Shown here: in pieces, positions 1-64,000 of the stretch
Position numbering within the stretch: the first letter of the stretch is position 1
Layout: each line of letters starts with the position of its first letter
DNA from: Parcubacteria group bacterium GW2011_GWA2_42_14
GTDB taxonomy: Bacteria; Patescibacteriota; Minisyncoccia; Sungbacterales; GWA2-42-14
Direction: 5' to 3'
DNA length: 64,000 nucleotides
Assembly: GCA_000998135.1 (NCBI GenBank)
Contig: LCCV01000002.1
Span: 29,421 to 93,420 of the forward strand
Made by a program: the position numbers and the translations under genes
The notes under the pieces: model-generated
Told to the model about the DNA's origin: nothing
What the model saw: only the letters and a program-made list of their open reading frames with translations
The model's database searches: none

Positions 1-672
1 ATTTGCCAAAAAAAGATAGGTCCAGAAATAAAAATAGGCATAAAAAGAAAGGCCTAGAAAAACCGCGCAAAAAAATAAATATCTTATTTGGGATGATTTC
101 AAAAGACGGTATAAACTCAAAAGATACCCAAAAAGCAAAAGCGAACTAAACGCGGGATTGAGCGGGCGCGCGTATCTCAAAAACTCAAGGTTTTTTATTT
201 CCCACGAAAATACTGAACGCATATCGCTTGACGACAACAAAGACGGCGCAAGCAAGGTTAAGGCAGACGACATGAGTGCTAAATATTTATCGCCGAATAA
301 TTCCAAAACAAAAAAATAAAGCAAAAAAGAAAGTAAGAAACCGAAAAAGAATTTTGCAAATATATTAATTTGAACGGCATTCATGCCTAAAATTTTTCCC
401 AAATACGCGGTTGCTATTTCCAGAAACGGCGGCGGCAAATATGGCTGATTTTTCCCCTCCCAAAAATAAGTTGAACCAAGAAACAAATGGCCGTCATAAA
501 CCTCCTGAACCCGCGCTACGTAATGAGTTTCGGCGTCAGAACCAAGAACATCAACTCCCCGAAAAAAACCGCGGTCAATGGTTCTTAAATAAACGTGAGG
601 AAAAACAAAAATAAAACCGATTGCCGCGGACAATATTATTATGACCCAATGCTGTTTTAAAAAAGATTTCAT
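1..672 (-). CDS. Integral membrane protein, 5' part only (N-terminal 224 aa). It runs off the window start. Probably another polytopic glycosyltransferase or polymerase of the envelope cluster.
   Basis: Manual reverse-complement translation of 1-672 gives an uninterrupted frame with ATG at 670-672, beginning MKSFLKQHWVIIILSAAIGFIFVF and ending YAYFYFWTYLFLAN at the window edge. It is hydrophobic and rich in helices. Its ATG overlaps the stop of the upstream methyltransferase gene (ATGA overlap). The ORF track lacks it because it runs off the window edge. The + strand ORF 411..614 is its antisense shadow. Confidence 0.5.
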   Translation of the reverse strand, partial: MKSFLKQHWVIIILSAAIGFIFVFPHVYLRTIDRGFFRGVDVLGSDAETHYVARVQEVYDGHLFLGSTYFWEGKNQPYLPPPFLEIATAYLGKILGMNAVQINIFAKFFFGFLLSFLLYFFVLELFGDKYLALMSSALTLLAPSLLSSSDMRSVFSWEIKNLEFLRYARPLNPAFSSLLLFGYLLSLYRLLKSSQIRYLFFCAVFLGLSFYAYFYFWTYLFLAN

Positions 673-1445
673 TTTTTTCTCACAATAACAAAAATAGAAA
701 TGCCAAAAGGAAAAGCGATATAACGAAGAAAAAATCGTTCTAAAGAAAATATCCAGAAAAACACGGCATTCAAAAAAACATTCGGCGTTTTTACCTCGGC
801 CCCGACCAATTGCCGGGGTTCCCATATTTTAGAGGCAAGCTTTACTAAAACAATAGGCAGAAAAAGAAACGTGTTAAAATAAGTTACATTCATAGTCATA
901 AACCCTGTTTGTAAAAGAAGCTCAATAAATTGTTTTCTGCTATAACGCCGGAAATGATGCGCTCTCACGTCACTTTCGTTCCAAAGCCATTGATGCGCCG
1001 GTACGCTGAAAAATCCCATTCCACCGCTCTTAAGCGCGCGAAAGGCCTCATGTACGGCAATTTTATCATCAGCGGTATGCTCAATAACATCCATGGCAAA
1101 AACAGCATCAAACCATTCATCCGGAAAAGGAATTTTTTCAGCCGAACCGAGCAAAACCCGATTATTGCCGCCATTATTTCCGTGATGCGAAACCACTTCC
1201 TCGATAGGGTCAACTCCGAATACTTCCCCGTAATTTTTAAGCATCAGAAGCTCACTGCCAATACCGCACCCTATGGACAAAAGGCGCCTATTACCGTCCG
1301 AAGAAAGAAAATCGCCGGCGAATTGTTTAAGAATTTCCAATCTCCCGCGATACCACCAATGATTAGAGGCGCTATCCTTTAATATATGATATAACGCTTG
1401 TTCCATGTTATGATAACCAGTTATCTTTCCAAAAATGAAAGGCAA
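669..1445 (-). CDS. Class I SAM-dependent methyltransferase (Methyltransf_11-like).
   Basis: Motif I LLSIGCGIGSELLML and post-I acidic motif VFGVDPIEE, with a typical MTase size. The true start is possibly the internal Met (MEQALYHIL) at about 1406, which would remove the overlap with asnB. Confidence 0.75.
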   Translation of the reverse strand: MPFIFGKITGYHNMEQALYHILKDSASNHWWYRGRLEILKQFAGDFLSSDGNRRLLSIGCGIGSELLMLKNYGEVFGVDPIEEVVSHHGNNGGNNRVLLGSAEKIPFPDEWFDAVFAMDVIEHTADDKIAVHEAFRALKSGGMGFFSVPAHQWLWNESDVRAHHFRRYSRKQFIELLLQTGFMTMNVTYFNTFLFLPIVLVKLASKIWEPRQLVGAEVKTPNVFLNAVFFWIFSLERFFLRYIAFPFGISIFVIVRKK

Positions 1446-3288
1446 TTAACGCCCATAAAGGTTTCCGATTGTCTTTTTTACCCTGAAGATGCTCGTCAAT
1501 CAATCGCCTCACCGCCGGATAATGAAAAATGGCGCCACGGTCAATCTTTTCTTTGGATAGACAATCCAGCATAATTTCTTTCAATTCGCCGCGTAGCAGG
1601 CGGGCGGTTGGGATATTGCCCCCCCTTTTTTTGGCTGAAAGAATTTTTTGGGGAAGACGATTCTCCATCAATTTCCTGATAATGTATTTTCCGGTAAAAC
1701 CGCGCATTTTGAATCTTGGCGGCAAGGAATTAGCAAAATCAACAATGGTGTAATCAAGAAGCGGAGAACGAACCTCCAGAGAAACCGCCATGCTAGCCCT
1801 GTCAAAATACGGAAGTATATTTTCCATCATATAAAACTTCTGATAAAAATAAATCGAACGGTCAAGCGGGGACAGATTCTTAACTTCTTTAACTATGCGG
1901 TCAACCGCGGAAAAATCTTCTGTCATACCAAGTTTTATCCTTACATCTTCGGTATATAATTGGCGTTTTTCTTCGGGAGTAAACGCGCCTATCCAGATGG
2001 CATCGCGATAATCAGCGGAATATTCAAGTCCGGCGAAAAACCGCTTTATCTTATAGTCCAAACTTACTTTTCCTAAAGAAGTTGGGAAAAGATTAACTAG
2101 CGGACGAACAATGTTTCGCCGTAAAACTCCGGGGATGGCTGACGCATAGGGAACCAATCGGCCGGCTTGAAAGGTCTGATAACCCATAAAAAGTTCGTCC
2201 CCTCCCGAGCCGCTCAGGGCAACCGTAACGATATTACGAGCAAACTTTGATACGGCATAAATCAAGAAAAGGCCGGTATCAGCAATCGGCTCATCAATGT
2301 GTTTCGCCAATTCAAAAACCATATCTTTAATCTCGTTTGATAAAAGTCGTTTTTCATGATGAACCGTTCCTATCCGGGAAGCGGTAAGACGCGCATCCGC
2401 CATCTCGTCAAAATCCTTATCGGAAAACCCTATGGAAAAAGAATTAAGAGGGCGGCTTGAGAGTTCTTGGGCATAAGAACAAACCGTGCTTGAATCAAGG
2501 CCCCCGCTTAAAAATAGTCCCAAGGGAACATCAGAAACAAGCCGCAGTTTCACTGCCTCTCGAAGCTTTTCATCAAACATTTTAAGACATTCTTCAATGG
2601 TGCCGCGGGAGGGAGGTAACGCAAAAGCTTCTTCCTGGCGATAATATCGGCTTGTTTTAATTTCATCATTTTTAAAAATCAAATAGGTTGCCGGCTCAAT
2701 TTTAAAAATTCCTTGAAATATCGTGCGGGGAGACGGAACGCACTCATGAATTAAATAAAGGTTAAGCGATTCAAGGTCAAGTTCTCTTTTAACCAAGGAA
2801 TGCGATAAAACCGCTTTAAGTTCGGAACCAAAAATCAACGTCCCGCCGAAAATAGCGTAATAAAGGGGCTTTTTTCCGAAACGGTCCCGCGCCAAAATCA
2901 GTTTCTTTTTACGAACATCCCAAATGGCTATAGCAAACATGCCGTTTAATTTTTCAAACATCTTCTCGCCTTCTTCTTCATAAAGATGGACTAATACTTC
3001 CGTATCGGTTCGGGTAGTAAAACGGTGTCTGGGTTCCAAATTTTTCCTTAACTCGCGATAGTTGTAAATTTCTCCGTTGAAAATAATTGCTACGGTTTTA
3101 TCCTCGTTAAAAATCGGTTGATTCCCGGTCTTTAAATCAATTATGGAAAGCCGGCGAAAACCCAAGCCGACTTCATCAGGAACAAAAAAATAACCCTCGT
3201 CATCAGGGCCTCTATGCTTTAGGGTAGCGGCCATGCTCTCAAGTTCTTCACGCGTACCCTTACCCGCGAAACCGGTTATACCACACAA
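1408..3288 (-). CDS. asnB: Asparagine synthetase (glutamine-hydrolysing), AsnB-type.
   Basis: N-terminal Ntn amidotransferase signature LCGITGF (catalytic Cys must be residue 2). PP-loop SGGLDSS is present. Length is about 625 aa. The ORF-track start at 3384 is upstream of the catalytic Cys. The likely real start is TTG at 3286-3288 immediately preceding the Cys codon. Confidence 0.85.
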   Translation of the reverse strand: MCGITGFAGKGTREELESMAATLKHRGPDDEGYFFVPDEVGLGFRRLSIIDLKTGNQPIFNEDKTVAIIFNGEIYNYRELRKNLEPRHRFTTRTDTEVLVHLYEEEGEKMFEKLNGMFAIAIWDVRKKKLILARDRFGKKPLYYAIFGGTLIFGSELKAVLSHSLVKRELDLESLNLYLIHECVPSPRTIFQGIFKIEPATYLIFKNDEIKTSRYYRQEEAFALPPSRGTIEECLKMFDEKLREAVKLRLVSDVPLGLFLSGGLDSSTVCSYAQELSSRPLNSFSIGFSDKDFDEMADARLTASRIGTVHHEKRLLSNEIKDMVFELAKHIDEPIADTGLFLIYAVSKFARNIVTVALSGSGGDELFMGYQTFQAGRLVPYASAIPGVLRRNIVRPLVNLFPTSLGKVSLDYKIKRFFAGLEYSADYRDAIWIGAFTPEEKRQLYTEDVRIKLGMTEDFSAVDRIVKEVKNLSPLDRSIYFYQKFYMMENILPYFDRASMAVSLEVRSPLLDYTIVDFANSLPPRFKMRGFTGKYIIRKLMENRLPQKILSAKKRGGNIPTARLLRGELKEIMLDCLSKEKIDRGAIFHYPAVRRLIDEHLQGKKDNRKPLWALIAFHFWKDNWLS

Positions 3289-3293
3289 GAAAT

Positions 3294-3962
3294 TTAGCGC
3301 ACGCGGTCCTGTTCCTGTTCCTGTCGGAGCTTTAAAATGGTTTCCGATGGAACAAAACCGCGAAGCAACATATTGGGATAACAATAAACTTTTTTTCCAA
3401 GAAATGTAGCCGGCTGGGTTACGGTATTGCAGCCAAGGGAACTGTCGTCGCCGATAATCACGCCAAATTTTTCCAATCCGGTTTTCACTCCGGCAATTAC
3501 AACCTCGCTTCCGGTAACTTTAAAATTGGAAATCTTTGTTCCCGCTCCCAGATTTACTTTATTTCCCAAAATACTATGTCCTACAAACGCAAAATGCGGA
3601 GCTCTCGCGCCGTCCAAAAAAACAGAATTGCCCACTTCGCTAGCGTGTCCAATTACCACATTATTTCCGGCAATTACGTTCGCGCCCACAAAAGCGCCGT
3701 GGCGAATTTCACAATTCTCGCCTATAATAGCGGGCCCCATAATCCAGGCACCGGGCTGAACAACAGTTCCCTTACCCAAAAAAACTTTTTCTCCGACAAA
3801 CGCCCCCGGCATAACAACCCCTTCTGTAGCCGGTTTTAAATTTTTTTCTAAATATTCGGGAAGAAATTTCAAAAAATCAAAAATATAACCGCATCTTTCA
3901 AATAAGCTCTTGTGGGCAAATCGCGATAAATCAAAATAATATGAAAAATCTTTTATTTCCAT
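3294..3962 (-). CDS. Left-handed beta-helix (hexapeptide repeat) transferase, GlmU C-terminal-like (acetyl/acyltransferase).
   Basis: Multiple [LIV]-G-x-x-x-x hexapeptide repeats (GAFVGEKVFLGKGTVV, GPAIIGENCEI, GAFVGANVIAGNNVVIG, and others). Confidence 0.6.
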   Translation of the reverse strand: MEIKDFSYYFDLSRFAHKSLFERCGYIFDFLKFLPEYLEKNLKPATEGVVMPGAFVGEKVFLGKGTVVQPGAWIMGPAIIGENCEIRHGAFVGANVIAGNNVVIGHASEVGNSVFLDGARAPHFAFVGHSILGNKVNLGAGTKISNFKVTGSEVVIAGVKTGLEKFGVIIGDDSSLGCNTVTQPATFLGKKVYCYPNMLLRGFVPSETILKLRQEQEQDRVR

Positions 3963-4528
3963 AAATGTTTATATAATTTTTTAAAATCACGCAAAGCGTT
4001 TTCTTGGCTGTCAAAAGCCAGCTTGGGCAGGCGGCGGACATCAAACCATTTGCTTTCGGAAACATCGTCATAAGCTCCGGCTTTTACGCTATCAACACGC
4101 AACACATAAACAATATTCAATATATGAAATGGGTCAAATTTGGCCGGATATGTACCCGGATATATTCCAAATAATCTTTCAACTTTAGCCGAAAGCCCCG
4201 TTTCCTCCTTAATCTCGCGAAGAATCGTTTTTTGCGGATTTTCGCCTCTTTCCACAAAACCTCCGGGCAAGTCCCACCATCCTTTAAACGGCTCGCGCGC
4301 CCTTTTTGTTAAAAGAATCCTTCTGCCGTTTAAAATAAAAGCGCCGGTGGTCGGACGAGGGTTCCGATAATTAACAAAAGGACACCTTTCACACGCCAAA
4401 TTAATACCCTTATTAACCAGTTTGCTTCCGCACACTGAACAGAATCCATACCGAACCAAAGGATTTTGCTTACCATTCTTTGCGTTCTTTTGGCTATTTT
4501 TCACCGTTAATTTCTTCATAGTATTCAA
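3953..4528 (-). CDS. NUDIX hydrolase with N-terminal zinc ribbon.
   Basis: Nudix box GGFVERGENPQKTILREIKEETGL (Gx5Ex7REUxEExGU). N-terminal CxxC...CxxC (CSVCGSK...CERC). Confidence 0.8.
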   Translation of the reverse strand: MNTMKKLTVKNSQKNAKNGKQNPLVRYGFCSVCGSKLVNKGINLACERCPFVNYRNPRPTTGAFILNGRRILLTKRAREPFKGWWDLPGGFVERGENPQKTILREIKEETGLSAKVERLFGIYPGTYPAKFDPFHILNIVYVLRVDSVKAGAYDDVSESKWFDVRRLPKLAFDSQENALRDFKKLYKHLWK

Positions 4529-5459
4529 CTTCCCGCGGGGTATGGCGTATAATCAACTCTGCCAAAAGCCCCATAAGGATAAACTGGAATCCTACCATAA
4601 TAAATATGCCTATAAGAACCGGCAAGGGAGTTTTAATAAAATCAGCGTACTTTATGAATTTCAAATAAACCATCCAGCCGAATAAAAGAAAAGCTATAAA
4701 AAATGACCAAAAACCGACCGCACCAAAAAAATGCATAGGGCGCCTGCCGTACTTATAAAAAAAGTGAAAAGTTATTACGTCAAAAAATACCCGGAAAGTG
4801 CGAAGAAGCCCGTAATTGGATTTTCCGAAGGGCCTTGGTTTGAACCCTATGGGAATTTCAGTAACTTTGGCGCCCTCCTTAGACGCGTAAGCGGCAATCA
4901 TACGCTGCATATAAATACCGAGTTCGAGCCTCTCAAGAATCTGGCGGCGATATGCCTTCATGTTGCATCCGTAATCATTAAGGTAAACTCCGGTCACCCA
5001 AGAAATAAATTTATTAGCGGCCAGCGACGGAATGCGGCGCGTAAAAAATTCCCCCTCCCAGCGGTTTTTTCTCCACCCGCATACCACGTCAAAACCCTCG
5101 CCCAATTTGCCGATAAGTTTTAAAATATCTTCCGGGTCATTCTCAAGGTCGCCGTCCATGGTCACCACGATTTCTCCATGAGCTTTTCTGATGCCCGTGG
5201 CCATAGCCGTAAACTGGCCGTAATTCCGGTTTAAAAGAATAGAACGCGCCCTTAAGGTGCGTATAATTTCTCTTGTTTTGTCGGTGGAGCCGTCATCAAC
5301 CAAAATAATCTCAAACGTTTTTCCGGTTCTACTAAGAGTTTCCCGTAATTTTTGAGTTAGCGCCTGAACTGATTTTTCCTCGTTGAAAACAGGCACGACC
5401 ACCGAAATTTCAATTCTTTCCATAATCAAAATCGTACCATAAGACAAGGGTTGAGTCAA
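4494..5459 (-). CDS. GT2 polyprenyl-phosphate glycosyltransferase (GtrB/ArnC/DPM1-like) with a C-terminal TM pair.
   Basis: ISVVVPVFNEE...ILVDDGSTDKT...DGDLENDPE motifs typical of GT2 lipid-phosphate sugar transferases. Two C-terminal hydrophobic helices. Confidence 0.8.
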   Translation of the reverse strand: MTQPLSYGTILIMERIEISVVVPVFNEEKSVQALTQKLRETLSRTGKTFEIILVDDGSTDKTREIIRTLRARSILLNRNYGQFTAMATGIRKAHGEIVVTMDGDLENDPEDILKLIGKLGEGFDVVCGWRKNRWEGEFFTRRIPSLAANKFISWVTGVYLNDYGCNMKAYRRQILERLELGIYMQRMIAAYASKEGAKVTEIPIGFKPRPFGKSNYGLLRTFRVFFDVITFHFFYKYGRRPMHFFGAVGFWSFFIAFLLFGWMVYLKFIKYADFIKTPLPVLIGIFIMVGFQFILMGLLAELIIRHTPREVEYYEEINGEK

Positions 5460-5534
5460 AAAAAGTAAGGCCCCCTTGCTCCTAAATTAAGTACAAATCC
5501 TAAAAATAGAGCCGTACTGAATTAGAATAATAGA

Positions 5535-6062
5535 TTAAGAATTTGTTGTGTTATCATCCTTTGGTGTGCAGAGTGTTGGAGTAAAATATTTCTCCACCAT
5601 CACGTCAAATTTATCCAAAAGTTCTTGGAAAATACAGAACTGTTCTAAATTTTTTATCGGCTCCATTTCGCCAAAAGGATGTTTAGAAAATCTAAAATAA
5701 GGTTTTTCTTTGCAGCTTACAACCGCTATAATAACTTCCTGCCAACTATTTTTAAGCAACCAAAGCATTTTATAGTCATTATCATGCCATTTGGAATCCC
5801 ATCTAAACTTAACTTCAACCAAATAAGGACTGCCGGTTTTATCAATAACAAAGAAGTCGGGAATAGACCTTATTTTTTCACCAACTTCACTATTGCGCTT
5901 AAAAGATTCCTGAATACGAGCAAGACCCGGAAGTATTGCTTCATATCCAATTCTAAATACTTCATTTCCGGATTCTTTCAACAAATCATAAACCAAAGAT
6001 TCGGCCATACGGCCCTTTAAACTTGTTTCACGCCATTCTTGTTTTTTAGGTTGAATATCCAT
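5535..6062 (-). CDS. Hypothetical protein with a PD-(D/E)xK nuclease-fold motif (YraN/UPF0102-like).
   Basis: IPDFFVIDKTGSPYLVEVKFR contains PD...EVK spaced as in restriction-endonuclease-fold proteins. There is no other recognisable domain. Its start codon and first 9 codons lie inside repeat module R1, which is duplicated at 6554-6592. Confidence 0.4.
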   Translation of the reverse strand: MDIQPKKQEWRETSLKGRMAESLVYDLLKESGNEVFRIGYEAILPGLARIQESFKRNSEVGEKIRSIPDFFVIDKTGSPYLVEVKFRWDSKWHDNDYKMLWLLKNSWQEVIIAVVSCKEKPYFRFSKHPFGEMEPIKNLEQFCIFQELLDKFDVMVEKYFTPTLCTPKDDNTTNS

Positions 6063-6139
6063 AAATTTGTTTTATAACATACCAACATTCTCAAGTTTGT
6101 AAGGATGTTGTAAATATGTTGTTATGCTATATGCGACTA

Positions 6140-6424
6140 TTAGATGCGCTGGAATGATTTCAAAAAACTAACAAACGTTTTGCCGTACGGAGACAGAGTA
6201 TGCTCCACAAATTTACCACGATATTTTTTGTTGATAAGCCCCGCTTGATAAAGGCGCCTGGTATGTTCGCCTAAGGTTTTCTCATTTGCTCCGAGTGCCT
6301 CAACAATATCCTCAAGGGTTATACCTTCACTCCCCGCAATCAAAAGCAATATCTCAATGCGGTAATGATTCGACATTCCCTTAAGATGCCGCTCCATTTG
6401 TTTTGCCGTCTTCATTTTCATCAT
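6140..6424 (-). CDS. ArsR/SmtB-like winged-HTH transcriptional regulator (small, about 95 aa).
   Basis: HYRIEILLLIAG...LEDIVEALGANEKTLGEHTRRLYQAGLI is a classic HTH_20 layout. The ORF is open to 6559, but that N-terminal extension overlaps a palindromic repeat. The start is more likely the internal MMKMK at about 6424. It is a paralog of 33158..33427. Confidence 0.6.
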   Translation of the reverse strand: MMKMKTAKQMERHLKGMSNHYRIEILLLIAGSEGITLEDIVEALGANEKTLGEHTRRLYQAGLINKKYRGKFVEHTLSPYGKTFVSFLKSFQRI

Positions 6425-6598
6425 ATTTGTATTACACAACATCCTTATATTCTCAAGTTTGTAAGGATGTTGTGGATGTGTTGTAATATTGTATGCTACT
6501 ATCTTAAATTTGTTAGTGTATTGTTTTGATTTTGTTGCGCCAACCCGGTCCCGCTTCATTCTTGTTTTTTAGCTTGAGTATCCATAAATTTATTTAAT

Positions 6599-7756
6599 TT
6601 AAGCCAGCGCCAACTTTACATGCCCAACAATATAATCCAGTTCGGATTCTGTTAGGTCAGGAAAAAGCGGAAGGGTTATGACGCTTTTGGAAAGTTTTTC
6701 GGTTGCCGGAAGGGACTTGACCGGAAAATTCTTTTTATAAAAAGTTTGTAAATGCACCGGAGGGTCAAAGTGAACGCTTGCGCTGATCCCATTTTCCCGC
6801 AGTTTTAAAACAAGGCCGTCCCGTACTTCCGGCTTAACTTTAATAACATACATTTGCCAGACCGACTCGGCTCCGGGAAATTCACGCGGCAACTCTATCA
6901 ATCCTTCCGTTTCAAGTGAATTCAAAGATGAATTAAGATATTCCGCGTGCTTTTTTCTTTTGGCATTCAAACCCGACAGCTTCTTCATCTGCGCTACTCC
7001 GATCGCGGCCGGTATATCCCCCATCCGATAATTTACTCCGGCCATAACCGAATCGCGTTCCCATGGCCTTTCCAGTTTTTGCCGTTCATGGGTGTCGCGC
7101 GATATTCCGTGCGACATAAATGTCCGCACACGCTCGGCAAATGAATGGTCATTAGTAATAATCACCCCGCCTTCACCGGTAGTAATATTCTTGGTTGCCC
7201 AAAAAGAAAAGCATCCGGCACTTCCGAATGTTCCCGCGAATTTTCCATTCCATTTACCGCCAATACACTCCGCGGAATCCTCAATTACGTAAAGATTATG
7301 TTTTTTAGCGATTGCCGCTATCGCATCCATATCGCACGGAAACCCAGCAAAATGTACCGGCATAATGACCTCCGTTTTTTTTGTAATAAGCCCTTCAATT
7401 AAAGAAGCGTCCATATTGCCGGTCTTCCATTCAACATCACAAAAAACCGGTGTGGCACCGGCGCGAACAACCGCGTTTGCTGTCGCGGACATGGTAAAAC
7501 TCGGAATTATCACTTCCCCCCTTATGCCAAGCCCTACCAATGCCGCCTCAAGAGCCGAAGCGCAGGAATTAAGCAGAATCACTTCTTTTACTCCAAAAAA
7601 ATCAGCAAGAAGTTTTTCAAATTCTTTATTTTTGGGCCCATGCGCCACCCAGCCCGAAGCAAGCACACCCCTAACTTCTTCAAGCTCCGAACCATCAAAA
7701 GATGGCCGGCAAAGCGGAATATTCACCCCGTTAGATATTTTAAGCCGCTTTAGCAT
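6599..7756 (-). CDS. DegT/DnrJ/EryC1/StrS-family PLP-dependent sugar aminotransferase.
   Basis: Length about 385 aa. N-terminal ELEEVRGVLASGWV and the fold-type I aminotransferase pattern. Sits in a sugar-modification context. Confidence 0.85.
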   Translation of the reverse strand: MLKRLKISNGVNIPLCRPSFDGSELEEVRGVLASGWVAHGPKNKEFEKLLADFFGVKEVILLNSCASALEAALVGLGIRGEVIIPSFTMSATANAVVRAGATPVFCDVEWKTGNMDASLIEGLITKKTEVIMPVHFAGFPCDMDAIAAIAKKHNLYVIEDSAECIGGKWNGKFAGTFGSAGCFSFWATKNITTGEGGVIITNDHSFAERVRTFMSHGISRDTHERQKLERPWERDSVMAGVNYRMGDIPAAIGVAQMKKLSGLNAKRKKHAEYLNSSLNSLETEGLIELPREFPGAESVWQMYVIKVKPEVRDGLVLKLRENGISASVHFDPPVHLQTFYKKNFPVKSLPATEKLSKSVITLPLFPDLTESELDYIVGHVKLALA

Positions 7757-7840
7757 TTTATATACTAAAATCCCATTACAACATCTTTGCTTTAATTTCT
7801 AACACAATTACGATATCTAACGGGGTTCTTATTTTGTTTT

Positions 7841-8839
7841 TTATGAGTCATTTAAACTATGTATATCTTTAAGAAAATCCACGTAGCGATTAATGCCTTC
7901 TTCAAGAGAATACCGCGGTTTATATCCCAATAAGTTCCTCGCGCGCGAGATATCCAAAGCGCCTCTGGACGGTCTTTGTTCTCCTTCCGGAATTTCTTTA
8001 TACACAATTTTAGTTTTAGGAAAATGCTGTTTTACGATTTCAGCCAACTCCTCAAGAGTCCTTCCCTGGCCATATGTAATATTAAAGGTTTCATTAGCGC
8101 CTTTTTCTTCTTTGGTTGCGAGAAAAATTCCTTGAGCGGCATCATCCACAAAAGTAAAGTCAAGCTCCGATTTACCTCCACCATGAAGAACAATGGGCTC
8201 CCCCTTAATGGCGTTCTCCAAAAAAAGCTGCGTTACTCTGCGATTGCAATCGGTGGGACCATAAATTGCCGAGGGGCGAACAATGGCATAAGAAAATTTA
8301 TAACGCCTGCTATAGGTTTTGGTAAGAATTTCAGAGCCAAGCTTGGTTGAACCATAAATCCCTTTTGGCTCGGTTGAGTGCGATTCATCGCAGGGCTTAT
8401 ATTTAAAATCCCCGTAAATCATGCTTGAAGAAATCAAAACAAAACGCTTGAGCCCTAAATTTTTTGATGCCTCTAAGATATTATGCGCGCCGTTATAAGT
8501 TACGGCAACGGCTTCATGCGGGTATTTATCGGAAAGGTCGGCTATGGGAAACGCGGCGGCATGTATAATGCGGTCGGGTTTCGCGTTTCTAACCGAATCG
8601 TTAAGCAATACGTAATCCCGCACGTCCCCGTGAACTACTTCCACCTTATTTTCCAATCCTTCGTACCGTTTCTTAAAATACAGCGAATAGTTTTGGTCAA
8701 TTAAGGGCGACAAATAACTCCGAAAAGCGTCATAAACCACCACCCTGTCTCCGGCTTCAAGAAATTTACGGCAAAGCATCGCGCCCACAAATCCAAGGCC
8801 GCCGGTAATAAAAATTGTTTCTTGTTTATTTTGAACCAT
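7841..8839 (-). CDS. NAD-dependent sugar epimerase/dehydratase (extended SDR).
   Basis: Rossmann motif IFITGGLGFVGAML and catalytic YGSTK (YxxxK). Confidence 0.8.
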   Translation of the reverse strand: MVQNKQETIFITGGLGFVGAMLCRKFLEAGDRVVVYDAFRSYLSPLIDQNYSLYFKKRYEGLENKVEVVHGDVRDYVLLNDSVRNAKPDRIIHAAAFPIADLSDKYPHEAVAVTYNGAHNILEASKNLGLKRFVLISSSMIYGDFKYKPCDESHSTEPKGIYGSTKLGSEILTKTYSRRYKFSYAIVRPSAIYGPTDCNRRVTQLFLENAIKGEPIVLHGGGKSELDFTFVDDAAQGIFLATKEEKGANETFNITYGQGRTLEELAEIVKQHFPKTKIVYKEIPEGEQRPSRGALDISRARNLLGYKPRYSLEEGINRYVDFLKDIHSLNDS

Positions 8840-8851
8840 AAAATTGAAAAA

Positions 8852-9292
8852 TTATTTAAGCATATAGCGCAAAGCGAAAAACGGCCTGATTTCGTCTTTA
8901 GAATGAAAACCGCATTTGATATAAAACTTTTTAGCGTCCTCGCGCCTTGTAAAAACATCCACGAACTCCGCACTAAGCTCTTTTGCCCTTGATAGCAGGG
9001 CTTCCGTAAGCTTGTGCCCTATTCCGCTGCCCCTTAATCCTTTAGACACCACCACATCTTCTATAATAAAAACTTTTCCTCCGAGTTTTTGATACCAAGC
9101 AAGCGACGCGGTTCCCACAACGCGCTTTTCCAATTCTGCCACAAATATATCAACGCCTTCGTCATCAAGCAAACCTTCAAATATATTGGCGGATAATGGC
9201 GGATTATTGGGATAAAGCTCAAGAAGTAAATTCTTAATTTCTTCAAAAGCGGATTCATCGCCAGCGCCAATTCTCCTGATAGAAATATCCAT
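8852..9292 (-). CDS. GNAT-family N-acetyltransferase.
   Basis: Acetyl-CoA binding motif RGSGIGHKL. Size 146 aa. Confidence 0.75.
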   Translation of the reverse strand: MDISIRRIGAGDESAFEEIKNLLLELYPNNPPLSANIFEGLLDDEGVDIFVAELEKRVVGTASLAWYQKLGGKVFIIEDVVVSKGLRGSGIGHKLTEALLSRAKELSAEFVDVFTRREDAKKFYIKCGFHSKDEIRPFFALRYMLK

Positions 9293-9498
9293 AATTTCAA
9301 TAGATTATCATATTATATAATAAATAGCAAGTTTTTGACTAGAAACTGTTAAATAATTGCCAAAAAGTTATTTCCTGAGCCCGTCGAAGGATAACTTTTT
9401 AGCTTATTAAGGTAAACCCTTCGACTCGCTTCGCTCGCTCAGGGAATAATTCAAAAGGCTCGACTATTACTAATATCTGTTGTATTCTAAAAAAATCT

Positions 9499-10587
9499 AT
9501 GAAAAAAGAAATAAAAATAGAACCCAATATTTGTAACGTCTGCCAAGAACCCAGGTTACAATATGCTTTCTCCGCCCACGATTATATCACGGACGAAAAT
9601 TTTGAGTTATGGCTATGTCCCGATTGCCAAGCCATGGCAACCATGCCGCGATTAAATGACGAGGAACTGCAAAAATATTATCAAGGCGTATATTATGGCA
9701 GAAGAAAATCATTCGTTGACCAATTTATTAATAACGAAAGGGTTTGGACCATTAAAAAACTTTACAAAACTTATCTCAAAAATTACTCTTTCGGTCATTC
9801 TGCCGCCAGAGGCGAGCCTCGCCTTCGGCGGGAGCGAGGCGAAGAATCTCATGATACTCTATCAAGCGATAAACCTGAGATCCTTCACTTCGTTCAGGAC
9901 GACAATATGTCGATTTTAGATATCGGCTGCGGGAACGGTTTATTTCTAAATGGCCTTAAAAAAATAGGATGGAAAATTGCCGGAACAGAACTCGCGCCGG
10001 AAAGCCATGTGCATCCTGATATATCGCCATTCGTCTGCAACAAGCCGGTTAACGAATGTACTTTTACCGGAGAATCATTTGACATCATTACCATGTGGCA
10101 TACATTGGAACATTTCATAAATCCGTCTCTGTATCTTCGTGATGCTAACAGAATTTTAAAAAGAAGCGGAGTTTTAATTATTGAAGTTCCCAACTTCAAA
10201 TCATGGCAATTTTTGATAACAGGCAAACACTGGTTTCCACTGGAAATTCCCCGACACCGCACACATTTTTCTCCCCAAGCCATTAAAATAATTTTGGAAA
10301 AAACCGAATTTCAGATAGTGCGGATATCCTACGGAAACTTTTTTTATGATGTTTTTGGGTTCACGCAAAGCATATTAAACTCCTTGTGCCGGCAAAAAAA
10401 TATCCTTTTTAATATCTTAAACGGAAAACTTTCTGCTTCTATCAACGGAGTACGAAGCGTATTTGATGTTTTTATAACAGTAGTACTCACTCCCCCGCTT
10501 TCAATTATCGGCATAATATTGTTTTTTATAGAAATCGCGACAAAACACGGAGGAACTATGCGGATTTATTCCAAAAAAACATCATAG
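9499..10587 (+). CDS. Class I SAM methyltransferase with N-terminal Zn-ribbon. Carries an in-frame repeat-derived insert.
   Basis: CxxC...CxxC N-terminus and motif I ILDIGCGNGLF. Nucleotides about 9797-9910 (peptide GHSAARGEPRLRRERGEESHDTLSSDKPEILHFVQDD) match repeat families found elsewhere in the window. Confidence 0.7.
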   Translation: MKKEIKIEPNICNVCQEPRLQYAFSAHDYITDENFELWLCPDCQAMATMPRLNDEELQKYYQGVYYGRRKSFVDQFINNERVWTIKKLYKTYLKNYSFGHSAARGEPRLRRERGEESHDTLSSDKPEILHFVQDDNMSILDIGCGNGLFLNGLKKIGWKIAGTELAPESHVHPDISPFVCNKPVNECTFTGESFDIITMWHTLEHFINPSLYLRDANRILKRSGVLIIEVPNFKSWQFLITGKHWFPLEIPRHRTHFSPQAIKIILEKTEFQIVRISYGNFFYDVFGFTQSILNSLCRQKNILFNILNGKLSASINGVRSVFDVFITVVLTPPLSIIGIILFFIEIATKHGGTMRIYSKKTS

Positions 10588-10640
10588 CAACACCGAGTGT
10601 TGCTAAACCCATTAAGCAACACTCAGTGTTGCTTACGGCT
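10588..10640. terminator. Two tandem perfect hairpins between convergent genes (candidate bidirectional terminator).
   Basis: agcaacaccgagtgttgct and agcaacactcagtgttgct each form 7-8 bp stems. There are no strong T-tracts. The same caacaccgagtg palindrome recurs inside CDS 35352..39356. Confidence 0.35.
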
Positions 10641-12221
10641 AATTAAAAATTTTATTTTAGAAAATACAAAAACTACTCCGGTAGCTACAAAAATGAAATA
10701 AAACGGCGCAAAAGGAACACGATAACGGGCGTTTAGGGCCGCTGAAACAGGCAAGGAAACCAAAACCGTTAAAAATATCAAAGCGATGAGAAAATAAGCC
10801 ATCGCTTTTTGGTTATAAACGCCGTTTCTAACTAAAACCCAAGCTCCCAAAACCGATAAAACCCAAAAAACCAACCAAACAACGCGCATGGCATAAGGTA
10901 TAAGATACTGCCCCTTAAGATACGGCAACATATCGCGCCAGGCCGATGGCCCTTTTTGGAGTAAAAGCAAAGATAGCGGTATTGGAGGGCGCTTGGCATC
11001 GGGCAATAAACGGGAATGATTCAAAATATAAAGCAAATCATCCTGTGTAAATAACGTCTGAACCGAATTCAATTGCACCAAAATAGTTTCTTTGGGATGC
11101 TCTTTTAATATTTCAATCGTGCGCTCTTTTAAAAGCGGAATAAATTTAACATCAAATAATTCATGCTCATCGGCGCGGGAAATATACCCTTCGTTTTTTA
11201 ACTGATTCATCAGGTTCTCCAAACTTTGAATATATGACTTCTGGCTGACTGTTGCATTAACCATGGCCGCCATTCTTGTATACATATTATACCAACCGAG
11301 CGTGGAAAGAGTAAATTGTCCGGAGACCTGTTTATTCCGGTACATCCAAGGAACGACCAAGGCCAAAGCTATAAATAAAAAACAAAGTGCCGGTGCCATC
11401 ATTCTGCCGCCAGAGGCGAGCCTCGCTTTCAGCGGGAGCAATGCTAAAAATCCGGCGTCCGTTGTCGCCCTGAACGCAATGAAGGGTCTAAATAATAAAT
11501 TAAAGACCCTTCGGGCTAAACCCTCAGGATGACGTACCGCGCCAGTTCCTTCGCTAACGCCCAAGATGACGCCGTTTCGACGAACCGAAGATATTACCAA
11601 AAAAATAAAAATAAGCGGAAACGCGTAATAAAAAAACGGGCGAGTTAAGGCGGCGAATCCCGACAAAAAACCTATAACGGCGGCTTTTTTAAAACTAGGC
11701 GTTTCAATATATTGATATATTAAAACAACAGCCAGGACCGTAATAAAAACAAAAATACTTTCGGTATTAAGGGTAAGAGTATGAACCGCTATGTGATAGT
11801 CAAAAACTGTTAAAAATCCCGCTATAGCAGATGTTTTTAAATTATCCGTAATCCTTAAGCATAACCAAAATATAAAAACCGGAACAAATGAATTTAAAAC
11901 GGCCTCAAACAAAGAAGCGGGCCAATAAACGCCGAATAAATAATAAAATAATGAAAGAAAAACAGGATAGCCGGGAGTGCGAAGGGTATGCGGTTCAAAA
12001 GGCAACGAATCGCTTAAAGAAAAACCGTTTCCAAGCGATAAATTCCTGGCCAAGGCCATATAATTATTGGCGTCAATCCAGGCCAAACCGCTCCATTCGC
12101 CTAAACGGAAAAATAAAATACCAAATATAAAAAGACGGACGCCAAGCGCCGTTATAAAAATGACCAGTGCGAGACGAAAATATTTTTTGTCAGAAAAAAG
12201 ATATGAAAAAAGTCCGTTCAC
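10623..12221 (-). CDS. Polytopic membrane glycosyltransferase, ArnT/PMT-like (GT39/GT83 family). Carries an in-frame repeat insert.
   Basis: N-terminal multi-TM region with GYPVFLSLFYYLFG-type loop typical of the lipid-carrier-dependent GT-C fold. Residues GTGAVRHPEGLARRV...LASGG are encoded by repeat sequence 11395-11560. Confidence 0.6.
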   Translation of the reverse strand: MNGLFSYLFSDKKYFRLALVIFITALGVRLFIFGILFFRLGEWSGLAWIDANNYMALARNLSLGNGFSLSDSLPFEPHTLRTPGYPVFLSLFYYLFGVYWPASLFEAVLNSFVPVFIFWLCLRITDNLKTSAIAGFLTVFDYHIAVHTLTLNTESIFVFITVLAVVLIYQYIETPSFKKAAVIGFLSGFAALTRPFFYYAFPLIFIFLVISSVRRNGVILGVSEGTGAVRHPEGLARRVFNLLFRPFIAFRATTDAGFLALLPLKARLASGGRMMAPALCFLFIALALVVPWMYRNKQVSGQFTLSTLGWYNMYTRMAAMVNATVSQKSYIQSLENLMNQLKNEGYISRADEHELFDVKFIPLLKERTIEILKEHPKETILVQLNSVQTLFTQDDLLYILNHSRLLPDAKRPPIPLSLLLLQKGPSAWRDMLPYLKGQYLIPYAMRVVWLVFWVLSVLGAWVLVRNGVYNQKAMAYFLIALIFLTVLVSLPVSAALNARYRVPFAPFYFIFVATGVVFVFSKIKFLISRKQH

Positions 12222-12332
12222 TCAAGCCGTTATTGTCCGAGCTTGTCGAGGACTTTACATTTTACATTAATGTTAACTTCTCGACTCGGCTCGAAGAATA
12301 ACCATATTACGCTCGTTTTCGCAGACAAACAG

Positions 12333-13343
12333 TTAAAATAACCTATCTTTCCAAGTAGACGGCGTTTTATCATTTATTATTTCCAGAGCCATGTGATACC
12401 TGAATGGGCGCGCCCCTCTTTCTTTAATCCAATCAATCATTTCCGACAGGCCGCGGTCAAGCGTATAAGTTGTTTTATAATCCAAAAGGCGACGGGATTT
12501 TTCCGCGGAACAAGTGGCGTACTTAACCTCCATCGGCCTATCACCCACATAAACAGGTTTCAGGGATTTAAAATCCATAAGGACTGCTATTCTTTGAGCA
12601 AGTTCGTTGACGCTTACATATTCTTCATCAGGACCGACATTTATCGCCTCACCTACGACATTCGGCTGAAACCCCATTTTTACCAGAGGGTCAACTACGT
12701 CATTCACAAAAGAAAAACCTCGCTTCTGCTCTCCATCGCCATAAATAATGGGCTGCCTCCCTTGTAGCATCAAATTAATCATAATGGACGCCACATTGCG
12801 ATATGGGTCATCATATTTCTGACGGGGACCGATAATGTTATGGGGAATAGCATGCACATATTCCAAACCATGCGCCCTGCACAAACTCTCGGTAACAAGT
12901 TCAGCCGCGTATTTGGCCACGCCATAAGGGTCTTTGGGTTTGGGTGCCATGTCTTCGGTAAAGGGCAAACGCTCCTGCTCGCCGTATCTGGCCATGCTTG
13001 AACAAAAAACAACCCGTTTGACGGAATTGATAACTGCGGCGCTTACCGTGGCCACCGTAGAATTATAAGTATGCTCGGTGATAATATTAGGCGAAAATAC
13101 GGAAAGGCCCTCATGCGGAGCGGCGGCGCAGTGATACACAATATCAACCCCCTTAGTAAGGGATTTCATTTTATCAAAATCGCGGGAATCATCTTTATAA
13201 AATTCCACGTCATTGGAAACATTATCCTCATATCCGCCCAAAAGATTATCCACTCCTACAACTTTATGGCCATCGCGAATAAGCCAATCCGCAAGGTGAC
13301 TCCCTAAAAAACCGGCAACGCCTGTTATAAGAATTTTAGACAT
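12333..13343 (-). CDS. NAD-dependent sugar epimerase/dehydratase (GalE/UXS-like).
   Basis: ILITGVAGFLGSHLADWL Rossmann motif. PYGVAKYAAE (YxxxK). Confidence 0.8.
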   Translation of the reverse strand: MSKILITGVAGFLGSHLADWLIRDGHKVVGVDNLLGGYEDNVSNDVEFYKDDSRDFDKMKSLTKGVDIVYHCAAAPHEGLSVFSPNIITEHTYNSTVATVSAAVINSVKRVVFCSSMARYGEQERLPFTEDMAPKPKDPYGVAKYAAELVTESLCRAHGLEYVHAIPHNIIGPRQKYDDPYRNVASIMINLMLQGRQPIIYGDGEQKRGFSFVNDVVDPLVKMGFQPNVVGEAINVGPDEEYVSVNELAQRIAVLMDFKSLKPVYVGDRPMEVKYATCSAEKSRRLLDYKTTYTLDRGLSEMIDWIKERGARPFRYHMALEIINDKTPSTWKDRLF

Positions 13344-13385
13344 ATCTCTAAAAGATTAACGAAATATAAACAAATAGTCAATAGT

Positions 13386-13415
13386 TTGACAAATTAATAC
13401 TAAAAATGTTATAAT
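13386..13415 (+). promoter_or_regulatory. Sigma70-like promoter (TTGACA - 18 bp - TGtTATAAT, extended -10) for the downstream + strand gene.
   Basis: Perfect -35 TTGACA at 13386-13391 and TATAAT at 13410-13415 with TG at -15/-14. It lies 58 bp upstream of ATG 13474. Confidence 0.45.
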
Positions 13416-13473
13416 TTAAATAAGGTACTTGAAACTGCAATCATTCCACCAACCACAGAAGAAAGGCGGCTAA

Positions 13474-14013
13474 ATGAAGCCAACTGCGGTGTATGTACCG
13501 TCGCTCTGCCTTACCCATGATGGCTCACGCCTTACGGCGATGAATGAAACGGCTACAAGAAAAGCTGCAAAACTTGTCCGAGACGGTCAGGCAACTCACC
13601 TTATCTTCTCAACTGCTTACGATACGTGGAAACGAGAAGCTGAACTAAAAAAAGATATTGCGGTATCTCTCGATGTCAAACCCAGCGCCATACACATCAT
13701 TCCGTCTGCCACAACAACATATAACGAAACTGCTCAATTGGCAAAATTGATTAATACCCTCGGCATCAATTCACTCATACTCGTTACAGACAAATGGCAC
13801 ATGCCTCGGGCGTCCCTCGCAATACGGATAGTAGTTCCCAAGGTCCAACTCGAAAAAGTATCAATAACAACTCCGTATTATGAACGAACTCACCATCCGG
13901 CAGGAATTATTCCGCAAATTAAAAGTATCCGAGATAGTTCTATGCCATTTTGGATCTTATTTAACTTGTTCTTTTTTATTATCACGCCGATTATGATGCG
14001 GCGGCAAAAATAA
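13474..14013 (+). CDS. DUF218 (YdcF/ElyC/SanA-like) domain protein.
   Basis: LIFSTAYDTWKRE...LVTDKWHMPRA pattern resembles the DUF218 fold (HxxRA). Confidence 0.5.
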   Translation: MKPTAVYVPSLCLTHDGSRLTAMNETATRKAAKLVRDGQATHLIFSTAYDTWKREAELKKDIAVSLDVKPSAIHIIPSATTTYNETAQLAKLINTLGINSLILVTDKWHMPRASLAIRIVVPKVQLEKVSITTPYYERTHHPAGIIPQIKSIRDSSMPFWILFNLFFFIITPIMMRRQK

Positions 14014-14056
14014 TTAAACGGGGTACCAAAAACGGTACCCCGAAACTATTTATTCG

Positions 14057-14833
14057 CTACACACCATATTTTCCTAAAATATATTTAGCCATTATTCCCA
14101 AAACGTGAAACCCATATTGAATCGGCTTGACGTGGCTTACTTCATCGGCATATTGAGTAGGGATGGGAATTTCCTTGACGCGCAGTCCTTTTTTTGCGCC
14201 GACAAAAAGCATTTCACCGTCAAAATGAAAAGTATTGGAAAATTTTTGAAATGGGATTGTTTCCAATGCTTTTCGCGAATAAAGCATATAACCGGAATGA
14301 TATTCGGCAAAGTTAAGGCCATAAACAAAATTTTCAAGTGTACTTAAACCGACATTAGCAATGAATTTATAAATCGGCATTCCGCCCCTAAGAGCGGCTT
14401 TTTTATCCATCATGCGCGAGCCCTGAACAATATCCGCGGTTTCCCCCTCAAGCGGTTTAAGAAGCTCTGGAAGCATTTCCGGAGCGTACTGGCAATCAGA
14501 ATGGAGCAATATGGCGATATCCGCTCCTTCAGCAAGCGCCCTTAAAAACCCGTCCTTTTGCGCCTTGGCATATCCTTCGTTTTTTGGTTTATCAATAACC
14601 TGAATTTCCGGCCAACGGCTTTGGATTTCTTTTATTTTTTTTGCCGTATCGTCATTACTACCATCATTAACAATAATAACCACAGGAGACTTTTTCCAAA
14701 TTTCTTGAGGAATTCTTTCAAAAACCGAAACAATTTTTGAAGCGGCATTATAGGCGGGAACGATTATATATATGTTCATTATTGAATTTAGAAGCAATAA
14801 TAAACGCAAACGACTACGCAACATTAGACGCAA
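14057..14833 (-). CDS. GT2 family glycosyltransferase.
   Basis: IYIIVPAYNAASKI...VVIIVNDGSNDDT...DxD region. The likely start is the internal Met MNIYIIV. Confidence 0.8.
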   Translation of the reverse strand: MRLMLRSRLRLLLLLNSIMNIYIIVPAYNAASKIVSVFERIPQEIWKKSPVVIIVNDGSNDDTAKKIKEIQSRWPEIQVIDKPKNEGYAKAQKDGFLRALAEGADIAILLHSDCQYAPEMLPELLKPLEGETADIVQGSRMMDKKAALRGGMPIYKFIANVGLSTLENFVYGLNFAEYHSGYMLYSRKALETIPFQKFSNTFHFDGEMLFVGAKKGLRVKEIPIPTQYADEVSHVKPIQYGFHVLGIMAKYILGKYGV

Positions 14834-14841
14834 TCCTGCGT

Positions 14842-16266
14842 TTAATTTTGCGTTATAATCTTGCGTATAATTTTGCTTCTACTTAACCCAACCACTGCCG
14901 CGAGCATAATCAAGGGCTCAATCGGATATCTTACGCGCCCTTCAATTCCGAATCCGGCTCCAAAAGCCATCACGGTATAATAAACAAAAATAAGGCCGGC
15001 AAGTACCGCAAATGACTTTTGAGAATAATCGCCCGATTTATACAAGGTCCAAATTCCTAAAACGGCGGACATCGCCAAAATAAGGCGCAAAATCTTTCCG
15101 CCCAAAGAAACGAGATAATACGGAGCAGCTATAAACTTAAGCGTTCCATAAAAAGCTTCGCCGATTTTTCCCTGAAACAAAAGCTGGGTTGGCGGAATAA
15201 TATAGACAGGTTTTTCCAACACCGTAAAAAAATAGGTAAGGAAATATGAGTAATTATGAGATGACCAAAAACTTATGGTAGTAAGAATGGCAAGCTTCAT
15301 GGTACTTCCCAAATTTTGCACGGCAAATTCAACGCCCTTTTTTTGCATCACCTCGGCCAAGTTCAAATTGCTTGCCACAACAATGATATCAGTACCGGTT
15401 TCCTCTTTCCATGAATCAATTCTTATTTTCTTTCCCTCTTCGTAGCTTATGCCATCCCGCAATGAAAGGATTGAGGCGCCGTCATAAACATAAAGATTAT
15501 ATGCCTCATGAGAACTCATCTGCCAAAGACCGAAGTGATAATAATTTCTTAAAAACCAGGGGAAAATCATAGCTATAAAAACAGAAAGAAAAATGACGGC
15601 AGCCGTAAAAACCTTCTTTGTATCTGCCCTAATCAACCGCAAATAAAATATAATCGCGGCCAGATACAAAAATACCAAATAATTGGAAACTTTCACATAC
15701 GCCGCCAGCCCCAATGAAATACTTGATAACAAAATATTTGCCGTAAGACCGCTTTTCATTATTCTTGCAAAAAATAAAACGCCGGCCATAAACAAAAACC
15801 CATAAAGCGCTTCGGTCATATAAACAATGCTAAAAATTACCAAATGCGGTTCAAGAGCGCTAAGCAGCGCGCCAGCTAAATTTATTTTGGGGGAAAATTC
15901 CAAAATACGACCGATTCTTAAAATAATTACTGAAACCAGCGACGACAAAAAAATCTGCGCTATTAAAGCAGGCCAAAAACTACCGAACAAAAACATGGAT
16001 ACTGCAAGAAAAAACGGATAACCGGGAACAAAAAGCACATGCGGAGTTAATCCGCCATCACGGCTAAAACCCATTCCCGAAACAATGGAACGCGCCATAT
16101 CAATAAAACCGCCGGAATCGCTCAAATACAAAATTCCTTCGCCATGATTATAAAGGGCAAGAAATAAAGCTATCAGCCTTACTGAAAGCGCAATTCCAAA
16201 AATAATAATTTCTATTTTGTATTTCTGAAAAAAATCCTGTGAAAATGATGCCATAAGAAAAATCAT
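14842..16266 (-). CDS. Polytopic membrane glycosyltransferase, ArnT/PMT-like (GT39/GT83).
   Basis: More than 10 predicted TM helices and an N-terminal loop FVPGYPFFLAVSMFLFG. Adjacent to a GT2 lipid-sugar synthase gene. Confidence 0.6.
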   Translation of the reverse strand: MIFLMASFSQDFFQKYKIEIIIFGIALSVRLIALFLALYNHGEGILYLSDSGGFIDMARSIVSGMGFSRDGGLTPHVLFVPGYPFFLAVSMFLFGSFWPALIAQIFLSSLVSVIILRIGRILEFSPKINLAGALLSALEPHLVIFSIVYMTEALYGFLFMAGVLFFARIMKSGLTANILLSSISLGLAAYVKVSNYLVFLYLAAIIFYLRLIRADTKKVFTAAVIFLSVFIAMIFPWFLRNYYHFGLWQMSSHEAYNLYVYDGASILSLRDGISYEEGKKIRIDSWKEETGTDIIVVASNLNLAEVMQKKGVEFAVQNLGSTMKLAILTTISFWSSHNYSYFLTYFFTVLEKPVYIIPPTQLLFQGKIGEAFYGTLKFIAAPYYLVSLGGKILRLILAMSAVLGIWTLYKSGDYSQKSFAVLAGLIFVYYTVMAFGAGFGIEGRVRYPIEPLIMLAAVVGLSRSKIIRKIITQN

Positions 16267-16323
16267 ACCACAAAATAATGTTTTTACAATGAAAAAAGCC
16301 CATATTATGGGCTTTAAAATGGC

Positions 16324-16707
16324 TTAAATATGCGGATTTATCCACCAAACAAAGAAAACTGCCCCGGCAAGGTCGGCAAAAAGGTCGCCGGCCGAGTCCC
16401 CCAAAAATTCTTTAATTCGGAAATTCGCGCCAAAAACATTAAAATCATGATAAAACTGATATACTTCCCACAAAAAACCGATGGTTAAAACCATGCCGAT
16501 AATCAGCCGCGCGTCTTTAAAAAAAACCGAGAGAAGAAGGGCTATAAAAATTGACATTAAAATGTGAAAGACCTTATCAATATTGGATGATTCCGAAAAT
16601 TTATCTCCAAGCCGCCAGGAAATAAAGAATAAAATCAAAACACCGAGCAGGAATGCAAGTATTCTCAACCGGCACCTCTTTAAACTTAACCAACGCCCAT
16701 CCTGCAA
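16324..16707 (-). CDS. VanZ-like small membrane protein.
   Basis: WEVYQ...R...GDSAGDLFADLAGAVFF matches the VanZ family conserved E-x-x-Q / R / D...D...G pattern. Has 3-4 TM helices. Confidence 0.4.
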   Translation of the reverse strand: MQDGRWLSLKRCRLRILAFLLGVLILFFISWRLGDKFSESSNIDKVFHILMSIFIALLLSVFFKDARLIIGMVLTIGFLWEVYQFYHDFNVFGANFRIKEFLGDSAGDLFADLAGAVFFVWWINPHI

Positions 16708-16843
16708 GAATAGCGCCGGAAACCGATAAAGTCAAAACAAGCATTAGGCAATAGGGCCAAACTTCATTTTTAAAAAATATCCCTCTTATGCGCTTAAGCG
16801 CTTAAAAGGGATAAAATCAAAAAGGCAGAATATTAACGCTTAT

Positions 16844-18331
16844 TTATATCAAGCCGCTGATTTTTTCAAAGATTCTATCAAAATTCCTGACGACATCAAA
16901 AATGGTATTGCCGAAAAGAATGATGAAAACTAAAAATAAAATTTTAAGATTTTTATATTGACCATTTTTAATAAATTTTATAGCTTCCATAATACCTACT
17001 CCGGCAAAAATCGCGAAAAAAGCGTAAGAAGGATAACGATAGCGAGTCTCAACCACAATAAAAACAACCGGCAAAACTACGGCGGCCAGAAACGCTAATA
17101 ACCACATCTTGTTTGTGGTGAAAAACGTGTATGGTAAATCCTTCGACTTCGCTTCGCTGCGCTCAGGAAATAATTTATTGCCTGAACCTGTCGAAGGCAT
17201 ACCTTTCTTTGAACTCCAGATTGCTTCTACAATTCCGTAGAAACCGAAGGTAAAAATAATTACCGACCATAAGGAGGAAAGCGACAAAACGACCGCCTGC
17301 CAAGGACTTCCAAAAAGATACGGCCACCAGCCGGTGGGACGCGCAAAACTAAAATACATGGAAATTCTGAAAAAAGTTATTTTTATGAATTCCAGCGGAT
17401 TAAAAAGTATGAAAATGATAGCTTCTTTTGCCGCCAAACGATCCCCGGTAACCATGTCATAATCATTATATTTAGCGGTAAATTGTATGCGCGAATCGTC
17501 AAGTTCTCCGGACGAGCCGGGGTGATTTCCGGATAAAAGGTCGTCCCCAAACGTTAAACTTGTCGGAATAAAAGCGCCATACACCTTGAAATTGCGGATT
17601 GTCCAAGGAGTCATCACCGCCAGAATGACCGCCGTAAAAATCGCCAAACTGATAAACAATTTCTTTTTGTAAAAAAAATAAATAAAGGGCAAAAAAATCA
17701 AAAGCAAAGGAGTTCTCACAAGAACAGACGCGGCAAAAACAAAACCGAGAAGCGCGGCCAATTTAATGCCCGATTTATCAAGTATGCGAAAAAAAATAAA
17801 AATGGATAACAGCATTAAAAAAATAGCGAGGGTTTCGGCAAGAAGCATGGAACTGCCGATTATTAAATCGGGGTAAAAACCGAATATAACAGCCGCAATT
17901 AAAGCGGCGGCACGCACGTTTAAGGTCGGACCTTCCGCGGAAGGTCCGACCTTTCGCATAATCAAAAAAACCAAAAGAACTGACAAAGCGTGAAATATCG
18001 CCTGCAAGAACCAAACTACCTCATAATGATGCCCAAAAATAAAATAAACCCCCACCAGAAAAAATTCATAGCCCGGGCCTACCCTGCCGATAGAATTATC
18101 TTTTTCAAACGGAAGGTCAAAATTTTGGCGATAACCATGACCATTTAATATATTCACGGCAATACGGTCATAAGCTCCGGCATCAACCGAAGGTTCAATC
18201 TGAAAATAAAAAGAATGGGTCAAAGACAGCAAAAAAGAGGCAAATACAATGCCCCAAAGCAACTTTTTCCAATTCGCATTAACAAAATTCAAAGCACAAA
18301 GCACCAAATCCCAAATAAATTCAAACTTCAA
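16844..18331 (-). CDS. Polytopic membrane glycosyltransferase, ArnT/PMT-like (GT39/GT83). Carries an in-frame repeat insert.
   Basis: N-terminal ...DAGAYDRIAVNILNGHGY... loop and many TM helices. Residues MPSTGSGNKLFPERSEAKSKDLPYT are encoded by palindromic repeat 17130-17215. The annotated N-terminus (MKFEFIWDLVL) lies inside the intergenic IR element 18291-18406, so the real start is probably downstream. Confidence 0.6.
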   Translation of the reverse strand: MKFEFIWDLVLCALNFVNANWKKLLWGIVFASFLLSLTHSFYFQIEPSVDAGAYDRIAVNILNGHGYRQNFDLPFEKDNSIGRVGPGYEFFLVGVYFIFGHHYEVVWFLQAIFHALSVLLVFLIMRKVGPSAEGPTLNVRAAALIAAVIFGFYPDLIIGSSMLLAETLAIFLMLLSIFIFFRILDKSGIKLAALLGFVFAASVLVRTPLLLIFLPFIYFFYKKKLFISLAIFTAVILAVMTPWTIRNFKVYGAFIPTSLTFGDDLLSGNHPGSSGELDDSRIQFTAKYNDYDMVTGDRLAAKEAIIFILFNPLEFIKITFFRISMYFSFARPTGWWPYLFGSPWQAVVLSLSSLWSVIIFTFGFYGIVEAIWSSKKGMPSTGSGNKLFPERSEAKSKDLPYTFFTTNKMWLLAFLAAVVLPVVFIVVETRYRYPSYAFFAIFAGVGIMEAIKFIKNGQYKNLKILFLVFIILFGNTIFDVVRNFDRIFEKISGLI

Positions 18332-18406
18332 AATTCAGATATTAAAACTTATGTATTTTAAGCATTTGGATTTTGATATTATTTGGGATTTGGGATTTTA
18401 AAATTG
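18291..18406. repeat. Intergenic inverted-repeat element (family ccaaatcccaaat...ttcaaaattcaa / ttgRattttgRtattatttgggatttg), copy 1 of 4.
   Basis: Other copies are at 22511-22666, 50333-50457 and 59438-59556. Each lies between the stop of one minus-strand gene and the start of the next. Confidence 0.6.
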
Positions 18407-18413
18407 TGATTTA

Positions 18414-19109
18414 TCAACTAAATAGGTTGAATCGGATTATATGCCAAATTGCCGCTACTCCGTCTTTCCAATTTATTTTTTTTCCTTCTTCATAAGTTCT
18501 TCCGGAATAAGAAATGCCTACTTCGTAAACCCGCCATTTCTTTTTGGCGACTCGCGCGGTTAATTCAACCTCGATTCCGAATCTGTCAGACTGCAATTTG
18601 GGCAAAATTGAATCAATAACTTCTTTCCGGAACGCCTTATATCCGGTTTCAATGTCAGAAAGGTTTAAGTTGGTAAAAATATTGGAAAGAAAAGTTATAA
18701 AAATATTAGCGATATAATGATGAAAGAGAAGTACACGCCTCGGCTGATTGGTAACAAAGCGCGAACCATATACCGCATCCGCCTTGCCGTCTAAAATCGG
18801 TTTAAGCAGGATCGGGTAATCTTTAGGGTCGTATTCCAAATCGGCATCCTGAATTAAAACAATATCTCCGCCTGCCTTTTTAAAACCTGTTTTTAAAGCC
18901 GCTCCCTTTCCCTTGTTCCTCCAATGTTTTTCAACAATAATTCCGATTTCACTTTCAAGCACTTCTTTGGTTGAATCGGTTGAAGCGTCGTCCACAACAA
19001 TAATTTCCTTATCCAAACCCAAAGAATCGGCGGTTTTTACACGTTTAATAATTTCGGAAATAGTTGATGATTCGTTATAGACGGGGATAATTATAGAAAG
19101 TTTATTCAT
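18414..19109 (-). CDS. GT2 family glycosyltransferase.
   Basis: [14 protein letters not shown]...[12 protein letters not shown]...QDADLEYDP. Confidence 0.8.
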
Positions 19110-19178
19110 ATCCCCTACGAATTACGAATGTATTCGAATTACGAATTCGTAATTCGGTTTTATTCGTAATTCGTAGGA

Positions 19179-19943
19179 TTATTTTTTAAATATAAACACC
19201 GTAATCACCCCTAATCTATTCAGAAACGGAATTTTTTCCATTACAGCATTAAAAATATTAGAAAAAACAGGAATATACTTGGGGAACGGCAAATGGTATG
19301 ACATTTGCCTTAAAGATAATCCTGAATCTCGGCAAATCTCAATTAGTTCCTTAATAGAAATCCTTTCGTGCGGGCCTTCGGGCATTTTTAATTTCAATTT
19401 TTCGGCTAAATCCAGAATCGGCTCCCATAAAGGATTGGCCATGGATACAATAACTTTTGTACTGTCGGAAGCAAGTTTTGCGATATTTCGCACACTCATT
19501 CTAACATCATCCAGATGCTCAATTACATCTGCCAAAATTATATAATCAAATTTTTCTTCGGTTCGAAAATCAGCCGCCGTTGATTGAAAAAACGTTAAAT
19601 TTTTAAAATTGGCATATTTTTCTTGCGCCCTTTTTATCATTTCTCCGCTTACATCAACGCCAATCCCCAATGACGGCCTAAGTTCGGCTAAAATTTCTCC
19701 GGTACCACAGCCAATTTCCAAAACCCTTGAACCAGCCGGAATAGAACTTTTATAAATTTTTTTGACGGCATCATAATAATACCAATTCTTCCTTTTCCAA
19801 TAGTCGTAAGAAGGGGCTATTTCGTCAAAATGTTTTTGTACTTCGTCCATGCCAATTTTCTCAGCGAGGCAAGCAAGATTGCTTGCCACAGCCGAGATGT
19901 TAGAAAATTGAGCAGTTTTGTTGCTAAAATTGACAATTTTCAA
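19179..19943 (-). CDS. Class I SAM methyltransferase (paralog of the N-terminal domain of 20040..21446).
   Basis: Motif I VLEIGCGTGEILAEL. The N-terminal YDYWKRKNWYYYD... segment is shared with the neighbouring fused gene. Confidence 0.7.
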   Translation of the reverse strand: MKIVNFSNKTAQFSNISAVASNLACLAEKIGMDEVQKHFDEIAPSYDYWKRKNWYYYDAVKKIYKSSIPAGSRVLEIGCGTGEILAELRPSLGIGVDVSGEMIKRAQEKYANFKNLTFFQSTAADFRTEEKFDYIILADVIEHLDDVRMSVRNIAKLASDSTKVIVSMANPLWEPILDLAEKLKLKMPEGPHERISIKELIEICRDSGLSLRQMSYHLPFPKYIPVFSNIFNAVMEKIPFLNRLGVITVFIFKK

Positions 19944-20029
19944 TTGTCATCCTGAACGAAGTGAAGGATCTATATATCTTTTGAGATTCTTCGCCTAGCT
20001 CAGAATGACAGCACGGCTGTCAATTTTAG
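19924..20029. mobile_element. About 105-bp MITE-like palindromic element with terminal inverted repeats (ctaaaattgacaa ... ttgtcaattttag).
   Basis: TIRs plus an internal inverted pair gtcatcctgaacgaagtgaaggatc / gattcttcgcctagctcagaatgac. The core recurs inverted inside CDS at 9877-9905 and partially at 52030-52075. Confidence 0.55.
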
Positions 20030-20039
20030 ACAAAGCCCT

Positions 20040-21446
20040 TTATATAAATTTAATCTTCCTCATGGCAAAAACGACCATCTCGAGCAAAAGCCAGCCGTGC
20101 TTCCAGCGCTGAATATTGGTCTTGCCGTAAGTTCGTGCATGATACCGAACCGGCAATTCCACTATTTTTAAATTCAATTTAGCCGCTCCGAAAAGCAAAT
20201 CAAAATCGCCAAAAGGGTCAAAATCACCAAAATATGAACGCCCGGCGGCTATTTTTTCGTAATCTTTTTTAAATAAAACTTTTGTTCCGCAAAGCGTATC
20301 TTTAATGCGCTGGCCTAAAAGCCAAGAAAACATAATGCTAAAAAACTTATTTCCCAATATATTAAGAAATCTCATGGCTTGTTTTTCCATAGGATAAACC
20401 AGACGGGAACCATTTATAAACTCTCCTCTTCCCGAACGCATCGCCTCATAAAACTTAGGCAAATCTTCGGGAGCAACCGTAAGGTCGGCATCCAGTATCA
20501 TTAGTATATCGCCCTTAGCCACGGAAAAACCCTTTCTTACGGCATCTCCCTTGCTCCTCCCTTCCTGCGCCAACCAGCGAATATTTCTTTTGCCAGCATA
20601 CTTTTCTGAAACTTTTTTAATCTCGTCCAGTGTGCCGTCGCTTGAATGGCCCTCAACAAAAATTATCTCATTATAAAAGCCGAAGTGGGGCAGGCGCAAA
20701 ATTACCTGTTCTATATTACCTTTTTCATTTCTTGCCGGAATTATTATAGAAATAGAATATTCACGAGACTCGCTTGGAATTGGACGGGCAACAAAATATT
20801 GGACCAGGCATAAACGATTTAGCAAAGGAAAATTAGCGATAAAACGATTTATAAACGCAGAAATTAAAGGAATATAAATAGGAAAAATAATTTTTTTTCC
20901 GCGCTTTATAATTTCAAAACCTGCTAAATAGAGCAAATTTTCAATATCTTTCTCCGACAACCAGTGCTGAAGGGGTTGACGGAATTTCAAACCGAGAACT
21001 TCCGCCAATCTTAATATCGGCTCCCATAAATAATTAAAATAAGTGATTACCACGCGCGTTTGATCATGACTTATATTTTTCAAATTATAAAAGACCTTTT
21101 CAACATCAAAAAAATACCCAAGAACATCCGAAAGAATTATATAGTCAAATCTTTCGCCCAACCTCATTTCTTCGGCATCCATCAATACCCATTCATGTTG
21201 CGGATATTTTTTTTGGGCCAACTCCACCATTTTTGGACTTATGTCAATTCCAACACCGCGCTTAGGATTTACATGCATAAGCAAATCGCCCATTCCAGAA
21301 CCTATTTCAAGCACTGTTTCTCCCGCGGGCACCAAAAAACCAACGAGTTTCTCAATGGTTTTATGATAATACCAGTTTCGCTTTTTCCAATAATCACGGC
21401 TTTCTGCCTGCTTGTTTAGATATGCAATTAATTGTTCTTTATTCAA
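20040..21446 (-). CDS. Bifunctional protein: N-terminal class I SAM methyltransferase fused to a C-terminal GT2 glycosyltransferase.
   Basis: N-terminal VLEIGSGMGDLLMHV (motif I). C-terminal SISIIIPARNEKGNI...ILDADLTV (GT2). Confidence 0.7.
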   Translation of the reverse strand: MNKEQLIAYLNKQAESRDYWKKRNWYYHKTIEKLVGFLVPAGETVLEIGSGMGDLLMHVNPKRGVGIDISPKMVELAQKKYPQHEWVLMDAEEMRLGERFDYIILSDVLGYFFDVEKVFYNLKNISHDQTRVVITYFNYLWEPILRLAEVLGLKFRQPLQHWLSEKDIENLLYLAGFEIIKRGKKIIFPIYIPLISAFINRFIANFPLLNRLCLVQYFVARPIPSESREYSISIIIPARNEKGNIEQVILRLPHFGFYNEIIFVEGHSSDGTLDEIKKVSEKYAGKRNIRWLAQEGRSKGDAVRKGFSVAKGDILMILDADLTVAPEDLPKFYEAMRSGRGEFINGSRLVYPMEKQAMRFLNILGNKFFSIMFSWLLGQRIKDTLCGTKVLFKKDYEKIAAGRSYFGDFDPFGDFDLLFGAAKLNLKIVELPVRYHARTYGKTNIQRWKHGWLLLEMVVFAMRKIKFI

Positions 21447-21524
21447 AATAAGATTTAAGATAAGATTTAATACTTATGATTTAAGATTTAAGAATATTTT
21501 TAAAATTTTAAAACATAAAAACTT

Positions 21525-22481
<957 letters not shown>

Positions 22482-22662
22482 TTAATAAATCCTTAATCCA
22501 ATTCCAAAAAACCCCAAATTCAAAATCCCAAATTCCAAATATCAAAATTCAAATAATAAATACAAAATATATTACTGTTTGAATTTTGAAATTTTCCGCC
22601 GAAGGCGGATCCGCCTCTGGCGGAGAATTTATTTGGGATTTGGTGCTTTGGATTTTGAATTT

Positions 22663-23652
22663 TCAAACCAATCCCTTCAATCCGTTTTTCTTCATATCAC
22701 TATCCAGCATTTTTTTCACAAGCTCTTTAAATCTTACCTTCGGCTCCCAACCAAGTTCTTTTTTGGCTTTAGAATAATCGCCCTGCAATATATCGGCCTC
22801 GGTGGGTCGATAATGCTTTTCGTCAATCTCCACATATTTTTTCCAATCAAGGCCGGCAAGCCCGAATGCTTCTTCAACAAATTCTTTTACCGAGTGGGTT
22901 TCCCCCGTAGCCACTACAAAATCATCCGGACGAGAATGCTGCATCATGAGCCACATGGCTTCCACATAATCGGGGGCATAGCCCCAATCGCGCTTGGCAT
23001 CCATATTCCCCAAAATTAATTTATCTTTTTTCCCGGCAACAATATCCGCCACTCCTCTGGTGATTTTTCTGGTCACAAATGCTTCGCCCCTCCTCTCTGA
23101 TTCATGATTAAAAAGTATGCCGTTCACAATAAACATATTATAGGCCTCGCGGTAATTTTTAGAAATCCAGTAACCAAAAACCTTAGAAACGGCATAAGGA
23201 GAACGGGGATAAAACGGCGTTGTTTCTTTTTGGGGCACTTCCTGGGCCTTGCCGAACATTTCTGAAGAAGAAGCATTATAAAATTTAATAGAGTCCATCC
23301 CGGCATCTCTGATTGCCTCAAGTAATCGCAAAACCCCCAAACCGGTAACATTGGCCGTAAATTCCGGCGTATCAAAACTTAACCGCACATGGCTTTGCGC
23401 CCCCAAATGATACAATTCATCCGGCTTGACTCTCCGTATCAAATAATTTACGGAGCTTGCATCAGTCAAGTCCCCGTAATGCAGGAAAAAACGCTCATAT
23501 TTAGGATGCTTTTGCATATGGTCAATTCTTTCGGTATTGGTGGAACTGGAACGGCGTATAAGCCCATGAACTTCATAATCCTTGGAAAGCAAAAACTCGG
23601 CCAAATATGAGCCGTCTTGTCCGGTTATGCCTGTAATTAAGGCCTTCTTCAT
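22663..23652 (-). CDS. gmd: GDP-mannose 4,6-dehydratase.
   Basis: [43 protein letters not shown] is the canonical Gmd N-terminus. Confidence 0.9.
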
Positions 23653-23714
23653 AATTAACTATTTTACCATTTTAATTTAAAAAATCAATATCTTAAAGTA
23701 CGACTTCCAAAATA

Positions 23715-24869
23715 CTATGGAAGTCGGACTTCCGTAGTTATAGACGATATTATTTTTTTTGCCCTCTTTTCCCAAGTATAATTTTCAACATCACGTTTTG
23801 CTTCTTCAACTAATAATTTGGCAGTGCTCGGATTTTCAAAAATATACGCAATTCCGTCAGCCAGCGCTCTTTCATCATCCGGTTGAACGAGCCATGAGTT
23901 TTTTTTATGAACTAACACCTCTTGAATGGCGCTCGTTCCCGAAGCCACTATCGGCCTGCCTGATGCCATATACTCAAAAAGCTTCAGGGGAGAGGTAAAA
24001 TAATTGGAATGCTCGTCTTTAGCGGTCCCGGTAATAACAAGACAATCAGCCGCTTTAAGATAAAACGGAATCTCCGAATATTTTTTCTGGCCGATTAATA
24101 TTATGTTTTCAGGAAGTTTCTCTTTAAGAAGCGTGGAATCTTCGGGGGTGCCGCCGCCAACCAGCAAAACTGTTATATCTTTTGGCAAAAGGGCGGCCGC
24201 TTTAATTAATGTATCAATCCCCTTCCAGCTGTAAAAATGCCCCGTATATACCACATAACGTCCTTTAACAGCCAAACCGAGTTTACGGCGAGCATCTTCT
24301 TTGGTTATCGAAAGAGCAAAATCCTCAATGGAAACTCCATCCGGAGCCCAAACAACTTTGTCTTTCATGCCTTTTATGGACTGATATATTTCTTTAGCCG
24401 AGCGGTTGATGGCTACGGCCAATTTCAGCCGCGGAAAAAATCTCTGATATTTCTTTTCAGCAAGAAAATGAAACTCGCTAATCAGTTTTTTCTTACAGAA
24501 AATGAAAAACCAAAAAAGTATGGAGTCATGGCGAAAATATAAAAAATCATGACTATGGGTCATACTATGAAACGCCGCGGACAATGAAAAAGTAACGCTA
24601 ATCAGCCAATAAGGAATAGGGCCTAAAAAATAAAGGTAAGGAATTAAATCCAAACAAGCAAGTTTTTTAAGCTTAAAAACCCTTTCAACTTTATAATAAT
24701 CAAAAGGGTCCTCATTCATTGCTTCTGTTTTTCGCCGCGGAATAACAAGTTCAAGTTCCACGCCGTTTTTGGCCATGGCCTCGCAGGTTTTCATAATCTG
24801 CAAACCGTTGGCCCTGTCGGTGGGTATTCTTTCGTTAGCTATATATAATAATTTTATTTTTTCGCGCAT
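23715..24869 (-). CDS. GT4 family (GT-B, retaining) glycosyltransferase.
   Basis: C-terminal Glycos_transf_1 pattern (GGGTPEDST...ADCLVITG...FEYMASGRPIVAS). Confidence 0.7.
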   Translation of the reverse strand: MREKIKLLYIANERIPTDRANGLQIMKTCEAMAKNGVELELVIPRRKTEAMNEDPFDYYKVERVFKLKKLACLDLIPYLYFLGPIPYWLISVTFSLSAAFHSMTHSHDFLYFRHDSILFWFFIFCKKKLISEFHFLAEKKYQRFFPRLKLAVAINRSAKEIYQSIKGMKDKVVWAPDGVSIEDFALSITKEDARRKLGLAVKGRYVVYTGHFYSWKGIDTLIKAAALLPKDITVLLVGGGTPEDSTLLKEKLPENIILIGQKKYSEIPFYLKAADCLVITGTAKDEHSNYFTSPLKLFEYMASGRPIVASGTSAIQEVLVHKKNSWLVQPDDERALADGIAYIFENPSTAKLLVEEAKRDVENYTWEKRAKKIISSITTEVRLP

Positions 24870-26146
24870 GATTCAAAACCGGCTTTCATTTTTAATAAAT
24901 ATTCTTCCTTGGACGGCATTGAAAAAAAACTGGCAAAATCATTCACATTTTGTTTCATGTTATTATACAAATCATCTTCCGAAAATACTTTGATAAGTTC
25001 CGACGCCAAATTTTTAGGACTTATACCGACCGGTAAAATTTTGCCGGTTTTACCGTCCTTAATTACCTCGCTTGCAATACCGACATCCGTAGAAAAAACA
25101 GGAAGACCGCTGGCCAAAGCTTCAATAATTGTCCTGCCGTATCCTTCATAATTTGAGGTTAACAAAAAAAGGTCTGCGGTTTTGTAATACGAAACAAGCA
25201 TTTCGTAAGAAACTGCGTCCTCAAAAATAATATTCGAATATTTGGAAGACTGTCCGAGAACGTCATTGCGAGGGAGCGAAGCGACCGAAGCAATCTCTAA
25301 ATAAGCCGTTTTTGGATTGCTTCCCGCCACGCTCCCCTCGGTCGCTCGCGGTCGCAATGACGGAAACGACGGTTTTCGTACGTTCTGCCCCAAATTTTCG
25401 TATTTTTCTTTAAGTGTTTTTTTTAACGGCCCTTCGCCAACAATTACCAGCAAAGATTTGGAATGAACCTTTACCACTTCACCAAAAGCAAGGCACGCGG
25501 TTTCTATGTTTTTCTCCCTCGTAAGACGCGAGGCCATAAGAACAATAAAATCATGTTCAGGATATTTTTTATGAAGGTTGTATGTTACCGGCGTTTTTTT
25601 TATTTTTTCCGCGTCAATGAAAATCGGCAAAACCGAAATTTTTGAATCATAAATCTTAAGAATTGAAACAATCGAACTTTTTATTCGTTCCGAAACAACG
25701 CGAACGCAATCGGCTTTTTTTATTGTTCGGGGATAAAGCAAATAACGGATATAATTTTTCCATGATTCGCTTTTAAAAAATGGCGACAAAAAATCGGTAT
25801 GAATTTGCGCCTGAAGGGACAGGCCAAATTTCTTTTTCAAAAAAAAGGCGACAATATTGGTAAAAGCGTCTTGAGAAGTAATTAGTGAATTATGAATTAT
25901 GAATGATGAATTACGGATTATACGTTTGGCGATGCGATAGGCATTAAAAAAATAAAACAGTTTAAAAACTGTATTTGTCGGATAAACCCACGCATTTTCC
26001 GAAATTTTTCTCTCTTTAAATCCTGTATCGGTATAAACTATTATATGCAATTCTTCAGCAATACTGCCGTATTCTTTCATCCTTTCCTGCGCCTCGCTCC
26101 CGTCCCGTAAAATAGATTTATCAATGCTTAACATTATTATTTTCAT
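24854..26146 (-). CDS. GT4 family glycosyltransferase carrying an in-frame palindromic repeat insert.
   Basis: LLVIVGEGPLK...ADLFLLTSNYEGYGRTIIEALASGLPV (GT4 EX7E region). Residues PSFPSLRPRATEGSVAGSNPKTAYLEIASVASLPRNDVL are encoded by the cgtcattgcgaggg...ggtcgcaatgacgg palindrome at 25255-25385. Confidence 0.65.
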   Translation of the reverse strand: MKIIMLSIDKSILRDGSEAQERMKEYGSIAEELHIIVYTDTGFKERKISENAWVYPTNTVFKLFYFFNAYRIAKRIIRNSSFIIHNSLITSQDAFTNIVAFFLKKKFGLSLQAQIHTDFLSPFFKSESWKNYIRYLLYPRTIKKADCVRVVSERIKSSIVSILKIYDSKISVLPIFIDAEKIKKTPVTYNLHKKYPEHDFIVLMASRLTREKNIETACLAFGEVVKVHSKSLLVIVGEGPLKKTLKEKYENLGQNVRKPSFPSLRPRATEGSVAGSNPKTAYLEIASVASLPRNDVLGQSSKYSNIIFEDAVSYEMLVSYYKTADLFLLTSNYEGYGRTIIEALASGLPVFSTDVGIASEVIKDGKTGKILPVGISPKNLASELIKVFSEDDLYNNMKQNVNDFASFFSMPSKEEYLLKMKAGFESCAKK

Positions 26147-26176
26147 AATATCTCTTGTAAATTTTACTTAAACAAA

Positions 26177-27610
26177 TCAAGACCGTTGACCGGACGAATA
26201 TGCTTGCGCTACCCCCTTCTCAAGGTATTCAACCGCAAATTCCGCCTTATCGCCGACGAACTTAACCTTAATTTCTTTTAAATTTGTTTTCACGTCCGGA
26301 CCAATAACGCGCGCGTTTAATATTTTCGATAGCTTTTGGCCCATACCCTCTCTAAACCCCGTTTCGCATGAATTTAGAATGATAGTCGGATTTTTTTCAA
26401 AATACCTGCTCTTGTTTTTTGCGCGCTTGTCAATCAAATCGGATATTTTCAGACGATGCTTCGCTTCCGAACCGCCAAATTGGATACAATCCGGAGCGCC
26501 ATGTCCGCCGATAATAGCAAATTGAATCTTATGGCTTTTGCCGTATTTCCTGTCAAGCCGATGCAGCATTTTTACAATATCAATCTTGCTGTCTCCCTCA
26601 ACAACACGAAGAGCGTATTTCCCCGCTGTCTGCGAAAATAAATTCCCAAAAACATGATTTGTGCCATAAAAAGCTCCATTATGGTCATTCTTCGGATAAA
26701 ATATAACTCCATAGGGCATGGCTGTGTCTTCATATTCGTCATATTGTTTTATGAGCATGCCAGGCGGGTATCTCCCAAAGTCATATATGCCAAACTCTGA
26801 ATTTAAAAACAGCGCGATACCGGGACGTTGTCCTTCCAAATATTCCAAAGAACGCAGATTAAAAGACATGGTAGGCCCCCAAAAACTCTTTTTATCGCTT
26901 ATACTCCACGCGTCTAAAAATTTTTTGCTGTCAAGGCCATACCGGCCAATCTTTTCTTCCATTATGGACTCCGCAAACTTCCGCATGTCGGAATTAAAAC
27001 TCCGCAGACATTCACCGAGAATATGATAATCTTCTTCATTTCTCACGTAATCATGTAAAATCGAAAGAGCTTTTTTAACGTCTTCCGGCGCGCCGTTTTC
27101 AGCCACGGCTTCAATAACGTAAACATACGCGCTGCCGTGTCCCTCCCTCATATTTAAATCAATATCTTGAAAATGGCGGACAAGAAAATCAACGCCCTGT
27201 TTTTTTTGAATAGCAGTGCCGTAATCAATAAGAGAAACAGCTGCATTAAACACTTGATTATTTAGATTCCTCCGCTTGGACTCTATTTTGCCCTCAAGAA
27301 AATCAAGATTTCTGGAAAGCGCGTCTGCGGCCAATTCAGACACTTCAACAGTATTTGGGGCAGGAACCGCGAGTTCTCTTAAAAGATAGAAAGCATCGTC
27401 AAAATAGTCCTTTTCCCTAAGGCCGTCTTCAATGATATCAAGATTTTCTTCAACCGCTTTTGCCAATTCTCCCGCCTCTTCGGCGCTTAATTCTTTAGAA
27501 TTTACGAGCCTGATTATTCTCTTGATTGCCTTATTCCACCGCGCATGGTTAAATTCATCTTTTTTTTCAGAAGTTATGCGCTCTTTTTCGTTATGTGAAT
27601 ACTCGGCCAT
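26177..27610 (-). CDS. Hypothetical protein: helical N-terminal region plus a C-terminal segment with a caspase-fold-like His/Cys dyad (speculative clan CD peptidase-like).
   Basis: ...QFAIIGGHGAPD... followed 45 residues later by ...PTIILNSCETG... This beta-strand/HG and beta-strand/xSCxxG spacing resembles caspase/legumain/CHAT dyads. No other motif was recognised. Confidence 0.35.
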   Translation of the reverse strand: MAEYSHNEKERITSEKKDEFNHARWNKAIKRIIRLVNSKELSAEEAGELAKAVEENLDIIEDGLREKDYFDDAFYLLRELAVPAPNTVEVSELAADALSRNLDFLEGKIESKRRNLNNQVFNAAVSLIDYGTAIQKKQGVDFLVRHFQDIDLNMREGHGSAYVYVIEAVAENGAPEDVKKALSILHDYVRNEEDYHILGECLRSFNSDMRKFAESIMEEKIGRYGLDSKKFLDAWSISDKKSFWGPTMSFNLRSLEYLEGQRPGIALFLNSEFGIYDFGRYPPGMLIKQYDEYEDTAMPYGVIFYPKNDHNGAFYGTNHVFGNLFSQTAGKYALRVVEGDSKIDIVKMLHRLDRKYGKSHKIQFAIIGGHGAPDCIQFGGSEAKHRLKISDLIDKRAKNKSRYFEKNPTIILNSCETGFREGMGQKLSKILNARVIGPDVKTNLKEIKVKFVGDKAEFAVEYLEKGVAQAYSSGQRS

Positions 27611-27619
27611 TGCTTTATT

Positions 27620-28351
27620 CTACGACGAAAAAAACTTAATTGCCTTCTCAAGCCGTTCAAATGTCCCGCAATCAAAAAATCGGCCATCGTGTTTATAGCC
27701 CAAAAGCAGTTTCGCTTGAGCTAATTTGGGAAATAAATCTTTCTCAATCATTAAAAATTTTGAATTTCCGGACGTAGCAACGCGGGAAAAGGATTCGGGA
27801 GAAATCAGATAAAGCCCGCCGGATATGAAAGAAGACGGCGGATTTTCCGGCTTTTCCAAAAATTCCGTTATTCTTTCATTTTGCATAATGGCAACGCCAT
27901 AATCCGAAGGATTGTCAACCTTCATCAGGGCGAGTGTGGCCAAACCGGAATTTTCAACATGAAAATCATGCATTCCCGCGAGGTCAACCTCTTTTAATTC
28001 ATCGGCATTGCTCATAAAAAACGGCTCATTCCCTATCCAGTCGCGAAGATGATGATAAACGTAGCCCAAAGTGCCCATGGGTTCTTTTTCCACTTCAAAA
28101 GTAATGGAGCGCAAATCAAATCTGGTTTCATACCTTTTTCTCCACCAAAAAAAATCCTCTTTATCTGCCTCTTTAATGATTATTTTTACCTCCCGAATGC
28201 CGTATTTTTTAAAAATATCCAACAAATAATTAATAATCGGCTGTTTTTTCACGGTCAATAACGGCTTGGGAATTTCAAGCGTTATGGGGTGCAGGCGCGT
28301 ACCCTTTCCTCCGGCAAGTATTATTGCTTTTTTGGGCATTGTAGAAGCCAT
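27620..28351 (-). CDS. Sugar-1-phosphate nucleotidyltransferase (NTP_transferase domain, for example mannose-1-P guanylyl- or glucose-1-P thymidylyltransferase).
   Basis: KAIILAGGKGTRLHPITLEIPKPLL is the G-x-G-T-R-L signature of sugar nucleotidyltransferases. Confidence 0.75.
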   Translation of the reverse strand: MASTMPKKAIILAGGKGTRLHPITLEIPKPLLTVKKQPIINYLLDIFKKYGIREVKIIIKEADKEDFFWWRKRYETRFDLRSITFEVEKEPMGTLGYVYHHLRDWIGNEPFFMSNADELKEVDLAGMHDFHVENSGLATLALMKVDNPSDYGVAIMQNERITEFLEKPENPPSSFISGGLYLISPESFSRVATSGNSKFLMIEKDLFPKLAQAKLLLGYKHDGRFFDCGTFERLEKAIKFFSS

Positions 28352-28378
28352 ATTAAACGCAAACGATTTAACGCAAAA

Positions 28379-30844
28379 TTAAACGCTAATAAATTTAATT
28401 AATTCATCTATCATCCTTTTCTTAGTAAATTGTTTGGCGGTTTTTATGCCGTTTTCGCTTAATTTTGAATAAAGTCCGGAATCGGTCAACAATATTTCAA
28501 TTGCCCCTTTTATATCATTTTTACCGTTATACGCAACAAGCAAGCCGTTTTCCTTGTCCTGAATAATTTCCGCGTTGCCGCCGCAAGCCGTAGTAATAAC
28601 GGGAATTCCCGCGCCTAACGCTTCCACCAGCTGATGGGAAAAACCCTCATAAGCGGTATTTAAAATGAAAATATCGGATGCCCTTAAATATTTAAAAATT
28701 TCTTCGTGATTGATTTTTCCGAGCAAAGCAATGTGGTTTCCCAATCCCGAACCGCCGATTTTTAATTCCAAATTCCCGCGTTCGGGGCCGTCTCCTATAA
28801 TAATCAACTTCAATTGCGGCCGGTTTTTTATCAATCCGGAAAAAATATCAATTACCGCTCCAAACCCTTTCCATTTTACTATTCTACCTATAGAAATAAT
28901 TATTTTCTCTTCGGGCAAAATTTTCAATTCTCTCCTTAAAACATCCTTATTTTTATTAATCGCGTTCGCGCCAACGGAATTATATATGACCGTAATTTTG
29001 CTGTATCGGGCTCCCCAGCCGACCGCCAGATTTTTTAAATAATGGGACGGTACGATTATTTTATCGGAATGCCTCGCGATAAATGCCTGCAAGGCCCGTA
29101 AAAATTCAACGGCAATGCCGTATTTTTGCGCCTGAAACAAATCAATAGCGTCATCAACGCCGAATCTGGCCATTCCCTGTTCCCATGCATAATCCCCGGT
29201 AATTTTCAAAAAAAAATTTTTTCTTAAAAAAATGCTCGCGGCATAAGCCGGGAAACCGGCAGAAATAACGTCTTGAGCATAAAAAATATCAGTATTAAAA
29301 CCATTTTTTAAGCATTGGCAAAAATAAATAAAATGTCTCAACCCCTTAGGAATTCTTCTTGATACGGTAATAAGTTTATAGCCCGCCGTGTTTGGAATTT
29401 GCTTGCCCTCCGTAGCTTTTCCGGCCTTCGTAGCCGAGGATACTTCGGCGGAGTAGGCAGCGAAGGAGGGGGATTTCAAATCATCCGCATAAGTAATAAC
29501 CTTAATTATAAAATTGCGCTTGGCTAATTCCTCGGCGATTGTCTTTGTGTAGGTAGCCGGTCCTCCGATATCAGAAGGAAAAATTCCGGTAGCAAGCAAA
29601 ATGAGCGGCTTGGAAAATCTGTCAATCTGGGTTAAAAATAATTTTGAGAAATTTTGAGAAATTTTTTCCCAATCATATTTTTCAATTACAAGTTTTTTAG
29701 CCGCCGAAATTACTTCATTTTTATTTATTTCTCCTTTTATGACTGAAAGAATTTTTTGTGAAAGGTCGTCGGGGTCATCCACTTTCGCAAAAAAACCGGT
29801 TTTTTGGTCTTTAAGAAAATCAGGAATTCCTCCGACCGGCGTCGCGATTACCGGAATTTCCGCGGCCATGGCTTCTATGAAAGAATTTCCAAACCCCTCG
29901 GAGCGCGCCGGCCTGACAAACACATCGGCTAATTTAAGATATTTTAATAAATTTTTATGGGAAAATTCTCCGGCAAATATAATATCATCCAAAACTCCCA
30001 GAGAACGCGCCAAATCCTTTAAATTATGGGCTTCCGGCCCTACCCCCAAAATCAAAAATTTAACAGGCAATTTTTTCTCTTTTTTTCTGATTATAGCCAA
30101 GGCCCTGATAACCGTATCCAGGCCGTTTTTGGACACAAGGCGGGAAGTGGTAATAATTATTTTTTCATTGCCCTTAAGGGCAAGATGGCCCCTAACCTCT
30201 TCAATTTCTTCCGCGTTTATTTCTTTCATAAAATTGGATAAATCTACGCCGTTCGGCAACACCTTACCCATCCCTTGATAATTAAAACGATGCGCGACAT
30301 CCAAAAGATACGCGGAAATAGCCGTTACAAAATCGCACATTTTAAAAGCGTAACGAAACCCGAGAATGTTTACGAGATAAAATCTGGATTTTCTCAAATG
30401 CTCTTCGGTATCCCCTTCCTGCAATGTAAGGATATAAGGAACTTTCGGAAAAAATAATTTAAGGGTGCTTGCGGCAATGGAACCGTAAGAAGCCATGACT
30501 ACCCAAAGCACGCGGGGACGGGAGCGGAAATGAGCAAGGAGGAAACAGGAATAAAAAAAACAGGTTATTGGCAGTAAAAATTTATCCCACGGCTTGCCGA
30601 AGCCCAGCCGGATAATTCTGGCTCCTTCTTTAAATTCACGGCGGGGCAGTTCTTTCCTAAAGCGGGCAGTAAGAATAAAAAAATCAAACTCACCCTGCAT
30701 ACGCTTAACATTTTCAAGTATGGCAATTTCAGCCCCTCCGATAAACGGGTCATAGGCCGTGGTAAATACCAAAACAATGGGTTTTTTATTGTTATTTTCA
30801 GCAGTCAATAACACGATTTTAACACAATTTTCATAATTTTCCAA
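28379..30844 (-). CDS. Tandem double GT4 glycosyltransferase (821 aa) with an in-frame repeat insert.
   Basis: Two Glycos_transf_1-like C-terminal halves (...ADVFVRPARSEGFGNSFIEAMAAEIPVIAT... and ...SDIFILNTAYEGFSHQLVEALGAGIPVIT...). Residues SAEVSSATKAGKATEGK are encoded by palindrome 29395-29465. Confidence 0.7.
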   Translation of the reverse strand: MENYENCVKIVLLTAENNNKKPIVLVFTTAYDPFIGGAEIAILENVKRMQGEFDFFILTARFRKELPRREFKEGARIIRLGFGKPWDKFLLPITCFFYSCFLLAHFRSRPRVLWVVMASYGSIAASTLKLFFPKVPYILTLQEGDTEEHLRKSRFYLVNILGFRYAFKMCDFVTAISAYLLDVAHRFNYQGMGKVLPNGVDLSNFMKEINAEEIEEVRGHLALKGNEKIIITTSRLVSKNGLDTVIRALAIIRKKEKKLPVKFLILGVGPEAHNLKDLARSLGVLDDIIFAGEFSHKNLLKYLKLADVFVRPARSEGFGNSFIEAMAAEIPVIATPVGGIPDFLKDQKTGFFAKVDDPDDLSQKILSVIKGEINKNEVISAAKKLVIEKYDWEKISQNFSKLFLTQIDRFSKPLILLATGIFPSDIGGPATYTKTIAEELAKRNFIIKVITYADDLKSPSFAAYSAEVSSATKAGKATEGKQIPNTAGYKLITVSRRIPKGLRHFIYFCQCLKNGFNTDIFYAQDVISAGFPAYAASIFLRKNFFLKITGDYAWEQGMARFGVDDAIDLFQAQKYGIAVEFLRALQAFIARHSDKIIVPSHYLKNLAVGWGARYSKITVIYNSVGANAINKNKDVLRRELKILPEEKIIISIGRIVKWKGFGAVIDIFSGLIKNRPQLKLIIIGDGPERGNLELKIGGSGLGNHIALLGKINHEEIFKYLRASDIFILNTAYEGFSHQLVEALGAGIPVITTACGGNAEIIQDKENGLLVAYNGKNDIKGAIEILLTDSGLYSKLSENGIKTAKQFTKKRMIDELIKFISV

Positions 30845-30901
30845 TAAAATACCGCAACGCTTAAAAAAATCGCCTAATTAATAAGCGATTAATTTATACA
30901 A

Positions 30902-32029
30902 TTATCTCTTTTTCGCAAGGGATGCGGTAGAATATCCTTCTATGCCGGTTACTTCCCGAAGCGGATAAAAAAACGGAGGAATTTCAACCGGTTCATTTTT
31001 ATCAATCAATTCTATTTCAAGAATAGCCAACCCCTTAAGACGTTCCGGTTTTTCAAAAATATCCAGTTCAAAATATTGATTTTTCCACAAAAAATAATGC
31101 CGTCTTTTATGAATGACATTACGCGTTTCATCGCGTTCATTTTCAAAAAAATCATTGTATTCTTTGCCATTGATCCGCGATTCATCCTCTATTGCCGCGC
31201 CGGCTTCCAAACCGCTTTTTTGAGTATGGTAATACAAACTAAAACCGCCACACACACGTTTTCTTATTCTTGACATGGGTTTACCGACCTCATGTTTAAG
31301 GTAAACCTGCTCCATAAAAACCTTAACCACTTTGACATTATACGGAGCTTCAACCACCACCATGTCGGAATAACCTAAATATCCCAGTAAAAATCTGCGC
31401 TCAATCTCAAGGGACCGCGGGATTCCCGCAAAGTGCCGTATCGCTTTTAATGTATTGAGAATTTTTTCTTCAAAATCAGCGCGGCTTTCTATCACCCGTA
31501 AATGCGGACAACCAATCCATGTTTCCCGGGTTCTCCCATCAAGAGAGGCGGCTTTTTCCGGTGATTCTGTTCTTGCGGTATTATTGGCCGTAGTATAAGA
31601 ATTTTCAGCGCCGATAGCGGCGGTAACCAAATGTATTACGCCGTCATTGATATCGCGCAATTCTGATACACTAATTCCCAATTTGCGTATCATGGCTTCA
31701 AGTTGCCCGGGAGGAAGGTAAGCAGAACCGCTCATAGTGCTACGGTCTTTAAGCAAAATAACAATTTTTTTGTTTTTATACCGCTCTGCTATTCTTCTAT
31801 ACCACCTTTCTTTCTCAATTTGCATAAACAGGATATGCATTTGAAATTCTTCATTAGAAAGTCCGTACTTACCGCCAGGAGAAACTCCGGCATTAAAAAC
31901 TTCAGTAGCGGTTTCCGGCACAATAATAATGCCCACATCTTCACTCTCAAGCTCCCTGGCGCGCTTTAAAACAGAGGATTTTCCGGCACCCGGACCGCCG
32001 TCAACAACAATTTCAACAATTCTGTTCAT
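30902..32029 (-). CDS. P-loop kinase/ATPase (AAA_28/NadR-kinase-like) fused to a CYTH (CyaB/ThTPase) triphosphate-tunnel domain.
   Basis: Walker A VVDGGPGAGKSSV at the N-terminus. The C-terminal domain opens with the CYTH hallmark EIERRFLL (ExExK-type) and downstream acidic and Arg/Lys residues. Confidence 0.6.
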   Translation of the reverse strand: MNRIVEIVVDGGPGAGKSSVLKRARELESEDVGIIIVPETATEVFNAGVSPGGKYGLSNEEFQMHILFMQIEKERWYRRIAERYKNKKIVILLKDRSTMSGSAYLPPGQLEAMIRKLGISVSELRDINDGVIHLVTAAIGAENSYTTANNTARTESPEKAASLDGRTRETWIGCPHLRVIESRADFEEKILNTLKAIRHFAGIPRSLEIERRFLLGYLGYSDMVVVEAPYNVKVVKVFMEQVYLKHEVGKPMSRIRKRVCGGFSLYYHTQKSGLEAGAAIEDESRINGKEYNDFFENERDETRNVIHKRRHYFLWKNQYFELDIFEKPERLKGLAILEIELIDKNEPVEIPPFFYPLREVTGIEGYSTASLAKKR

Positions 32030-32101
32030 CCCTATCCTTTATTTTTACAAAGAACGATAATCTATAAGTATCAGAAAAAATACAAAAGTAAAACCCTCGC
32101 A

Positions 32102-32758
32102 CTATCGAAGGTTTCGGCCATGGCCAAATTCATTATTAATCGGAATGCCGCTTTCACAAAACGGGCACTCACTTTTGTCAAAATCTTCAAAACGTTTTTC
32201 AAACAGGGAAAAAAGCGGAATTCCTCCAAGATCGCCCGAAGTAACTCCACCGCGATTCCATAAGCACCCCAAACCAACAACATTCGCTCCGTAACGGTTT
32301 GCGAGCTCCGTTAATTCGTAAAATGTGCTTCCGGAAGTTAAAATATCATCAATCAAAAACACTTTCTTTCCGGAAATATGCTTTATAAAGGCCCGCGGCA
32401 AAACAAATTTTCTTAAACCGTTATCGCCGTACTGTTTCTTCGCCCACAAAGAAATCCGTTTTCCCCCGAATCGGTCCAAATGTTCTTTTAAAAATCGGGA
32501 CAATATTATGCCGCCTCCTTCCGGGCCTAAAACAACCTCAATTTCACAACCAAGCGATAAATCATATATGTCCTCAGCCATAAACCGGCACATTTGGGAA
32601 ACGGCTTTTAAAACGGTATAAATCGCGTGATGGTCAATATAAACACTGCCGTGCCTTCCAGAAACGTAAACAAAATGGCTATTTTCAATAATCGCTCCGG
32701 CTTCCTTAAAAGAACGCCAAACAAACATCCTCGTCAATTCCTTTTTGCGCGCGCTCAT
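32102..32758 (-). CDS. Type I phosphoribosyltransferase (PyrE/Hpt-like).
   Basis: PRPP-binding motif KKVFLIDDILTSGST. Confidence 0.7.
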   Translation of the reverse strand: MSARKKELTRMFVWRSFKEAGAIIENSHFVYVSGRHGSVYIDHHAIYTVLKAVSQMCRFMAEDIYDLSLGCEIEVVLGPEGGGIILSRFLKEHLDRFGGKRISLWAKKQYGDNGLRKFVLPRAFIKHISGKKVFLIDDILTSGSTFYELTELANRYGANVVGLGCLWNRGGVTSGDLGGIPLFSLFEKRFEDFDKSECPFCESGIPINNEFGHGRNLR

Positions 32759-33072
32759 TTTTCCTCCCTCTTTCTTTTTTTAAAATAAAATCGCCAGCCG
32801 GTTTTTTTATAGATGATAATACGGCTGTTCCTAATCAATTTTCTGAAAAATTTTATCTTCCTAAACAGGCGCAAATGAAACGCGACAATTGTCCTCATCC
32901 ACGGCACATCACCGAGGATTATAATTAACCCGGGAAGCCAAAAAATGAACCCTCCGGGACCCGGAAGCAATCCTACTAAAATACCGATTATGAGCAAAAA
33001 AACGCCGGAAATAATCCTTATCATCCGCAATTGCCAAAGCCGTTTCAGCACATTTATCGCCTTTATTTTCAA
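32755..33072 (-). CDS. Small hypothetical membrane protein.
   Basis: Two hydrophobic helices (ISGVFLLIIGILVGLLPGPGGFIFWLPGLIIILG). Its 3' end overlaps the PRTase start by 4 nt. Confidence 0.3.
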   Translation of the reverse strand: MKIKAINVLKRLWQLRMIRIISGVFLLIIGILVGLLPGPGGFIFWLPGLIIILGDVPWMRTIVAFHLRLFRKIKFFRKLIRNSRIIIYKKTGWRFYFKKRKREEK

Positions 33073-33157
33073 AGAACCTACAAAATCTTACTTAAATTCG
33101 TTGCATAAATTTTGGAAAAAATCAATAAAAAAGAATCTTTATTCTTCATCAAAAACC

Positions 33158-33427
33158 TTATTCCAATGTTCTTAAGAACTTGAGAATAATCCTGCCTGTC
33201 GGGCTTAAGGCATGGCGCACGGCCGCTCCCTGATTTCTTTTTAAAACCAAACCGACTAAAGCAAGACGCCTGATATGCTCGGAAGCGGTTTTGAAATTTA
33301 TACCAAGTTCATCGGCAATCTCCATAACCGAAAGTTCCGGCATTTTATCCAAAAGAGCCATTATCTCTATCCGCCTATGATTAGAAAAACCCCTTACTAT
33401 TTTTTCCAAATATCTTGGTTTTTGCAT
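33158..33427 (-). CDS. ArsR/SmtB-like winged-HTH regulator (paralog of 6140..6424).
   Basis: FSNHRRIEIMALL...VMEIADELGINFKTASEHIRRLALVGLV aligns with the 6140 paralog. The ORF-track start (TTG at 33508) is probably too far upstream. The Met at about 33427 gives an 89-aa ArsR-size protein. Confidence 0.55.
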   Translation of the reverse strand: MQKPRYLEKIVRGFSNHRRIEIMALLDKMPELSVMEIADELGINFKTASEHIRRLALVGLVLKRNQGAAVRHALSPTGRIILKFLRTLE

Positions 33428-33512
33428 AAAATTAAACTGATTAAAATTTCTATAATTAACTCTGTGCTCATACACCATGACCAATATTATATTACTATTT
33501 TTATTCAACCCC

Positions 33513-33544
33513 GCCTTATTCTAATGTTCTTGAGAACATTAGAA
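33513..33544. promoter_or_regulatory. Perfect 14-4-14 palindrome TTATTCTAATGTTC-ttga-GAACATTAGAATAA upstream of the ArsR-like gene. Candidate autoregulatory operator.
   Basis: Read directly. The arms are exact reverse complements. A degenerate copy (cttattccaatgttcttaagaacttgagaataa) lies at the 3' flank of the same gene (33148-33182). Confidence 0.5.
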
Positions 33545-33567
33545 TAACACAAAGGGATTAAAAAAAA

Positions 33568-35289
33568 TTAAAGACGGCCCAGTGAACGCAGGATAAAAAA
33601 TCCGACCGCGCCAAGAATGCCGACTAAAATGCTTGCCCCCAAAAGAAGTTTTGAATTTATTAAAAATCGACTTTGGCTGTTTAAAACAATCGGAGCGGCG
33701 GTTTGAGAATCCGGCAACTGTTCTGACACCACAATTGAAACATCCGGCATTTTTTCTTCTTTAGCCGTATCTTTAGCTGTGATGTTTCCGATTAGCAAAG
33801 AACTGTCTTTTAATTCTGACGATTCCGGTTTAACCTCTTTTGTTTTGATAACAACTTCCGTTTTAACGCTTAATTCTTTACGGCCCGAATCATCCGCTAA
33901 ACTTTGCTGAACAATTTTTGTATTTAAATTTCCCGGCGAAGGGGCGGATATTTTTATAAATTCGCTGCCTTCTCGCGCAAAACTTTCTTCAACATCCAAT
34001 ACACCTTCAAAATGCGCCGAATCAACAACTCTGCCGTTTGAAGTAACCAGCGTTAAATCGGCGGTTTTGTAGAAAATTTGCATTATGGCATTGGGAAAAA
34101 CAAGCAAGGCGTTTTTGTCCAAAATAGTTGATTGGGGTACGGAAAAAACGCCTCCTGACGCGTCTTTTATAATTAGTCCCCCGATATCAAGTTTCTGGCC
34201 GGTTTCATTTTGAAGTTCAATAAAACCGTCCTGCCCCGGCTTGGCTTCGGAAATTATAATTTTAGGAGTTAAAACTTCAACGTTAAGATAATCAGCGTGA
34301 GATTCTTCGGCAATACTGGCATTAAGGTTCACAATATATTTTCCGGGAAATAAAAAAGTGTGAGATGTAACGCGAATGCCGCTTGTTGAACCATCGCCAA
34401 AATTCCATAAAAATCTGGCATTATCAATTTGTTTGCCTTTTAGATCGGCTACTTTTCCTGAAAACACGGTTTCCTGCCCCGCAAGAACCGTTTTGTCCTC
34501 TCCGGCATAAACTTTAAATGTCTCGGGCATGGCAGATGATGATTGCGAAGGCAGATTTGAAAGCTCGTTTGTTTCCGAAGTTGTATGACCCTCCTGATTT
34601 GGCGGCGGAGGCGACGGTGGAACGTTATTAGAACCGGAAACATAAACACTGTTTTCCGACTTGGGAGTGCCGTTGATTGAATTTCCCGCCGCGTTTTTGC
34701 CGTTTATTTTTTGACCGTTATTTGTTGCCCAATTTGAAGCAATAGAACCATCAGCCAAAGGACTGATTCTTTCCATGGATGTTTCAGGACTAACTAAACC
34801 AGCACACCATTTGTTATCGCAAAGCTCCGGCGAGCTATCAACCACACTGCTATTATCAGCCAATCTTAAAATCATACCCGAATCAACCAGACCGGTTCCA
34901 AAAGCGGTAAAAATATCTGCGGCCACATCCGAAATGGTAGTGTCATCGGTTCGTTCAATAAGATAATAGCCGCCGGAAAAAATTGTGCCGGAAAGAGAAA
35001 TAATTTTTGAAGGAGAGGTTGTGGCCGGTTTGAAAAAAGACAAAGTCCAGCCGGTTAAATCAACTGCCGATGCTGAAGCATTATAAAGCTCAACCCACTC
35101 GTCAGAAGCGCTGACCACGGTACCCATCCAGCCAATTTCATTAATCACAACACCGGCAGCATGAGCCGTAAAAGAAATAGAAAAGAAAATGATTAAAATA
35201 AGAATAAAGCTTTTTCGCATACAATATCTGTTGCAAATCACAAAAAATCTGTCAATCTCAATCAATAGATACCTTATAAGTTTCAACAT
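33568..35289 (-). CDS. Secreted/surface protein with two lamin-tail domains (LTD) and a C-terminal TM anchor.
   Basis: Signal/TM at the N-terminus. LTD signatures VINEIGWMG...DEWVELYN...DLTGWTLS, and a second copy IIISEAKPG...FIELQN...GGLIIKD. C-terminal LLLGASILVGILGAVGFFIL. Confidence 0.65.
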   Translation of the reverse strand: MLKLIRYLLIEIDRFFVICNRYCMRKSFILILIIFFSISFTAHAAGVVINEIGWMGTVVSASDEWVELYNASASAVDLTGWTLSFFKPATTSPSKIISLSGTIFSGGYYLIERTDDTTISDVAADIFTAFGTGLVDSGMILRLADNSSVVDSSPELCDNKWCAGLVSPETSMERISPLADGSIASNWATNNGQKINGKNAAGNSINGTPKSENSVYVSGSNNVPPSPPPPNQEGHTTSETNELSNLPSQSSSAMPETFKVYAGEDKTVLAGQETVFSGKVADLKGKQIDNARFLWNFGDGSTSGIRVTSHTFLFPGKYIVNLNASIAEESHADYLNVEVLTPKIIISEAKPGQDGFIELQNETGQKLDIGGLIIKDASGGVFSVPQSTILDKNALLVFPNAIMQIFYKTADLTLVTSNGRVVDSAHFEGVLDVEESFAREGSEFIKISAPSPGNLNTKIVQQSLADDSGRKELSVKTEVVIKTKEVKPESSELKDSSLLIGNITAKDTAKEEKMPDVSIVVSEQLPDSQTAAPIVLNSQSRFLINSKLLLGASILVGILGAVGFFILRSLGRL

Positions 35290-35301
35290 TATAAAAATAT
35301 A

Positions 35302-35327
35302 AATTAATTAACGATCGTTAATTAATT
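35302..35327. promoter_or_regulatory. 26-bp palindromic operator-like motif AATTAATTAACGATCGTTAATTAATT, 13-38 bp upstream of the LTD-protein start.
   Basis: Perfect palindrome. Near-identical copies are at 57699-57724 and 58424-58449, each upstream of a minus-strand gene. Confidence 0.5.
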
Positions 35328-35351
35328 TTTCACTTTAAATATGGCCATATA

Positions 35352-38300
35352 CTACGGCAATAAATCCGGCGGAATGGTTTTTATGACATTGGAATCATCA
35401 TAAAAGTCAATGCCGCCGTTGTTTATGAGGTGATGCGAACTATCCACAGCCATGCCGACGCCGTTGTCGCGAAAAATCAAATTGCTTATAGTAGTGGTTG
35501 CGCTGCCGGAAATAACCAAAGCGTAATATTGCTTGCCGGGCAATAAATTGTCCCGAAAAATCGTATCCGTAACGGTGCTTGAGGCATTACTCGCGAGCCA
35601 AACGCCCTTAAACTTATTTTTTTCAATCACGGAATTTTTAATGGTAAGCGGCTCATTGCCGCCGGCCTTGATTCCGGCAAGATTATACCGCTCTTCTTCT
35701 CCTCCGGCGTATCTTATAACGGCGCCGTCAAAAACCGCTTCTCCAGAACCCCAAAAATCAATGCCCCGCCAATGCCCCAAAATCGGCTGGCTGGAAGTGG
35801 CGTCATTATTGGTATCCCCGCCGTATTCATCATCATAAAATGATGTAAAAACAACCGGCTCCTCGAGGGTGCCATTAGCCGAAAAAGCTCCGGCAATGGT
35901 CAAACCGGTATTAGGCATAAATTTAAACACCGCGCCCTTTTCCGCGGAAATATTTCCCGCAAACGTGTAATTTCCCCAATCAATAATATAAGGCAAGTCC
36001 TTGGCAAAAACATGATCATTGCCCGCGTTATTCCTGATAATAATTCCTTTAACGCCGGGGCTGTCGGAAATAACAGTGTTTCCTCCGAATAACGGCGGAG
36101 AACTTTCCGCAATGATAACATTTCCATTTTTATCAAAAGTGTTGTTGCGAACTTCTCCGCCATGTATGTCGGAGGAAAAAATTCCTCCGCCATTTTCCAA
36201 AAATGTATTATTTAAAACTTTTGGAGCAGAACCGGCTATTATCAATGCCTCAAGAGCGTTTTTATAAAATACGCTATTTTCTATGTTCGCATTGCAGTTT
36301 ATACAAGACAAACCCCTAAGCAAAGAGTGCTCAAGGCGTGAATTTTTAAACGAAAGAGCCGCGCTTGTGATATAAATCATGGCCCTTCTTTTAAACGGCA
36401 AATTATTATCCATATTTCCACCGTATCTGAAAAACGTGTTTAAAAATTCCGAACCGGAGCTTTCCAAATTAAAAGTGAATTGCCTCCAATTGCCTGCTTG
36501 AGGGCATATCGCGGTTGAAGAAGCGTTTAACGGGTCGCAAACGCCATCTTTATTGGTATCTCCGCCGTATTCATCATCATAAATGCCGGTAAAAACAATT
36601 GGCTCTTCGGGCGCGCCTCGCGAAAAGATTTTTCCGTAAACATTAATAATTGCCCAATAATCATTAGGCGGCATAATCTTTATAACCACGCCCGGCTCAA
36701 TATTAAGAACAGCGCCGTCTCTTATAGTTAAACCCGCTCTTCGGATAAGGTAAGGAGAATTTTCTTTGGTCAGAATTCTATCACCAGTCAAATTTCCGTC
36801 AACGGCAATCAAATAATTAACGCTGTTTCTGGCTTTGGGAGTACCATAAACCGGCCCGTCCTCGGCGTTTTTGTTAATATTGACTATTTCCTCTTCAAAA
36901 TAAGTCCCCCAGTTTGCCTGCGTTTCACCCGGAGCGTCCGGGTCAATTCTTTCCATAGAAAATCTTGCTAACAAAATACCTGCGCACCAGCCGGTAGGGC
37001 GCGAGCGATCCCATGGACAAAGTTCCGGGGTTCTATCAATGGTTCGGCTTGGCTCACCACTGGCGGTCGTAGAACCTTTTTCCAGTTTTAAAATCATTCC
37101 GTTGTCATCAAGCCCCGCGCCGAACGAAGCGATAAAATCGGCCTTAATAATTGATACGGCGTTATCATCATCACGCTCAATCAAATAATAACTTTTGGGC
37201 GCGATTTTACCGGAAAGATTGATTATTATTTTTGGCTCGGGCTCGCCGGGCTTAAAAAATTTCAACTGCCAACCGGTTAAATCAATTTCGGCTTCAGAAC
37301 GGCTCTTTAACTCAATCCATTCATCTTCACTGGTGGTTGCCGAATTGCCGGTTCCCGCCCAGGCGATTTCGTTTATAATGACCGGCATTTGATTTATTTC
37401 TAAGATTTTTACAATTTCAGCCGATTCATTTCCGGTTTTATCTTTGGCTTTAGCGCGAAATTCATAAAAAGTGTTTGGGGAAGCAGTAAAAATAAATGAT
37501 GTCGCAAACGGCGCGGTTGACGACGCCGTTGAGGTCGAACCTCCCATGGGAGGTTCGACCTCTATAAATTTCAGAAAATCGTCGCAATCTTGCCACGGCT
37601 GGCTTGTTTTTTGACGATAAGCGCAATTTAGGAAAAAGGACGCAATATCTTCGCTATTGGACTCCAAAAAAATCGTAAGAGTGGTTGTAGCAATAACGCA
37701 ATCAGTTTGAGAAAAACTGTCAGAACATTCCTGAATGTTCAAAGAAATGTCCGGCGGAGTAGTATCGGTCGTTGTAGTAGCAACACCGAGTGCTGCTGAC
37801 GCTTCAGCATCACTCGGTGTTGAAGCTTGAACCGGCGCAACATATTCCCCGCCCGCGCCAGCTATAAAATCACCCAAAGCATAAGGAGGAGGCGGAGGCG
37901 GAGTTGAAGTAGCAACACCGAGTGTTGGCATTGGTAGAAAAACACTCGGTGTTGAAGTGGCTGCAGGAGCCAAATCTAAAGTTTCAGAATCTATGGAGGT
38001 TGAACCTCCATAGATTTGAGGAACGGGCTCAATATCGGAGGTTTCCGAAATGGTTCGACTCGACTCACCATAAAAAGAGCCGAAATTCGCGATTTCGTCA
38101 TCAGCAACACCGAGTGCTGCCGACGCATCGGCATCACTCGGTGTTGACAACTCCGTTGTCGACTCCGTACTCGTAATAATCGCCGCTGTGTAAGAAGTGT
38201 TACTGTCTGAGCTTGCTTGCCCGTCCAAGTTTTCCGCAGAAAAGTTGGTCAGGGTCGAGAACAAACTACTTGTCCAATTCCACGCTTTCTGCCACCACGA

Positions 38301-39356
38301 GCGGTTTTTAAACCATAATTCCTTTGTTTGCTTTTCCTTTTCCACTTCGTCAAAAAAGAGCTTAACCACCCCGGCGCCGTTAATAACCGCCTGTTTTGAC
38401 AGCAAATTCCAGTAGTCGGTGAGGATGAGGTTGTCGTCGTCAGCAATAGAAAACTTGTTTTTGTTGTCTTTAGGATTCAACAAGTAATACCATCCAAAAG
38501 ATACATCCGACATTACAATATGATATTTTTTATCACTCAAAATACGATAACCAAATAATACGGATAACCCATTTGATAACTGTTCTTCTTCATAAAAACT
38601 TACATCTGGTTTAATAAATAAATCTGAAAAAATAGTATCTTTACTAAAAAAATTATTATTTGAATAGTTTGCCGTTGCATCAAAATAACTACTGATATTT
38701 GATAAAACATATGGTTTTTTACCGCTTTCTATAAGCTCGGCAACCGTATTTAAATTTTCCGGAGAAAATTTTCTGGTCCAATCTTCATAAGGACTTGAGT
38801 TTAAAACTTGAGAATGTTCAAACAGGCCAGCATGACCATCATTACGGGTATGTTCAGGCACAGTTGCGTCTTCCAAAAGATGTAATGTATGCCCCAATGA
38901 CTCCAATCCCCTATTTTTATCTACCCAGGCATAATCGTAAATCGCCCTTTCCCATGAATAATCCGAAGGCGATGAAAATAGGTCAAAAATTGAACCATAA
39001 GTTTTGTCGCGAAACACTCCGTCTTCCTGGGCTTGAGCCAAGGTGTTTTGCGACCAGTCTTTTGAGCTTTCCCAGCTCTCGCCAAGTATAGTAAGACCGC
39101 GATTATAAATCGGGTCGTAAAAATGGTGAAGCCATCTTGTCTCTTCGTCTTCATCAATGCTTCCATTCATTAAAATCGCAATCTCTTCGCTATTTAAGGC
39201 CTTTTCCTGATAATTGTGATTAAAAAAACGGCCGATTTCTTTGGTTAAAGCCGGATGAGTGGTTTGATCGTCATAGGCAAAAACAAGAATGGGCAGAAAT
39301 AAAACAAATACTGCCGCCCCAATCGCTGATATTGTGTGGGAATACTTCGATTGCAT
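35352..39356 (-). CDS. Very large (1334 aa) secreted surface protein with a lamin-tail domain, right-handed beta-helix/pectate-lyase-like repeats and Ala/Ser-rich repeated linkers.
   Basis: N-terminal signal peptide. LTD motif VIINEIAWAGTG...DEWIELKS...DLTGWQLK. Repeated NNTF-type beta-helix segments. Three repeats of PSDA[ED]ASAALGVA. Confidence 0.65.
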   Translation of the reverse strand: MQSKYSHTISAIGAAVFVLFLPILVFAYDDQTTHPALTKEIGRFFNHNYQEKALNSEEIAILMNGSIDEDEETRWLHHFYDPIYNRGLTILGESWESSKDWSQNTLAQAQEDGVFRDKTYGSIFDLFSSPSDYSWERAIYDYAWVDKNRGLESLGHTLHLLEDATVPEHTRNDGHAGLFEHSQVLNSSPYEDWTRKFSPENLNTVAELIESGKKPYVLSNISSYFDATANYSNNNFFSKDTIFSDLFIKPDVSFYEEEQLSNGLSVLFGYRILSDKKYHIVMSDVSFGWYYLLNPKDNKNKFSIADDDNLILTDYWNLLSKQAVINGAGVVKLFFDEVEKEKQTKELWFKNRSWWQKAWNWTSSLFSTLTNFSAENLDGQASSDSNTSYTAAIITSTESTTELSTPSDADASAALGVADDEIANFGSFYGESSRTISETSDIEPVPQIYGGSTSIDSETLDLAPAATSTPSVFLPMPTLGVATSTPPPPPPYALGDFIAGAGGEYVAPVQASTPSDAEASAALGVATTTTDTTPPDISLNIQECSDSFSQTDCVIATTTLTIFLESNSEDIASFFLNCAYRQKTSQPWQDCDDFLKFIEVEPPMGGSTSTASSTAPFATSFIFTASPNTFYEFRAKAKDKTGNESAEIVKILEINQMPVIINEIAWAGTGNSATTSEDEWIELKSRSEAEIDLTGWQLKFFKPGEPEPKIIINLSGKIAPKSYYLIERDDDNAVSIIKADFIASFGAGLDDNGMILKLEKGSTTASGEPSRTIDRTPELCPWDRSRPTGWCAGILLARFSMERIDPDAPGETQANWGTYFEEEIVNINKNAEDGPVYGTPKARNSVNYLIAVDGNLTGDRILTKENSPYLIRRAGLTIRDGAVLNIEPGVVIKIMPPNDYWAIINVYGKIFSRGAPEEPIVFTGIYDDEYGGDTNKDGVCDPLNASSTAICPQAGNWRQFTFNLESSGSEFLNTFFRYGGNMDNNLPFKRRAMIYITSAALSFKNSRLEHSLLRGLSCINCNANIENSVFYKNALEALIIAGSAPKVLNNTFLENGGGIFSSDIHGGEVRNNTFDKNGNVIIAESSPPLFGGNTVISDSPGVKGIIIRNNAGNDHVFAKDLPYIIDWGNYTFAGNISAEKGAVFKFMPNTGLTIAGAFSANGTLEEPVVFTSFYDDEYGGDTNNDATSSQPILGHWRGIDFWGSGEAVFDGAVIRYAGGEEERYNLAGIKAGGNEPLTIKNSVIEKNKFKGVWLASNASSTVTDTIFRDNLLPGKQYYALVISGSATTTISNLIFRDNGVGMAVDSSHHLINNGGIDFYDDSNVIKTIPPDLLP

Positions 39357-39505
39357 AAATTTATAAGTAGCAAAACACCACTAAAACGGCAAGGCCGGGC
39401 CTTTATAACGAAATCCGCTCTGCAAGCGGATTTAAGTTTAAAGATTTTGTGTCTGCGTATGTCTGCATTCTGTCTACGCCGGTCAGCGATGCGTGAAGCG
39501 CATAT

Positions 39506-39976
39506 TTATAAATCTAAAATTTTCCATTTATTGTTTACATTTTTAGCAACTAAAATTGTTAAGGCAACTTGTTTTTGGTCATTAGCAATACTAAAAGACA
39601 CCTGCCCATCAGAAATATCATTTTTATATTTCTTACGTTCTAAATCAAATGTCATTTCGGTAATTTTATTAGCGCTCTTAACATTATTTAAATTCCCTCT
39701 CCACTCCTCCTGCTTGTCCAGCACAAAGTATTTAGAGGCCAAATCAATGTCGCCGGTTTTCAGGGCCGAAATAAAAAGCTCAAGGGTTTCTTCGGGCGTG
39801 TCTCCGCCGTAAGTGTCGGCCATGTAGCGCTCTTTTTGGGCCAAAAGGTCCTGATATTTGTGGTATTCAGGCGAGGTTCTATAGCGATAATATCCTATGC
39901 CAAAGAAAATCCCGGCGCCGATAAGCACTATGACCAAAAACTGTAAAAAGTATTTAATTATGAGTTTTTTGTTCAT
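39506..39976 (-). CDS. Hypothetical membrane-anchored small protein.
   Basis: N-terminal TM helix (FLQFLVIVLIGAGIFFGIGYY), then a soluble domain with no recognised motif. Confidence 0.35.
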   Translation of the reverse strand: MNKKLIIKYFLQFLVIVLIGAGIFFGIGYYRYRTSPEYHKYQDLLAQKERYMADTYGGDTPEETLELFISALKTGDIDLASKYFVLDKQEEWRGNLNNVKSANKITEMTFDLERKKYKNDISDGQVSFSIANDQKQVALTILVAKNVNNKWKILDL

Positions 39977-40217
39977 AATATCAAATTATTATAATTGACT
40001 CAATTACTCTAAGTTACTCTGATTAAAACCAAAAGTCAAATGTCTTGTGTCTTGTGTAACTGTTGAATAATTGCCAAAAAGTTACCTCCTGAACTTTTCG
40101 CAAGACAACTTTTTGGCTTTAAATAAGGTAACCCCTCGACTCTGCTCGGGGGGTAAGAGGATTATTAATAACCTCTGTGGATAACTTTCGGTTTATTTTC
40201 GGTATTAAGGTGTTAAT

Positions 40218-41687
40218 ATGAAAATGATGCTAACTTTACGGCAAAAACAAATACTGGATTTTGTTGCCACCTACGCGCATAAACGGAAAATTGCCCCCTC
40301 GCTTGAAGAAATCAAAAGGCATTTTCGGCTAAAATCGGTTTCAAATATCCATCAGCACCTCAATGCTTTAGCGGCCAAGGGCTATTTAAACAGGTTCAAA
40401 AACCGGAAACGCGGCATTGAGCTCCCCCAATCCGAACGTCTCGTAAAAATACCGCTCTTGGGAGAAATTGCCGCAGGCAAACCGATAGAAGCAATAGAAC
40501 ATAAAGAGTTTATCGCGGTCCCCGAGTCAAAATTGGCTTCAGGCGGGGAAATTTACGCCCTTCGCGTAAAAGGAGACAGCATGATTGACGAACATATAAA
40601 TAACGGGGACACAATTTTAATAAAAAGGCAGAATGTCGCCGAAAACGGCCAAAAAGTGGTAGCGCTCCTTAACGGAAATGAAGCAACGCTTAAAACTTTT
40701 TACAAAGAAAGGGGGCAGATAAGATTGGAGCCGGCCAATAAAAATTATCAACCCCTCATAATAAAAAGGGGGCAGGAGTTTTCTTTGCAGGGCGTTTTAC
40801 TTGATGTAATAAAAACAAATGAGGATGAATGGCAAACAAAACCTTTTACATTGCCAGCCGAAGAAGGAAAAGGGCGACAAACTATTACTTTTCAAAAAAT
40901 CCCTCCTTATTTTGAAGAACGAAATTTTATTTTATATCATGGAGATTGTGTCGGCGTTCTTGCACAACTGCCGCCAGAATCGGTTGATATGATTTTTGCC
41001 GATCCTCCATACAATCTTTCCAATGATGGATTTTCGCTTCACGCCGGCAAAAGAGTTAGTGTAAATAAAGGAAACTGGGATAAGAGCAAGGGGTTTAAAG
41101 ATGACTACGATTTTCATTATCGCTGGCTCAATGCCTGCAAAAATATTCTAAAGCCCAACGGCACTCTTTGGGTAAGCGGAACATACCACTCAATTTATCA
41201 ATGCGGCTACGCGCTGCAATCTCTTGGTTATCACATATTAAATGATATTTCATGGTTCAAACCAAACGGCTCGCCGAATTTGAGCTGCCGTTATTTTACG
41301 GCCTCACACGAAACTTTGCTCTGGGCGCGAAAAGACAAAAAAGCGAAACATTTTTTCAACTATAATTTAATGAAAAAAGGGAATTGGCCGGAAGATTTTA
41401 TTAAAAAACCAAACCTGCAAATGCGTTCGGTTTGGGCGATTTATCCGCCTAAAAAGCCGGAAAAAACTTTTGGCAAACACCCAACGCAGAAGCCGCTAGA
41501 ATTATTAAAGAGAATTATCCTTGCATCAACAAACCCCGGCGCCGTCATTCTTGACCCGTTCACCGGAAGTTCCACAACGGGAATTGCCTCGGAAATAATA
41601 GGAAAAAGAAAGTTTATCGGAATTGATACTGATAAAAAATATCTCGAACTATCCGTAAAACGCTTTAAAGAGATTATGACGACATAA
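40218..41687 (+). CDS. Fusion protein: complete LexA-type repressor (wHTH plus S24 autopeptidase) fused to a beta-class (DPPY...FxGxG) N6-adenine/N4-cytosine DNA methyltransferase.
   Basis: N-terminal 200 aa: LTLRQKQILDFV... wHTH, cleavage-site region LLGEIAAGKPIEA, catalytic Ser in VKGDSMIDE and Lys in GNEATLKTFYK. C-terminal 270 aa: motif IV MIFADPPYN (41001-41012), then ...WVSGTY..., and C-terminal motif I ILDPFTGSSTTGIA. This is a single uninterrupted 489-codon ORF. Confidence 0.8.
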   Translation: MKMMLTLRQKQILDFVATYAHKRKIAPSLEEIKRHFRLKSVSNIHQHLNALAAKGYLNRFKNRKRGIELPQSERLVKIPLLGEIAAGKPIEAIEHKEFIAVPESKLASGGEIYALRVKGDSMIDEHINNGDTILIKRQNVAENGQKVVALLNGNEATLKTFYKERGQIRLEPANKNYQPLIIKRGQEFSLQGVLLDVIKTNEDEWQTKPFTLPAEEGKGRQTITFQKIPPYFEERNFILYHGDCVGVLAQLPPESVDMIFADPPYNLSNDGFSLHAGKRVSVNKGNWDKSKGFKDDYDFHYRWLNACKNILKPNGTLWVSGTYHSIYQCGYALQSLGYHILNDISWFKPNGSPNLSCRYFTASHETLLWARKDKKAKHFFNYNLMKKGNWPEDFIKKPNLQMRSVWAIYPPKKPEKTFGKHPTQKPLELLKRIILASTNPGAVILDPFTGSSTTGIASEIIGKRKFIGIDTDKKYLELSVKRFKEIMTT

Positions 41688-41703
41688 GCAATCTCTACAA
41701 ACC

Positions 41704-42279
41704 CTATCTTCTAAGGGGTAGGGCCGACTCTAACACTTCTGTATAGTGTTTTTTGCCGTCAATGTAGTCCCTTAATGTAAAGAGGAGATTTCGGAACATA
41801 TATGCACCCGGAGTCGCTTTTTCGTTTTTGGAAAAAAGTTCAATGACCGTAGCCACATAATCAAGCGAAAGGGTATAATTCTGCTCAATATGGGCATAAC
41901 GTTTGGTAATTTCTTCCACCGTTTCAAGTTTTAAATCATCTCGCTTCTTAACGGTAGTGAAAGGCGTGACACGGTCATAATAATCGATGTAATATTGTAT
42001 GATTTCTCGAACTTCTTTTCTATATTCCGGAATCTTAAGAAGTAAATCAACCACCCAATATGTATGCGGCGGGAGTACGGGTTTTTTATCGAGACCGGGC
42101 ACTAACACCTTAAGCTTAAAATCCAGTTTCGGATTCGCCCCGCGGCTACCTTGAAAAAGGGCGACAAGCGTCCCATCTTTTATTTTATATGTCTTGAACG
42201 CGCGCTCTTTGGGCGATAATTGCCAAAGATGCGTGCCGTCATAATATTTAAGATTATAAACAAGAGGAGTTTGCGGCAT
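41704..42279 (-). CDS. Hypothetical protein (191 aa), convergent with the LexA-MTase gene.
   Basis: ORF with good coding appearance. No recognised motif. It has a weak D...E-x-K-like segment (VVDLLLKIPEYRK). Confidence 0.35.
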   Translation of the reverse strand: MPQTPLVYNLKYYDGTHLWQLSPKERAFKTYKIKDGTLVALFQGSRGANPKLDFKLKVLVPGLDKKPVLPPHTYWVVDLLLKIPEYRKEVREIIQYYIDYYDRVTPFTTVKKRDDLKLETVEEITKRYAHIEQNYTLSLDYVATVIELFSKNEKATPGAYMFRNLLFTLRDYIDGKKHYTEVLESALPLRR

Positions 42280-42357
42280 AACCTCTCTAGTGTAATCTTT
42301 TCAAACGAAATGATCAACCGCCTCTCCGCTCCCTTGCTCGTTGCTCGCCCCGAATAT

Positions 42358-43176
42358 TTAGAAGACCGGCGATAAAGTAGGGAAAGTTTCAAAAAGACTT
42401 TTAATTTTGGGTAGCGGTGATCGGTTGAATGGCGGATAAGCAAAAGCGAAAAAAAATTTTGCAAGAGAACGGCGGTTTAATAAAACCGCAACCAAATTAG
42501 CAAAAGTAAGCAGGGTATTTATTCTTCCGTAATCACCCTCTGCATTCTCATGGCCCATGGTATGCATTTTTACATCTTCATTTAACGCCAAAACGTCTAA
42601 AAAATACAAATACACATCTATAGGAATGCCCTCAATTTCTGGCAATCTTTTTTTGAGAACAGCTAAGGAAATTTTCGGAGGCACATATCTCCATTTATTC
42701 TCCTTATTTTTCATATGGTCTAACATAAAAGCCATTCGATAAATCAACATTCCAAAAATTTCTAAGCCGAAGATGTCGGCGCGCATAAGATGCCCTATTT
42801 GCTCAAACATATCTCCAAACGTTAAATCCTTACCAATCTTAACTCCTGCTTGCATGATAAAAGGATTCATATCATTTTTATTATTTGTGATTTTACCTGT
42901 TTTATAATGCTTACGTTTAAAATCGGGGGCCGCTTCTTTTCCCGGCTTGCCAACAGCAACAACAAAATCATGGCTCTTATAAATCTCCGTTGTTATTCTA
43001 TGCGCCTGGTCTTTGCCCCTCGGCCATCCTATTGCCTCTTGCAGCATTTCTATTCGAAGGGGCCTGGCAGTTGAGCTTAATTTATTAAGAGTAATTAAAC
43101 AAAGTTCTTTATTAATTGCCAAAATGGTTTCTTCCGGTATGCCGAGAGCTAAATAATATTCTTCGGTTATTTTCAT
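42358..43176 (-). CDS. Hypothetical protein (272 aa).
   Basis: ORF only. No recognised domain. It has a possible Rx6H segment (RMAFMLDH) but nothing diagnostic. Confidence 0.35.
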   Translation of the reverse strand: MKITEEYYLALGIPEETILAINKELCLITLNKLSSTARPLRIEMLQEAIGWPRGKDQAHRITTEIYKSHDFVVAVGKPGKEAAPDFKRKHYKTGKITNNKNDMNPFIMQAGVKIGKDLTFGDMFEQIGHLMRADIFGLEIFGMLIYRMAFMLDHMKNKENKWRYVPPKISLAVLKKRLPEIEGIPIDVYLYFLDVLALNEDVKMHTMGHENAEGDYGRINTLLTFANLVAVLLNRRSLAKFFFAFAYPPFNRSPLPKIKSLFETFPTLSPVF

Positions 43177-43180
43177 ATTT

Positions 43181-44041
43181 TTATTTTTTTAGCGCGTCAA
43201 TCTCTGCTGCGACTGCCTTATTATGGGGGTCTAAAGCAAGGACTTTTTGGTAATACTCAAGGGCTTTGGGGAAATTGCCCTGTTCTTTATAAAAACGGGC
43301 GAGGTAGCTTAAAAGGGTTTGGTTGTCGGGGTTGGCGGCGAGACCGGATTCAATTATTTTTATAATTTTGTTGCTTCTCGACTCGCCTGCGGGTTCGCTC
43401 GAAGAATATAAATCGGCAAGGGCTGTATATGGATAAATATCGCCCGGAGCATTCTCTATGGCCTTCTTATAGCTTAATTCGGCCTTAGGATAGTCCTTAA
43501 GATATAAAGCGTATAATCCACCCAGATTAGCAAAAGAGGTGGAATTTTGGGGCCTGATGAGTGAGGCATACTCCCAGGCGTCCCGCGCTCCCAAATAATC
43601 GCCGAAAAATTTCTTAATTACCCCGGCTCTTAACCAATTATCAAGATTATCCGGGCTTTCGGAAACGAATTTGGCAATGTCCAAAAGTTCATTTCTTAGC
43701 TTGGTTTTGACATCTTCAGGATAAGCTAAAACGACGCTTTTATCTTCGTTTACGGTTCCGATTGGGGCGCCATTGTATTGAGGAAGCGTAGGTAATTCTG
43801 TTGGTTTTACAACTTCACCGGACAAGTCACGACCTTCTTTGCGGACAAGGTCGGGACTTGATTGACCGACAAGACCCGGTCTTTTTTCCTCAAGGTCGGG
43901 CCTTAAAACGTCACCGAAAAAATAATAGCCGGAGGCGATAAAGGCCAAAAATAATAAAATAACGAGGTCGCGGAGGAGTAGATTTTTTGTTGAATTGGAC
44001 ATGTTTTTATTAATAGGTATGACTTCGACGAAATCAGGCAA
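43181..44041 (-). CDS. TPR-repeat protein with N-terminal TM anchor.
   Basis: N-terminal hydrophobic helix. C-terminal TPR-like repeats (WEYASLIRPQNSTSFANLGGLYALYLKDYPKAELSYKKAIE...ALEYYQKVLALDPHNKAV). Confidence 0.6.
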   Translation of the reverse strand: MPDFVEVIPINKNMSNSTKNLLLRDLVILLFLAFIASGYYFFGDVLRPDLEEKRPGLVGQSSPDLVRKEGRDLSGEVVKPTELPTLPQYNGAPIGTVNEDKSVVLAYPEDVKTKLRNELLDIAKFVSESPDNLDNWLRAGVIKKFFGDYLGARDAWEYASLIRPQNSTSFANLGGLYALYLKDYPKAELSYKKAIENAPGDIYPYTALADLYSSSEPAGESRSNKIIKIIESGLAANPDNQTLLSYLARFYKEQGNFPKALEYYQKVLALDPHNKAVAAEIDALKK

Positions 44042-44384
44042 TAAAATGATACTCCCTAAGCGAGCCCTGCGAGTCGAAGGGTTTCCTTGAATGTATGCCT
44101 TCGACCCGCTTCGCCAAAGCTTCAGCGAGGCGAGTCAGCGAGGCGAGCAAGCTCGAAGAATAAGCAGAGATTACTTCGTCGGTACGCCTCCTCGCAATGA
44201 CGCCGGAATAGTACCTTATAAAAATTATCATTAATAAAGAGATAAATCAATGGTCGTCATCATATATTGCCTGAACTTGTTGAAGGCATACCTTAATGGT
44301 AAACCCTTCGACTCGGCTCAGGGAATAATATTTATAAACAGACCGTCCGAAAACTATAGAACTTCAAAAAACTCGAACAATAAT

Positions 44385-44416
44385 AAAACCAGCCCCGAAA
44401 GGGGGCTGGTTTTATT
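44385..44416 (-). terminator. Rho-independent terminator downstream of the 1205-aa surface-protein gene.
   Basis: ccagcccc-gaaa-gggggctgg makes an 8-9 bp GC-rich stem, flanked by an A-tract on + and a T-tract on - (ggttttattattgttcgagtttttt in the gene sense). It lies 45 bp past the stop. Confidence 0.6.
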
Positions 44417-44460
44417 AGAATCGTCTAGAGAGGCCACAAGACTCTTAAGACGTTCAGAGG

Positions 44461-47400
44461 TTAGTAGGAAACAACTTCAGCTGCCATGTTCGTCGCGGGC
44501 AGACCTACCACGCCAAATCCATTGGTCCAGTCCTTGCTGGAAAGCGCAGCGGTAGTCGTAGCGTTTGGAGACCAGATTAAGTCATTATGGGTTTGATCAG
44601 CTATACCCGCAGTTGAAGGAGTAGTTGATGCCTGACCCATAATCGGGTTGGTAGCAGACGGTGTTCCGGGTATCAATCCAGGATATGCTCCATCACCTTC
44701 AAGTTGTGTTGATACGGATGAGTTGGTGGAAACCGAGGAAACGGTTGCCACAACATCAAAGTATCTGGTTGCGCCCGCGGGAACTTGAATAACATCTGTA
44801 GGTACTCCTAGAACACTTCCTGACTGAGTTACCGGGTCAAAGTAGACGCTAAACTGGTTACCACCGCCATACAAAACGTTATCCTCAGTTCCAGCGCTAA
44901 ACCATTCTTTCTTATTTTGAACCGGAATCGCGGTATTGTTCAACAAACCGGAATTGGCATAAGCCGCGATTGAGAAGAGAATATCGCTATAACCATACAC
45001 ACGCAAATTCTGCACAGTTGCCGAAGTCGTTGACATCACAAAGGTGAATTTAGCCAATCCTATATCGCCGTGGGAATCCGCGGTTACCTTGAACCTCAAC
45101 AAACTGACAGTACCTGCGGCGAGTTTATTCGTCGACAAGGAAACTTTAGCAAATGTCGGGTAGGACTTGAACATCCTTACGCCGTTGGAAGCTGTGCTTG
45201 AAACCGCGGCAGTATCAGCGGTCTTTGTCTGAATGGTAGAACCGGATGATTGCCCAACGCCTTCCGTTCCCCTGCTGCCTCCGTCAAAATCAACTACAAC
45301 CAAAGCTCCTTCAGTTCCAACCTGCGAAGTGCCGATTGCGCTCAAATCGCCTTTTACGGTCAGAGTCTTATCCCCATCTTTGGGAATCACGAAATCGGCC
45401 GTAAGGGTTGAAGTTGAATAATCGGTACCGGTAAACAAACCTTCTCCGACCTTGGTTGAACCGTCCCACAAAGTATATTTCACAATATCCGCGGGAGCGT
45501 TATTGGTCGTGGAAGAAAGTTTCAATGCAAGTTTTTGAAGCGTAATGGCTTCGTTGGTCGCGTGTAAGTTGAGTAACGCCAACGGAACATCCGTAGTGTT
45601 TCCGGCAACTATCGCGTAAGTCGGACTTGAAGCGCTAAGCGATACGGACAATGAGCCACCTGCAACCAAAGTCATTTCATTCTGATCGTCGGTGGAAGCG
45701 AGATGAGTTACGGTTGCCGCTTGCCCTGATGTAACACCAGTCGCGGAAAGAGTACTTGCCGCAATCTGCCATTCTGCCTGATTACTAGCAGTCAAGTTTG
45801 CAGGAATATTGCACTTGATGGCCAAGGTCTTGGTTGTTCCTTTGGGAATAATCAAGTGGCTATCAAGCGTAAAGGTTTTTGCTCCTTCAGTAGCTATATC
45901 AACAACATTGGTGCCGGTATTCAGGGCGGTTGCTCCGTCCCAAACTTGGCAACCAGTCAAATCTGTCGTATCTGCTCCGGTATCATCCGCAAACGTAAAG
46001 CTAAGGGTGGTAAAACGAATATCCTCGCCGGAAGCCGTTGCGTCAAACACCGGCTTGGCAAAGGTAAATCCTTGTATACCCATAACTACGTTTTGCGCGG
46101 GCGGGTCGGAAGACAAAGTAACAGTAACAACCGCGCTTTTTACAGTCATAGTATTTCCGGTAACTTGTCCAGCTGGAGTCGGGGTAACCGCTGTTCCGGT
46201 AACGGCACCGGTTCCGTTCCTCCAATCCGTTCCCGGAGTGGTGGAAGCGATAATAGTGTCATTATTTTCAAAACCGGAAGTCGCGGCTAATTTGCCCTTT
46301 AAGGTATAAAGGCCTTTTCCAATGGGGAAAGTAATGGAATCGGTAAAGGTTACATATCCATGAGCAACTAAGCTGTTTACGGTATTTCCCGCTTGTCCGT
46401 CAACAGGACCGGCAACAACCGCTCCTGACGGGCCAACCAATACTATATTGTCAATGTCGTCAACATCAATTTCCGCTCCTCCGTCAGAATCAGAAAGAGT
46501 AAAGCGGAAAGAAGTTTCTGGAATCGTTACCGCCTCTCCCTTTACTTCCACATCAAATCCACCCAAGGGCTGGTCAGCAAGAGTTACAGCAACATTTTGC
46601 GATGCTACCGCTGTTGATTTGGATACAACTATGGAGCCAGCGCCGATATTAATGGCATTGGCATTATAAGCCGGGCTAGCTGAATCAAATCCAGCTGTGC
46701 CAGTATCGGCAGGCAATAAGCCATATCCATACTGGGCTCCGACTACATAAAGGTCGTCATGGCGGTAAATGTCAAAATCAACTGTTCTCGCGGAACCGGA
46801 AACAATATCGCCTTTTACGTAAATTTCAGCGGTATTGCCTTTCAAAACTTTGACTCCAGTTCCAAAAACAGAGGTGTAATATTTTCCATCAGAACTTACG
46901 GTCGTGTCATAAGCAGTTCCGGCAACATAAACCTTGACATTAGCAAGGTCGGCCGTGGCCGCGGAACCGGATTGGTTGAATTTGACTGATTTAATCCAGA
47001 TGTCCTCCCCTGCTCCTGCTGTTCCTTTAATAGAAGAGAACACATAACCGGTTGTTCCAACTTCTTTGGTAATACCGGTTGTTGAAGGATCAAGCGGACC
47101 CCTGATAAGGTCAAATCCACCTACAAGGCCTGATGTTTCGTTCATGGTCTGACCGGTGCCTGCAACCGGAAGTCCGGTAACTGTGGCTGAACCAGCGCTC
47201 ACCGCCACAACTGTCAAGCGGATAACCTGTCCGGAATAACCGGTGGTTGCTCCGCGATTAGCGGCAATAGTCATGGTTTTAGAAGTTCCTGCTTTTACGG
47301 TGAAGGGCTCGGTCAAGACCGCCTGATGAAGGGAATTCAAGGTCTTGGAAAGACCTAATTGAAGTCCGTCTTCACCAAGAATAACGATTCCGGAAAGAGC

Positions 47401-48078
47401 CGCATCCTGTCCAATGCCCTGACGTTCAACTGTTACGGAGCTGACAGTTACATCACCGTCAGAACCGGCAGTAAACACTACACTGGTAAATGGAACGCGA
47501 GTTACACTCAACGGAACCAAGGCCGCGGCAGGCTGTGCACCTGCTGATACGCTAAGACCTGTTCCTGATGGAACTGTTGGCGTTGTTGGTGTTTCTGTGG
47601 TTGGCGTTGTTGGTGTTTCTGTGGTTGGCGTTGTTGGAGTTGTTGGAGTTGTTGGAGTTACCGGAGCCACTGCCATTGAATTATACTTTGCCTGGGAAAT
47701 TGGACCAAAGTATCCGACGGCCGGAGAAACCCCGTTTGCCGCCTGCCAAGCAGCTACTGCCGCTTGAGTGACAGAACCGAAATATCCGGTGGCACCCCCC
47801 GCATAAGTGAAGTGACCTGTTGAAGTTAAATAATTCTGCAAGCATGTTACAGCATCCCCTCTTGAACCGACTGTAAGAGCGCTAGTGAAACCGCAAGCGG
47901 CTCCGCCGCCACCTCCTCCGCCGGAAAGGGCGACGAGTTGTGCTTGAAGGGCCGTGATTTGAGCTTGCAACTGGGCAATGAGATCTGCCGTTGACTGTTG
48001 CGCCAATGACGCGACAGGGGTCAGAACCAAAGCTCCGGTAAGCCAAACCGCGGCTGAGGTTGAAATAAATTTATTCAT
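44461..48078 (-). CDS. Giant (1205 aa) secreted cell-surface protein with an N-terminal peptidoglycan-binding-like domain, a PTT-repeat linker and long Thr/Gly/Val-rich beta-repeats.
   Basis: Signal peptide MNKFISTSAAVWLTGALVLTPVASLAQ. A Gly run. PG_binding_1-like GSRGDAVTCLQNYLTSTGHF...GYFGSVTQAAVAAWQAANGV. (PTTPTTETPTT)n linker. The remainder is Ig-like beta-rich. Confidence 0.65.
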   Translation of the reverse strand: MNKFISTSAAVWLTGALVLTPVASLAQQSTADLIAQLQAQITALQAQLVALSGGGGGGGAACGFTSALTVGSRGDAVTCLQNYLTSTGHFTYAGGATGYFGSVTQAAVAAWQAANGVSPAVGYFGPISQAKYNSMAVAPVTPTTPTTPTTPTTETPTTPTTETPTTPTVPSGTGLSVSAGAQPAAALVPLSVTRVPFTSVVFTAGSDGDVTVSSVTVERQGIGQDAALSGIVILGEDGLQLGLSKTLNSLHQAVLTEPFTVKAGTSKTMTIAANRGATTGYSGQVIRLTVVAVSAGSATVTGLPVAGTGQTMNETSGLVGGFDLIRGPLDPSTTGITKEVGTTGYVFSSIKGTAGAGEDIWIKSVKFNQSGSAATADLANVKVYVAGTAYDTTVSSDGKYYTSVFGTGVKVLKGNTAEIYVKGDIVSGSARTVDFDIYRHDDLYVVGAQYGYGLLPADTGTAGFDSASPAYNANAINIGAGSIVVSKSTAVASQNVAVTLADQPLGGFDVEVKGEAVTIPETSFRFTLSDSDGGAEIDVDDIDNIVLVGPSGAVVAGPVDGQAGNTVNSLVAHGYVTFTDSITFPIGKGLYTLKGKLAATSGFENNDTIIASTTPGTDWRNGTGAVTGTAVTPTPAGQVTGNTMTVKSAVVTVTLSSDPPAQNVVMGIQGFTFAKPVFDATASGEDIRFTTLSFTFADDTGADTTDLTGCQVWDGATALNTGTNVVDIATEGAKTFTLDSHLIIPKGTTKTLAIKCNIPANLTASNQAEWQIAASTLSATGVTSGQAATVTHLASTDDQNEMTLVAGGSLSVSLSASSPTYAIVAGNTTDVPLALLNLHATNEAITLQKLALKLSSTTNNAPADIVKYTLWDGSTKVGEGLFTGTDYSTSTLTADFVIPKDGDKTLTVKGDLSAIGTSQVGTEGALVVVDFDGGSRGTEGVGQSSGSTIQTKTADTAAVSSTASNGVRMFKSYPTFAKVSLSTNKLAAGTVSLLRFKVTADSHGDIGLAKFTFVMSTTSATVQNLRVYGYSDILFSIAAYANSGLLNNTAIPVQNKKEWFSAGTEDNVLYGGGNQFSVYFDPVTQSGSVLGVPTDVIQVPAGATRYFDVVATVSSVSTNSSVSTQLEGDGAYPGLIPGTPSATNPIMGQASTTPSTAGIADQTHNDLIWSPNATTTAALSSKDWTNGFGVVGLPATNMAAEVVSY

Positions 48079-48079
48079 A

Positions 48080-49453
48080 ATTTTTTATCTAAGTTAATTA
48101 TAACTTTTCCAAAAATTTTTTCCGTGGTTCGATAAACTCACCACGAGAAGAAAAAGATGGAAAAGAAATTTACAATCACGATTCATAACCTCTTCGACTT
48201 TACCCGATATTCCAAAGGAAAATTTAGGGTAAAAAAGATTTAAATCGTGAATAACAAAATCAAATTAATAATAATCAATGTTTTGGAGTCAAGTCACCCT
48301 CATGCGTCTTGAATCATGAATCTTGAAACTTGAAACATGAATTACGAAACATGAGATGGTCCGCTCCATCTTGTCATATTTAAATATTTTAATATTTAAA
48401 TATTCAAAGCGGGAGGGTCGACCGGACTTTAAAACTCCTAAATCAAAAACAAATTAAGAATTTACTAATTTTTTCTTTTGCATCCGAACCTAAACCAAAA
48501 CCATCATCAAACAGAAAAGTAATTTTTAATTATCAAGGTTCTTGCCGTTCAGAATCATGAAACATGAAACATGAAATTTCAATCGTTTACAACCAAATTT
48601 CGAAATTAAAGCAACCAAGTTATACTATCAATTCCGAAATTTAATTGCAAATTATATTGTGAATAATGGTGGTTCGATAAACTTACCATAAATTCGGTTT
48701 GCTCACCGCAAGTGTTAAATAACTACAAACAAGCCAAAAATTGGCTCATTTAATTTAAAAAAATTAAGTCATAACTATCTTAAATTATTATATATCTCCG
48801 CAAATGGTTCAACTCTGCTTACCACAAGTATATTATAAACCCACTAAAAATCACTTGCAAATAGGCATTGTGGATAAGTGCTACAGCTTCAAAACCAAAA
48901 TATAGTACTTATATTGCTTAATTTTCAAGCATTTTTGCCATTTCGGCAATAACAGCAATTTAACGGCAAAAAACCAACTTATCTGATATCTGATATTATT
49001 ATTATAAATCATATAAAAAAGCAAATAAACTCTGTTGTGGATAAGTTAATTCTATACAAAAATGGCATAAAAAACCCCATTTGCAACTATCCTTTTTACC
49101 TTTCACGGCATTCAAAGCTCATAGGAGCAGATTTCACGCGAATATTAACACTGATTAACGCGGAAATAAATAACCGGGAATGGCCAAAATCTATCTTAAA
49201 GCCTTAAAAAATAGCTTATTTTATTAAAATTAACCTAATTATTCTGATAAATTCACCTAATTCCTAATTACCTAATTCACCTAATAAAATTTCTAATGCA
49301 CTAATACTTAATTCTTAATTTAAAATTTTGGAATTTGGTTATTTTATTAGAAATTAGGTGAATTAGACAATTAGAAATTCTTTAAGCAAACTCAAAAATC
49401 AGCAAAATTTATCCTTCGACAAGCTCAGGCAATAACCATTTTTGATATGGGTT
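48080..49453. other. 1.37-kb gene-free AT-rich region with short tandem repeats, two perfect DnaA-box nonamers and two covarying hairpins.
   Basis: No ORF of 60 aa or more on either strand. tgtggataa occurs at 48869-48877 and 49036-49044. ggttcgataaact loops sit at about 48125-48150 and 48668-48695 with different stems. catgaaa heptad repeats are present. Confidence 0.5.
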
Positions 49454-50323
49454 CTAAACAATGCTCTCCAAATGTTCTCTAAAACCTTTTTTCACTTCCG
49501 GATGACGAAGACCGAAATCCACGACAGCCTTAAGGAGGCCGAGTTTATCTCCGCAATCATATCTGATTCCTTTGAATTCATAACCGTATAAATTTTCACC
49601 TTTGGCAAGCATTCTTTCAAAAGCATCAGTTAAAAATAATTCCTTACCGGGTTCATATTTTACTTTGGCAAGTTCGTCAAATACCGCGGGCGTCAAAATA
49701 TATTTTCCAACGATTGACAGATTAGACGGAGCCTCCTCTATTGTAGGTTTCTCAATTATTTTCTCTACTTCGTATGTCCTTGATGAAATTTTTTTGCCGC
49801 CAATAACACCGTATTTGTAAACCATTTCTTTGGGAACCCGTTCTAAAGCAAATACCGGCTTATTAAATTTTTCAAAAACGACAGCAAGCTGTTTAAGACA
49901 TGGTATCTTTGAATATACGACATCATCTCCATAAAGGACAGCGACAGGTTCATCGCCAATTAAATGACGGGCCTGCAACAAAGCGTCACCAACCCCAAGC
50001 GGTTCTTTCTGACGGACAAAAGCAAAACGAGCAAGTGATGAAATTTTTCTTATTTCTTTAGCCAAACCATGTTTACCTTTCTTTGTCAGAAAAAATTCCA
50101 GCTCTCCGGCATGGTCAAAATGATCCTCAATAGCGCGCTTGCCCCTGCCGGTAACAAATATGATTTCCTTTATTCCGGAATCAACAGCTTCCTCAACCAA
50201 ATACTGAATAACCGGCTTATCCACAATAGGAAGCATTTCTTTTGGCTGGGCTTTGGTGGCAGGAAGAAAGCGGGTGCCGAAACCAGCTACAGGGATGATG
50301 ACTTTTTTGATTTTAGAAACCAT
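49454..50323 (-). CDS. galU: UTP--glucose-1-phosphate uridylyltransferase.
   Basis: KKVIIPVAGFGTRFLPATKAQPKEMLPIVDKPVIQYLVEEA is the canonical GalU N-terminus. Confidence 0.85.
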   Translation of the reverse strand: MVSKIKKVIIPVAGFGTRFLPATKAQPKEMLPIVDKPVIQYLVEEAVDSGIKEIIFVTGRGKRAIEDHFDHAGELEFFLTKKGKHGLAKEIRKISSLARFAFVRQKEPLGVGDALLQARHLIGDEPVAVLYGDDVVYSKIPCLKQLAVVFEKFNKPVFALERVPKEMVYKYGVIGGKKISSRTYEVEKIIEKPTIEEAPSNLSIVGKYILTPAVFDELAKVKYEPGKELFLTDAFERMLAKGENLYGYEFKGIRYDCGDKLGLLKAVVDFGLRHPEVKKGFREHLESIV

Positions 50324-50520
50324 TTAAATCTAATAAATCCAAATCTCAAAATCCCAAATAAATTCAAACTTCAAAATTCAAGTATAAAAACTTAATTCTT
50401 TAACAATTTGGATTTTGGTATTATTTGGGATTTGATGCTTTGGATTTTGAATTTTTAAACCCGGTTTGTCGCTTATAAACGACACCTGAAATGTCGCTTA
50501 TAATAATGTCGTTTATAAAT

Positions 50521-51375
50521 CTATGCCTTAATTTTATATATTGCCCATCTCTTATCACCCCGTCTTTCAATCGTATTATTACCCATAAGAGCGGCCAGGT
50601 CGCGCTGTAAAGTTTTAATGCTGAATTTGTTGGAAAAAATCTGGGACAAATCAACTGATTTTACCGCTTGATTTTGACGTATGTAATCAAGAATAGTTTG
50701 CCGTCTTTCATTAAAACCGTTTGTTTCTTTATTGACAATACTTTTATGGTTATTTTGCTCAATTCCGTTACCATACCCATTGGAAAGACTATTGCCATTA
50801 CCATTACCGTTTCCATTTCCATTTTCCAAAGATACCTTTTGGCTGTTCACTCCGTTAGAAGTCCACTTTGCAAAAGTATGCATACTATTTGAATGCCCTG
50901 TATAATTACCGTTTCCAACAACATGATTATTATTTTTACTTCTAACGGGGTAAATTATGCTTCTTTCCACTTTGGGCTTGCGGATATTTTTGATGGAAGT
51001 GGAAGCGGTCTGGATTTGAGGAATTGACTTATTCTTTTCCTCTTCTTCTGCTATTTTTTCCGTAAAACACGCCAACTCTCTCTCAAAAAAATTAGCAAAA
51101 AATTCATATTCTCTGTCCAAAACTGCCGTATTAACGGCTTTTACCAGATTACTGAAACGCGCGACTCCAAAATAAGTGCGGATTGCCTGAATTTTTGCAA
51201 GCAGAAACCTGGCATTATTTTCCCCTATTTTTCTGTCATATTCGCAAACCGAAGACAATATTTCATTCGCTTTTTCGCGTATTTGGCGTTTAAGCACTTC
51301 ATCCTTAGGGAATATATCTGTAACACGATATACTGCGAGAGTCAATTCAAATATTTTTTTGTTTAATTCTCCCAT
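50521..51375 (-). CDS. Hypothetical regulator: N-terminal four-helix-bundle (Avd/23S-IVS-protein-like) domain, low-complexity NG repeats, and a C-terminal DeoR-type HTH.
   Basis: IFELTLAVYRVTDIFPKDEVLKRQIREKANEIL resembles four-helix-bundle family proteins. (NG)n run. C-terminal VDLSQIFSNKFSIKTLQRDLAALMGNNTIER is HTH-like. Confidence 0.4.
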   Translation of the reverse strand: MGELNKKIFELTLAVYRVTDIFPKDEVLKRQIREKANEILSSVCEYDRKIGENNARFLLAKIQAIRTYFGVARFSNLVKAVNTAVLDREYEFFANFFERELACFTEKIAEEEEKNKSIPQIQTASTSIKNIRKPKVERSIIYPVRSKNNNHVVGNGNYTGHSNSMHTFAKWTSNGVNSQKVSLENGNGNGNGNGNSLSNGYGNGIEQNNHKSIVNKETNGFNERRQTILDYIRQNQAVKSVDLSQIFSNKFSIKTLQRDLAALMGNNTIERRGDKRWAIYKIKA

Positions 51376-51552
51376 TTAAAGGCGACTCCAATATACGAAT
51401 TTCACTCTAATGACTCTAATAAATTCGGGGCATTCGAGTGTTTGATTTGAATCATTCGAGTCGCATTATAACAACCTTATTGAATGTACAAAATCCAACA
51501 ACCGCTTGTCAACAAAAAACTATTAACAGTAGTAAATATCAAAAGCTGACAT

Positions 51553-51578
51553 AAAAAAACGCGCGGTAAACCGCGCGA
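51553..51578 (-). terminator. Rho-independent terminator after the small secreted-protein gene.
   Basis: cgcgcgg-taaa-ccgcgcg stem-loop, followed in the gene sense by ttttttt. Confidence 0.55.
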
Positions 51579-51597
51579 TTATTATTACATTGAAGAT

Positions 51598-51867
51598 TTA
51601 ATTATCGCCCAAAACAACACCAGCTTTACATAATTCATAATCCGAACGGGCGTCTCTGGCTTTTTGGGAAAACCAAAATAAGTTAGGAAAAGTAATTGAG
51701 TATCTCTTTTCAGCTTCATACGCATATAGAGCAGCGTTTTTATAAAATCTTTCATCAAAAATATATTTTTCACAATCCTGCGAGCCAGCATTATTTACGT
51801 TTTCGTGAGCAAAAACTGGCGTAATCAAGAAAAAACCTAAAATCAATACTGCTGAAAAAATCTTCAT
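51598..51867 (-). CDS. Small secreted hypothetical protein (89 aa).
   Basis: Signal peptide MKIFSAVLILGFFLITPVFAHE. Cys-containing mature part. Confidence 0.4.
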   Translation of the reverse strand: MKIFSAVLILGFFLITPVFAHENVNNAGSQDCEKYIFDERFYKNAALYAYEAEKRYSITFPNLFWFSQKARDARSDYELCKAGVVLGDN

Positions 51868-52076
51868 ACTTTCTTATCCTTTTAGGTTTTCAAAAAACCG
51901 TATTTTATCGGTTGCACATCTTAGAATCTATGTCAAGACCTCAAAAACCCCCATCGGTTTACAATGGGAATTTTTTTCTTTCTTTTACTTATTTTTAATT
52001 AAAAGAGATACTTCATGTAGTTTACCTTGAGATTCTTCACAAAGTTAAGAATGACAATCAAAAGGATCAAAATGAC

Positions 52077-54773
52077 TTAAGCCCTAATAGCCTCCCGCCC
52101 CCTTACTCCATTAAAAACTTTGTTTCTGGCCGGAAAGGAAAACACCACCTGCCCCTCTTTAACATCAACCGTTAATTCGTCTCCGGCTTTAATGCGCCCG
52201 GCAATTAATTCTTCCGCTAATTTATTCAGCAAATACGACTGTATGGCCCGTTTTATAGGCCTGGCTCCGTAATGCTCATTATAACCTTTTTCCATTATAT
52301 ATTTTTTGAGAGAATCGCCGAAAACAATGGAAATTTCCTTTTCAGCCATTCTCTGTTTAACTTTTTCCAGCTGCTGTTCCACAATTTTTACAATAACTTT
52401 TTGGGTCAGGCTGTTGAAAATAATCACTTCGTCCAGTCGGTTTAAAAATTCCGGCCGGAAATGACGCTCCAGGGCCTTGCGGATTTTTTCTTTCAAATCC
52501 TCTTCTTTTTTTTCACGAGATTCTTCGGCTTCGCTGGAAAAACCGAGGTCAGCCATCTCCTGCATAAATTCGCTTCCAATATTGGAAGTCATTATTATAA
52601 TGGTATTTTTAAAATTTACTGTCCTGCCTTTGGCATCAGTAAGGCGACCGTTATCAAAAATCTGGAGCATTATATTGAAAATTTCAGGATGAGCTTTTTC
52701 AATCTCGTCAAAAAGAATCACCGAATAAGGACGGTGTTTTATTTTCTCGGTCAATTGCCCTCCTTCTTCATAGCCCACATAGCCGGCAGGAGAGCCGATG
52801 AGTTTGGAAACAGTATGCCGTTCCATATATTCTGACATATCATAACGAACAAGGGCTTTATCGTCATTAAACATAAATTCGGCAAGTGTTTTGGCCAATT
52901 CAGTTTTTCCAACCCCTGTCGGCCCCAAAAACATAAAAGAAGCAATGGGACGATCTTCATCCTGAATGCCGGCGCGGGAACGCCTGACCGCATTGGCAAC
53001 TTTAGAAATCGCTTCATCCTGCCCTATAACGCGACGGGTTAAAACCTCTTCGAGTTTCATCAGTTTTTGCGATTCTGATTCAAGCATTTTGGTTACCGGG
53101 ATATTAGTCCAGCGCGCCACCACCTGGGCAATTTCTTCCTCACCGACTTCCTCCTTAAGCAGTTTTCTTGATGACTGGAGATTTTTTAACCCAGCTTCGG
53201 CTTCGCGCAATTTATTTTCGTTTTGCGGCAAAAGTCCGTATCTTATTTCAGCCACCCTCTCAAAATTTCCTTCCCTTTCAACTTTATCGGCTTCCTGCGC
53301 CAAATCATTCATTTGTTTTTTAAATTCTCCTATCTGATTGATTAAGCCGCGTTCTTCTTTCCACTTAGTGTTCAATTTTTCAAACTTATCTTTAGCTTTA
53401 ACGATTGTTTTTTCAAGAATTTTTAGCCGATTTTTTTGTTTCTTATGCAAAGCCAAATTGCTTTCCGGCTCCTTTTTTAACACCTCTTTCTCAATTTCCA
53501 GCCGAGAAAGTTCTTTCTTTGTCTCATCCACGTCTTTAGGCAAAGAATCCATATCAATTCTCAAAGAAGAAGCGGCCTCGTCAATAAGGTCAATGGCTTT
53601 ATCTGGCAAAAATCTATCGGCTATATAGCGCGAAGAAAGCTGGGCCGCGGCAATCAAAGACGCGTCCGTAATTCTGACGGCGTGGTAAAGTTCGTATTTA
53701 TGTTTCAATCCCCGCAAAATAGCAATAGTTTCCTCAACAGTCGGCTCATCAATATAAACCGGCTGAAAACGCCTAGCCAAAGCCGGGTCCTTTTCTATAT
53801 ATTTATGATATTCTTTCAGGGTTGTGGCCCCGATTGCCCTTAACTCCCCTCTTGCCAAAGCCGGTTTTAACATATTAGAAGCATCAATAGCGCCTTCCGC
53901 GGCCCCGGCTCCTACAATAGTATGAAGTTCATCAATAAAAATCATAAACCTGCCCTTGGCTCTTTCTATTTCACGCAAAATCGCCTTAAGCCGGTCTTCA
54001 AATTCACCTCTATATTTTGTTCCCGCCACAATAGCGCCTATATCAATAGAAATGAGTTCCTTTTCTTTTAATGGTTCAGGTACTTCACCAGAAACAATTC
54101 TTTGGGCAAGACCTTCAGCAATGGCTGTTTTCCCCACACCTGCCTCCCCTATTAAAACAGGATTATTTTTTGTGCGGCGCGATAAAACCTGCATAACCCT
54201 GCGGATTTCGTCATCCCTGCCTATAACCGGGTCAAGTTTTTCCTCGCGAGCCAGTTTAGTTAGATTGCGGGCATATTTTTCCAATACATTATATTTATGT
54301 TCCGGCTCGGGGTCGGTTACTCTTTGCGAACCGCGTAGTCCGGCCAGGGCTTTTAATATATTCTCATGTCCAATATTAATTTCCACCAATACATCTTTGG
54401 CTCTTGAAGGCACTTCGGAAAGCGCTAAAAACAAATGCTCGGTTGAGATAAATTCGTCTTTTAACTGCCCAGCTTCTCTTTGCGCCTGTTCCATAACGCG
54501 CGCCAAATCCTGAGATAAATAAAGGGAAATAACCGGAGAAAGGACGTTTACGCGCGGCAAACCATCCAGTTTTTGAAGCAGTTTATCAACCAAAGAAGAA
54601 ACATTGATTTCAAGCTTTTCCAAAATCGCTTCCACTGTTCCGCCCTCCTGCAAAACCAGGGCGGTAAGCAAATGCAGGGGCTCAATTTGCTGATGAGACC
54701 GCTCAATTGCCAAGTCATGGGCTTTTTTAAGCGCTTCCTGCGCTTTAATTGTGAAGTTGTTGAATGGAGTCAT
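52077..54773 (-). CDS. clpB: ATP-dependent chaperone ClpB.
   Basis: Clp_N repeats, two AAA+ modules ([15 protein letters not shown] and [15 protein letters not shown] Walker A motifs), a long coiled-coil M-domain. Length 898 aa. Confidence 0.9.
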
Positions 54774-55168
54774 TTTTTAGACGCAGTTTTAAACGCAAAC
54801 TATTACGCAATTTTAAACGCAATTTGCGTATAATTTTGCATTTTACTTAGCGTTTAGTTTTGCTTCTACTTAAAATTATAGCAAAATTTTTGAAAGAAAT
54901 CAAACAAAAGAAAAAGCCGTAGAAATTACGACAGTATCTTCATTTTTAAAATCTTCAAAGGATTATCAAACAGCCAATTTAATTCTTTCCAGCAATGTTA
55001 TTTTATTGTGCCTTGATAGTATGTTCTATCGTCTTTTTTCGCGCGGAACAAACACATAAACAACCGCTAAATTAGTAAATTTTTCATTTTCACGCATTGC
55101 AACTGTGTACAAAAGAACCATTTTACGCTCCTGTGCAATCTGATATACTATAACTATACACTATTTTT

Positions 55169-57181
55169 ATGAAAAAAGCAAATTTAATAGCAATCTTAAT
55201 ACTTTCCTTCCAATTTATTCTAATGCTTGCTTCTTCATGGAACGATTCGGCCATTATGGACGAACTGGCGCATATTCCGGCGGCTTACTCTTATGTTTCC
55301 AAAATGGATTACCGGCTAAATCCAGAACATCCTCCGCTAATAAAAGACCTCTCGGCTCTTCCTCTTCTTTTTTTCAGGCCTAATTTTCCTACAGATGTCA
55401 AATCCTGGACAAGGGATAATAACGGCCAATGGACACAGGGCGCGATTTTTCTTTACGAATCAGGAAACAATCCCGATAAAATTATTTTTTGGTCGCGCCT
55501 GCCGATAATGCTTTTATCTGTATTCATGGGCTGGCTGATTTTTTCATTCATCAAAAAAAGATATAACGATAAAATAGCCCTGATGACCCTTGTTTTGTTC
55601 GCTTTTTCCCCGACTTTTCTCGCGCATTCCCGTTTTGTCACCACCGACTTGGCGGCCGCTTTCGGATTTTTCATAGGCATTATCGGCCTCATAATGTTTC
55701 TTGAAAAACCAACTTTGAAAATGACTATGATTGCGGGAATATTTTTTGGCGTCGCCCAACTTCTTAAATTTTCTTTAATACTGCTTATCCCGATTTTTTT
55801 AATAATTATTTTAATTTGGTTCTTCGTTGAAAAATCATATTATCGCGGAATTATCAAATTTCCTTTTTTTATCATACAAATTCTTGGAAAAACTGTTTTA
55901 ATATTTGCCGTTGGCGGCGTGGTTATTTATGGAGTATACGCAATTCATGTAATAAATTATCCGGCTTCCTCAATTGAACCGGATGGGAGGATTTGGACCA
56001 AAAAAGAATTAACCGAGGTTGTGCGATTACCGGAACCGCAAAGAACAGAAAAAATCGCAACCGTTCCACTTTCCCAAATGCGCGATACCGTTTATATATT
56101 GTCATCTTTTGCCGGAGGACCGGATCCGGAAGAATTTGCCTGCGACCCCAAATCAAACGCCGACCTAAAACGAAGAATAAGGTGCCTTGCGGAATTTACC
56201 ATCTGGGCAACGGATAAACCCCTTTTCCGACCCATGGCCCAATTCCTTCTCGGAATAGAAATGGTAATGCAGCGCTCTTCAGGAGGAAATACCGCATACT
56301 TCTTGGGTAAAGTTTCAGCCGGAGGGTGGAAACACTACTTCCCGGTTCTATATATATTGAAAGAGCCGTTAGCGCTTCATATCTTAACCTTAACCGCCCT
56401 GCTTTTTGCAACTTGGCGGGTTTTCAAAGGAAACAAATCATTACGGACGCTTAAAGAATGGATTCATGAAAACTTTTTTGAATTTGTTTCCTTGTTTTTT
56501 ATCGCGTTTTACTGGCTGTATTCAATTCAAAGCCCTTTGAATATCGGAATAAGGCACGTTCTTCCCACATTTCCCTTTATTTATTTTTTGGTGTCCAAAG
56601 AAATTTTTAGATGGCTCTCACTTCAAAAAAATGCCTCTCCTGAAACATGGTTTGAATGGCTCATTACAATTTATAAAAAATATATTGCCTCAATTCCAAA
56701 ATATATTTTTATTTCAACAATGCTTTTATGGCTGGTTTTTGACACTGTTTTTGCCTTCCCTAATTATCTTTCTTATTTTAATGAATTAGCCGGTTCTTGG
56801 AGTTCCAAAAAGATTACCCTGAACATCAAAACAGCCATTGCCAATGGACACGAAATTGCCGTTGATTCCAATTACGATTGGGGACAAGATTTAAAACGGC
56901 TGGCAAAATACGCCGAAGACCACCGCATAAAAAAAATCGCCTTGGATTATTTTGGCGGAGGTTCTCCACGATATTATTTAGGAGATAAATTTGAACCGTG
57001 GTGGTCTGCCAAAGGGCAATCGCACGGCTATTTCGCGATTTCAGCAACATTTTTACAGGGAGCGCACGGAAAACCAGCCAACGGATTTATCCGCAACCCG
57101 CAAGATTCCTACGAATGGCTAAGGCCCTTCCGGCCGATTGACCGAGCGGGAGAGTCAATATTTATTTATAAATTACCTTAA
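55169..57181 (+). CDS. Polytopic membrane glycosyltransferase, PMT/ArnT-like (GT39/GT83).
   Basis: N-terminal loop with DELAHIPAAYSY (DE motif of GT-C enzymes). More than 10 TM helices and a large C-terminal soluble domain. Confidence 0.65.
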   Translation: MKKANLIAILILSFQFILMLASSWNDSAIMDELAHIPAAYSYVSKMDYRLNPEHPPLIKDLSALPLLFFRPNFPTDVKSWTRDNNGQWTQGAIFLYESGNNPDKIIFWSRLPIMLLSVFMGWLIFSFIKKRYNDKIALMTLVLFAFSPTFLAHSRFVTTDLAAAFGFFIGIIGLIMFLEKPTLKMTMIAGIFFGVAQLLKFSLILLIPIFLIIILIWFFVEKSYYRGIIKFPFFIIQILGKTVLIFAVGGVVIYGVYAIHVINYPASSIEPDGRIWTKKELTEVVRLPEPQRTEKIATVPLSQMRDTVYILSSFAGGPDPEEFACDPKSNADLKRRIRCLAEFTIWATDKPLFRPMAQFLLGIEMVMQRSSGGNTAYFLGKVSAGGWKHYFPVLYILKEPLALHILTLTALLFATWRVFKGNKSLRTLKEWIHENFFEFVSLFFIAFYWLYSIQSPLNIGIRHVLPTFPFIYFLVSKEIFRWLSLQKNASPETWFEWLITIYKKYIASIPKYIFISTMLLWLVFDTVFAFPNYLSYFNELAGSWSSKKITLNIKTAIANGHEIAVDSNYDWGQDLKRLAKYAEDHRIKKIALDYFGGGSPRYYLGDKFEPWWSAKGQSHGYFAISATFLQGAHGKPANGFIRNPQDSYEWLRPFRPIDRAGESIFIYKLP

Positions 57182-57221
57182 TAATTTTTTTACCTGAGTT
57201 AATCCTATATGAATGCAACTG

Positions 57222-57247
57222 TTATGATGTTTTGAAACATCATAACA
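57222..57247. terminator. Perfect 11-bp stem / 4-nt loop hairpin between convergent genes (candidate bidirectional terminator).
   Basis: gttatgatgtt-ttga-aacatcataac. Only weak T-tracts flank it. Confidence 0.35.
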
Positions 57248-57305
57248 ATAATAAATTATTAAATCATAAAAACAAAAACTACCCGGCTATGGGCAGTATA
57301 TTTTT

Positions 57306-57614
57306 TTATCCGGATTCTCCGCCTTCGTCATTAGAACCATCAAGTTCTTTGGGTTCTTCTTGTTGAACAATAAGTTCACGGGGGTCACAATCTTCCACTC
57401 GCGCAATTTCGCGTAAATTATCCACCATCATAGATTTGTAAGGATGAACCAATTTTTTAATTGCCGCAACAACTTGCCTTGGGGTAAGACCGTCAGGCAT
57501 CAAGCAAATTTCGTCAGGTTTTGGGTGCCGTTCTAACCACCGTGCCCAAGCCGCAATAATTTCTTCGTCCGTTCGCTCAACGTAGGCCATGTTGCATCTC
57601 TCCCTTATTTTCAA
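57306..57614 (-). CDS. Small hypothetical protein.
   Basis: ORF only. The likely start is the internal MAYVERTDEE. Palindromic motif 57699-57724 is upstream. Confidence 0.35.
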   Translation of the reverse strand: MKIRERCNMAYVERTDEEIIAAWARWLERHPKPDEICLMPDGLTPRQVVAAIKKLVHPYKSMMVDNLREIARVEDCDPRELIVQQEEPKELDGSNDEGGESG

Positions 57615-57698
57615 AGATACTCTTCAAACATAAGATTGAGAAATAAAAAAGTCAAACACCTAACCCAAAAGAAAAGTGTTTTAAACATTTTTTAAAAA

Positions 57699-57724
57699 AA
57701 TTAATTGACGATCGTTAATTAATT
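57699..57724. promoter_or_regulatory. 26-bp palindromic operator-like motif AATTAATTGACGATCGTTAATTAATT.
   Basis: Copy 2 of the motif family (see 35302 and 58424). Confidence 0.5.
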
Positions 57725-57779
57725 TTTAAATATCTCCATATACATATACCGATTAACTCACACCATCAAACCGCTATTA

Positions 57780-58406
57780 TCAAACCAGCAAACCGAAAAA
57801 TTTACGGACTTTTATTTCGCTAAAACCAAGATCATCACTTACAACATATTGAACATATCTTTCAACATCAAAAAAGCGAGTTACAAAATCAATTTCATCC
57901 CGGCATTCATAAGGAAGCACAAATACGCTTTTTTGCAAAGGATAAAAACCAAGTTTAGACATTTTTTCGCGCAAAGCATTGCGGCTTTTCTTGTTTTTTT
58001 CCGGGATATCAAAAAAAACTATATGCCATCTCTCATTCCATTTCTCCGGCTTCAGAATTTTAATATCCTCGATATCAAATCTGCGAAGCGCGGATTTTCC
58101 TTCCTTCGTAATAACAATAAAAGTTTCTTTGCCGCGTTCTAAATACTTAACCAACCGCCGTTGGCGAAGACGTTCAACCGCCAAACGAAGTTTTCTCTGC
58201 TCTACTTCCCATTCTCTTTTGTCCCTATCCTCAAAATATTCAAGAAGCGGTTTTAGGGCTATGGGGAGACCAGGAACAACCACAAAGACGGCCAACGCGA
58301 CACCGGTCGCCGCGCATCCGGCAATAATCTTTAAAGCATGATAAGCGGGCGAGCCAAAAACCACGCTTCCGGCCTTTCTTCCTTTTTTATTCGCTGGTTT
58401 ATGCAT
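57780..58406 (-). CDS. Membrane-anchored winged-helix protein. Its C-terminal region has a Cas2/PaaX_C-like beta-alpha pattern (speculative).
   Basis: N-terminal TM helix. RRLVKYLERGKETFIVITKEGKSALRRF is wHTH-like. HIVFFDIPEKNKKSRNALREKMSKLGFYPLQKSVFV resembles the Cas2/PaaX C-domain core. Palindromic motif lies 18-43 bp upstream. Confidence 0.35.
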   Translation of the reverse strand: MHKPANKKGRKAGSVVFGSPAYHALKIIAGCAATGVALAVFVVVPGLPIALKPLLEYFEDRDKREWEVEQRKLRLAVERLRQRRLVKYLERGKETFIVITKEGKSALRRFDIEDIKILKPEKWNERWHIVFFDIPEKNKKSRNALREKMSKLGFYPLQKSVFVLPYECRDEIDFVTRFFDVERYVQYVVSDDLGFSEIKVRKFFGLLV

Positions 58407-58423
58407 TAATAAGCATTATAAAA

Positions 58424-58449
58424 AATTAAAAGACGATCGTCAATTAATT
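58424..58449. promoter_or_regulatory. 26-bp palindromic operator-like motif AATTAAAAGACGATCGTCAATTAATT.
   Basis: Copy 3 of the motif family. Confidence 0.5.
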
Positions 58450-58494
58450 TATAAAACGAAATACACTTAAAATTCAGAACAGAAAATTTAAAAA

Positions 58495-59385
58495 CTATCG
58501 TTTGAATTTATAGAAAATCTTGCTTCCGAAACGTAAATCAACGTAATCCAAATCGCCGATACGGGTTTTTATTTTAGAATCAATTATGGTTTTCAAATTA
58601 GCAGACCAGTCGGACGGCAAAACGTCCCTTGGCACAATTAAAAACCACCCGAAATTCGTTCCCAATATATAATCTTTGGAAATATCTTTGGAAATCGTAA
58701 GCGAAGACAAAGTAAATCCGGTTTTTTCCTTAAGAGCGGAATTCGCCTCTTCAAAAAAATTCAAAACCTCGCGGGATATAGCGGGCTTCCCCACCACAAA
58801 ATCCATATCCTCGTCATTTTCAATAATCGGAAAAACAGTTCCGGCAAAACTTATTGATAATTCAAAAATTACTCCCCCGCGATCAATATAAAAGCATTTG
58901 GAGCCGCTCTTTGTTTCAATAGCCGCCTCTTCTGCCAGAGCGATTGTGGTAGAACCCTTATTAACCGCGGGACAATAAATAGCAAAAACCTTTCTTTCTT
59001 CAACAACCACCGTTAAAATATCCGGAAATTTTTTTTCAACGCTTACCTGGCCGATTTTGGCAAATTTATTTTTAACGTGTTCGGAAATTTCCTCTTCGGG
59101 AAGAAAAAAATACTGACTTTTGGGAATGAACTTCCAAATATATCCGTCAAGCGGTTCCTGGATAGCCGCATATAATTCATCCTGCTCAATAATTTCAAAG
59201 CCGGTTACGGAAATATTCTTAATCTGCCAATAAGGCATATTGGCAAGTGAAAAAATGCCGTAGGCGATTACGGCAACGCCGATTAAAACTGCCAGAGAAA
59301 TTAAAATTACGGGGCGGAAATTCCTCCGTTTCTTTTTTTTATACAATAAACGGCTTTTAAAATATGTATCTACCATTGGTTTCAA
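58495..59385 (-). CDS. FtsQ/DivIB-like cell division protein (TM plus POTRA).
   Basis: Basic N-terminus, single TM helix, then IKNISVTGFEII typical of an FtsQ POTRA start. Confidence 0.45.
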   Translation of the reverse strand: MKPMVDTYFKSRLLYKKKKRRNFRPVILISLAVLIGVAVIAYGIFSLANMPYWQIKNISVTGFEIIEQDELYAAIQEPLDGYIWKFIPKSQYFFLPEEEISEHVKNKFAKIGQVSVEKKFPDILTVVVEERKVFAIYCPAVNKGSTTIALAEEAAIETKSGSKCFYIDRGGVIFELSISFAGTVFPIIENDEDMDFVVGKPAISREVLNFFEEANSALKEKTGFTLSSLTISKDISKDYILGTNFGWFLIVPRDVLPSDWSANLKTIIDSKIKTRIGDLDYVDLRFGSKIFYKFKR

Positions 59386-59553
59386 TATAACACAGGTAGA
59401 AAACTAAAAAAATAAGCCTAGTTATAAAGGCTAAAACAAATTCCAAATCCCAAGCACCAAATCCCAAATTCAAACTTCAAAATTCAAATCTAAAAAATTT
59501 TTAACATTTAAATTTTGATACTATTTGGGATTTAAGATTTTGAAATTGGGATT

Positions 59554-60600
59554 TTAAAGACTTATTATTTCCTCCCACGGCAGTCCCTCTTTGCCGAAAT
59601 GGCCGTAAGAAGCGGTTTGAAAATAAATGGGACGCCTTAAATTCAATTTTTCAATAATTGCCTGCGGACGGAAATCAAATGCCACTTTGACAAATCCACT
59701 TAAATCTTTACCTTTTTCATCTTCAGCATAAACCATCAACGGCTCGGCTCTGCCTATGGCATAAGCTACGGAAACCAAGCAATTTTTGGCGAATCCATTG
59801 GCAACCAGATTTTTTGCAACGAAACGAGACATATACGCGGCCGAGCGGTCCACTTTGGTCGGGTCTTTGCCGGAAAAAGCTCCTCCGCCATGCGGAAACA
59901 TTCCTCCATAAGTATCAACCATTATTTTTCTGCCGGTGAGTCCGGTATCGGAAGCAAACCCGCCGATAACAAATTTACCGGTGGGATTTACCAAAATTTC
60001 CACTTCTTCTAAATTACCGACTACGGGGCCAATAAGTTTTTTAATCAAATAATCTTTAATTTCCGGCTGGGCTATTTTTTCGTCATGCTGACAGGAAACC
60101 AGAACGGTATTAATTCTTCCGTCATGAATTGTAACCTGGGCCTTACCGTCGGGCCCAAGCCAATAAAAATCTTTATCGTTCCTGCGGAGATTTTCCAATC
60201 CTTTAGTAAGTTTATGAACCAACGAAACAGCCAAGGGTAAAAATTCTTTAGTTTCATCGGTCGCGTAACCGTACATAATTCCCTGGTCTCCCGCCCCGCC
60301 GGTATCCACCCCCTGCGCGATATCGGGAGATTGCTGGACAATATTGGTAATAATATTAAGATTATCCGAATATCCGATATCTTTATAAACGTTTCTCGCG
60401 ATTTCTCCCGCGTCAATTTTTCCTTTGGAAGTTACCTCCCCGCCCACAACCAAAAGATTATGAGAACCGAAAGTTTCCACGGCAACGCGCGAATAAGGGT
60501 CCTTTTCCAGATAAGCGTCAAGAATCGCGTCACTAATTTCGTCGCAAACTTTGTCCGGATGACCGGAGGTGACAGATTCGGCTGTGTAAGTATTATTCAT
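59554..60600 (-). CDS. metK: S-adenosylmethionine synthetase.
   Basis: TAESVTSGHPDK, GGGAFSGKDPTKVDRSAAY and other MetK signatures. The start is probably the Met of MNNTYTAESV (about 60600), not the ORF-track start at 60627. Confidence 0.9.
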   Translation of the reverse strand: MNNTYTAESVTSGHPDKVCDEISDAILDAYLEKDPYSRVAVETFGSHNLLVVGGEVTSKGKIDAGEIARNVYKDIGYSDNLNIITNIVQQSPDIAQGVDTGGAGDQGIMYGYATDETKEFLPLAVSLVHKLTKGLENLRRNDKDFYWLGPDGKAQVTIHDGRINTVLVSCQHDEKIAQPEIKDYLIKKLIGPVVGNLEEVEILVNPTGKFVIGGFASDTGLTGRKIMVDTYGGMFPHGGGAFSGKDPTKVDRSAAYMSRFVAKNLVANGFAKNCLVSVAYAIGRAEPLMVYAEDEKGKDLSGFVKVAFDFRPQAIIEKLNLRRPIYFQTASYGHFGKEGLPWEEIISL

Positions 60601-60665
60601 ATGCATGAAACATGGAACATGCAACATGGAACATGAAAACTATAAACATGCCACTTGCCGCACGC

Positions 60666-60842
60666 CGCTTGTTATTAAAAACACCGCTTATGAGCGGGTC
60701 TTAGATAAAATATTTTATCTTTCCCCGTTCGGTCTTCCTTCGCACGAAGCTTCGGAGGACGAGGATGGATTTAGCACCACATTAACACCTTTTGTTAATA
60801 GGCTGCTGGCGGTTCATTGAGCCAAAACTCTCCCCGCGCTCT
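60666..60842 (-). ncRNA. SAM-I (S-box) riboswitch with terminator in the metK leader.
   Basis: Minus-strand sequence: tttatcaagag (P1 5') ... ggggagagttttggctcaatgaacc ... gtggtgctaaatcc (conserved GUGCUAAAUCC) ... cgaagcttcgtgcgaagg (P4 hairpin) ... aaagataaa (P1 3'). It is followed by hairpin cccgct-cata-agcgg plus a T-tract. Confidence 0.6.
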
Positions 60843-61181
60843 TGATAAATTATTCAATTTTTATAAAACCATCATACTATGAAACGCGAAATGCGCAAGA
60901 AAAGTTATCCACCCCGTTAGAAGTTCGAAAATACACATTGATTTAAAAAATGACACAAAGCGAAAGCGGCTTACCCCGTTAGAAATCCAGCAACATGTCA
61001 ATTACGGCATAACGACGCGGAGCGAAACGGCTCCGCCTTACGTCTTTCTGAATAAAATAAGCTTTTTAAAGATTTCTAACGGGGCTTACGCCTTATGCCT
61101 GTGTCTGAATATGGCCACCCTTAAACCTCTAACGGAGTAAACAAAAACAAAAGGCCCCGAAATGAGGCCCAAGACAAATTA

Positions 61182-62120
61182 TTATACCAAACGAAGCTTA
61201 GCCAAAAACCGGCTTTCGGTCCTAACACGGTAACGAACAGTTGCTAAAAAGAAATCCGTACAATCAAGGACGGCGTAAAACAAGGTACGGTGCTCTCCGC
61301 TTTCAAATTCGGGAAATTCGTTATCAAGAATCAAGATAAGCCGATGAGCCGAAAAAGGAAGATTATTTAAACGCCGAAAATATTTTTCCCAAACAGATAG
61401 CGCCCGGCACAAACGCTCAAAATACAACCGGGGTTTTGGATTTTTACCGTCCTTAACATCTCTGATTATATTTCTGTAAATCTTTACCAAACTTTCTTTC
61501 TTGGGTAATTCGTTAACATTTGTTTCAGAAATTTCCGGCTGTCTTAGAACCAACCCTCCGGATTCAACACTCTCATCCAGTTCCAAGTGAACTTGTTCGT
61601 TCAAGAGAATAAAATTGTTTGCCTCTCTCAAACCACGGGGAATTTTATCATAAACAATTACAGATACGCGTTTACCCGCTTCTTTTAATCCGTTTACGAT
61701 TTTAGGAAAAGGATCCTGTCCGTCGCCGGAGCACAAAAATACTTCTTCAACTTCCGCATCTTCTTTGGTTTCACGCGCCAATTTTTCAAGCAGAAAATCA
61801 GCCGCGTTATAGGAAGAAGATTTAACCATAACTTCAAAACCGTTATCAACGAAAACCTGTATCACATCCGCCATATCTTTTCTAACCCTATACTTTCCGC
61901 TTTCGTCAATATCGGGGTTTGATGAAACATGCGGCAAAGAAACAGCCCCGAGCAAGTACTTAAGCCGGCCCCTTCCTCCAGCAAATTTAAGAATAATTCC
62001 ACACAACACCTCAGCAATATCCTTGGCTCCCGCCCTAACATTCTTATTTTTCAAATCTTTTCTGACGGCTATAAATAAATTTTCAATGTCCAGAAGAACA
62101 GCGGATTTCAGCGCTTCCAT
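61182..62120 (-). CDS. NYN/LabA-like (PIN-fold) domain protein.
   Basis: VLLDIENLFIAV...AADFLL...LCSGDGQDPF matches the LabA/NYN pattern D-x-E-N ... D ... SGDxD. Confidence 0.55.
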   Translation of the reverse strand: MEALKSAVLLDIENLFIAVRKDLKNKNVRAGAKDIAEVLCGIILKFAGGRGRLKYLLGAVSLPHVSSNPDIDESGKYRVRKDMADVIQVFVDNGFEVMVKSSSYNAADFLLEKLARETKEDAEVEEVFLCSGDGQDPFPKIVNGLKEAGKRVSVIVYDKIPRGLREANNFILLNEQVHLELDESVESGGLVLRQPEISETNVNELPKKESLVKIYRNIIRDVKDGKNPKPRLYFERLCRALSVWEKYFRRLNNLPFSAHRLILILDNEFPEFESGEHRTLFYAVLDCTDFFLATVRYRVRTESRFLAKLRLV

Positions 62121-62325
62121 TAGCAGAAAACCACCTTTCTACCGCTTCGGGCGGGCGCCTTCCTAGATCGTTCGTGCGCGAACACACGGACTAGCTAGGT
62201 GCCTTAGCTTCTTTTAAGCGGTTATTTATATAATAACATAATATCTAAAAATATGCAAATTTGACATAAAAACTATTATTTGATACCATTTAGAAAGCTC
62301 CCGAACAACCAAAAAAGAGAAAAAT

Positions 62326-63411
62326 ATGGCCTTTTTAATCAGCGCCGTAATTCTCGTTGTGTTGATTTTCCTCCTCAAATACCTGCCGGTAAAATCCGGG
62401 GTACTCATTGAGGGTGTTTTCAAAAAAATGGAATGCGGCAGTGATTTCAACGGAAGAGAATCAACCGCCTACTGGTTTGAAAACTACTGCAAAGATTGTT
62501 TTGAACGCAGAAATTTTGAAAATAATTCAATCTACGGCAAGTGCCTGGCAACGGTCCCGACGCGCGCCTGGAATAGAAGCACTTTTATTCCCGAGGCGGG
62601 AGATTCCATAAAAATCATTGCCCGGAAAAACATTTTTGGCACGATTAAAATATACAAAATCGTAAAAACCGATTTTCTTGAAACATACAGACCCAAACAG
62701 CGGGCTCTATACGAAGAACATTTCAGGAAACTTGGAGAGGCCCTAGACAAAAGAGGGGCTTTAGAAAAAGGCATGAGCGTTGAAGAATACCGCGAATCCA
62801 AAAGAGAAGAAACCATCCGCTATGCCATGGAAGAACTTGGGATGTCCAGAGAGGAAGTCATCAAAAATGGTATGCATGAATGGGGATATGGATCTATTCA
62901 TAACGAAGCGCGAAGACGGAAATTAATCGCAGAATTAGGCAGAGAAGCAACTCACGAGGACGTCTTGGAAGAAGACAGAAAGATAATGCAGAAAGTAGCA
63001 TCAAATTATCCCAACCAGGAATGTCTTGAACCTTATGAGATTGAGGAATACGGAGAAACAGGCACTCTTCCCGAGAACAGACTATTACATCTTAATGGAT
63101 GTACCAGTTGCTATATTCAAGCATCCATTAATAGAAACAATTGGGTTCTAACCCACACTCCGCCCGGACCGGAATGTTTTTCAAAAAATGAACTCCATAT
63201 TATTCACGAAACCGGAACACTTCCAAAAGAAAGACTCGAACACACAAAGAACTGCAAAAAATGCAAGTACGATTTTGATGTAAACAAAACCACTTATCTT
63301 GAACGCGTTGCGCCAATACCCCGCGAACATTGTCCCAGCATTGTTTTTACGCTTGACCCAAAGGATATTAAGGCGTTTTACGCCAGAAAGGCCGAACTGT
63401 TAAAGTTATAA
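62326..63411 (+). CDS. Hypothetical membrane-anchored Cys-rich protein with an internal repeat.
   Basis: N-terminal TM helix. Duplicated ETGTLP[EK]xRLxHxxxCxxCxY segments. No known domain was recognised. Confidence 0.35.
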   Translation: MAFLISAVILVVLIFLLKYLPVKSGVLIEGVFKKMECGSDFNGRESTAYWFENYCKDCFERRNFENNSIYGKCLATVPTRAWNRSTFIPEAGDSIKIIARKNIFGTIKIYKIVKTDFLETYRPKQRALYEEHFRKLGEALDKRGALEKGMSVEEYRESKREETIRYAMEELGMSREEVIKNGMHEWGYGSIHNEARRRKLIAELGREATHEDVLEEDRKIMQKVASNYPNQECLEPYEIEEYGETGTLPENRLLHLNGCTSCYIQASINRNNWVLTHTPPGPECFSKNELHIIHETGTLPKERLEHTKNCKKCKYDFDVNKTTYLERVAPIPREHCPSIVFTLDPKDIKAFYARKAELLKL

Positions 63412-63540
63412 ATTAAAAATTGCCGCCGGATTTAGCCCCGCGGTTTTTTTATACAAAGTACTTTATAATTTTGTGGCGTGAACAAAAACATTCTAATATT
63501 CTCCTTCCAGAGGCGGGCAGGCAAGAATATTAGAATGTTT

Positions 63541-64000
63541 TTAGGAACTTTTTTTGAAGCGTGGAAACCGAAAGGATGATGGACACAATTTGCTCAAAGG
63601 GCATAAATCACAACGAGGGTCTTTGGCGGTACAAATAGCGCGGCCGTGGTCAATCAAACGATAAGTTGTTTTGAACCATTCTGATTTTGGCAAAAGTTTC
63701 ATTAAATCCTGTTCAATTTTTACGGGGTCATCTTTTTCAGTCAGACCGAGCCGTTGGGAAAGACGGCGAACATGAGTATCAACAGCAATCCCCTCAACCA
63801 CGCCGTAGGCGTTTCCCAAAACCACATTAGCGGTTTTTCGCGCAACCCCTTTCAGAGTTAACATTTCCGGCATGGTGCGCGGGAGTTTACCGCCAAATTT
63901 ATCACGGATAATTTTTGCCGTTTCCAGAATATTTTTTGCTTTGGCGCGATAAAACCCAGTTGACCTAATCATTTTTTCAAATTTTTTCAAGGGAAGCGCG
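63541..64000 (-). CDS. nth: Endonuclease III (Nth), 3' part only. The gene continues past the window end.
   Basis: HhH-GPD region LPGVGRKTANVVL-like (LKGVARKTANVVLGNAYG) and C-terminal [4Fe-4S] loop CTAKDPRCDLCPLSKLC. The reading frame is open to position 64000 with no start in the window. Confidence 0.8.
   Translation of the reverse strand, partial: ALPLKKFEKMIRSTGFYRAKAKNILETAKIIRDKFGGKLPRTMPEMLTLKGVARKTANVVLGNAYGVVEGIAVDTHVRRLSQRLGLTEKDDPVKIEQDLMKLLPKSEWFKTTYRLIDHGRAICTAKDPRCDLCPLSKLCPSSFRFPRFKKSS

What the first reader, a model, noticed from the sequence alone, without database searches (positions are those of the whole stretch)
17130..17215. Another GT39/83-like gene with an in-frame copy of the cctgaac/cgaagg palindromic repeat
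ggtaaatccttcgacttcgcttcgctgcgctcaggaaataatttattgcctgaacctgtcgaaggcatacc lies inside ORF 16844..18331 and encodes ...MPSTGSGNKLFPERSEAKSKDLPYT. Sibling copies of this family are intergenic at 9355-9445, 40070-40165 (the leader of the LexA-MTase gene), 44265-44345, and partially at 12225-12300.
Basis: seen in the sequence. Interest (0 to 1): 0.5.

Follow-up and report, generated by a model that had tools for sequence, protein, structure and literature searches.

The report
Hairpin repeat inside a glycosyltransferase gene
A 71-base palindromic repeat of a small dispersed hairpin family sits inside a membrane glycosyltransferase gene of a Patescibacteria (CPR) bacterium and is read in frame as a floppy 24-residue loop. 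Selfish DNA tolerated inside genes is a known phenomenon, but this repeat family appears undescribed and occurs in many bacterial phyla.

Summary
Window 17133-17203 holds a 71-nt imperfect palindrome made of two inverted copies of a 30-41-nt hairpin unit (consensus TTATTnCCTGAGC-loop-GTCGAAGGnTTACC). The window holds thirteen clear units: six inverted pairs and one singleton. The core pattern is expected 0 times by chance, and the 4-bp stem covaries.

The copy at 17133-17203 is read in frame as residues 377-400 (GMPSTGSGNKLFPERSEAKSKDLP) of an otherwise intact GT-C (PMT_2/ArnT-like) membrane glycosyltransferase. 84 of 88 homologues lack any insert at this loop. In the AlphaFold model the insert is the only segment with pLDDT below 50, and it lies between two helices.

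The four closest relatives all carry extra DNA in this loop. The extra DNA is of at least three kinds, and one kind frameshifts the gene.

The same unit occurs in about 85 loci from more than 10 phyla. Some copies are in frame in housekeeping genes (trigger factor, PheS, Fpg, GrpE). No transposase lies nearby, and there is no Rfam or literature match.

Best reading: a REP/REPIN- or RPE-like selfish palindromic repeat tolerated in a permissive loop, moved by an unknown enzyme. It is ordinary in kind. The family itself is the more interesting part.

The parts
17133..17203 (.). The finding: a 71-nt inverted dimer of two hairpin units with the GGTA.../...TACC ends outside ('HH' heterodimer). On the - strand it is read in frame as residues G377-P400 (GMPSTGSGNKLFPERSEAKSKDLP).
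   Evidence: Sequence. Folds with z -3.1 to -4.0 on both strands as DNA and RNA. Translation. Open in 4 of 6 frames.
17133..17173 (-). Long-loop hairpin unit. On the - strand it reads TTATTTCCTGAGCGCAGCGAAGCGAAGTCGAAGGATTTACC. The stem is TCCT/AGGA and the loop contains GCGAAGC.
   Evidence: Alignment A3. Covariance model 37.9 bits, E 1e-8 (a training copy).
17174..17203 (+). Short-loop hairpin unit TTTATTGCCTGAACCTGTCGAAGGCATACC, with stem GCCT/AGGC.
   Evidence: Alignment A3. Covariance model 44.4 bits (a training copy). 93% identical over 30 nt to 44265-44294.
16844..18331 (-). Host gene: a 495-aa GT-C fold membrane glycosyltransferase (PMT_2/ArnT-like). It is intact and keeps all 48 invariant family residues.
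17922..17953 (.). A second, unrelated perfect 32-nt palindrome in the same gene, AAGGTCGGACCTTCCGCGGAAGGTCCGACCTT (residues K127-L137). It lies in another length-variable loop and is kept palindromic in orthologues through paired changes.
   Evidence: unique in the window, 0 expected. (z -4.7 and -5.5). (orthologue DNA). (pLDDT 58 for residues 131-140).
9364..9453 (.). Sibling dimer with tags inside ('TT'). Intergenic, between divergent genes.
12226..12305 (.). Degenerate sibling dimer ('TT'). Its stems have changed compensatorily (GTCC/GGAC and CTTC/GAAG). Intergenic.
40078..40160 (.). Sibling dimer ('TT'), 58 nt upstream of the LexA-DNA methylase fusion gene (40218-41687).
44012..44125 (.). 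Cluster of three alternating units. The first two (44012-44090) form an 'HH' dimer with the same arrangement as the genic copy. A partial third unit lies at 44096-44125.
44260..44332 (.). Sibling dimer ('TT'), the closest relative of the genic short-loop unit.
49403..49439 (-). Single unit lying 15 nt beyond the stop codon (49454) of the nucleotidyltransferase gene. It shows no significant fold on its own (z -0.3).
43365..43413 (-). Degenerate unit (TTCTTCGAGC...GAGTCGAGAAG) inside the TPR-protein ORF 43181-44041, on the sense strand.
   Evidence: Covariance model 20.2 bits, E 0.006, not a training copy. Sequence. Pfam TPR.

Best explanation
The element is a copy of a small, non-autonomous palindromic repeat of the REP/REPIN kind. 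It behaves like the Rickettsia palindromic elements.

The basic unit is a 30-41-nt hairpin. It has a 4-5-bp stem whose sequence is free but must pair. Inside the stem are the conserved bases GA(G/A)C...G(T)CGA. Outside it are unpaired conserved flanks: TTATT on one side and (T)TTACC on the other. Units mostly sit in inverted pairs that fold into one long hairpin.

One such pair entered the coding sequence of a GT-C glycosyltransferase at a short, poorly conserved loop between two helices near the C-terminus. It landed in a frame without stop codons, in a loop that tolerates extra length. The gene therefore stayed functional and now makes a protein with about 24 extra, disordered, hydrophilic residues.

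The insert most likely does nothing useful for the protein. It is selfish or neutral DNA that selection failed to remove.

Shown here: the anatomy, the family, stem covariation, in-frame reading, absence from most homologues, placement in a low-confidence loop, different inserts at the same loop in close relatives (one of them disruptive), and the same unit in frame in other genes of other phyla.

Inferred: that the unit moves by transposition or hairpin-guided strand transfer, catalysed in trans by an enzyme encoded elsewhere. A Y1/HUH-type enzyme like the RAYTs that move REPs is the obvious candidate, but I have no evidence for it. The neutrality of the insert is also inferred.
For: Family and structure:
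- There are 13 units in the window, against 0 expected for the core patterns.
- The stem pairs in 91% of cells, with 14 double-sided changes against 3.9 in shuffles (0 of 500 shuffles reach this). Pairing collapses to 28-56% when partners are slid by 1-3 columns.
- Dimers fold with z -2.8 to -4.0. A lone unit does not.

It is an insertion:
- The loop is 62 aa against a median of 35 in 88 homologues. Only the four closest relatives exceed 45 aa.

The site is permissive:
- AlphaFold gives mean pLDDT 83 and pTM 0.87.
- The only stretch below 50 is residues 378-401, which is the insert, between helices 345-376 and 399-423.
- All 48 invariant residues of the family are kept.

Turnover at this loop:
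- L004 carries a related dimer.
- L001 carries a different nested hairpin (GTCATTCTGAGC[CCTTCGACCCCGCTCAGG..]GCGAAGAATC).
- L005 carries an unrelated insert of about 150 nt with 14-nt terminal inverted repeats. It shifts the frame, and the C-terminal part continues in frame +1.
- L006 and 84 other homologues have nothing there.

Survivorship: the genic dimer is open in 4 of 6 frames, whereas intergenic dimers are open in 0-2 of 6.

Generality:
- The unit CCTGAGC-N2-20-GTCGAAGG-N-TTTACC is found in 97 loci of GTDB genomes. I estimate about 5 by chance.
- About 11 of these loci are ordinary or ambiguous coding matches that I set aside. The other 86 come from more than 10 phyla.
- 28 of those 86 have a further unit within 120 nt, against 3 of 86 control windows.
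- The unit lies in frame inside trigger factor (L013, L062), PheS (L066), Fpg (L073) and at the GrpE N-terminus (L030).

Location: the loci are mostly between convergent (18) or unidirectional (26) genes and rarely between divergent genes (6). There is no strand bias relative to transcription (16 sense, 10 antisense). Published REPs are placed the same way (PMC3733652).

Precedent: intragenic REP dimers encoding 20-30 aa, and heterodimers whose partners differ in loop length, are described in PMC3733652. In-frame RPE insertions are described in PMC10969869.
Against: - No transposase of any kind occurs among the 51 window ORFs of 90 aa or more. No family is enriched among 142 ORFs next to units in other genomes. 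Mobility therefore rests only on presence/absence patterns.
- No target-site duplication or clean empty site could be defined, because every close relative has something in the loop.
- The unit lacks the GTAG or CGTC tag, and its stem is shorter than in described REPs.
- Near-identical units in many phyla fit poorly with lineage-specific REP/RAYT co-evolution (PMC3116915).
- The related dimer in L004 (64% protein identity) keeps its stem through one compensatory change and one wobble change. The second palindrome in the same gene is kept perfect through three paired changes. Something, either selection or arm-to-arm correction, preserves pairing inside coding DNA. 'Purely neutral' may therefore be too simple.
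Confidence: 0.7

Rival explanations
1. The hairpin is kept because it works in the mRNA. A stable stem-loop inside the coding region, placed just after a transmembrane helix, would slow ribosomes, protect the message or mark it for processing. It might, for example, give time for membrane insertion.
For: - The sense-strand RNA fold is -27.8 kcal/mol, z -3.5.
- The second palindrome in the same gene also follows a helix. It is preserved as a palindrome in three orthologues through paired substitutions, with one U.G wobble on the sense strand in L005.
- Among 91 units from other phyla, the base two positions before the stem is G in 46 cases, opposite a T. That pair is acceptable in RNA.
Against: - The element folds equally well on the antisense strand and as DNA.
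- Units show no orientation bias relative to transcription: 16 sense against 10 antisense between unidirectional genes.
- Close orthologues have different sequences at the same loop, and most homologues have none.
- Quasi-palindrome correction by template switching can produce paired changes without selection. This point rests on established knowledge and was not tested here.
Confidence: 0.12
2. The inserted peptide was co-opted: the extra hydrophilic loop gives the glycosyltransferase a new interaction or regulatory site.
For: - The reading frame has been kept open.
- A related peptide (SGSNLFSERSGAESKGLHY) is present in a 64%-identical homologue.
- RPE inserts in Rickettsia have been discussed as a possible source of new protein parts (PMC10969869).
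Against: - pLDDT is below 50 throughout the insert.
- The closer relatives P0002 and P0004 have other sequences there.
- The peptide is simply the translation of the DNA repeat.
- A search with the peptide found no other proteins carrying it.
Confidence: 0.05
3. The insert is an assembly artefact or marks a dying gene. Either repeats caused a chimeric join, or the ORF is a pseudogene that merely remains open.
For: - A public contig of the same population ends at window position 12374, about 70 nt from the repeat at 12226-12305. Repeats may therefore break assemblies here.
- The L005 orthologue is frameshifted at this loop.
Against: - Both flanks of the insert belong to the same gene, in the same frame, and align to homologues along their full length.
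- A 47.5-kb JGI contig is 100% identical over 15,958 nt, including the insert.
- Gene order matches the related contig L001.
- All invariant residues are intact, and the predicted fold is confident.
Confidence: 0.03

Closest known systems
REP elements and their inverted dimers (BIMEs, REPINs), thought to be moved by RAYT tyrosine transposases (PMC3733652, PMC3116915)
   Same: - A short hairpin unit with conserved unpaired bases at its foot.
- Units mostly in inverted pairs, in both HH and TT forms, that fold into one long hairpin.
- Partners that differ in loop length, as in enterobacterial GTAG-3 heterodimers.
- Clusters of alternating units.
- Location mainly between convergent or unidirectional genes.
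- Occasional intragenic dimers that add 20-30 residues.
   Different: - The tag is GGTAA/GGTAT, not GTAG or CGTC.
- The Watson-Crick stem is only 4-5 bp, against 5-13 bp, followed by conserved GA/GA and GC bases.
- No RAYT gene was seen.
- Nearly the same unit occurs in more than 10 phyla, whereas REP families are usually specific to a species or genus and co-evolve with their own RAYT.
Rickettsia palindromic elements (RPE) (PMC10969869; also discussed in PMC3733652)
   Same: - A palindromic repeat inserted in frame in unrelated protein-coding genes as well as between genes.
- The added peptide sits where the protein fold tolerates it.
- No transposase of its own.
   Different: - RPEs are about 100-150 bp, belong to Rickettsia and encode a conserved peptide.
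- This dimer is 71 nt, built from a 30-41-nt unit.
- The host is a Patescibacteria bacterium.
- I did not test sequence similarity to RPEs.
Bacterial MITEs (PMC10969869)
   Same: Small, non-coding, inverted-repeat structure, dispersed copies, and in-frame fusions with host ORFs.
   Different: - No target-site duplication is visible.
- No parent insertion sequence shares these ends. The IS5-like element next to the L004 orthologue has unrelated terminal repeats.
- By contrast, the L005 insert at the same loop does look like a classical MITE, with 14-nt TIRs flanked by TAA.
Small dispersed repeats (SDR) of cyanobacteria (named in PMC3116915; details from my own recollection of Elhai et al. 2008, not checked here)
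   Same: Very small hairpin-forming repeats that appear nested inside other repeats and inside genes.
   Different: I compared neither sequences nor hosts. This is a lead only.

Membership tests
REP / REPIN (GTAG- or CGTC-tagged) | Short palindromic unit (20-40 bp) forming a stem-loop, with a stem of 5-13 bp | tested here: inconclusive
   The unit is 30-41 nt and has a covarying stem. However, only 4-5 Watson-Crick pairs precede the conserved GA/GA and GC bases. A lone unit shows no significant fold (z -0.3).
REP / REPIN (GTAG- or CGTC-tagged) | Unpaired terminal GTAG (or GYAG/GTRG/GTMG/GTGG) or CGTC tag | tested here: not met
   The foot of the unit reads GGTAAA, GGTATG or GGTAAC. The fourth tag base is A or T, never G, and there is no CGTC. 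The definition is from PMC3733652.
REP / REPIN (GTAG- or CGTC-tagged) | Units organised as inverted doublets that fold into a hairpin | tested here: met
   12 of the 13 clear units lie in six inverted pairs (4 TT, 2 HH). Five of the six pairs fold with z -2.8 to -4.0. The degenerate pair at 44012-44090 does not (z +0.6).
REP / REPIN (GTAG- or CGTC-tagged) | Mostly extragenic, between convergent or unidirectional genes | tested here: met
   In the window, 6 of 8 sites are intergenic. In other genomes there are 18 convergent, 26 unidirectional and 6 divergent sites.
REP / REPIN (GTAG- or CGTC-tagged) | A RAYT (Y1 transposase) gene in the same genome, flanked by the repeats | tested here: inconclusive
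   None occurs among the 51 window ORFs or among 142 ORFs next to units elsewhere. Only 64 kb of this genome, and 8-kb pieces of the others, could be read.
Rickettsia palindromic elements | Palindromic repeat inserted in frame in protein-coding genes at positions compatible with the fold | tested here: met
   for this gene. for trigger factor, PheS, Fpg and GrpE in other genomes.
Rickettsia palindromic elements | Element of about 100-150 bp belonging to one of the RPE sequence families of Rickettsia | tested here: not met
   The element is 71 nt and the host is a Patescibacteria bacterium, judged from the source names of homologues. Sequence comparison with RPE consensus sequences was not possible.
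MITE | Terminal inverted repeats plus a target-site duplication, with ends shared with an autonomous insertion sequence | tested here: not met
   The ends are inverted repeats. No duplication flanks 17133-17203 (AAA|...|ATA), and no insertion sequence with these ends was found.
Rfam RNA families | Match to any of 4227 covariance models | tested here: not met
   No hit overlaps any unit at the gathering threshold or at E up to 10.
GT-C glycosyltransferase, PMT_2/ArnT type (host gene) | Pfam PMT_2 (PF13231) match | tested here: inconclusive
   E 8e-5 and 23.3 bits, against a cut-off of 26.1. Most homologues carry PF13231 or PF02366 in the precomputed hits.
GT-C glycosyltransferase, PMT_2/ArnT type (host gene) | GT-C membrane fold | tested here: met
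   The model has pTM 0.87. Foldseek probability is 1.0 to STT3, PglB, ArnT (5f15, 5ezm) and Pmt4, with TM-score about 0.4.
GT-C glycosyltransferase, PMT_2/ArnT type (host gene) | Conserved acidic residues in the first loop after helix 1 | tested here: met
   D50 is invariant and D55 nearly invariant in alignment A1. Their catalytic role is inferred from knowledge of the family.
GT-C glycosyltransferase, PMT_2/ArnT type (host gene) | Assignment to CAZy GT39 as opposed to GT83 | not testable with these tools
   No CAZy models are available here, and source names differ (GT39, ArnT).

The most novel reading that the evidence does not exclude
The unit itself may be an undescribed, pan-bacterial miniature element. 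It consists of a stem of free sequence, the conserved bases CTGAGC...G(T)CGAAG and a TTTACC foot.

Nearly the same 25-40 nt are found from Patescibacteria to Bacteroidota, Proteobacteria, Planctomycetota, Chloroflexi, Desulfobacterota, Omnitrophota, Verrucomicrobiota and Cyanobacteria. They occur as singletons, inverted pairs, 23-25-nt tandem arrays, nested in the loops of larger hairpins, and in frame in housekeeping genes.

Such a distribution would require one of two things. Either a widespread trans-acting enzyme, not yet linked to it, recognises the conserved loop and foot. Or a universal host factor or structural property selects for the motif.

The preservation of pairing inside coding DNA, seen in both palindromes of this gene, would then reflect an active process rather than chance.
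Probability: 0.25. Interest if true: 0.7.

Novelty: new member of a known kind. Interest (0 to 1): 0.42.

Why it matters
For this gene, the finding explains a 24-residue oddity. Annotators and modellers should treat residues 377-400 as repeat-derived loop, not as a family feature.

More broadly, it shows that reduced Patescibacteria genomes carry REP-like selfish hairpins. These land in frame in membrane glycosyltransferases: two of the four GT-C genes in this window carry in-frame palindromic inserts (16844-18331 holds two, 10623-12221 one composite), a TPR gene carries a degenerate unit, and a distant homologue (P0082) has an insert of its own. The inserts turn over quickly between close relatives.

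The wider point is that the same hairpin unit is shared by many phyla without a known transposase. If that holds up, it offers a concrete handle on how very small palindromic repeats spread, which is still unresolved even for classical REPs.

Tried and rejected
- Rfam at the gathering threshold and at E up to 10: nothing overlaps the units.
- Literature search by DNA words and by translated peptides (CTGAGCTTGTCGAAGG etc.; LSLSKG, PELVEG, FAQNDK etc.): no relevant paper.
- Plasmid and phage collections with the 88-nt element: two marginal Hymenobacter plasmid hits and no phage hit. IMG/VR pattern scan: 1 locus. Plasmids and phages therefore do not look like carriers.
- Metagenome scan for the short-loop subtype (GCCTGAAC-N1-4-GTYGAAGGCATACC): 5 hits, all in unrelated higher-GC contigs and none from this organism.
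- Pfam scan of 142 ORFs next to units in other genomes, looking for a shared transposase: no family occurs in more than 2 of them.
- The IS5-like transposase beside the L004 orthologue: its terminal repeats (TTAGACCCGTTGC...) are unrelated to the unit.
- tRNA scan of the window: none.
- Ideas considered from the sequence and dropped:
  - Integron attC sites: the R'/R'' boxes GTTRRRY/RYYYAAC are absent.
  - K-turn or box C/D-like RNA: tandem GA pairs are present, but there is no 3-nt bulge and no C-box.
  - Intrinsic terminators: no T-run after most copies, and true terminators lie separately, for example at 44388-44415.
- The resemblance of the TTTACC foot to the TTAC target of IS608 comes from memory only. 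I kept it as a lead and did not test it.
Full report
**1. Observation**

The quoted sequence is present at the stated place. I refine the element to window 17133-17203 (71 nt). It lies inside ORF 16844..18331 on the minus strand (495 aa) and is read there as ...SSKKGMPSTGSGNKLFPERSEAKSKDLPYTFF....

There are more: 44012-44125, 49403-49439 and a degenerate copy at 43365-43413.

Chance does not explain them:
- The two core patterns occur 5 and 3 times, against 0.00 expected in shuffles.
- A short-word BLAST of the element against the window gives E 3e-7 and 2e-5 for the best siblings.

**2. Anatomy**

The repeat is not one palindrome. It is a pair of inverted copies of a smaller unit.

Aligning 13 units (alignment A3) gives the consensus TTATTnCCTGAGC-(2 to 16 nt)-GTCGAAGGnTTACCTTT. 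The block GTCGA and the bases C..G.A..C of CCTGAGC are invariant or nearly so.

The four bases nCCT pair with AGGn'. This stem changes by paired substitutions: TCCT/AGGA, CCCT/AGGG, GCCT/AGGC, GTCC/GGAC, CTTC/GAAG and CCCC/GGGG. Quantitatively:
- 91% of cells are paired.
- There are 14 double-sided changes, against 3.9 in shuffles (0 of 500 shuffles reach this).
- Pairing falls to 28-56% when partners are slid by 1-3 columns.

Units come in a short-loop form (CCTGAAC-yt-GTCGAAGG) and a long-loop form whose loop contains GCGAAGC. Each pair joins one of each.

Pairs exist in two arrangements. I take the GGTA/TACC end as the 'tag', following the usage of Di Nocera et al. (PMC3733652).
- Copies at 9364, 12226, 40078 and 44260 have tags inside (TT).
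- The genic copy and 44012-44090 have tags outside (HH).

Five of the six pairs, covering both arrangements, fold into one long imperfect hairpin on either strand, as DNA or RNA, with z between -2.8 and -4.0. The exception is the degenerate HH pair at 44012-44090 (z +0.6). The lone unit at 49403 does not fold significantly.

A covariance model built from the 13 units scores them at 31-46 bits, as expected by construction. It finds one further degenerate unit inside a TPR gene.

**3. The host gene**

The ORF is a GT-C membrane glycosyltransferase of the PMT_2/ArnT type.
- Pfam PMT_2 matches at E 8e-5, just below the cut-off.
- 88 homologues come mostly from Patescibacteria. Many are named GT39 or ArnT by their sources, and most carry PF13231/PF02366.
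- The AlphaFold model is confident (mean pLDDT 83, pTM 0.87). It matches STT3/PglB, ArnT and Pmt4 at Foldseek probability 1.0.
- All 48 invariant columns of the alignment are kept, so the gene looks functional.

The gene sits in a large envelope-glycosylation cluster that contains four such GT-C genes.

**4. The insert in the protein**

The element encodes G377-P400. The loop that holds it is 62 aa long, against a median of 35 in 88 homologues. Only the four closest relatives exceed 45 aa.

In the model, the only stretch with pLDDT below 50 is 378-401, between helices 345-376 and 399-423. The loop flanks are rich in lysine, which suggests a cytoplasmic loop by the positive-inside rule. This is an inference, and my crude hydropathy scan does not settle the topology.

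**5. The same loop in close relatives**

I fetched the DNA of the four nearest homologues.
- L004 (64% protein identity) has a related HH dimer. It has the same left junction and a long-loop unit whose stem has changed by one compensatory pair and one wobble.
- L001 (73%) has a different nested hairpin: GTCATTCTGAGC[CCTTCGACCCCGCTCAGGATAAAC]TTCGCGAAGAATC. It still contains a unit-like core.
- L005 (84%) has an unrelated insert of about 150 nt, with 14-nt terminal inverted repeats flanked by TAA. It shifts the reading frame. The C-terminal part of the protein continues in frame +1, after stops.
- L006 (49%) and all the other homologues have no insert.

The loop therefore accumulates palindromic DNA, the content turns over quickly, and not every event preserves the gene.

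In agreement with survivorship, the genic dimer is open in 4 of 6 frames, whereas intergenic dimers are open in 0-2.

Intergenic hairpins also differ completely between the window and the syntenic contig L001, although the genes are 75-87% identical.

**6. Beyond this genome**

An exact-pattern scan of one genome per GTDB species for the long-loop unit (CCTGAGC-N2-20-GTCGAAGG-N-TTTACC) returned 97 loci. My estimate from pattern length and database size is about 5 by chance.

About 11 of the loci are ordinary or ambiguous coding matches that I set aside. These include OmpA-like VEGFTD, a GroEL and Vibrio genes.

The rest come from Pedobacter, Flavobacterium, Maribacter, Polaromonas, Pirellulales and other Planctomycetota, Chloroflexi, Desulfobacteraceae, Omnitrophota, Verrucomicrobiota, Acidobacteriota, a cyanobacterium and several Patescibacteria.

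Their properties:
- The base before CCT pairs with the base after AGG in 84 of 91 units.
- 28 of 86 loci have another unit within 120 nt, against 3 of 86 control windows. Many form 23-25-nt tandem arrays or inverted pairs.
- They lie mainly between convergent (18) or unidirectional (26) genes rather than divergent ones (6), with no orientation bias.
- Units lie in frame inside real genes: trigger factor in a gammaproteobacterium and in a Staskawiczbacteria MAG, PheS in a Saccharibacteria MAG, Fpg in a gammaproteobacterium, and the N-terminus of GrpE.
- No protein family is shared by the neighbouring ORFs.
- The unit is essentially absent from plasmid, phage and viral collections.

**7. How it most likely works**

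Shown:
- A dispersed family of hairpin units with a covarying stem and a conserved core.
- Organisation in inverted pairs.
- One pair inside a coding loop that most homologues lack and that the fold tolerates.
- Rapid turnover at that loop, including a disruptive event.
- The same behaviour of the unit in other genes and phyla.

Inferred:
- The pair arrived by a DNA-level insertion catalysed in trans.
- It persists because it is in frame, free of stops and in a permissive loop.
- It is neutral or nearly so for the enzyme.

The enzyme is unknown. By analogy with REPs and RAYTs (PMC3116915), a hairpin-recognising Y1/HUH enzyme is the natural candidate. I have no evidence for one: none occurs in 51 window ORFs or in 142 neighbouring ORFs elsewhere.

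I put this reading at 0.7.

**8. Rivals**

- *Function of the stem-loop in the mRNA (0.12).* It gains some support from the second palindrome of the same gene (17922-17953). That palindrome is perfect in the window, and perfect again in L001 with three paired substitutions. In L005 it carries one U.G wobble on the sense strand. However, the main element folds equally well on both strands, units show no transcription-strand bias, and template-switch correction of quasi-palindromes could produce paired changes without selection.
- *A co-opted peptide (0.05).* This is unlikely given the disorder and the different sequences in closer relatives.
- *Artefact or pseudogene (0.03).* This is unlikely because a 47.5-kb public contig is identical over 16 kb including the insert, and the gene is complete.

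**9. Comparison with known families**

The element works like intragenic REP dimers and like RPEs. Di Nocera et al. describe HH and TT dimers, heterodimers that differ in loop length, clusters, and intragenic dimers that add 20-30 residues (PMC3733652). RPEs are the classic case of in-frame palindromic insertions (PMC10969869).

Membership is a separate question:
- The GTAG/CGTC tag is not met (GGTAA/GGTAT).
- The stem is shorter than described.
- A RAYT could not be found in the DNA I could read.
- The element is neither of RPE size nor from the RPE host.
- No target duplication or parent insertion sequence supports a classical MITE.
- No Rfam family matches.
- Searches of the paper library by sequence or peptide found nothing.

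I therefore file it as a new member of the known kind 'small palindromic dispersed repeats that can sit in frame in genes', not as a member of any named family.

**10. Verdict**

The in-frame insertion itself is ordinary biology: selfish DNA in a permissive loop.

The less ordinary points are the very wide phylogenetic spread of an almost identical unit without a visible transposase, and the maintenance of pairing within coding DNA.

Interest is 0.42. The most novel reading not excluded, an undescribed pan-bacterial mini-element or structural motif, has probability about 0.25 and would deserve about 0.7.

Noticed in passing
window 17922-17953; L001, L005 orthologous positions: A perfect 32-nt palindrome (AAGGTCGGACCTTCCGCGGAAGGTCCGACCTT) lies in another loop of the same GT gene. 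It is perfect again in L001 with three paired substitutions (AAGATCGGATCTCCCGCGGGAGATCCGATCTT). In L005 it carries one T.G wobble. Pairing is therefore preserved inside coding DNA across orthologues.
   Followed up: partly
loci L007-L103 (GTDB genomes): The hairpin unit CCTGAGC-loop-GTCGAAGG-n-TTTACC occurs in more than 10 bacterial phyla. It is often in 23-25-nt tandem arrays (L099, L036, L021) or nested in the loop of larger hairpins (the Pirellulales loci). In three Chloroflexi loci (L015, L031, L095) it follows directly after a tRNA 3' end.
   Followed up: partly
window 11395-11495 (inside ORF 10623-12221, -): A second GT-C (PMT_2) gene carries an in-frame composite of related hairpins. 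One is a copy of the 9795-9848 repeat, at 11399-11452. The other is cgccCTGAACGCAATGAAGggtc, at 11466-11488. Together they read LFRPFIAFRATTDAGFLALLPLKARLASGGRMMA.
   Followed up: partly
window 9795-9906, 19943-20010, 52027-52056: A related hairpin family of the type GTCATyCTGAryNNNGyGAAGrATC lies in 5' leaders and intergenic regions. It shares the CTGA...GAAG core with the unit studied here. L001 has this type at the GT loop.
   Followed up: partly
L005 1990-2170: The closest orthologue (84% identity) has a different insert of about 150 nt at the same loop. It has 14-nt terminal inverted repeats (CCCCGTTAGAAGTC...GACTTCTAACGGGG) flanked by TAA, followed by AAACGCAAAC-type repeats like those at window 14787, 28340 and 54776. 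The gene is frameshifted there.
   Followed up: partly
L110 1501-2925 (P0082), loop 1: A distant homologue (37% identity) has a 19-aa palindromic insert (…SSPYEGSPEGRESNRFDKLITS…) in the first cytoplasmic-type loop. This is an independent case in the same protein family.
   Followed up: partly
window 37547-38147 (inside ORF 35352-39356, -): Three copies of a 45-nt palindrome (AGCAACACCGAGTGCTGC...GCATCACTCGGTGTTGA) and two of GGAGGTTSRACCTC lie within a 1334-aa beta-helix/LTD surface-protein ORF.
   Followed up: no
window 35298-35330, 57696-57728, 58421-58453: A 30-nt AT-rich perfect palindrome (AAATTAATTrACGATCGTyAATTAATTT) occurs three times. Two copies flank a PaaX/Cas2-like regulator gene (57780-58406). 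It looks like an operator site.
   Followed up: no
window 18284-18412, 22509-22669, 50323-50461, 59431-59561: An AT-rich repeat family built of AAATCCCAAAT-like words forms inverted pairs in several intergenic regions.
   Followed up: no
window 40218-41687 (+): A single ORF fuses a complete LexA (DNA-binding plus S24 peptidase domains) to an N6/N4 DNA methyltransferase domain. A TGTGGATAA (DnaA-box-like) word lies in its leader, at about 40163.
   Followed up: no
window 60712-60851 (-): A SAM-I riboswitch (63.6 bits) lies upstream of the S-adenosylmethionine synthetase gene (59554-60627).
   Followed up: no
window 12374 / L111 end: A public JGI contig, 100% identical to the window over the 15,958 nt that could be compared, ends at 12374. 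That is about 70 nt from the repeat pair at 12226-12305, so these repeats may break short-read assemblies.
   Followed up: partly

What the first reader, a model, noticed from the sequence alone, without database searches (positions are those of the whole stretch)
25255..25385. 130-bp near-perfect palindrome (cgtcattgcgagggagcgaagcgaccgaag...cttcggtcgctcg...cgcaatgacgg) embedded in-frame in a GT4 gene
The long inverted repeat encodes SFPSLRPRATEGSVAGSNPKTAYLEIASVASLPRNDVL within an otherwise ordinary GT4 enzyme. A fragment of the same arm (cctcctcgcaatgacgccgg) occurs in the MITE cluster at 44200-44220. This is the strongest hairpin-forming sequence inside any CDS here. It could affect mRNA structure or translation, or be a hotspot for deletion.
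Basis: seen in the sequence. Interest (0 to 1): 0.5.

Follow-up and report, generated by a model that had tools for sequence, protein, structure and literature searches.

The report
Mobile hairpin repeat inside a gene
The palindrome is a gene-less copy of a hairpin-repeat cassette found across many bacterial phyla, which normally flanks a small GIY-YIG nuclease gene (the Ssn type that cuts single-stranded DNA); here it sits in frame in a glycosyltransferase of a Candidatus Sungbacteria genome, where it appears to be tolerated as a floppy surface loop.

Summary
The element is 102 bp (25261-25362, 34 codons), not a 130-bp near-perfect palindrome. It consists of two unequal inverted arms of 34 and 47 nt around a 19-nt spacer.

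Each arm has the form (C)GTCATTGCGA-[variable nested hairpin]-GAAGCAATC. A covariance model built only from arms lying around small GIY-YIG nuclease genes in metagenomes scores both window arms strongly (45.8 and 31.9 bits).

In other genomes the same two arms bracket a 95-aa single-domain GIY-YIG gene. That gene is 44% identical to the Neisseria gonorrhoeae ORF surrounded by canonical NTS repeats, the Ssn/SRM system of Chenal et al. 2025. The window element is therefore a gene-less arm doublet, related to the cassette as a REPIN is to a RAYT gene.

- Orthologues at 58-63% identity lack the insertion.
- All seven full-length near-identical alleles, found in several independent assemblies, keep it.
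- One allele differs only by a 24-nt in-frame change inside one arm.
- AlphaFold2 models the GT4 fold with confidence except residues 255-299.
- A second in-frame doublet sits in a methyltransferase gene at 9793-9904.

Functionally this resembles Rickettsia palindromic elements, here in a CPR genome. No Ssn gene lies in the window, and the published SRM pattern does not match.

The parts
24854..26146 (-). Host gene: family-4 glycosyltransferase (GT-B fold), 430 aa, carrying the insertion at residues 262-296
   Evidence: ORF. Pfam gives Glycos_transf_1 at 4e-32, matched in two stretches split by the insert, plus Glyco_transf_4. It is 98-100% identical to Candidatus Sungbacteria and Parcubacteria MAG proteins. 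The AF2 model has mean pLDDT 90, with only residues 255-299 below 50. The EX7E residues E334 and E342 are invariant among 73 homologues.
25261..25362 (.). Hairpin-repeat doublet, 102 bp (34 codons): two inverted arms and a spacer. It encodes PSLRPRATEGSVAGSNPKTAYLEIASVASLPRNDV and is absent from orthologues.
   Evidence: Sequence. Protein and DNA alignments with orthologues P0002 and P0003 show the gap. GC is 58.8% against 35.5% for the rest of the gene. Fold z-scores are about -5. Deleting it in silico leaves ...RKPSFLLGQSSKYS... in frame.
25262..25295 (+). Arm A: GTCATTGCGAGGGAGCGAAGCGACCGAAGCAATC. It has an oriented 5' (C)GTCAT, an outer stem ATTGC/GCAAT, a GA/GAA internal loop and an inner GCGAAGC mini-hairpin.
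   Evidence: Covariance model R1, built only from arms around GIY-YIG genes, hits 25257-25299 (+) at 45.8 bits, E 4.8e-10. A near-identical arm lies in one of the metagenome GIY-YIG loci L246-L325.
25296..25314 (.). 19-nt spacer (TCTAAATAAGCCGTTTTTG). It occupies the position that holds the GIY-YIG ORF in gene-bearing cassettes.
   Evidence: Sequence. Cassette architecture arm-ORF-arm is seen in L235 and L164 and in 40 of 76 metagenome loci.
25315..25361 (-). Arm B (read on the - strand): GTCATTGCGACCGCGAGCGACCGAGGGGAGCGTGGCGGGAAGCAATC. The outer parts match arm A; the nested module is different and longer.
   Evidence: R1 hits 25311-25366 (-) at 31.9 bits, E 2.7e-6.
44165..44206 (-). Solo arm of the same ATTGC class, in the intergenic region between ORFs 43181-44041 and 44461-48078
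   Evidence: R1 gives 37.7 bits, E 7.5e-8.
9793..9904 (+). Second doublet of a related class (arms ATTCT/AGAAT and GTCCT/AGGAT). It lies in frame in methyltransferase ORF 9499-10587, between the zinc ribbon and SAM motif I.
   Evidence: The nearest homologue P0249 (about 80% identity, 327 aa) and all more distant homologues lack about 35-40 aa here. Fragment P0268 lacks exactly the 10-codon inner hairpin.
19945..20010 (+). Third doublet (arms of the ATCCT and ATTCT classes), intergenic between ORFs 19179-19943 and 20040-21446
   Evidence: (18.3 bits for 19981-20014). The ssDNA fold has z -2.1. The same pairing of arm classes flanks a GIY-YIG gene on a Planktothrix plasmid.
52031..52055 (-). 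Solo arm of the ATTCT class, just 3' of the ClpB-like gene 52077-54773 (-)
   Evidence: (14.4 bits, E 0.13; weak under the ATTGC model).

Best explanation
**What it is.** The 102-bp element is a gene-less inverted doublet of oriented hairpin repeats of the Ssn-related kind. In its complete form the unit is: arm (C)GTCATTGCGAG-[hairpin]-GAAGCAATC, then a 95-aa single-domain GIY-YIG nuclease gene, then the inverted arm. In the window only the two arms and a 19-nt spacer remain. This is analogous to a REPIN relative to its RAYT gene.

**How it got here (inferred).** The doublet entered the loop between helix 242-253 and strand 306-309 of the C-terminal Rossmann domain of a GT4 gene. It entered after the split from orthologues at about 60% identity. 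It survived because it is 34 codons long, is stop-free in the frame used, and lands in a surface loop. It is now fixed in this Sungbacteria population.

**What it does (inferred from Neisseria SsnA).** When the locus is single-stranded (replication, repair or DNA uptake), each strand presents one sense hairpin at its 5' end of the element. A cognate Ssn-type nuclease would bind this hairpin and nick a few nucleotides upstream, inside GT4 coding sequence. For the protein, the insert is most likely a neutral, disordered passenger.

**Why it varies (inferred).** The variable nested hairpin inside each arm is a hot spot for in-frame module gain, loss or swap. Exchange between dispersed copies that share the conserved outer parts is the probable cause.

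**Shown versus inferred.** Shown: family membership, architecture, insertion status, fixation, polymorphism and loop location. Inferred: mobilisation by Ssn, ssDNA cleavage in this organism, and neutrality.
For: **The motif is widespread**
Hosts come from many phyla, including Alpha- and Gammaproteobacteria, Chloroflexota, Bacteroidota, Cyanobacteria, Planctomycetota, Omnitrophota, Patescibacteria and Rickettsiales. My own rough estimate is that only a few matches would be expected by chance.
- Patescibacteria copies (L153, L157, L199) have the same doublet layout.

**The arms go with a GIY-YIG gene**
- In L235 and L164 a 95-aa GIY-YIG ORF (PF01541, E 1e-15 to 1e-18) sits exactly between the inverted arms.
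- Among 80 metagenome loci with homologues, exact GTCATTGCGA lies within 110 nt upstream in 47 of 78. TCGCAATGAC lies within 120 nt downstream in 62 of 78. Both are present in 40 of 76. These loci hold 237 arms in all.

**The arm structure is conserved**
- The outer helix is nearly invariant. All 5 inner-helix pairs covary. The covariation score is 0.248 against 0.064 in shuffles (0/500) and 0.02-0.07 for slid registers.

**The window arms match a model trained elsewhere**
- Scores are 45.8, 31.9 and 37.7 bits.
- A generic oriented-hairpin definition finds 7 arms in the window against 0.085 expected.

**Link to the characterised system**
- The L164 GIY-YIG protein hits a N. gonorrhoeae ORF at 44% identity (E 2e-16). 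That ORF is surrounded by canonical NTS repeats, CGTCATTCCCGCGCAGGCGGGAATC.
- Planktothrix and Rhizobium homologues carry other arm classes that start with GTCAT and end in ATC.
- Chenal et al. 2025 (PMC11893778) show that SsnA binds the hairpin only as ssDNA and cuts a few nt upstream. They also show that ssn genes are typically flanked by such motifs.

**It is an insertion and it is tolerated**
- Orthologues with conserved gene order lack it.
- Element GC is 58.8% against 35.5% for the gene.
- Only residues 255-299 fall below pLDDT 50.
- All seven full-length near-identical alleles keep it.

**In-frame module turnover**
- One GT4 allele carries a 24-nt change in one arm.
- In the methyltransferase doublet a 30-nt inner hairpin is either present or absent.
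Against: - No GIY-YIG ORF lies in the 64-kb window or in the related Sungbacteria contigs I held. No CPR name appears among the top 120 GIY-YIG homologues. A cognate nuclease in this genome is therefore unproven.
- The published SRM search pattern has 0 matches in the window.
- Single arms do not fold better than shuffles under nearest-neighbour parameters. Those parameters do not model sheared G.A pairs.
- Transposition by an Ssn-type protein has never been shown.
- Assignment of the partner protein to cd10448 could not be checked directly. The only PDB relative is UPF0213 BH0048 (E 2e-5).
- Neutrality of the insert for GT4 activity is assumed, not tested.
Confidence: 0.75

Rival explanations
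1. It is a classical MITE: a deletion derivative of a DDE-transposase insertion sequence, moved in trans by cut-and-paste through its terminal inverted repeats.
For: It is a short inverted-repeat element, present in many copies, with both coding and intergenic copies. In L157 an IS256-family (Mutator) transposase gene lies between two full elements.
Against: No target-site duplication is visible at any of the three window doublets or at the Patescibacteria copies. The arms are themselves hairpins whose middle modules differ between the two arms. The gene repeatedly found between the arms is a GIY-YIG nuclease, not a DDE enzyme. The IS256 element in L157 has its own terminal repeats (GGGTAATTAGTACCC...) and abuts truncated elements, so it looks like an insertion into a tandem pair of elements.
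Confidence: 0.04
2. It is a REPIN: a doublet of REP sequences mobilised by a RAYT (IS200/IS605-type Y1 HUH transposase).
For: The logic is the same: oriented hairpin repeats, inverted doublets forming long hairpins, solo and paired copies, no target duplication, and a single-copy gene flanked by the repeats. Chenal et al. draw the same parallel.
Against: The 5' signature is (C)GTCAT, not the GTAG I recall from the REP literature (own knowledge). The flanked gene is a GIY-YIG nuclease (PF01541), with no Y1 transposase found. From my own knowledge, REP families are usually specific to a species or genus, whereas this motif is nearly identical across many phyla.
Confidence: 0.04
3. The hairpin or the encoded 34-aa loop is itself functional here. 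It might be an mRNA structure that tunes GT4 translation or stability, or an adaptive surface loop of the enzyme.
For: The sense RNA fold is strong (-49 kcal/mol, z -4.75). The insert is fixed in the population and kept in frame, even through a 24-nt change. Two genes in one polysaccharide-related region carry such inserts.
Against: The stability follows automatically from the DNA palindrome. The same element type occurs intergenically, in either orientation and in phage contigs. It is not terminator-like. The loop is predicted to be disordered and lies in a loop that varies in length among homologues. Only in-frame, stop-free copies can persist inside an essential ORF, so in-frame retention is expected without any function.
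Confidence: 0.12
4. It is an assembly artefact (a chimeric or fold-back join) or a chance palindrome in a variable loop.
For: Metagenome assemblers can create inverted joins. The generic repeat finder did not report the element.
Against: The same insertion is present in all seven full-length alleles at 98-100% identity. These come from NCBI MAGs, JGI and several ENA assemblies. Both arms match an independently trained model at E 1e-6 to 1e-10. No shuffle reached the observed arm-alignment score or fold energy.
Confidence: 0.01

Closest known systems
NTS / Ssn-related motifs (SRM) with the SsnA GIY-YIG single-strand nuclease (Chenal et al., Nat Commun 2025, PMC11893778)
   Same: The repeats are oriented hairpins with a conserved 5' (C)GTCAT and a 3' ...ATC. 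They are present in many copies. Inverted copies bracket a single-domain GIY-YIG gene of about 95 aa. That protein is 44% identical to the N. gonorrhoeae ORF surrounded by canonical NTS.
   Different: The stem is ATTGC/GCAAT with a GA/GAA internal loop and a variable nested hairpin, not ATTCCCGCG/CGCGGGAAT. The published degenerate pattern does not match. The copy here is a gene-less doublet inside a coding sequence, whereas NTS are reported inside genes in only 2% of cases. The host is a CPR bacterium, and no ssn gene was found in the window.
Rickettsia palindromic elements (RPE)
   Same: These are palindromic repeats of about 100-150 bp inserted in frame into unrelated genes. They add a peptide at a position compatible with the fold (review PMC10969869). 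Here there are two such insertions within 64 kb.
   Different: Neither the window peptides nor peptides from the Rickettsiales copies of the motif (L244, L204) match any NCBIfam model; I expected that library to include the TIGRFAM-derived RPE domain models, but did not confirm this. The phylum differs. The arms are tied here to a GIY-YIG cassette. No mobilising enzyme is mentioned for RPEs in the one review I read, and I know of none.
REP / REPIN with RAYT transposases
   Same: A doublet of oriented hairpin repeats, with a cognate single-copy gene flanked by the repeats and no target duplication.
   Different: The associated enzyme is a GIY-YIG nuclease rather than a Y1 HUH transposase. The 5' signature differs. 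The distribution spans many phyla with near-identical cores.
Bacterial MITEs (Correia/NEMIS, ERIC, BOX, RUP)
   Same: They are small, non-autonomous, capable of forming hairpins, and occasionally intragenic with in-frame fusions.
   Different: There is no target-site duplication and no DDE-type parent. Each arm is an independent hairpin module with a swappable inner stem.

Membership tests
Ssn-related motif (SRM/NTS) repeats | Hairpin-forming imperfect palindrome of about 20-50 nt | tested here: met
   The arm cores are 34 and 47 nt. In 63 arms taken from GIY-YIG loci, 88% of cells in the two helices are paired and the inner helix covaries at 5 of 5 pairs. Both window arms align to that structure.
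Ssn-related motif (SRM/NTS) repeats | Orientation given by a conserved upstream (C)GTCAT and a conserved C just after the palindrome | tested here: met
   Both arms read CGTCATT...AATC(T/C), as does the NTS CGTCATTCCCGCG...GGGAATC.
Ssn-related motif (SRM/NTS) repeats | Match to the published degenerate pattern HGTCWYN(0-2)YYVSBRHN(0-5)WNVSBRGN(0-2)RNCYNB | tested here: not met
   There are 0 matches in the window on either strand (0.08 expected in shuffles). The ATTGC stem and nested hairpin fall outside that pattern.
Ssn-related motif (SRM/NTS) repeats | Repeats of this class flank a single-domain GIY-YIG (ssn) gene on both sides | tested here: met
   This is seen in L235 and L164. Among 80 metagenome homologue loci, the arm is upstream in 47 of 78, downstream in 62 of 78, and on both sides in 40 of 76.
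Ssn-related motif (SRM/NTS) repeats | The partner protein belongs to the SsnA clade (cd10448) | tested here: inconclusive
   The partner is 44% identical over 91% of its length (E 2e-16) to the N. gonorrhoeae ORF embedded in NTS repeats. It is single-domain PF01541. CDD assignment could not be run.
Ssn-related motif (SRM/NTS) repeats | A cognate ssn gene in the same genome | tested here: not met
   A jackhmmer search of all window ORFs of 50 aa or more found none. The rest of the genome was not available, so this holds for the window only.
Ssn-related motif (SRM/NTS) repeats | Bound and cleaved as ssDNA, but not as dsDNA or RNA, by the cognate nuclease | not testable with these tools
   This needs biochemistry. 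It has been shown only for the Neisseria and Wolbachia proteins.
Ssn-related motif (SRM/NTS) repeats | Many copies in the genome, above chance | tested here: met
   The window holds 7 arms by a generic definition against 0.085 expected (maximum 1 in 200 shuffles), plus the arm at 44165-44206.
Rickettsia palindromic elements (RPE) | Palindromic repeat inserted in frame in ORFs without disrupting them | tested here: met
   GT4 insertion. Methyltransferase insertion.
Rickettsia palindromic elements (RPE) | Sequence membership in a named RPE family (the RPE domain models I expected in NCBIfam) | tested here: not met
   No NCBIfam hit at E up to 10 for any reading frame of the window element, nor for peptides from the Rickettsiales copies. 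I did not confirm that the RPE models are in this library.
MITE (DDE-type) | Target-site duplication at both ends | tested here: not met
   The flanks of the three window doublets and of L153 show no direct repeat at the element ends.
MITE (DDE-type) | A parent IS with the same terminal repeats that encodes a transposase | tested here: not met
   The gene between the arms is a GIY-YIG nuclease. The IS256-type element in L157 has different termini.
REP/REPIN-RAYT | Repeats flank a Y1 (RAYT) transposase gene, and the REP carries a 5' GTAG | tested here: not met
   The 5' signature is GTCAT, and the flanked gene is PF01541 GIY-YIG.

The most novel reading that the evidence does not exclude
Ssn-type GIY-YIG cassettes (arm-gene-arm) may be a mobile-element family spread across many bacterial phyla. 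Their gene-less arm doublets would then behave as protein-coding palindromes in streamlined CPR genomes. They would enter coding loops in frame and diversify by swapping the nested hairpin module in multiples of three. If so, this would supply a candidate enzyme and a testable mechanism for RPE-like in-frame palindromes. It would also imply that surface-polysaccharide genes of CPR bacteria carry built-in ssDNA cleavage sites able to modulate recombination of incoming DNA.
Probability: 0.3. Interest if true: 0.7.

Novelty: new variant of a known kind. Interest (0 to 1): 0.5.

Why it matters
**Link between two literatures.** The finding ties an anonymous palindrome to a nuclease-repeat system described in 2025. 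It extends that system in three ways:
- a distinct arm class (ATTGC stem, tandem G.A loop, swappable nested hairpin) that the published search pattern misses;
- gene-less doublets as the non-autonomous form;
- genuine in-frame insertions in two enzymes of one Candidatus Sungbacteria gene cluster.

The key paper on Ssn-related motifs does not mention protein-coding palindromes such as the Rickettsia RPEs. A link would give a testable candidate for what creates and moves such elements.

**Practical points.**
- These inserts split domain hits. Glycos_transf_1 is matched in two stretches here.
- They inflate protein lengths.
- They generate spurious 'hypothetical' peptides, so recognising them improves annotation of CPR genomes.
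- They also mark sites of recent in-frame variation within populations.

Tried and rejected
- **Generic repeat finder.** It did not report the palindrome because of indels between the arms.
- **Rfam.** There was no family for the element in the window or in 12 repeat-rich loci, and only noise at E up to 10.
- **Peptide search.** A search of the 5.8-billion-protein set with the 54-aa insert region returned nothing.
- **Pfam and NCBIfam on all reading frames of the element.** No hit. Peptides from Rickettsiales copies also gave none.
- **Literature searches with exact arm strings.** Only primer noise came back. The key paper surfaced only through the related string GTCATTCCCGC. Its supplements are not held.
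- **Published SRM pattern.** 0 hits in the window.
- **Hammerhead-like or k-turn readings of GUC...GAG...GAA.** I considered these from memory and dropped them. The element order does not fit a hammerhead, and SsnA does not act on RNA.
- **Count of doublets embedded in long open frames in other loci.** The count was 15 viral and 15 genomic. It proved unreliable: none of 10 tested frames had a Pfam domain spanning the element, and the lipoyl synthase domains in L127 begin downstream of it. No other confirmed intragenic case was found in that sample.
- **IS256-type transposase in L157 as the mobilising enzyme.** Rejected because it has its own termini.
- **Search for a CPR Ssn homologue.** The last protein search listed only non-CPR names among the top 120.
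- **First loose stem-matching scan.** It was no better than shuffles. The tightened definition gave 7 against 0.085.
Full report
**1. The observation**

The window comes from a Candidatus Sungbacteria (Patescibacteria/CPR) MAG. The GT4 protein encoded at 24854-26146 (-) is 98-100% identical to OGZ98088.1 and to proteins of related MAGs.

An inverted repeat does lie in frame in this gene, and the quoted peptide is correct. The element proper runs from 25261 to 25362, which is 102 bp or 34 codons. It spans the second base of codon P262 to the first base of codon V296.

The palindrome is not near-perfect.
- Arm A (25262-25295, + strand) is 34 nt.
- Arm B (25315-25361, read on the - strand) is 47 nt.
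- The spacer is 19 nt.
- The outermost 11 nt and innermost 8 nt of the arms are complementary, but the middle modules differ. The generic repeat finder missed the element for this reason.

The hairpin is thermodynamically real.
- The 105-nt stretches 25261-25365 (element plus 3 nt) as ssDNA fold at -29.6 and -30.6 kcal/mol, with z -5.15 and -4.91 and no better shuffle in 200.
- As sense RNA the value is -49 kcal/mol, z -4.75.

**2. It is an insertion**

The closest orthologues are P0002 and P0003 (63% and 58% identity, 395 aa). P0003 in particular shares the gene order around the locus. Both lack about 35 residues exactly here. So do some 70 more distant homologues.

The element has 58.8% GC, against 35.5% for the rest of the gene. 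Removing it in silico leaves an intact frame reading ...RKPSFLLGQSSKYS....

An AlphaFold2 model built with 73 homologues has mean pLDDT 90. The only segment below 50 is residues 255-299. This segment lies between helix 242-253 and strand 306-309 of the C-terminal Rossmann domain. The EX7E residues E334 and E342 are invariant in the family. The insert is therefore best read as a disordered surface loop in an otherwise intact enzyme.

**3. What the arms are**

Each arm reads (C)GTCATTGCGA(G)-[variable module]-GAAGCAATC.
- IMG/VR viral contigs;
- one genome per GTDB species, with hosts from many phyla. These include Bradyrhizobium and other Alphaproteobacteria, Gammaproteobacteria, Chloroflexota, Bacteroidota, Cyanobacteria, Planctomycetota, Omnitrophota, Ignavibacteriota, Spirochaetota, Helicobacter, Rickettsiales and several Patescibacteria.

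The copies occur as solo arms and as inverted doublets. In doublets the two arms often carry different middle modules, as in the window.

No Rfam family matches. No Pfam or NCBIfam model matches any translation of the element.

**4. The associated gene**

A profile search of all ORFs in the fetched loci found a small GIY-YIG protein in two of them, L235 (a Bacillota MAG) and L164 (Planctomycetota). In both, the 95-aa ORF sits exactly between an upstream arm and an inverted downstream arm.

I then fetched 80 metagenome loci encoding homologues at 64-74% identity.
- Exact GTCATTGCGA lies within 110 nt upstream in 47 of 78.
- TCGCAATGAC lies within 120 nt downstream in 62 of 78.
- Both are present in 40 of 76.
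- Many of the remaining loci carry one-mismatch variants.
- The 80 loci hold 237 arms in all.

An alignment of 63 of these arms gave the following.
- The outer helix ATTGC/GCAAT is nearly invariant.
- An inner helix has compensatory changes at all five pairs.
- The covariation score is 0.248, against 0.064 for shuffles (0 of 500 reach it) and 0.02-0.07 for slid registers.

Between the helices lie G-A on the 5' side and G-A-A on the 3' side. In the commonest subclass the inner part is GAGCGNAGCGAC, which contains GCGAAGC. From my own knowledge this 7-mer is a very stable DNA mini-hairpin. I read this region as tandem sheared G.A pairs, which is an inference.

A covariance model built only from these arms scores the window as follows:
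- 45.8 bits (E 4.8e-10) for 25257-25299 (+);
- 31.9 bits (E 2.7e-6) for 25311-25366 (-);
- 37.7 bits (E 7.5e-8) for a solo arm at 44165-44206 (-).

**5. Link to a characterised system**

A literature search with the related string GTCATTCCCGC led to Chenal et al., Nat Commun 2025 (PMC11893778). The paper makes these points.
- It defines the Neisseria NTS repeat as CGTCATTCCCGCGMAVGCGGGAATCYRG.
- It generalises this to Ssn-related motifs (SRM).
- The 94-aa single-domain GIY-YIG protein SsnA binds the hairpin only as ssDNA, not as dsDNA or RNA.
- SsnA cuts a few nucleotides upstream of the hairpin.
- 42% of ssn homologues are flanked by SRMs on both sides.
- The NTS-ssnA-NTS layout resembles an insertion sequence and the REP/RAYT relationship.

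To connect my GIY-YIG subfamily with theirs, I searched plasmid records by tblastn. This hit a 2.17-Mb N. gonorrhoeae replicon filed as a plasmid, at 44% identity over 91% of the query (E 2e-16). That ORF is embedded in canonical NTS repeats.

Other homologues carry other arm classes.
- A Planktothrix homologue (57% identity) is flanked by doublets with arms GTCATTCTGAG...GAAGAATC and GTCATCCTGAA...GAAGGATC.
- A Rhizobium homologue (53%) is flanked by GTCATCCCAGGG...CCCTGGGATC.

All begin with GTCAT and end in ATC, and the stem varies with the protein lineage. The window arms are thus a distinct class within this scheme.

The class falls outside the published degenerate pattern, which has no match in the window. 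I could not verify the cd10448 assignment directly. The only solved relative is UPF0213 BH0048.

The GIY-YIG family is very large. All 8000 scored candidates passed E 1e-5. Listed identities were mostly 65-80%, and named hosts span Firmicutes, Chloroflexi, Nostoc, Desulfobacteraceae, WOR-3 and KSB1. This pattern suggests frequent horizontal transfer.

**6. Interpretation**

The window element is the arm-spacer-arm remnant, or non-autonomous form, of the arm-GIY-YIG-arm cassette. No target-site duplication is visible at any copy I inspected. This argues against a DDE-type MITE. The flanked gene and the 5' signature argue against REP/RAYT.

Because the repeats are oriented, each DNA strand of a doublet carries one sense hairpin at its 5' side. 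A cognate nuclease would then nick just outside the element on each strand, within GT4 coding sequence. This is inferred from the Neisseria enzyme and not shown here.

No GIY-YIG ORF lies in the window. I could not establish whether this genome or any CPR genome encodes one.

**7. Population data**

All seven full-length members of the 90% cluster carry the insertion. They come from NCBI MAGs, JGI and several ENA assemblies. This excludes an assembly artefact and shows the insertion is fixed in the sampled population.

One allele (P0246, from ENA assembly ERZ4903125) is identical over the aligned 245 nt except for one change. It has a 24-nt in-frame insertion plus two substitutions in the nested module of arm A.

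What varies is the inner hairpin module, in multiples of three, and not the presence of the element.

**8. A second in-frame copy**

A generic definition of the oriented hairpin is GTC[AG]T + 3 nt ... GA(A) + reverse complement of those 3 nt + A[TC]C. It finds 7 arms in the window against 0.085 expected (maximum 1 in 200 shuffles). Together with the arm at 44165-44206, the arms form:
- three doublets, at 9793-9904, 19945-20010 and 25261-25362;
- two solo arms, at 44165-44206 and 52031-52055.

The doublet at 9793-9904 lies inside ORF 9499-10587. This ORF encodes a zinc-ribbon plus Methyltransf_23 protein, and the doublet sits just before SAM motif I.
- The nearest homologue (P0249, about 80% identity, 327 aa) and all more distant homologues lack about 35-40 residues there.
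- P0249 has in their place a short stretch (RFFADAQNDE) that looks like a solo arm.
- The fragment P0268 lacks exactly the 10-codon nested hairpin.

Two of the three doublets in this 64-kb stretch are therefore in-frame coding insertions. In the loci from other organisms I found no confirmed case. Ten candidate 'embedded' doublets all turned out to lie in spurious open frames or upstream of the true start. One Patescibacteria O-antigen ligase (L153) ends in an element-encoded tail.

This behaviour resembles the Rickettsia palindromic elements. The translations match no NCBIfam model, in a library where I expected the RPE domain models to be present. The Ssn paper does not mention RPEs, MITEs or coding insertions.

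**9. Verdict**

The feature is real and is explained by a known kind of system, the Ssn-related hairpin repeats. It differs in three respects not covered by the only paper I found on that system:
- a new arm class;
- a gene-less doublet form;
- recurrent in-frame insertion into CPR enzymes, with modular in-frame turnover.

I rate it a new variant of a known kind, of moderate interest.

The main gaps are:
- the missing cognate nuclease in this genome;
- the lack of any demonstrated mobility mechanism;
- the untested effect of the insert on the enzyme.

Noticed in passing
window 9793-9904 (ORF 9499-10587, +): A second hairpin-repeat doublet (arm classes ATTCT and GTCCT) lies in frame in a zinc-ribbon/Methyltransf_23 gene, just before SAM motif I. 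Homologues lack about 35-40 aa here. Fragment P0268 lacks exactly the 10-codon nested hairpin.
   Followed up: yes
window 19945-20010: An intergenic doublet has one ATCCT-class arm and one ATTCT-class arm. It lies between a methyltransferase gene (19179-19943) and a methyltransferase/GT2 fusion gene (20040-21446). The same arm pairing flanks a GIY-YIG gene on a Planktothrix agardhii plasmid (L327).
   Followed up: partly
window 52031-52055 (-) and 44165-44206 (-): There are two solo arms. One lies just 3' of a ClpB-like gene (52077-54773). The other lies in the repeat-rich intergenic region 44042-44460, next to a 1205-aa surface-type protein gene. That region also holds a second hairpin family (CCCTGCGAGTCGAAGGG and its partner CCCTTCGACTCGGCTCAGGG).
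   Followed up: partly
L329 2227-2471 compared with window 25200-25420: An otherwise identical GT4 allele from another assembly carries a 24-nt in-frame insertion plus 2 substitutions inside the nested module of one arm. It encodes EPVLSGANV in place of S.
   Followed up: yes
L001 3765-3797; window 23719-23732: The closest orthologue that lacks the element (P0002) has, in the same loop, a different small palindrome made of two inverted copies of GGAAGTNGGACTTC. The same 14-mer forms the 3' end of the neighbouring GT gene in the window, in L004 and in L329. This loop seems to be a recurrent landing site for palindromes.
   Followed up: partly
L164 4678-5795 (Planctomycetota MAG): The arm-GIY-YIG-arm cassette is flanked by a direct duplication of about 115 bp. 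The duplicated sequence is the 5' end of the downstream gene (MNVSYNWLKELVEFDL..., which looks like pheT; my reading, not tested). The upstream copy is truncated.
   Followed up: no
L157 555-1838 (Patescibacteria MAG): An IS256-family (Mutator) transposase gene with its own terminal repeats lies between two full doublets, each truncated by 3 nt. It looks like an insertion at the junction of tandem elements.
   Followed up: partly
L153 3691-5265 (-) (Patescibacteria MAG): A Wzy_C O-antigen ligase ends in an element-encoded tail (...SLRGSLATKQSPVSRNKSEIASLPSVARNDRQF*). The doublet therefore supplies the C-terminus and the stop codon.
   Followed up: partly
L007, L009, L015, L026, L034, L078 (IMG/VR contigs): In some phage contigs the arms are mostly solo and lie on one strand (4-6 copies per contig in L015 and L078). 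In several contigs an arm sits immediately upstream of a ribosome-binding site and ATG. This suggests a strand-specific role in phage DNA or transcripts.
   Followed up: no
window 60712-60851 (-): A SAM-I riboswitch aptamer (RF00162, 63.6 bits) is present.
   Followed up: no
P0014 and P0100 (GT4 homologues, alignment A1): Other members of this GT4 family carry unrelated low-complexity inserts in other loops (KTEKASARGGSLSAGRQGVSGGKS; SYLSAPRLRQAGKLKATSHK). These may be translations of other CPR repeat families.
   Followed up: no

Follow-up and report, generated by a model that had tools for sequence, protein, structure and literature searches.

Palindromic elements that bracket a PaaX- and Cas2-like gene in the candidate phyla radiation: probable parts of a self-regulating unit

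Background

PaaX, the GntR-type repressor of phenylacetate catabolism in E. coli and Pseudomonas, combines a winged helix with a Cas2-like central domain and a C-terminal domain for its effector, phenylacetyl-CoA, and its site has the form TGATTC-N27-GAATCA. It is an autorepressor with a winged helix-turn-helix (wHTH) and a dimerization motif, which binds an inverted repeat and sterically blocks its own promoter (PMC9493321). HrcA, likewise a winged-helix repressor, is paired with CIRCE, a widely conserved inverted repeat beside its own operon. CIRCE works at two levels, as an operator in DNA and as a hairpin in mRNA. RNase III and RNase E are autoregulated by way of leader hairpins on their own transcripts.

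Other systems join a gene to palindromes by bracketing it. In the REP elements and their associated tyrosine transposases (RAYTs), a single-copy gene lies between two short hairpin-forming palindromes, protein and palindrome type evolve together, and solitary copies are found elsewhere in intergenic DNA. In Xer/dif and the Xer-dependent dif modules the site is a short palindrome with 6-8 bp at its centre, and genes are bracketed by two such sites. Cas2, too, is associated with palindromic repeats, and the Cas2/VapD fold with its conserved Asp is a known ribonuclease fold.

Here we analyse a 64-kb stretch of DNA (the window) from a genome of Candidatus Sungbacteria, a lineage of the candidate phyla radiation (CPR), in which palindromes adjoin the gene of a 208-residue protein in which, on the pattern of PaaX, a predicted winged helix is followed by a Cas2-like domain. 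This protein, which we term mini-PaaX, differs from PaaX in lacking the C-terminal effector domain and in carrying an N-terminal hydrophobic segment; its sites are compact palindromes with a CGATCG apex, no paa genes lie nearby, and its gene is bracketed by two sites. It is not a HUH/Y1 (IS200-like) transposase as in REP/RAYT; in the loci compared here the elements number a few per tens of kb, REP copies running to hundreds per genome, and their apex is conserved across phylum-level diversity. HrcA and CIRCE differ in protein family and sequence, and CIRCE marks chaperone operons without bracketing the regulator gene. With Cas2 and VapD the C-terminal domain shares model and fold matches, the Asp that ends strand 1 and a Q-x-S-V-F strand; in contrast to Cas2, it is joined to a predicted winged helix, and the three repeats, which lie 0.7 and 22 kb apart, do not form an array. 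Relative to dif, the element has a symmetric centre (CGATCG), occurs in several copies away from any skew switch, and has arms that vary within a genome. TTHA0973 was set aside as a relative, being a TetR-type PaaR. Our full-text literature searches found no description of a bracketed PaaX-like gene/palindrome module, which is apparently undescribed.

Results and discussion

Three copies of a palindrome in the window

The features discussed below are, in window coordinates:

35301..35328, no strand assigned: site 1, an extra, solitary copy of the palindrome, with the sequence AAATTAATTAACGATCGTTAATTAATTT
57696..57727, no strand assigned: site 2, the downstream bracket palindrome of the regulator gene, 53 nt past that gene's stop
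58424..58449, no strand assigned: site 3, the upstream bracket palindrome of the regulator gene, reading AATTAATTGACGATCGTCTTTTAATT on the sense strand
57780..58406, minus strand: the mini-PaaX regulator gene (208 aa; basic N-terminus, hydrophobic TM-like segment, winged helix, Cas2-like PaaX_M domain)
58415..58443, minus strand: putative sigma-70-like promoter of the regulator gene, a consensus match alone
33568..35289, minus strand: LTD + PKD surface-protein gene downstream of site 1, likely start ATG 35220, signal peptide MRKSFILIL...
57306..57590, minus strand: small ORF of 94 aa downstream of site 2, ATG 57590, Shine-Dalgarno GGGAGAG

A preliminary description of this DNA had reported three perfect or near-perfect copies of a palindrome, each before a minus-strand gene, and had read them as the operators of a small regulon. 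The copies themselves are real. A pattern search of the 64-kb window for the core TTAATTNACGATCGTNAATTAA matched 35304-35325 and 57701-57722 without mismatch and 58426-58447 with two mismatches; three copies compare with 0.01 expected, a number of matches reached in 0 of 100 shuffles, and ACGATCGT is confined to the same three places, so that chance can be rejected. CGATCG occurs four times in total in the window, which holds no further apex-centred element of this type. Site 3 has two T-T mismatches (AATTG...CTTTT) and site 2 one asymmetric position (G...T), the dyad of the latter being lengthened to 32 bp by an A/T run. Sites 1 and 2 also have flank similarity in common (GTATATG...ATATTTAAA).

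All three sites are intergenic, with minus-strand genes on either side. Site 1 lies between the stop of a beta-helix/LTD gene (35352..39356; 24 nt) and the LTD-PKD gene; the closeness to the latter that had been described (13-38 bp) holds for the first ATG of the ORF, 12 nt away, and not for the likely start, about 80 nt away. Site 2, placed earlier about 90 bp before the small ORF, is about 105 nt ahead of its likely ATG, and site 3 is separated from the ATG at 58406 by 17 nt, a slight correction of the 18-43 bp given before, and lies 44 nt past the stop of an FtsQ-like gene. The FtsQ-like gene and the small ORF are the regulator gene's two nearest neighbours.

A truncated PaaX-type protein with a Cas2-like domain

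Residues 121-196 of mini-PaaX match PF20803 (PaaX_M) with an E-value of 9.5e-22 and 77.3 bits against a cut-off of 24. The full-length PaaX model TIGR02277 is matched at profile positions 31-160 of 279 alone (E 8.5e-10, 38.6 bits against an equivalog cut-off of 264.55), and the protein ends about 10 residues past the Cas2-like domain, without the effector-binding domain of PaaX. The N-terminal part gave no Pfam match to PF07848, the N-terminal PaaX-type winged helix, and a weak one to a PadR/AspA-like wHTH (E 0.005); in the AlphaFold model this region forms a helix, a helix and a beta-hairpin (pLDDT 62-71). The best PDB fold match of the model is E. coli PaaX (8a39; 137 columns aligned), followed by Cas2/VapD. 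The Cas2 thresholds are passed as well (PF09827, 26.4 against 23.8; TIGR01573, 29.6 against 24.5), with the first 40 residues of the domain aligned and no more, and a search with defence-system models returned Cas2 domain matches alone. The Asp of the FDIPE motif is invariant in the family and presumably corresponds to the catalytic Asp of Cas2 nucleases, and a nuclease role is therefore conceivable.

A TM-like segment is present in 46 of 56 homologues. The N-terminus of mini-PaaX is strongly basic ahead of this segment, which by the positive-inside rule would put the DNA-binding part outside the cell; family-wide, the charge bias around the segment is ambiguous.

At E<=1e-30 this large family comprises 977 clusters (made at 50% identity), and its members are about 190 aa long. 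A tblastn search with the family found one gene copy per locus, a count that overlooked a divergent second paralogue in one locus (L092), which Pfam detected. The family is nearly absent from viruses, with one relative in 2.9 million viral contigs. Single copies, a large family and near-absence from viral contigs together fit a resident regulator, and they rule out a multicopy insertion sequence and a phage-borne element, respectively by the copy count and by the viral contigs. A 16-base pattern had nine viral matches, estimated to be within chance.

A bracketed gene conserved across the candidate phyla radiation

The exact motif also occurs in six other CPR genomes, and a homologue of mini-PaaX adjoins it in 3 of 9 loci. 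More broadly, about 90 loci from diverse CPR lineages contain mini-PaaX homologues with a palindrome both upstream and downstream, the homologues flanked in this manner having 32-92% identity. In 153 flanks we counted 116 non-redundant apex-centred hairpins. Elements occur at 3.34 per kb in the 220 nt next to the gene and at 0.091 per kb in the rest of the same loci, a 37-fold difference in which part of the lower figure is noise. A repeat of at least 10 nt is common to the upstream and downstream flanks in 59 of 69 loci, though some of the shortest, A/T-only matches among these are probably due to chance. The apex C-K-A-T-M-G is conserved across genomes, and the arms vary between them.

The closest relatives reproduce the arrangement in detail. 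In L095 the sequence of site 3 is identical and a perfect copy stands in the place of site 2, and L096 has the same imperfect right arm as site 3 (GACGATCGTCTTTTAATT). The genome of L092 holds two divergent paralogues, each with its own palindrome type on both sides, which indicates that the specificity tracks the protein. The proposal that the palindrome and the adjacent winged-helix gene form a cognate pair is thereby supported, by the flanked homologues and by these paralogue-specific types. The gene keeps both copies however its neighbours are oriented, and the downstream copy is retained even before a convergent gene. Since homologues in CPR loci are flanked on both sides and the elements are concentrated 37-fold near the gene, sites 3 and 2 are, from sequence comparison, a conserved bracket of the regulator gene, with site 1 an extra copy, and the conserved CPR unit is element, gene, element.

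This result bears directly on the simple regulon of the preliminary description, in which three independent operators at three minus-strand promoters would be repressed by the winged-helix protein and nothing more. The dyad symmetry, the closeness of the sites to three gene starts, the adjacent regulator gene and the overlap of site 3 with a predicted promoter all speak for it. Yet site 2 is the downstream bracket seen throughout the family, which is found even where the next gene is convergent; the lone promoter-like match ahead of the small ORF (57655-57627; 9 of 12 consensus positions) lies about 45 nt beyond site 2 and is no better than the shuffled background, and the small ORF is probably not the reason for the existence of site 2. 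Site 1, for its part, has no -35/-10 pair in the geometry of site 3. In other genomes the extra copies lie beside unrelated housekeeping genes and in the gaps between convergent genes; their neighbours (DprA/TopA, GT4/WecG, UppS/HAD, L27/PyrG, MreB/MreC, RseP, RNase H and lipoate ligase) have no theme in common, and we rejected a coherent regulon built on them. The simple regulon is accordingly very unlikely.

Covariation of the arms and the hairpin character of the element

The elements share an architecture of a variable lower stem, an A/T-rich, partly unpaired middle, a short apical stem and a 4-nt loop, and the palindrome reaches 76 bp in one locus (L045). Of the arm cells, 87.9% are paired, the corresponding values being 50% for shuffles and about 40% for slid controls, and the covariation score of the arms is 0.878 against 0.214. 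When copies from the same locus were compared, 49 double changes kept Watson-Crick pairing, where about 3 were expected by a rough estimate from the single-change rate. The half-sites are thus not fixed in sequence, compensatory changes being found on both arms; as their covariation extends to pairs of copies within a single genome, the element has the character of a hairpin and is more than two half-sites. Covariation of this kind is not predicted by two half-sites and tells against the plain dimeric-repressor operator first proposed. Template switching in quasi-palindromes could mimic compensatory arm changes.

Sharing of sequence by accident among ordinary bidirectional intrinsic terminators, unconnected with the protein, is scarcely credible. 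Each of the three window copies does lie 24-53 nt past a stop codon, with a T run after it on the sense strand. Their stems, though, consist almost wholly of A/T, with free energies of -5 to -10.7 kcal/mol, and the sense-strand fold of site 2 has a z-score of just -0.4; family-wide there is no T-tract after the hairpins, the mean of 3.3 T in 10 nt equalling the count of A before them. The missing T-tract and the weak stems rule out a canonical terminator, and a conserved apex, a tie to one gene family and paralogue-specific types are foreign to terminators.

A more serious alternative is control at the level of RNA, with the elements as stem-loops in the 5' and 3' UTRs of the mRNA that encodes the regulator and of a small number of further transcripts, and with the protein binding the apex, or cleaving it through the Cas2-like domain, and so setting the stability or translation of its own message. 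The four-part architecture with compensatory changes within a genome is typical of RNA, the Cas2/VapD fold would supply a ribonuclease, and both copies accompany the gene regardless of neighbour orientation. The sense strand gives folds of slightly greater stability (Wilcoxon p=0.009), the elements contain 41 G:T pairs against 23 A:C pairs, and a CATAA/TTGTG wobble recurs in the alignment in L018 and L022. The first two of these are hints of RNA, but the strand bias is modest and strand composition could explain it. The asymmetric apexes CTATCG and CGATAG stand at 5:0 in downstream copies and 4:5 in upstream copies, from few copies. Against an RNA role, many copies are perfect DNA palindromes, in either orientation, with no G:U pair or bulge, and the best predicted promoter, in the window and in the closest relatives, uses the palindrome as -35 box and spacer; if the palindrome does serve so, the hairpin is not within that mRNA. 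Rfam scans at E-value thresholds over the window region and ten loci found no family for the element, the sole matches being generic, miRNA-type hairpins far below gathering scores, and a known RNA family was rejected for these regions. On balance we think control by RNA unlikely.

Position of the unit and the question of mobility

The position of the unit differs between close relatives. The MetK-FtsQ synteny is kept in relatives with 82%, 71% and 49% FtsQ identity, in which the element and the gene are missing after FtsQ, and in L096 the unit sits after an S30AE gene. A mobile or selfish cassette of hairpin, gene and hairpin could account for this by moving or copying via its hairpin ends, with solitary copies such as site 1 as scars or targets and with either mini-PaaX or a nearby Xer-like recombinase acting on the hairpins. 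The nearest analogies would be REP elements with their RAYT gene, IS200/IS605 ends, integron attC cassettes and Xer-dependent dif modules. Besides the variable position, the gene lies between two co-evolving hairpin elements and solitary intergenic copies occur; the ends are inverted relative to each other in one lineage (L029, L040); and the motif has a gene for an Xer-like recombinase no more than 1 kb away in L001 (where the motif is 6 nt past the stop of that gene), L002, L008 and L092.

Several observations nevertheless make such a cassette quite unlikely. Each locus has a single gene copy, the elements are few (three in this 64-kb window, and about 0.09 per kb in the parts of the loci remote from the gene), and the family is nearly absent from viral contigs. 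Pfam searches found no transposase or recombinase domain in mini-PaaX, returning PaaX_M/Cas2-type matches plus weak winged-helix/THUMP ones, and the His-x-His motif of HUH Y1 enzymes is absent from the conserved columns of the family. A symmetric apex gives a recombination site no direction, no Xer gene was matched in the 64-kb window, and GC skew is monotonic across sites 1-3, with no switch. For the window, the several copies, the symmetric centre, the absence of a skew switch and the missing Xer gene also rule out a dif site. The variable position is itself a weak point of the argument, as low synteny is common in CPR genomes. The relatives that keep MetK-FtsQ had no empty site with a single element, which would have pointed to integration at a pre-existing palindrome. 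The preliminary description had named a larger mobile repeat at many non-promoter positions as the finding that would speak against it: copies at such positions exist, but they are few.

The predicted promoter and a model of autorepression

Site 3 covers the -35 box and the spacer of a near-consensus predicted promoter of the regulator gene, with -35 TTGACG (58443-58438), a spacer of 17 nt and -10 TATAAT (58420-58415). It has 11 of 12 consensus positions and is the top match in a 5-kb scan. With the ATG 8 nt past the predicted -10 box, the regulator mRNA would be leaderless or nearly so. The TTGACG-17-TATAAT layout at the upstream site is identical in L095 and kept in L097, and is not retained in L096 or L011. 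Across the family, -10-like hexamers occur 20-40 nt past the element more often at upstream copies (35 in 62) than at downstream copies (15 in 50). By consensus match, then, a dyad-symmetric site adjoins and overlaps the regulator's own predicted promoter, and does so in relatives too. The autoregulation suggested earlier gains from this layout in the window, L095 and L097, a position that would suit autorepression.

Because the bracketed-gene module is found across the CPR, we think that it probably regulates itself as a unit and is not a simple regulon of three genes. We give even odds to the proposal that mini-PaaX, whose gene lies between sites 3 and 2, recognizes the palindromes as its cognate elements and represses its own gene from site 3. 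The truncated PaaX-type regulator would probably homodimerize through its Cas2-like domain, as PaaX does through the equivalent dimerization motif, and the homodimer would present two winged helices to the dyad. A dimer on site 3 would cover the -35 box and spacer and shut off transcription of its own gene, in parallel to PaaX at the Px promoter. Site 2 may be a second conserved anchor that closes a loop with site 3, or alternatively a roadblock that insulates the one-gene unit from its neighbours. Site 1 may put the LTD + PKD surface-protein gene, a possible additional target, under the same control.

The association of protein and element, its conservation, the covariation and the fold class are observed; from dimerization through binding, repression and looping or roadblock to control of the LTD gene, we infer. 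A plain operator needs no covariation between its arms, and the downstream and convergent-gap copies are not at promoters. Since the elements form hairpins with a conserved apex, the protein may read them in stem-loop form, instead of or as well as in duplex. At its furthest this would be a new protein-hairpin partnership, in which a Cas2-fold, winged-helix protein that retains the catalytic-type Asp recognizes, and perhaps nicks or processes, C-K-A-T-M-G stem-loops that bracket its own gene; we regard it as a long shot. By analogy it would be functionally akin to REP/RAYT or IS200 ends, assembled from unrelated parts and widespread in the CPR.

Conclusions

To our knowledge, almost nothing is known of gene regulation in the CPR, whose genomes have very few regulators. 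Here a large family, of about 1,000 clusters, pairs a PaaX/Cas2-like protein of about 190 aa with a recognizable cis element, and mini-PaaX with its element offers a directly testable protein-site pair in uncultivated bacteria. The association also yields a motif rule for annotating thousands of genomes, namely a C-K-A-T-M-G apex in a 30-60 nt dyad on both sides of a PaaX_M gene. Operators do not usually have a double bracket or arms that covary as in a hairpin. Should the protein-hairpin partnership be real, a free-standing Cas2-like protein would be linked with palindromic repeats outside CRISPR, and if the stem-loop is the ligand, a Cas2-fold protein would be working with such repeats in a new way.

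Palindromes in the window

The pattern TTAATTNACGATCGTNAATTAA is matched exactly at 35304-35325 and 57701-57722, and with two mismatches at 58426-58447, where 0.01 matches would be expected by chance in the window; the three shared copies reported in the preliminary description are thereby confirmed. The octamer ACGATCGT is confined to these three sites in the 64-kb window, and CGATCG occurs there four times in all. A structure-aware scan that took in each C[GT]AT[CA]G of this stretch uncovered no further elements of this type. Position 5 distinguishes site 1 from site 3 by an A:T to G:C exchange. All three sites lie in intergenic gaps with minus-strand genes on either side, although some of the distances to genes had to be corrected using the likely ATGs at 35220 and 57590. 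The relevant features are:

33568..35289, minus strand: LTD surface-protein gene; likely start ATG at 35220, which opens the signal peptide MRKSFILIL...
35301-35328: palindrome, site 1; about 80 nt upstream of the ATG at 35220 and 24 nt past the stop of 35352..39356
57306..57614, minus strand: small ORF; likely ATG at 57590
57696-57727: palindrome, site 2; 53 nt past the stop of the winged-helix gene and about 105 nt before the ATG at 57590
57780..58406, minus strand: winged-helix gene (mini-PaaX)
58424-58449: palindrome, site 3; ends 17 nt ahead of the ATG at 58406

Site 1 separates the genes of two large surface proteins (33568-39356), both with Lamin Tail Domains: one of 1334 residues with beta-helix/NosD repeats and one of 573 residues with LTD and PKD domains. 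The LTD region in them has weak similarity to ExeM, an extracellular exonuclease. A distinct 42-bp G+C-rich palindrome, AAATTTTCCGCCGAAGGCGGATCCGCCTCTGGCGGAGAATTT, at 22589-22630 consists of two TCCGCC-NNN-GGCGGA hairpins placed back to back; nearly the same core recurs in two unrelated CPR metagenome contigs (L076 3599-3628 and L050 3474-3511). It could serve as a bidirectional terminator that has been conserved, or be the site of another protein. The G+C content also changes abruptly between 44000 and 52000, from 0.47-0.50 (44-48 kb, corresponding to the 1205-residue ORF 44461..48078) to 0.33-0.35 (48-52 kb), and between 48078 and 49454 no ORF of at least 60 residues is listed.

A conserved bracket around the regulator gene

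The exact 22-mer pattern was sought across 185,579 species genomes and turned up 9 loci in 6 CPR genomes, belonging to WWE3, Saccharibacteria and unclassified Patescibacteria, and in 3 of the 9 a homologue of the winged-helix gene directly adjoins the motif. Contexts of homologues were gathered by exact-protein look-up (L010-L014 and L095-L098) and, for 80 further metagenome loci, by a protein-pattern scan. Almost every homologue is accompanied by a pair of palindromes, one shortly ahead of its start codon and the other shortly past its stop. An RNAfold-based finder detected 116 non-redundant apex-centred hairpins in 153 flanks (median span 50 nt), and the density of elements within 220 nt of the gene is 3.34 per kb versus 0.091 per kb in the other 394 kb of these loci, a 37-fold enrichment. 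Across the 661 kb of loci, the centres that predominate among all strong palindromes are ACGATCGT, GCGATCGC, GCTATAGC, CCTATAGG, CCGATCGG and GCTATCGC; 64 of 71 are intergenic. As homologues are flanked on both sides across the CPR, sites 3 and 2 together make up the conserved bracket that encloses the regulator gene, and site 1 is an extra copy. No description of this palindrome-gene module was found in Rfam or the searchable literature.

The earlier view of the three palindromes as operators of a three-promoter regulon is not the best description of these data. In other genomes, extra copies are found between DprA and TopA, GT4 and WecG, UppS and HAD, MreB and MreC, and the lipoate ligase and lipoyl-domain genes, as well as in the convergent L27/PyrG gap and, again facing convergent genes, after RseP and after RNase H; these neighbours have no functional theme in common, and several of the copies are away from promoters. 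Downstream copies of the bracket likewise persist where the next gene is convergent, and the promoter-like site of the small ORF (57655-57627, past site 2) agrees with the consensus at 9 of 12 positions, a level that does not exceed the shuffled background.

The mini-PaaX protein and its pairing with the element

The FtsQ-like neighbour of 57780..58406 is 100% identical to a protein attributed to Candidatus Sungbacteria bacterium RIFCSPLOWO2_12_FULL_41, so the window belongs to a CPR (Patescibacteria) genome. The product of 57780..58406 has 208 residues. Pfam identifies in it PaaX_M, the Cas2-like central domain of PaaX (E 9.5e-22), with Cas2 barely over threshold; NCBIfam returns Cas2 and a partial PaaX (positions 31-160 of 279), far under the equivalog cut-off. 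Its AlphaFold model has a mean pLDDT of 70, exceeding 90 in the Cas2-like part; the best PDB match is E. coli PaaX (8a39), aligned over 137 columns, and Cas2 and VapD structures come next. Searching PDB sequences with a profile gave weak matches to PadR/AspA winged helices. PaaX, an autorepressor that binds an inverted repeat, has a winged helix, a dimerisation motif and, at its C-terminus, an effector domain (PMC9493321). In contrast to PaaX, mini-PaaX lacks the effector domain, and carries instead a basic stretch at its N-terminus together with a hydrophobic segment. At 50% identity the family comprises 977 clusters (E<=1e-30) or 3,383 (E<=1e-10).

Residues 1-50 contain the strongly basic MHKPANKKGRK and then a hydrophobic segment of about 25 residues; of 56 homologues, 46 have a TM-like segment. 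Gene callers begin the protein 14 codons later, at a GTG (P0001, 194 aa), but the longer N-terminus is conserved among homologues. By the positive-inside rule, the basic N-terminus would put the rest of the protein, including its DNA-binding part, outside the cell, a placement that would be incompatible with a chromosomal role. In the WWE3 contig JAUXAW010000004.1 (L006, 6486-7230) the homologue's frame seems to run about 240 nt beyond the Cas2-like domain and may encode a more complete PaaX-like protein that includes a C-terminal domain; there the upstream palindrome is degenerate (TCTCACGATCGTGAAATT) and the downstream copy perfect.

Between genomes the arms vary and the apex C-K-A-T-M-G is constant. 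In locus L092 a Xer-like recombinase gene separates two divergent paralogues, of which the first has one palindrome type on both flanks (CACAATTCCACGCGATCGCGTGGAATTGTG) and the second another (CCCATTTTATGTCCGATCGGACATAAAATGGG). The copies around each gene have remained alike while the two units diverged, a pattern that would follow from each protein recognising its own element. In the window clade (the window, L095-L098, L010 and L011; protein identity 55-92%) the elements share ATTAA boxes at positions 8-12 either side of a CGATCG centre. The proposal that the winged-helix protein is the partner of the palindrome is strongly supported by comparative genomics.

Hairpin character of the elements

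In general, the elements have a lower stem that varies, then a middle that is rich in A/T and partly unpaired, and end in a short apical stem with a 4-nt loop. In a gapless alignment of 68 elements anchored on the centre, standard pairs fill 87.9% of cells, versus 50.2% after shuffling and about 40% with the partner slid; the elements were picked for dyad symmetry, which inflates the paired fraction but leaves intact the occurrence of differing sequences at the same paired positions. The covariation score is 0.878 versus 0.214, and 0 of 500 shuffles came up to the observed value. Self-pairing at positions 8-17 from the centre is 0.83-1.0, versus 0.28-0.5 with the arms of other loci, and is weaker at positions 5-7 (0.71-0.75). 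Between same-locus copies 49 positions changed in both arms with pairing kept versus 153 single changes, many of which fall outside the shorter copy's arm; independence would give about 3 compensated pairs, by a rough estimate from the single-change rate. Examples come from L017 (GTTG/CAAC, ACCG/CGGT), L027, L050, L026, L076 and L081, and the element of the relative L096 has a T:A to A:T flip. In its sequence variation, then, the element behaves like a hairpin. Template switching can perfect the arms of quasi-palindromes without selection, so that covariation alone is no proof of a functional hairpin.

Two other readings can also be accommodated by this covariation, by the double bracket and by retention of the Cas2-type Asp. 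That the ligand is an RNA or ssDNA hairpin appears unlikely. Leaning to RNA, the mean stability of the folds is 1.2 kcal/mol greater on the sense strand than on the antisense strand (65 versus 47, Wilcoxon p=0.009) and G:T mismatches outnumber A:C (41 versus 23), but a leading-strand G/T excess could cause the same bias. Leaning to duplex DNA, many of the copies are DNA palindromes without a flaw, the longest of 76 bp, the asymmetric apexes are found in either orientation, and no Rfam family matches. The hairpins are followed by no T-tract, which also discards canonical terminators.

The other reading, a mobile cassette, is a minority one and quite improbable. The position of the unit does vary: relatives with FtsQ 82%, 71% and 49% identical keep MetK-FtsQ and have neither element nor gene after FtsQ, and in L096 the unit is located after an S30AE gene. 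Against mobility, each locus has one gene copy and the family hardly occurs in viral contigs. Xer-like tyrosine recombinase genes lie within 1 kb of the motif at four loci:

L001, 139-1098
L002, 7393-7995
L008, 1144-1428
L092, 8888-9952

This is more often than we would expect by chance, given the 66 kb of loci derived from the pattern. However, three recombinases of the four are interrelated, so the proximity may be synteny within one lineage, or could denote a recombination link. In L001 a solitary palindrome lies 6 nt past the recombinase stop, directly before candidate tRNA genes on the opposite strand (1130-1400); recombinase and tRNA genes so arranged are typical of integration hot spots. 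A dif-type site is argued against by the symmetric centre and by the lack of a Xer match or skew switch in the window.

Putative promoter at site 3 and a proposed model for the module

The sense strand of site 3 presents a -35 box TTGACG, beyond which come a 17-nt spacer, TATAAT and, 8 nt later, the ATG; at 11 of 12 consensus positions this is the top promoter-like match in a 5-kb scan. L095 (92% protein identity) has the same 49 nt from palindrome to ATG but a diverged upstream flank, and L097 (63%) keeps TTGACG-17-TATAAT over a perfect palindrome; the geometry is absent from L096 and L011. Family-wide, -10-like hexamers 20-40 nt downstream are enriched at upstream versus downstream elements. 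These consensus matches support, for the window lineage, a putative operator over the -35 box and spacer of a leaderless or short-leader promoter.

The most likely mechanism, to which we give about an even chance, is autorepression by a dimeric mini-PaaX. The dimer would bind its cognate element and repress its own promoter at site 3, with site 2 serving as a second anchor for a loop or roadblock. Site 1 would be an additional target, through which control of the LTD surface-protein gene is possible.
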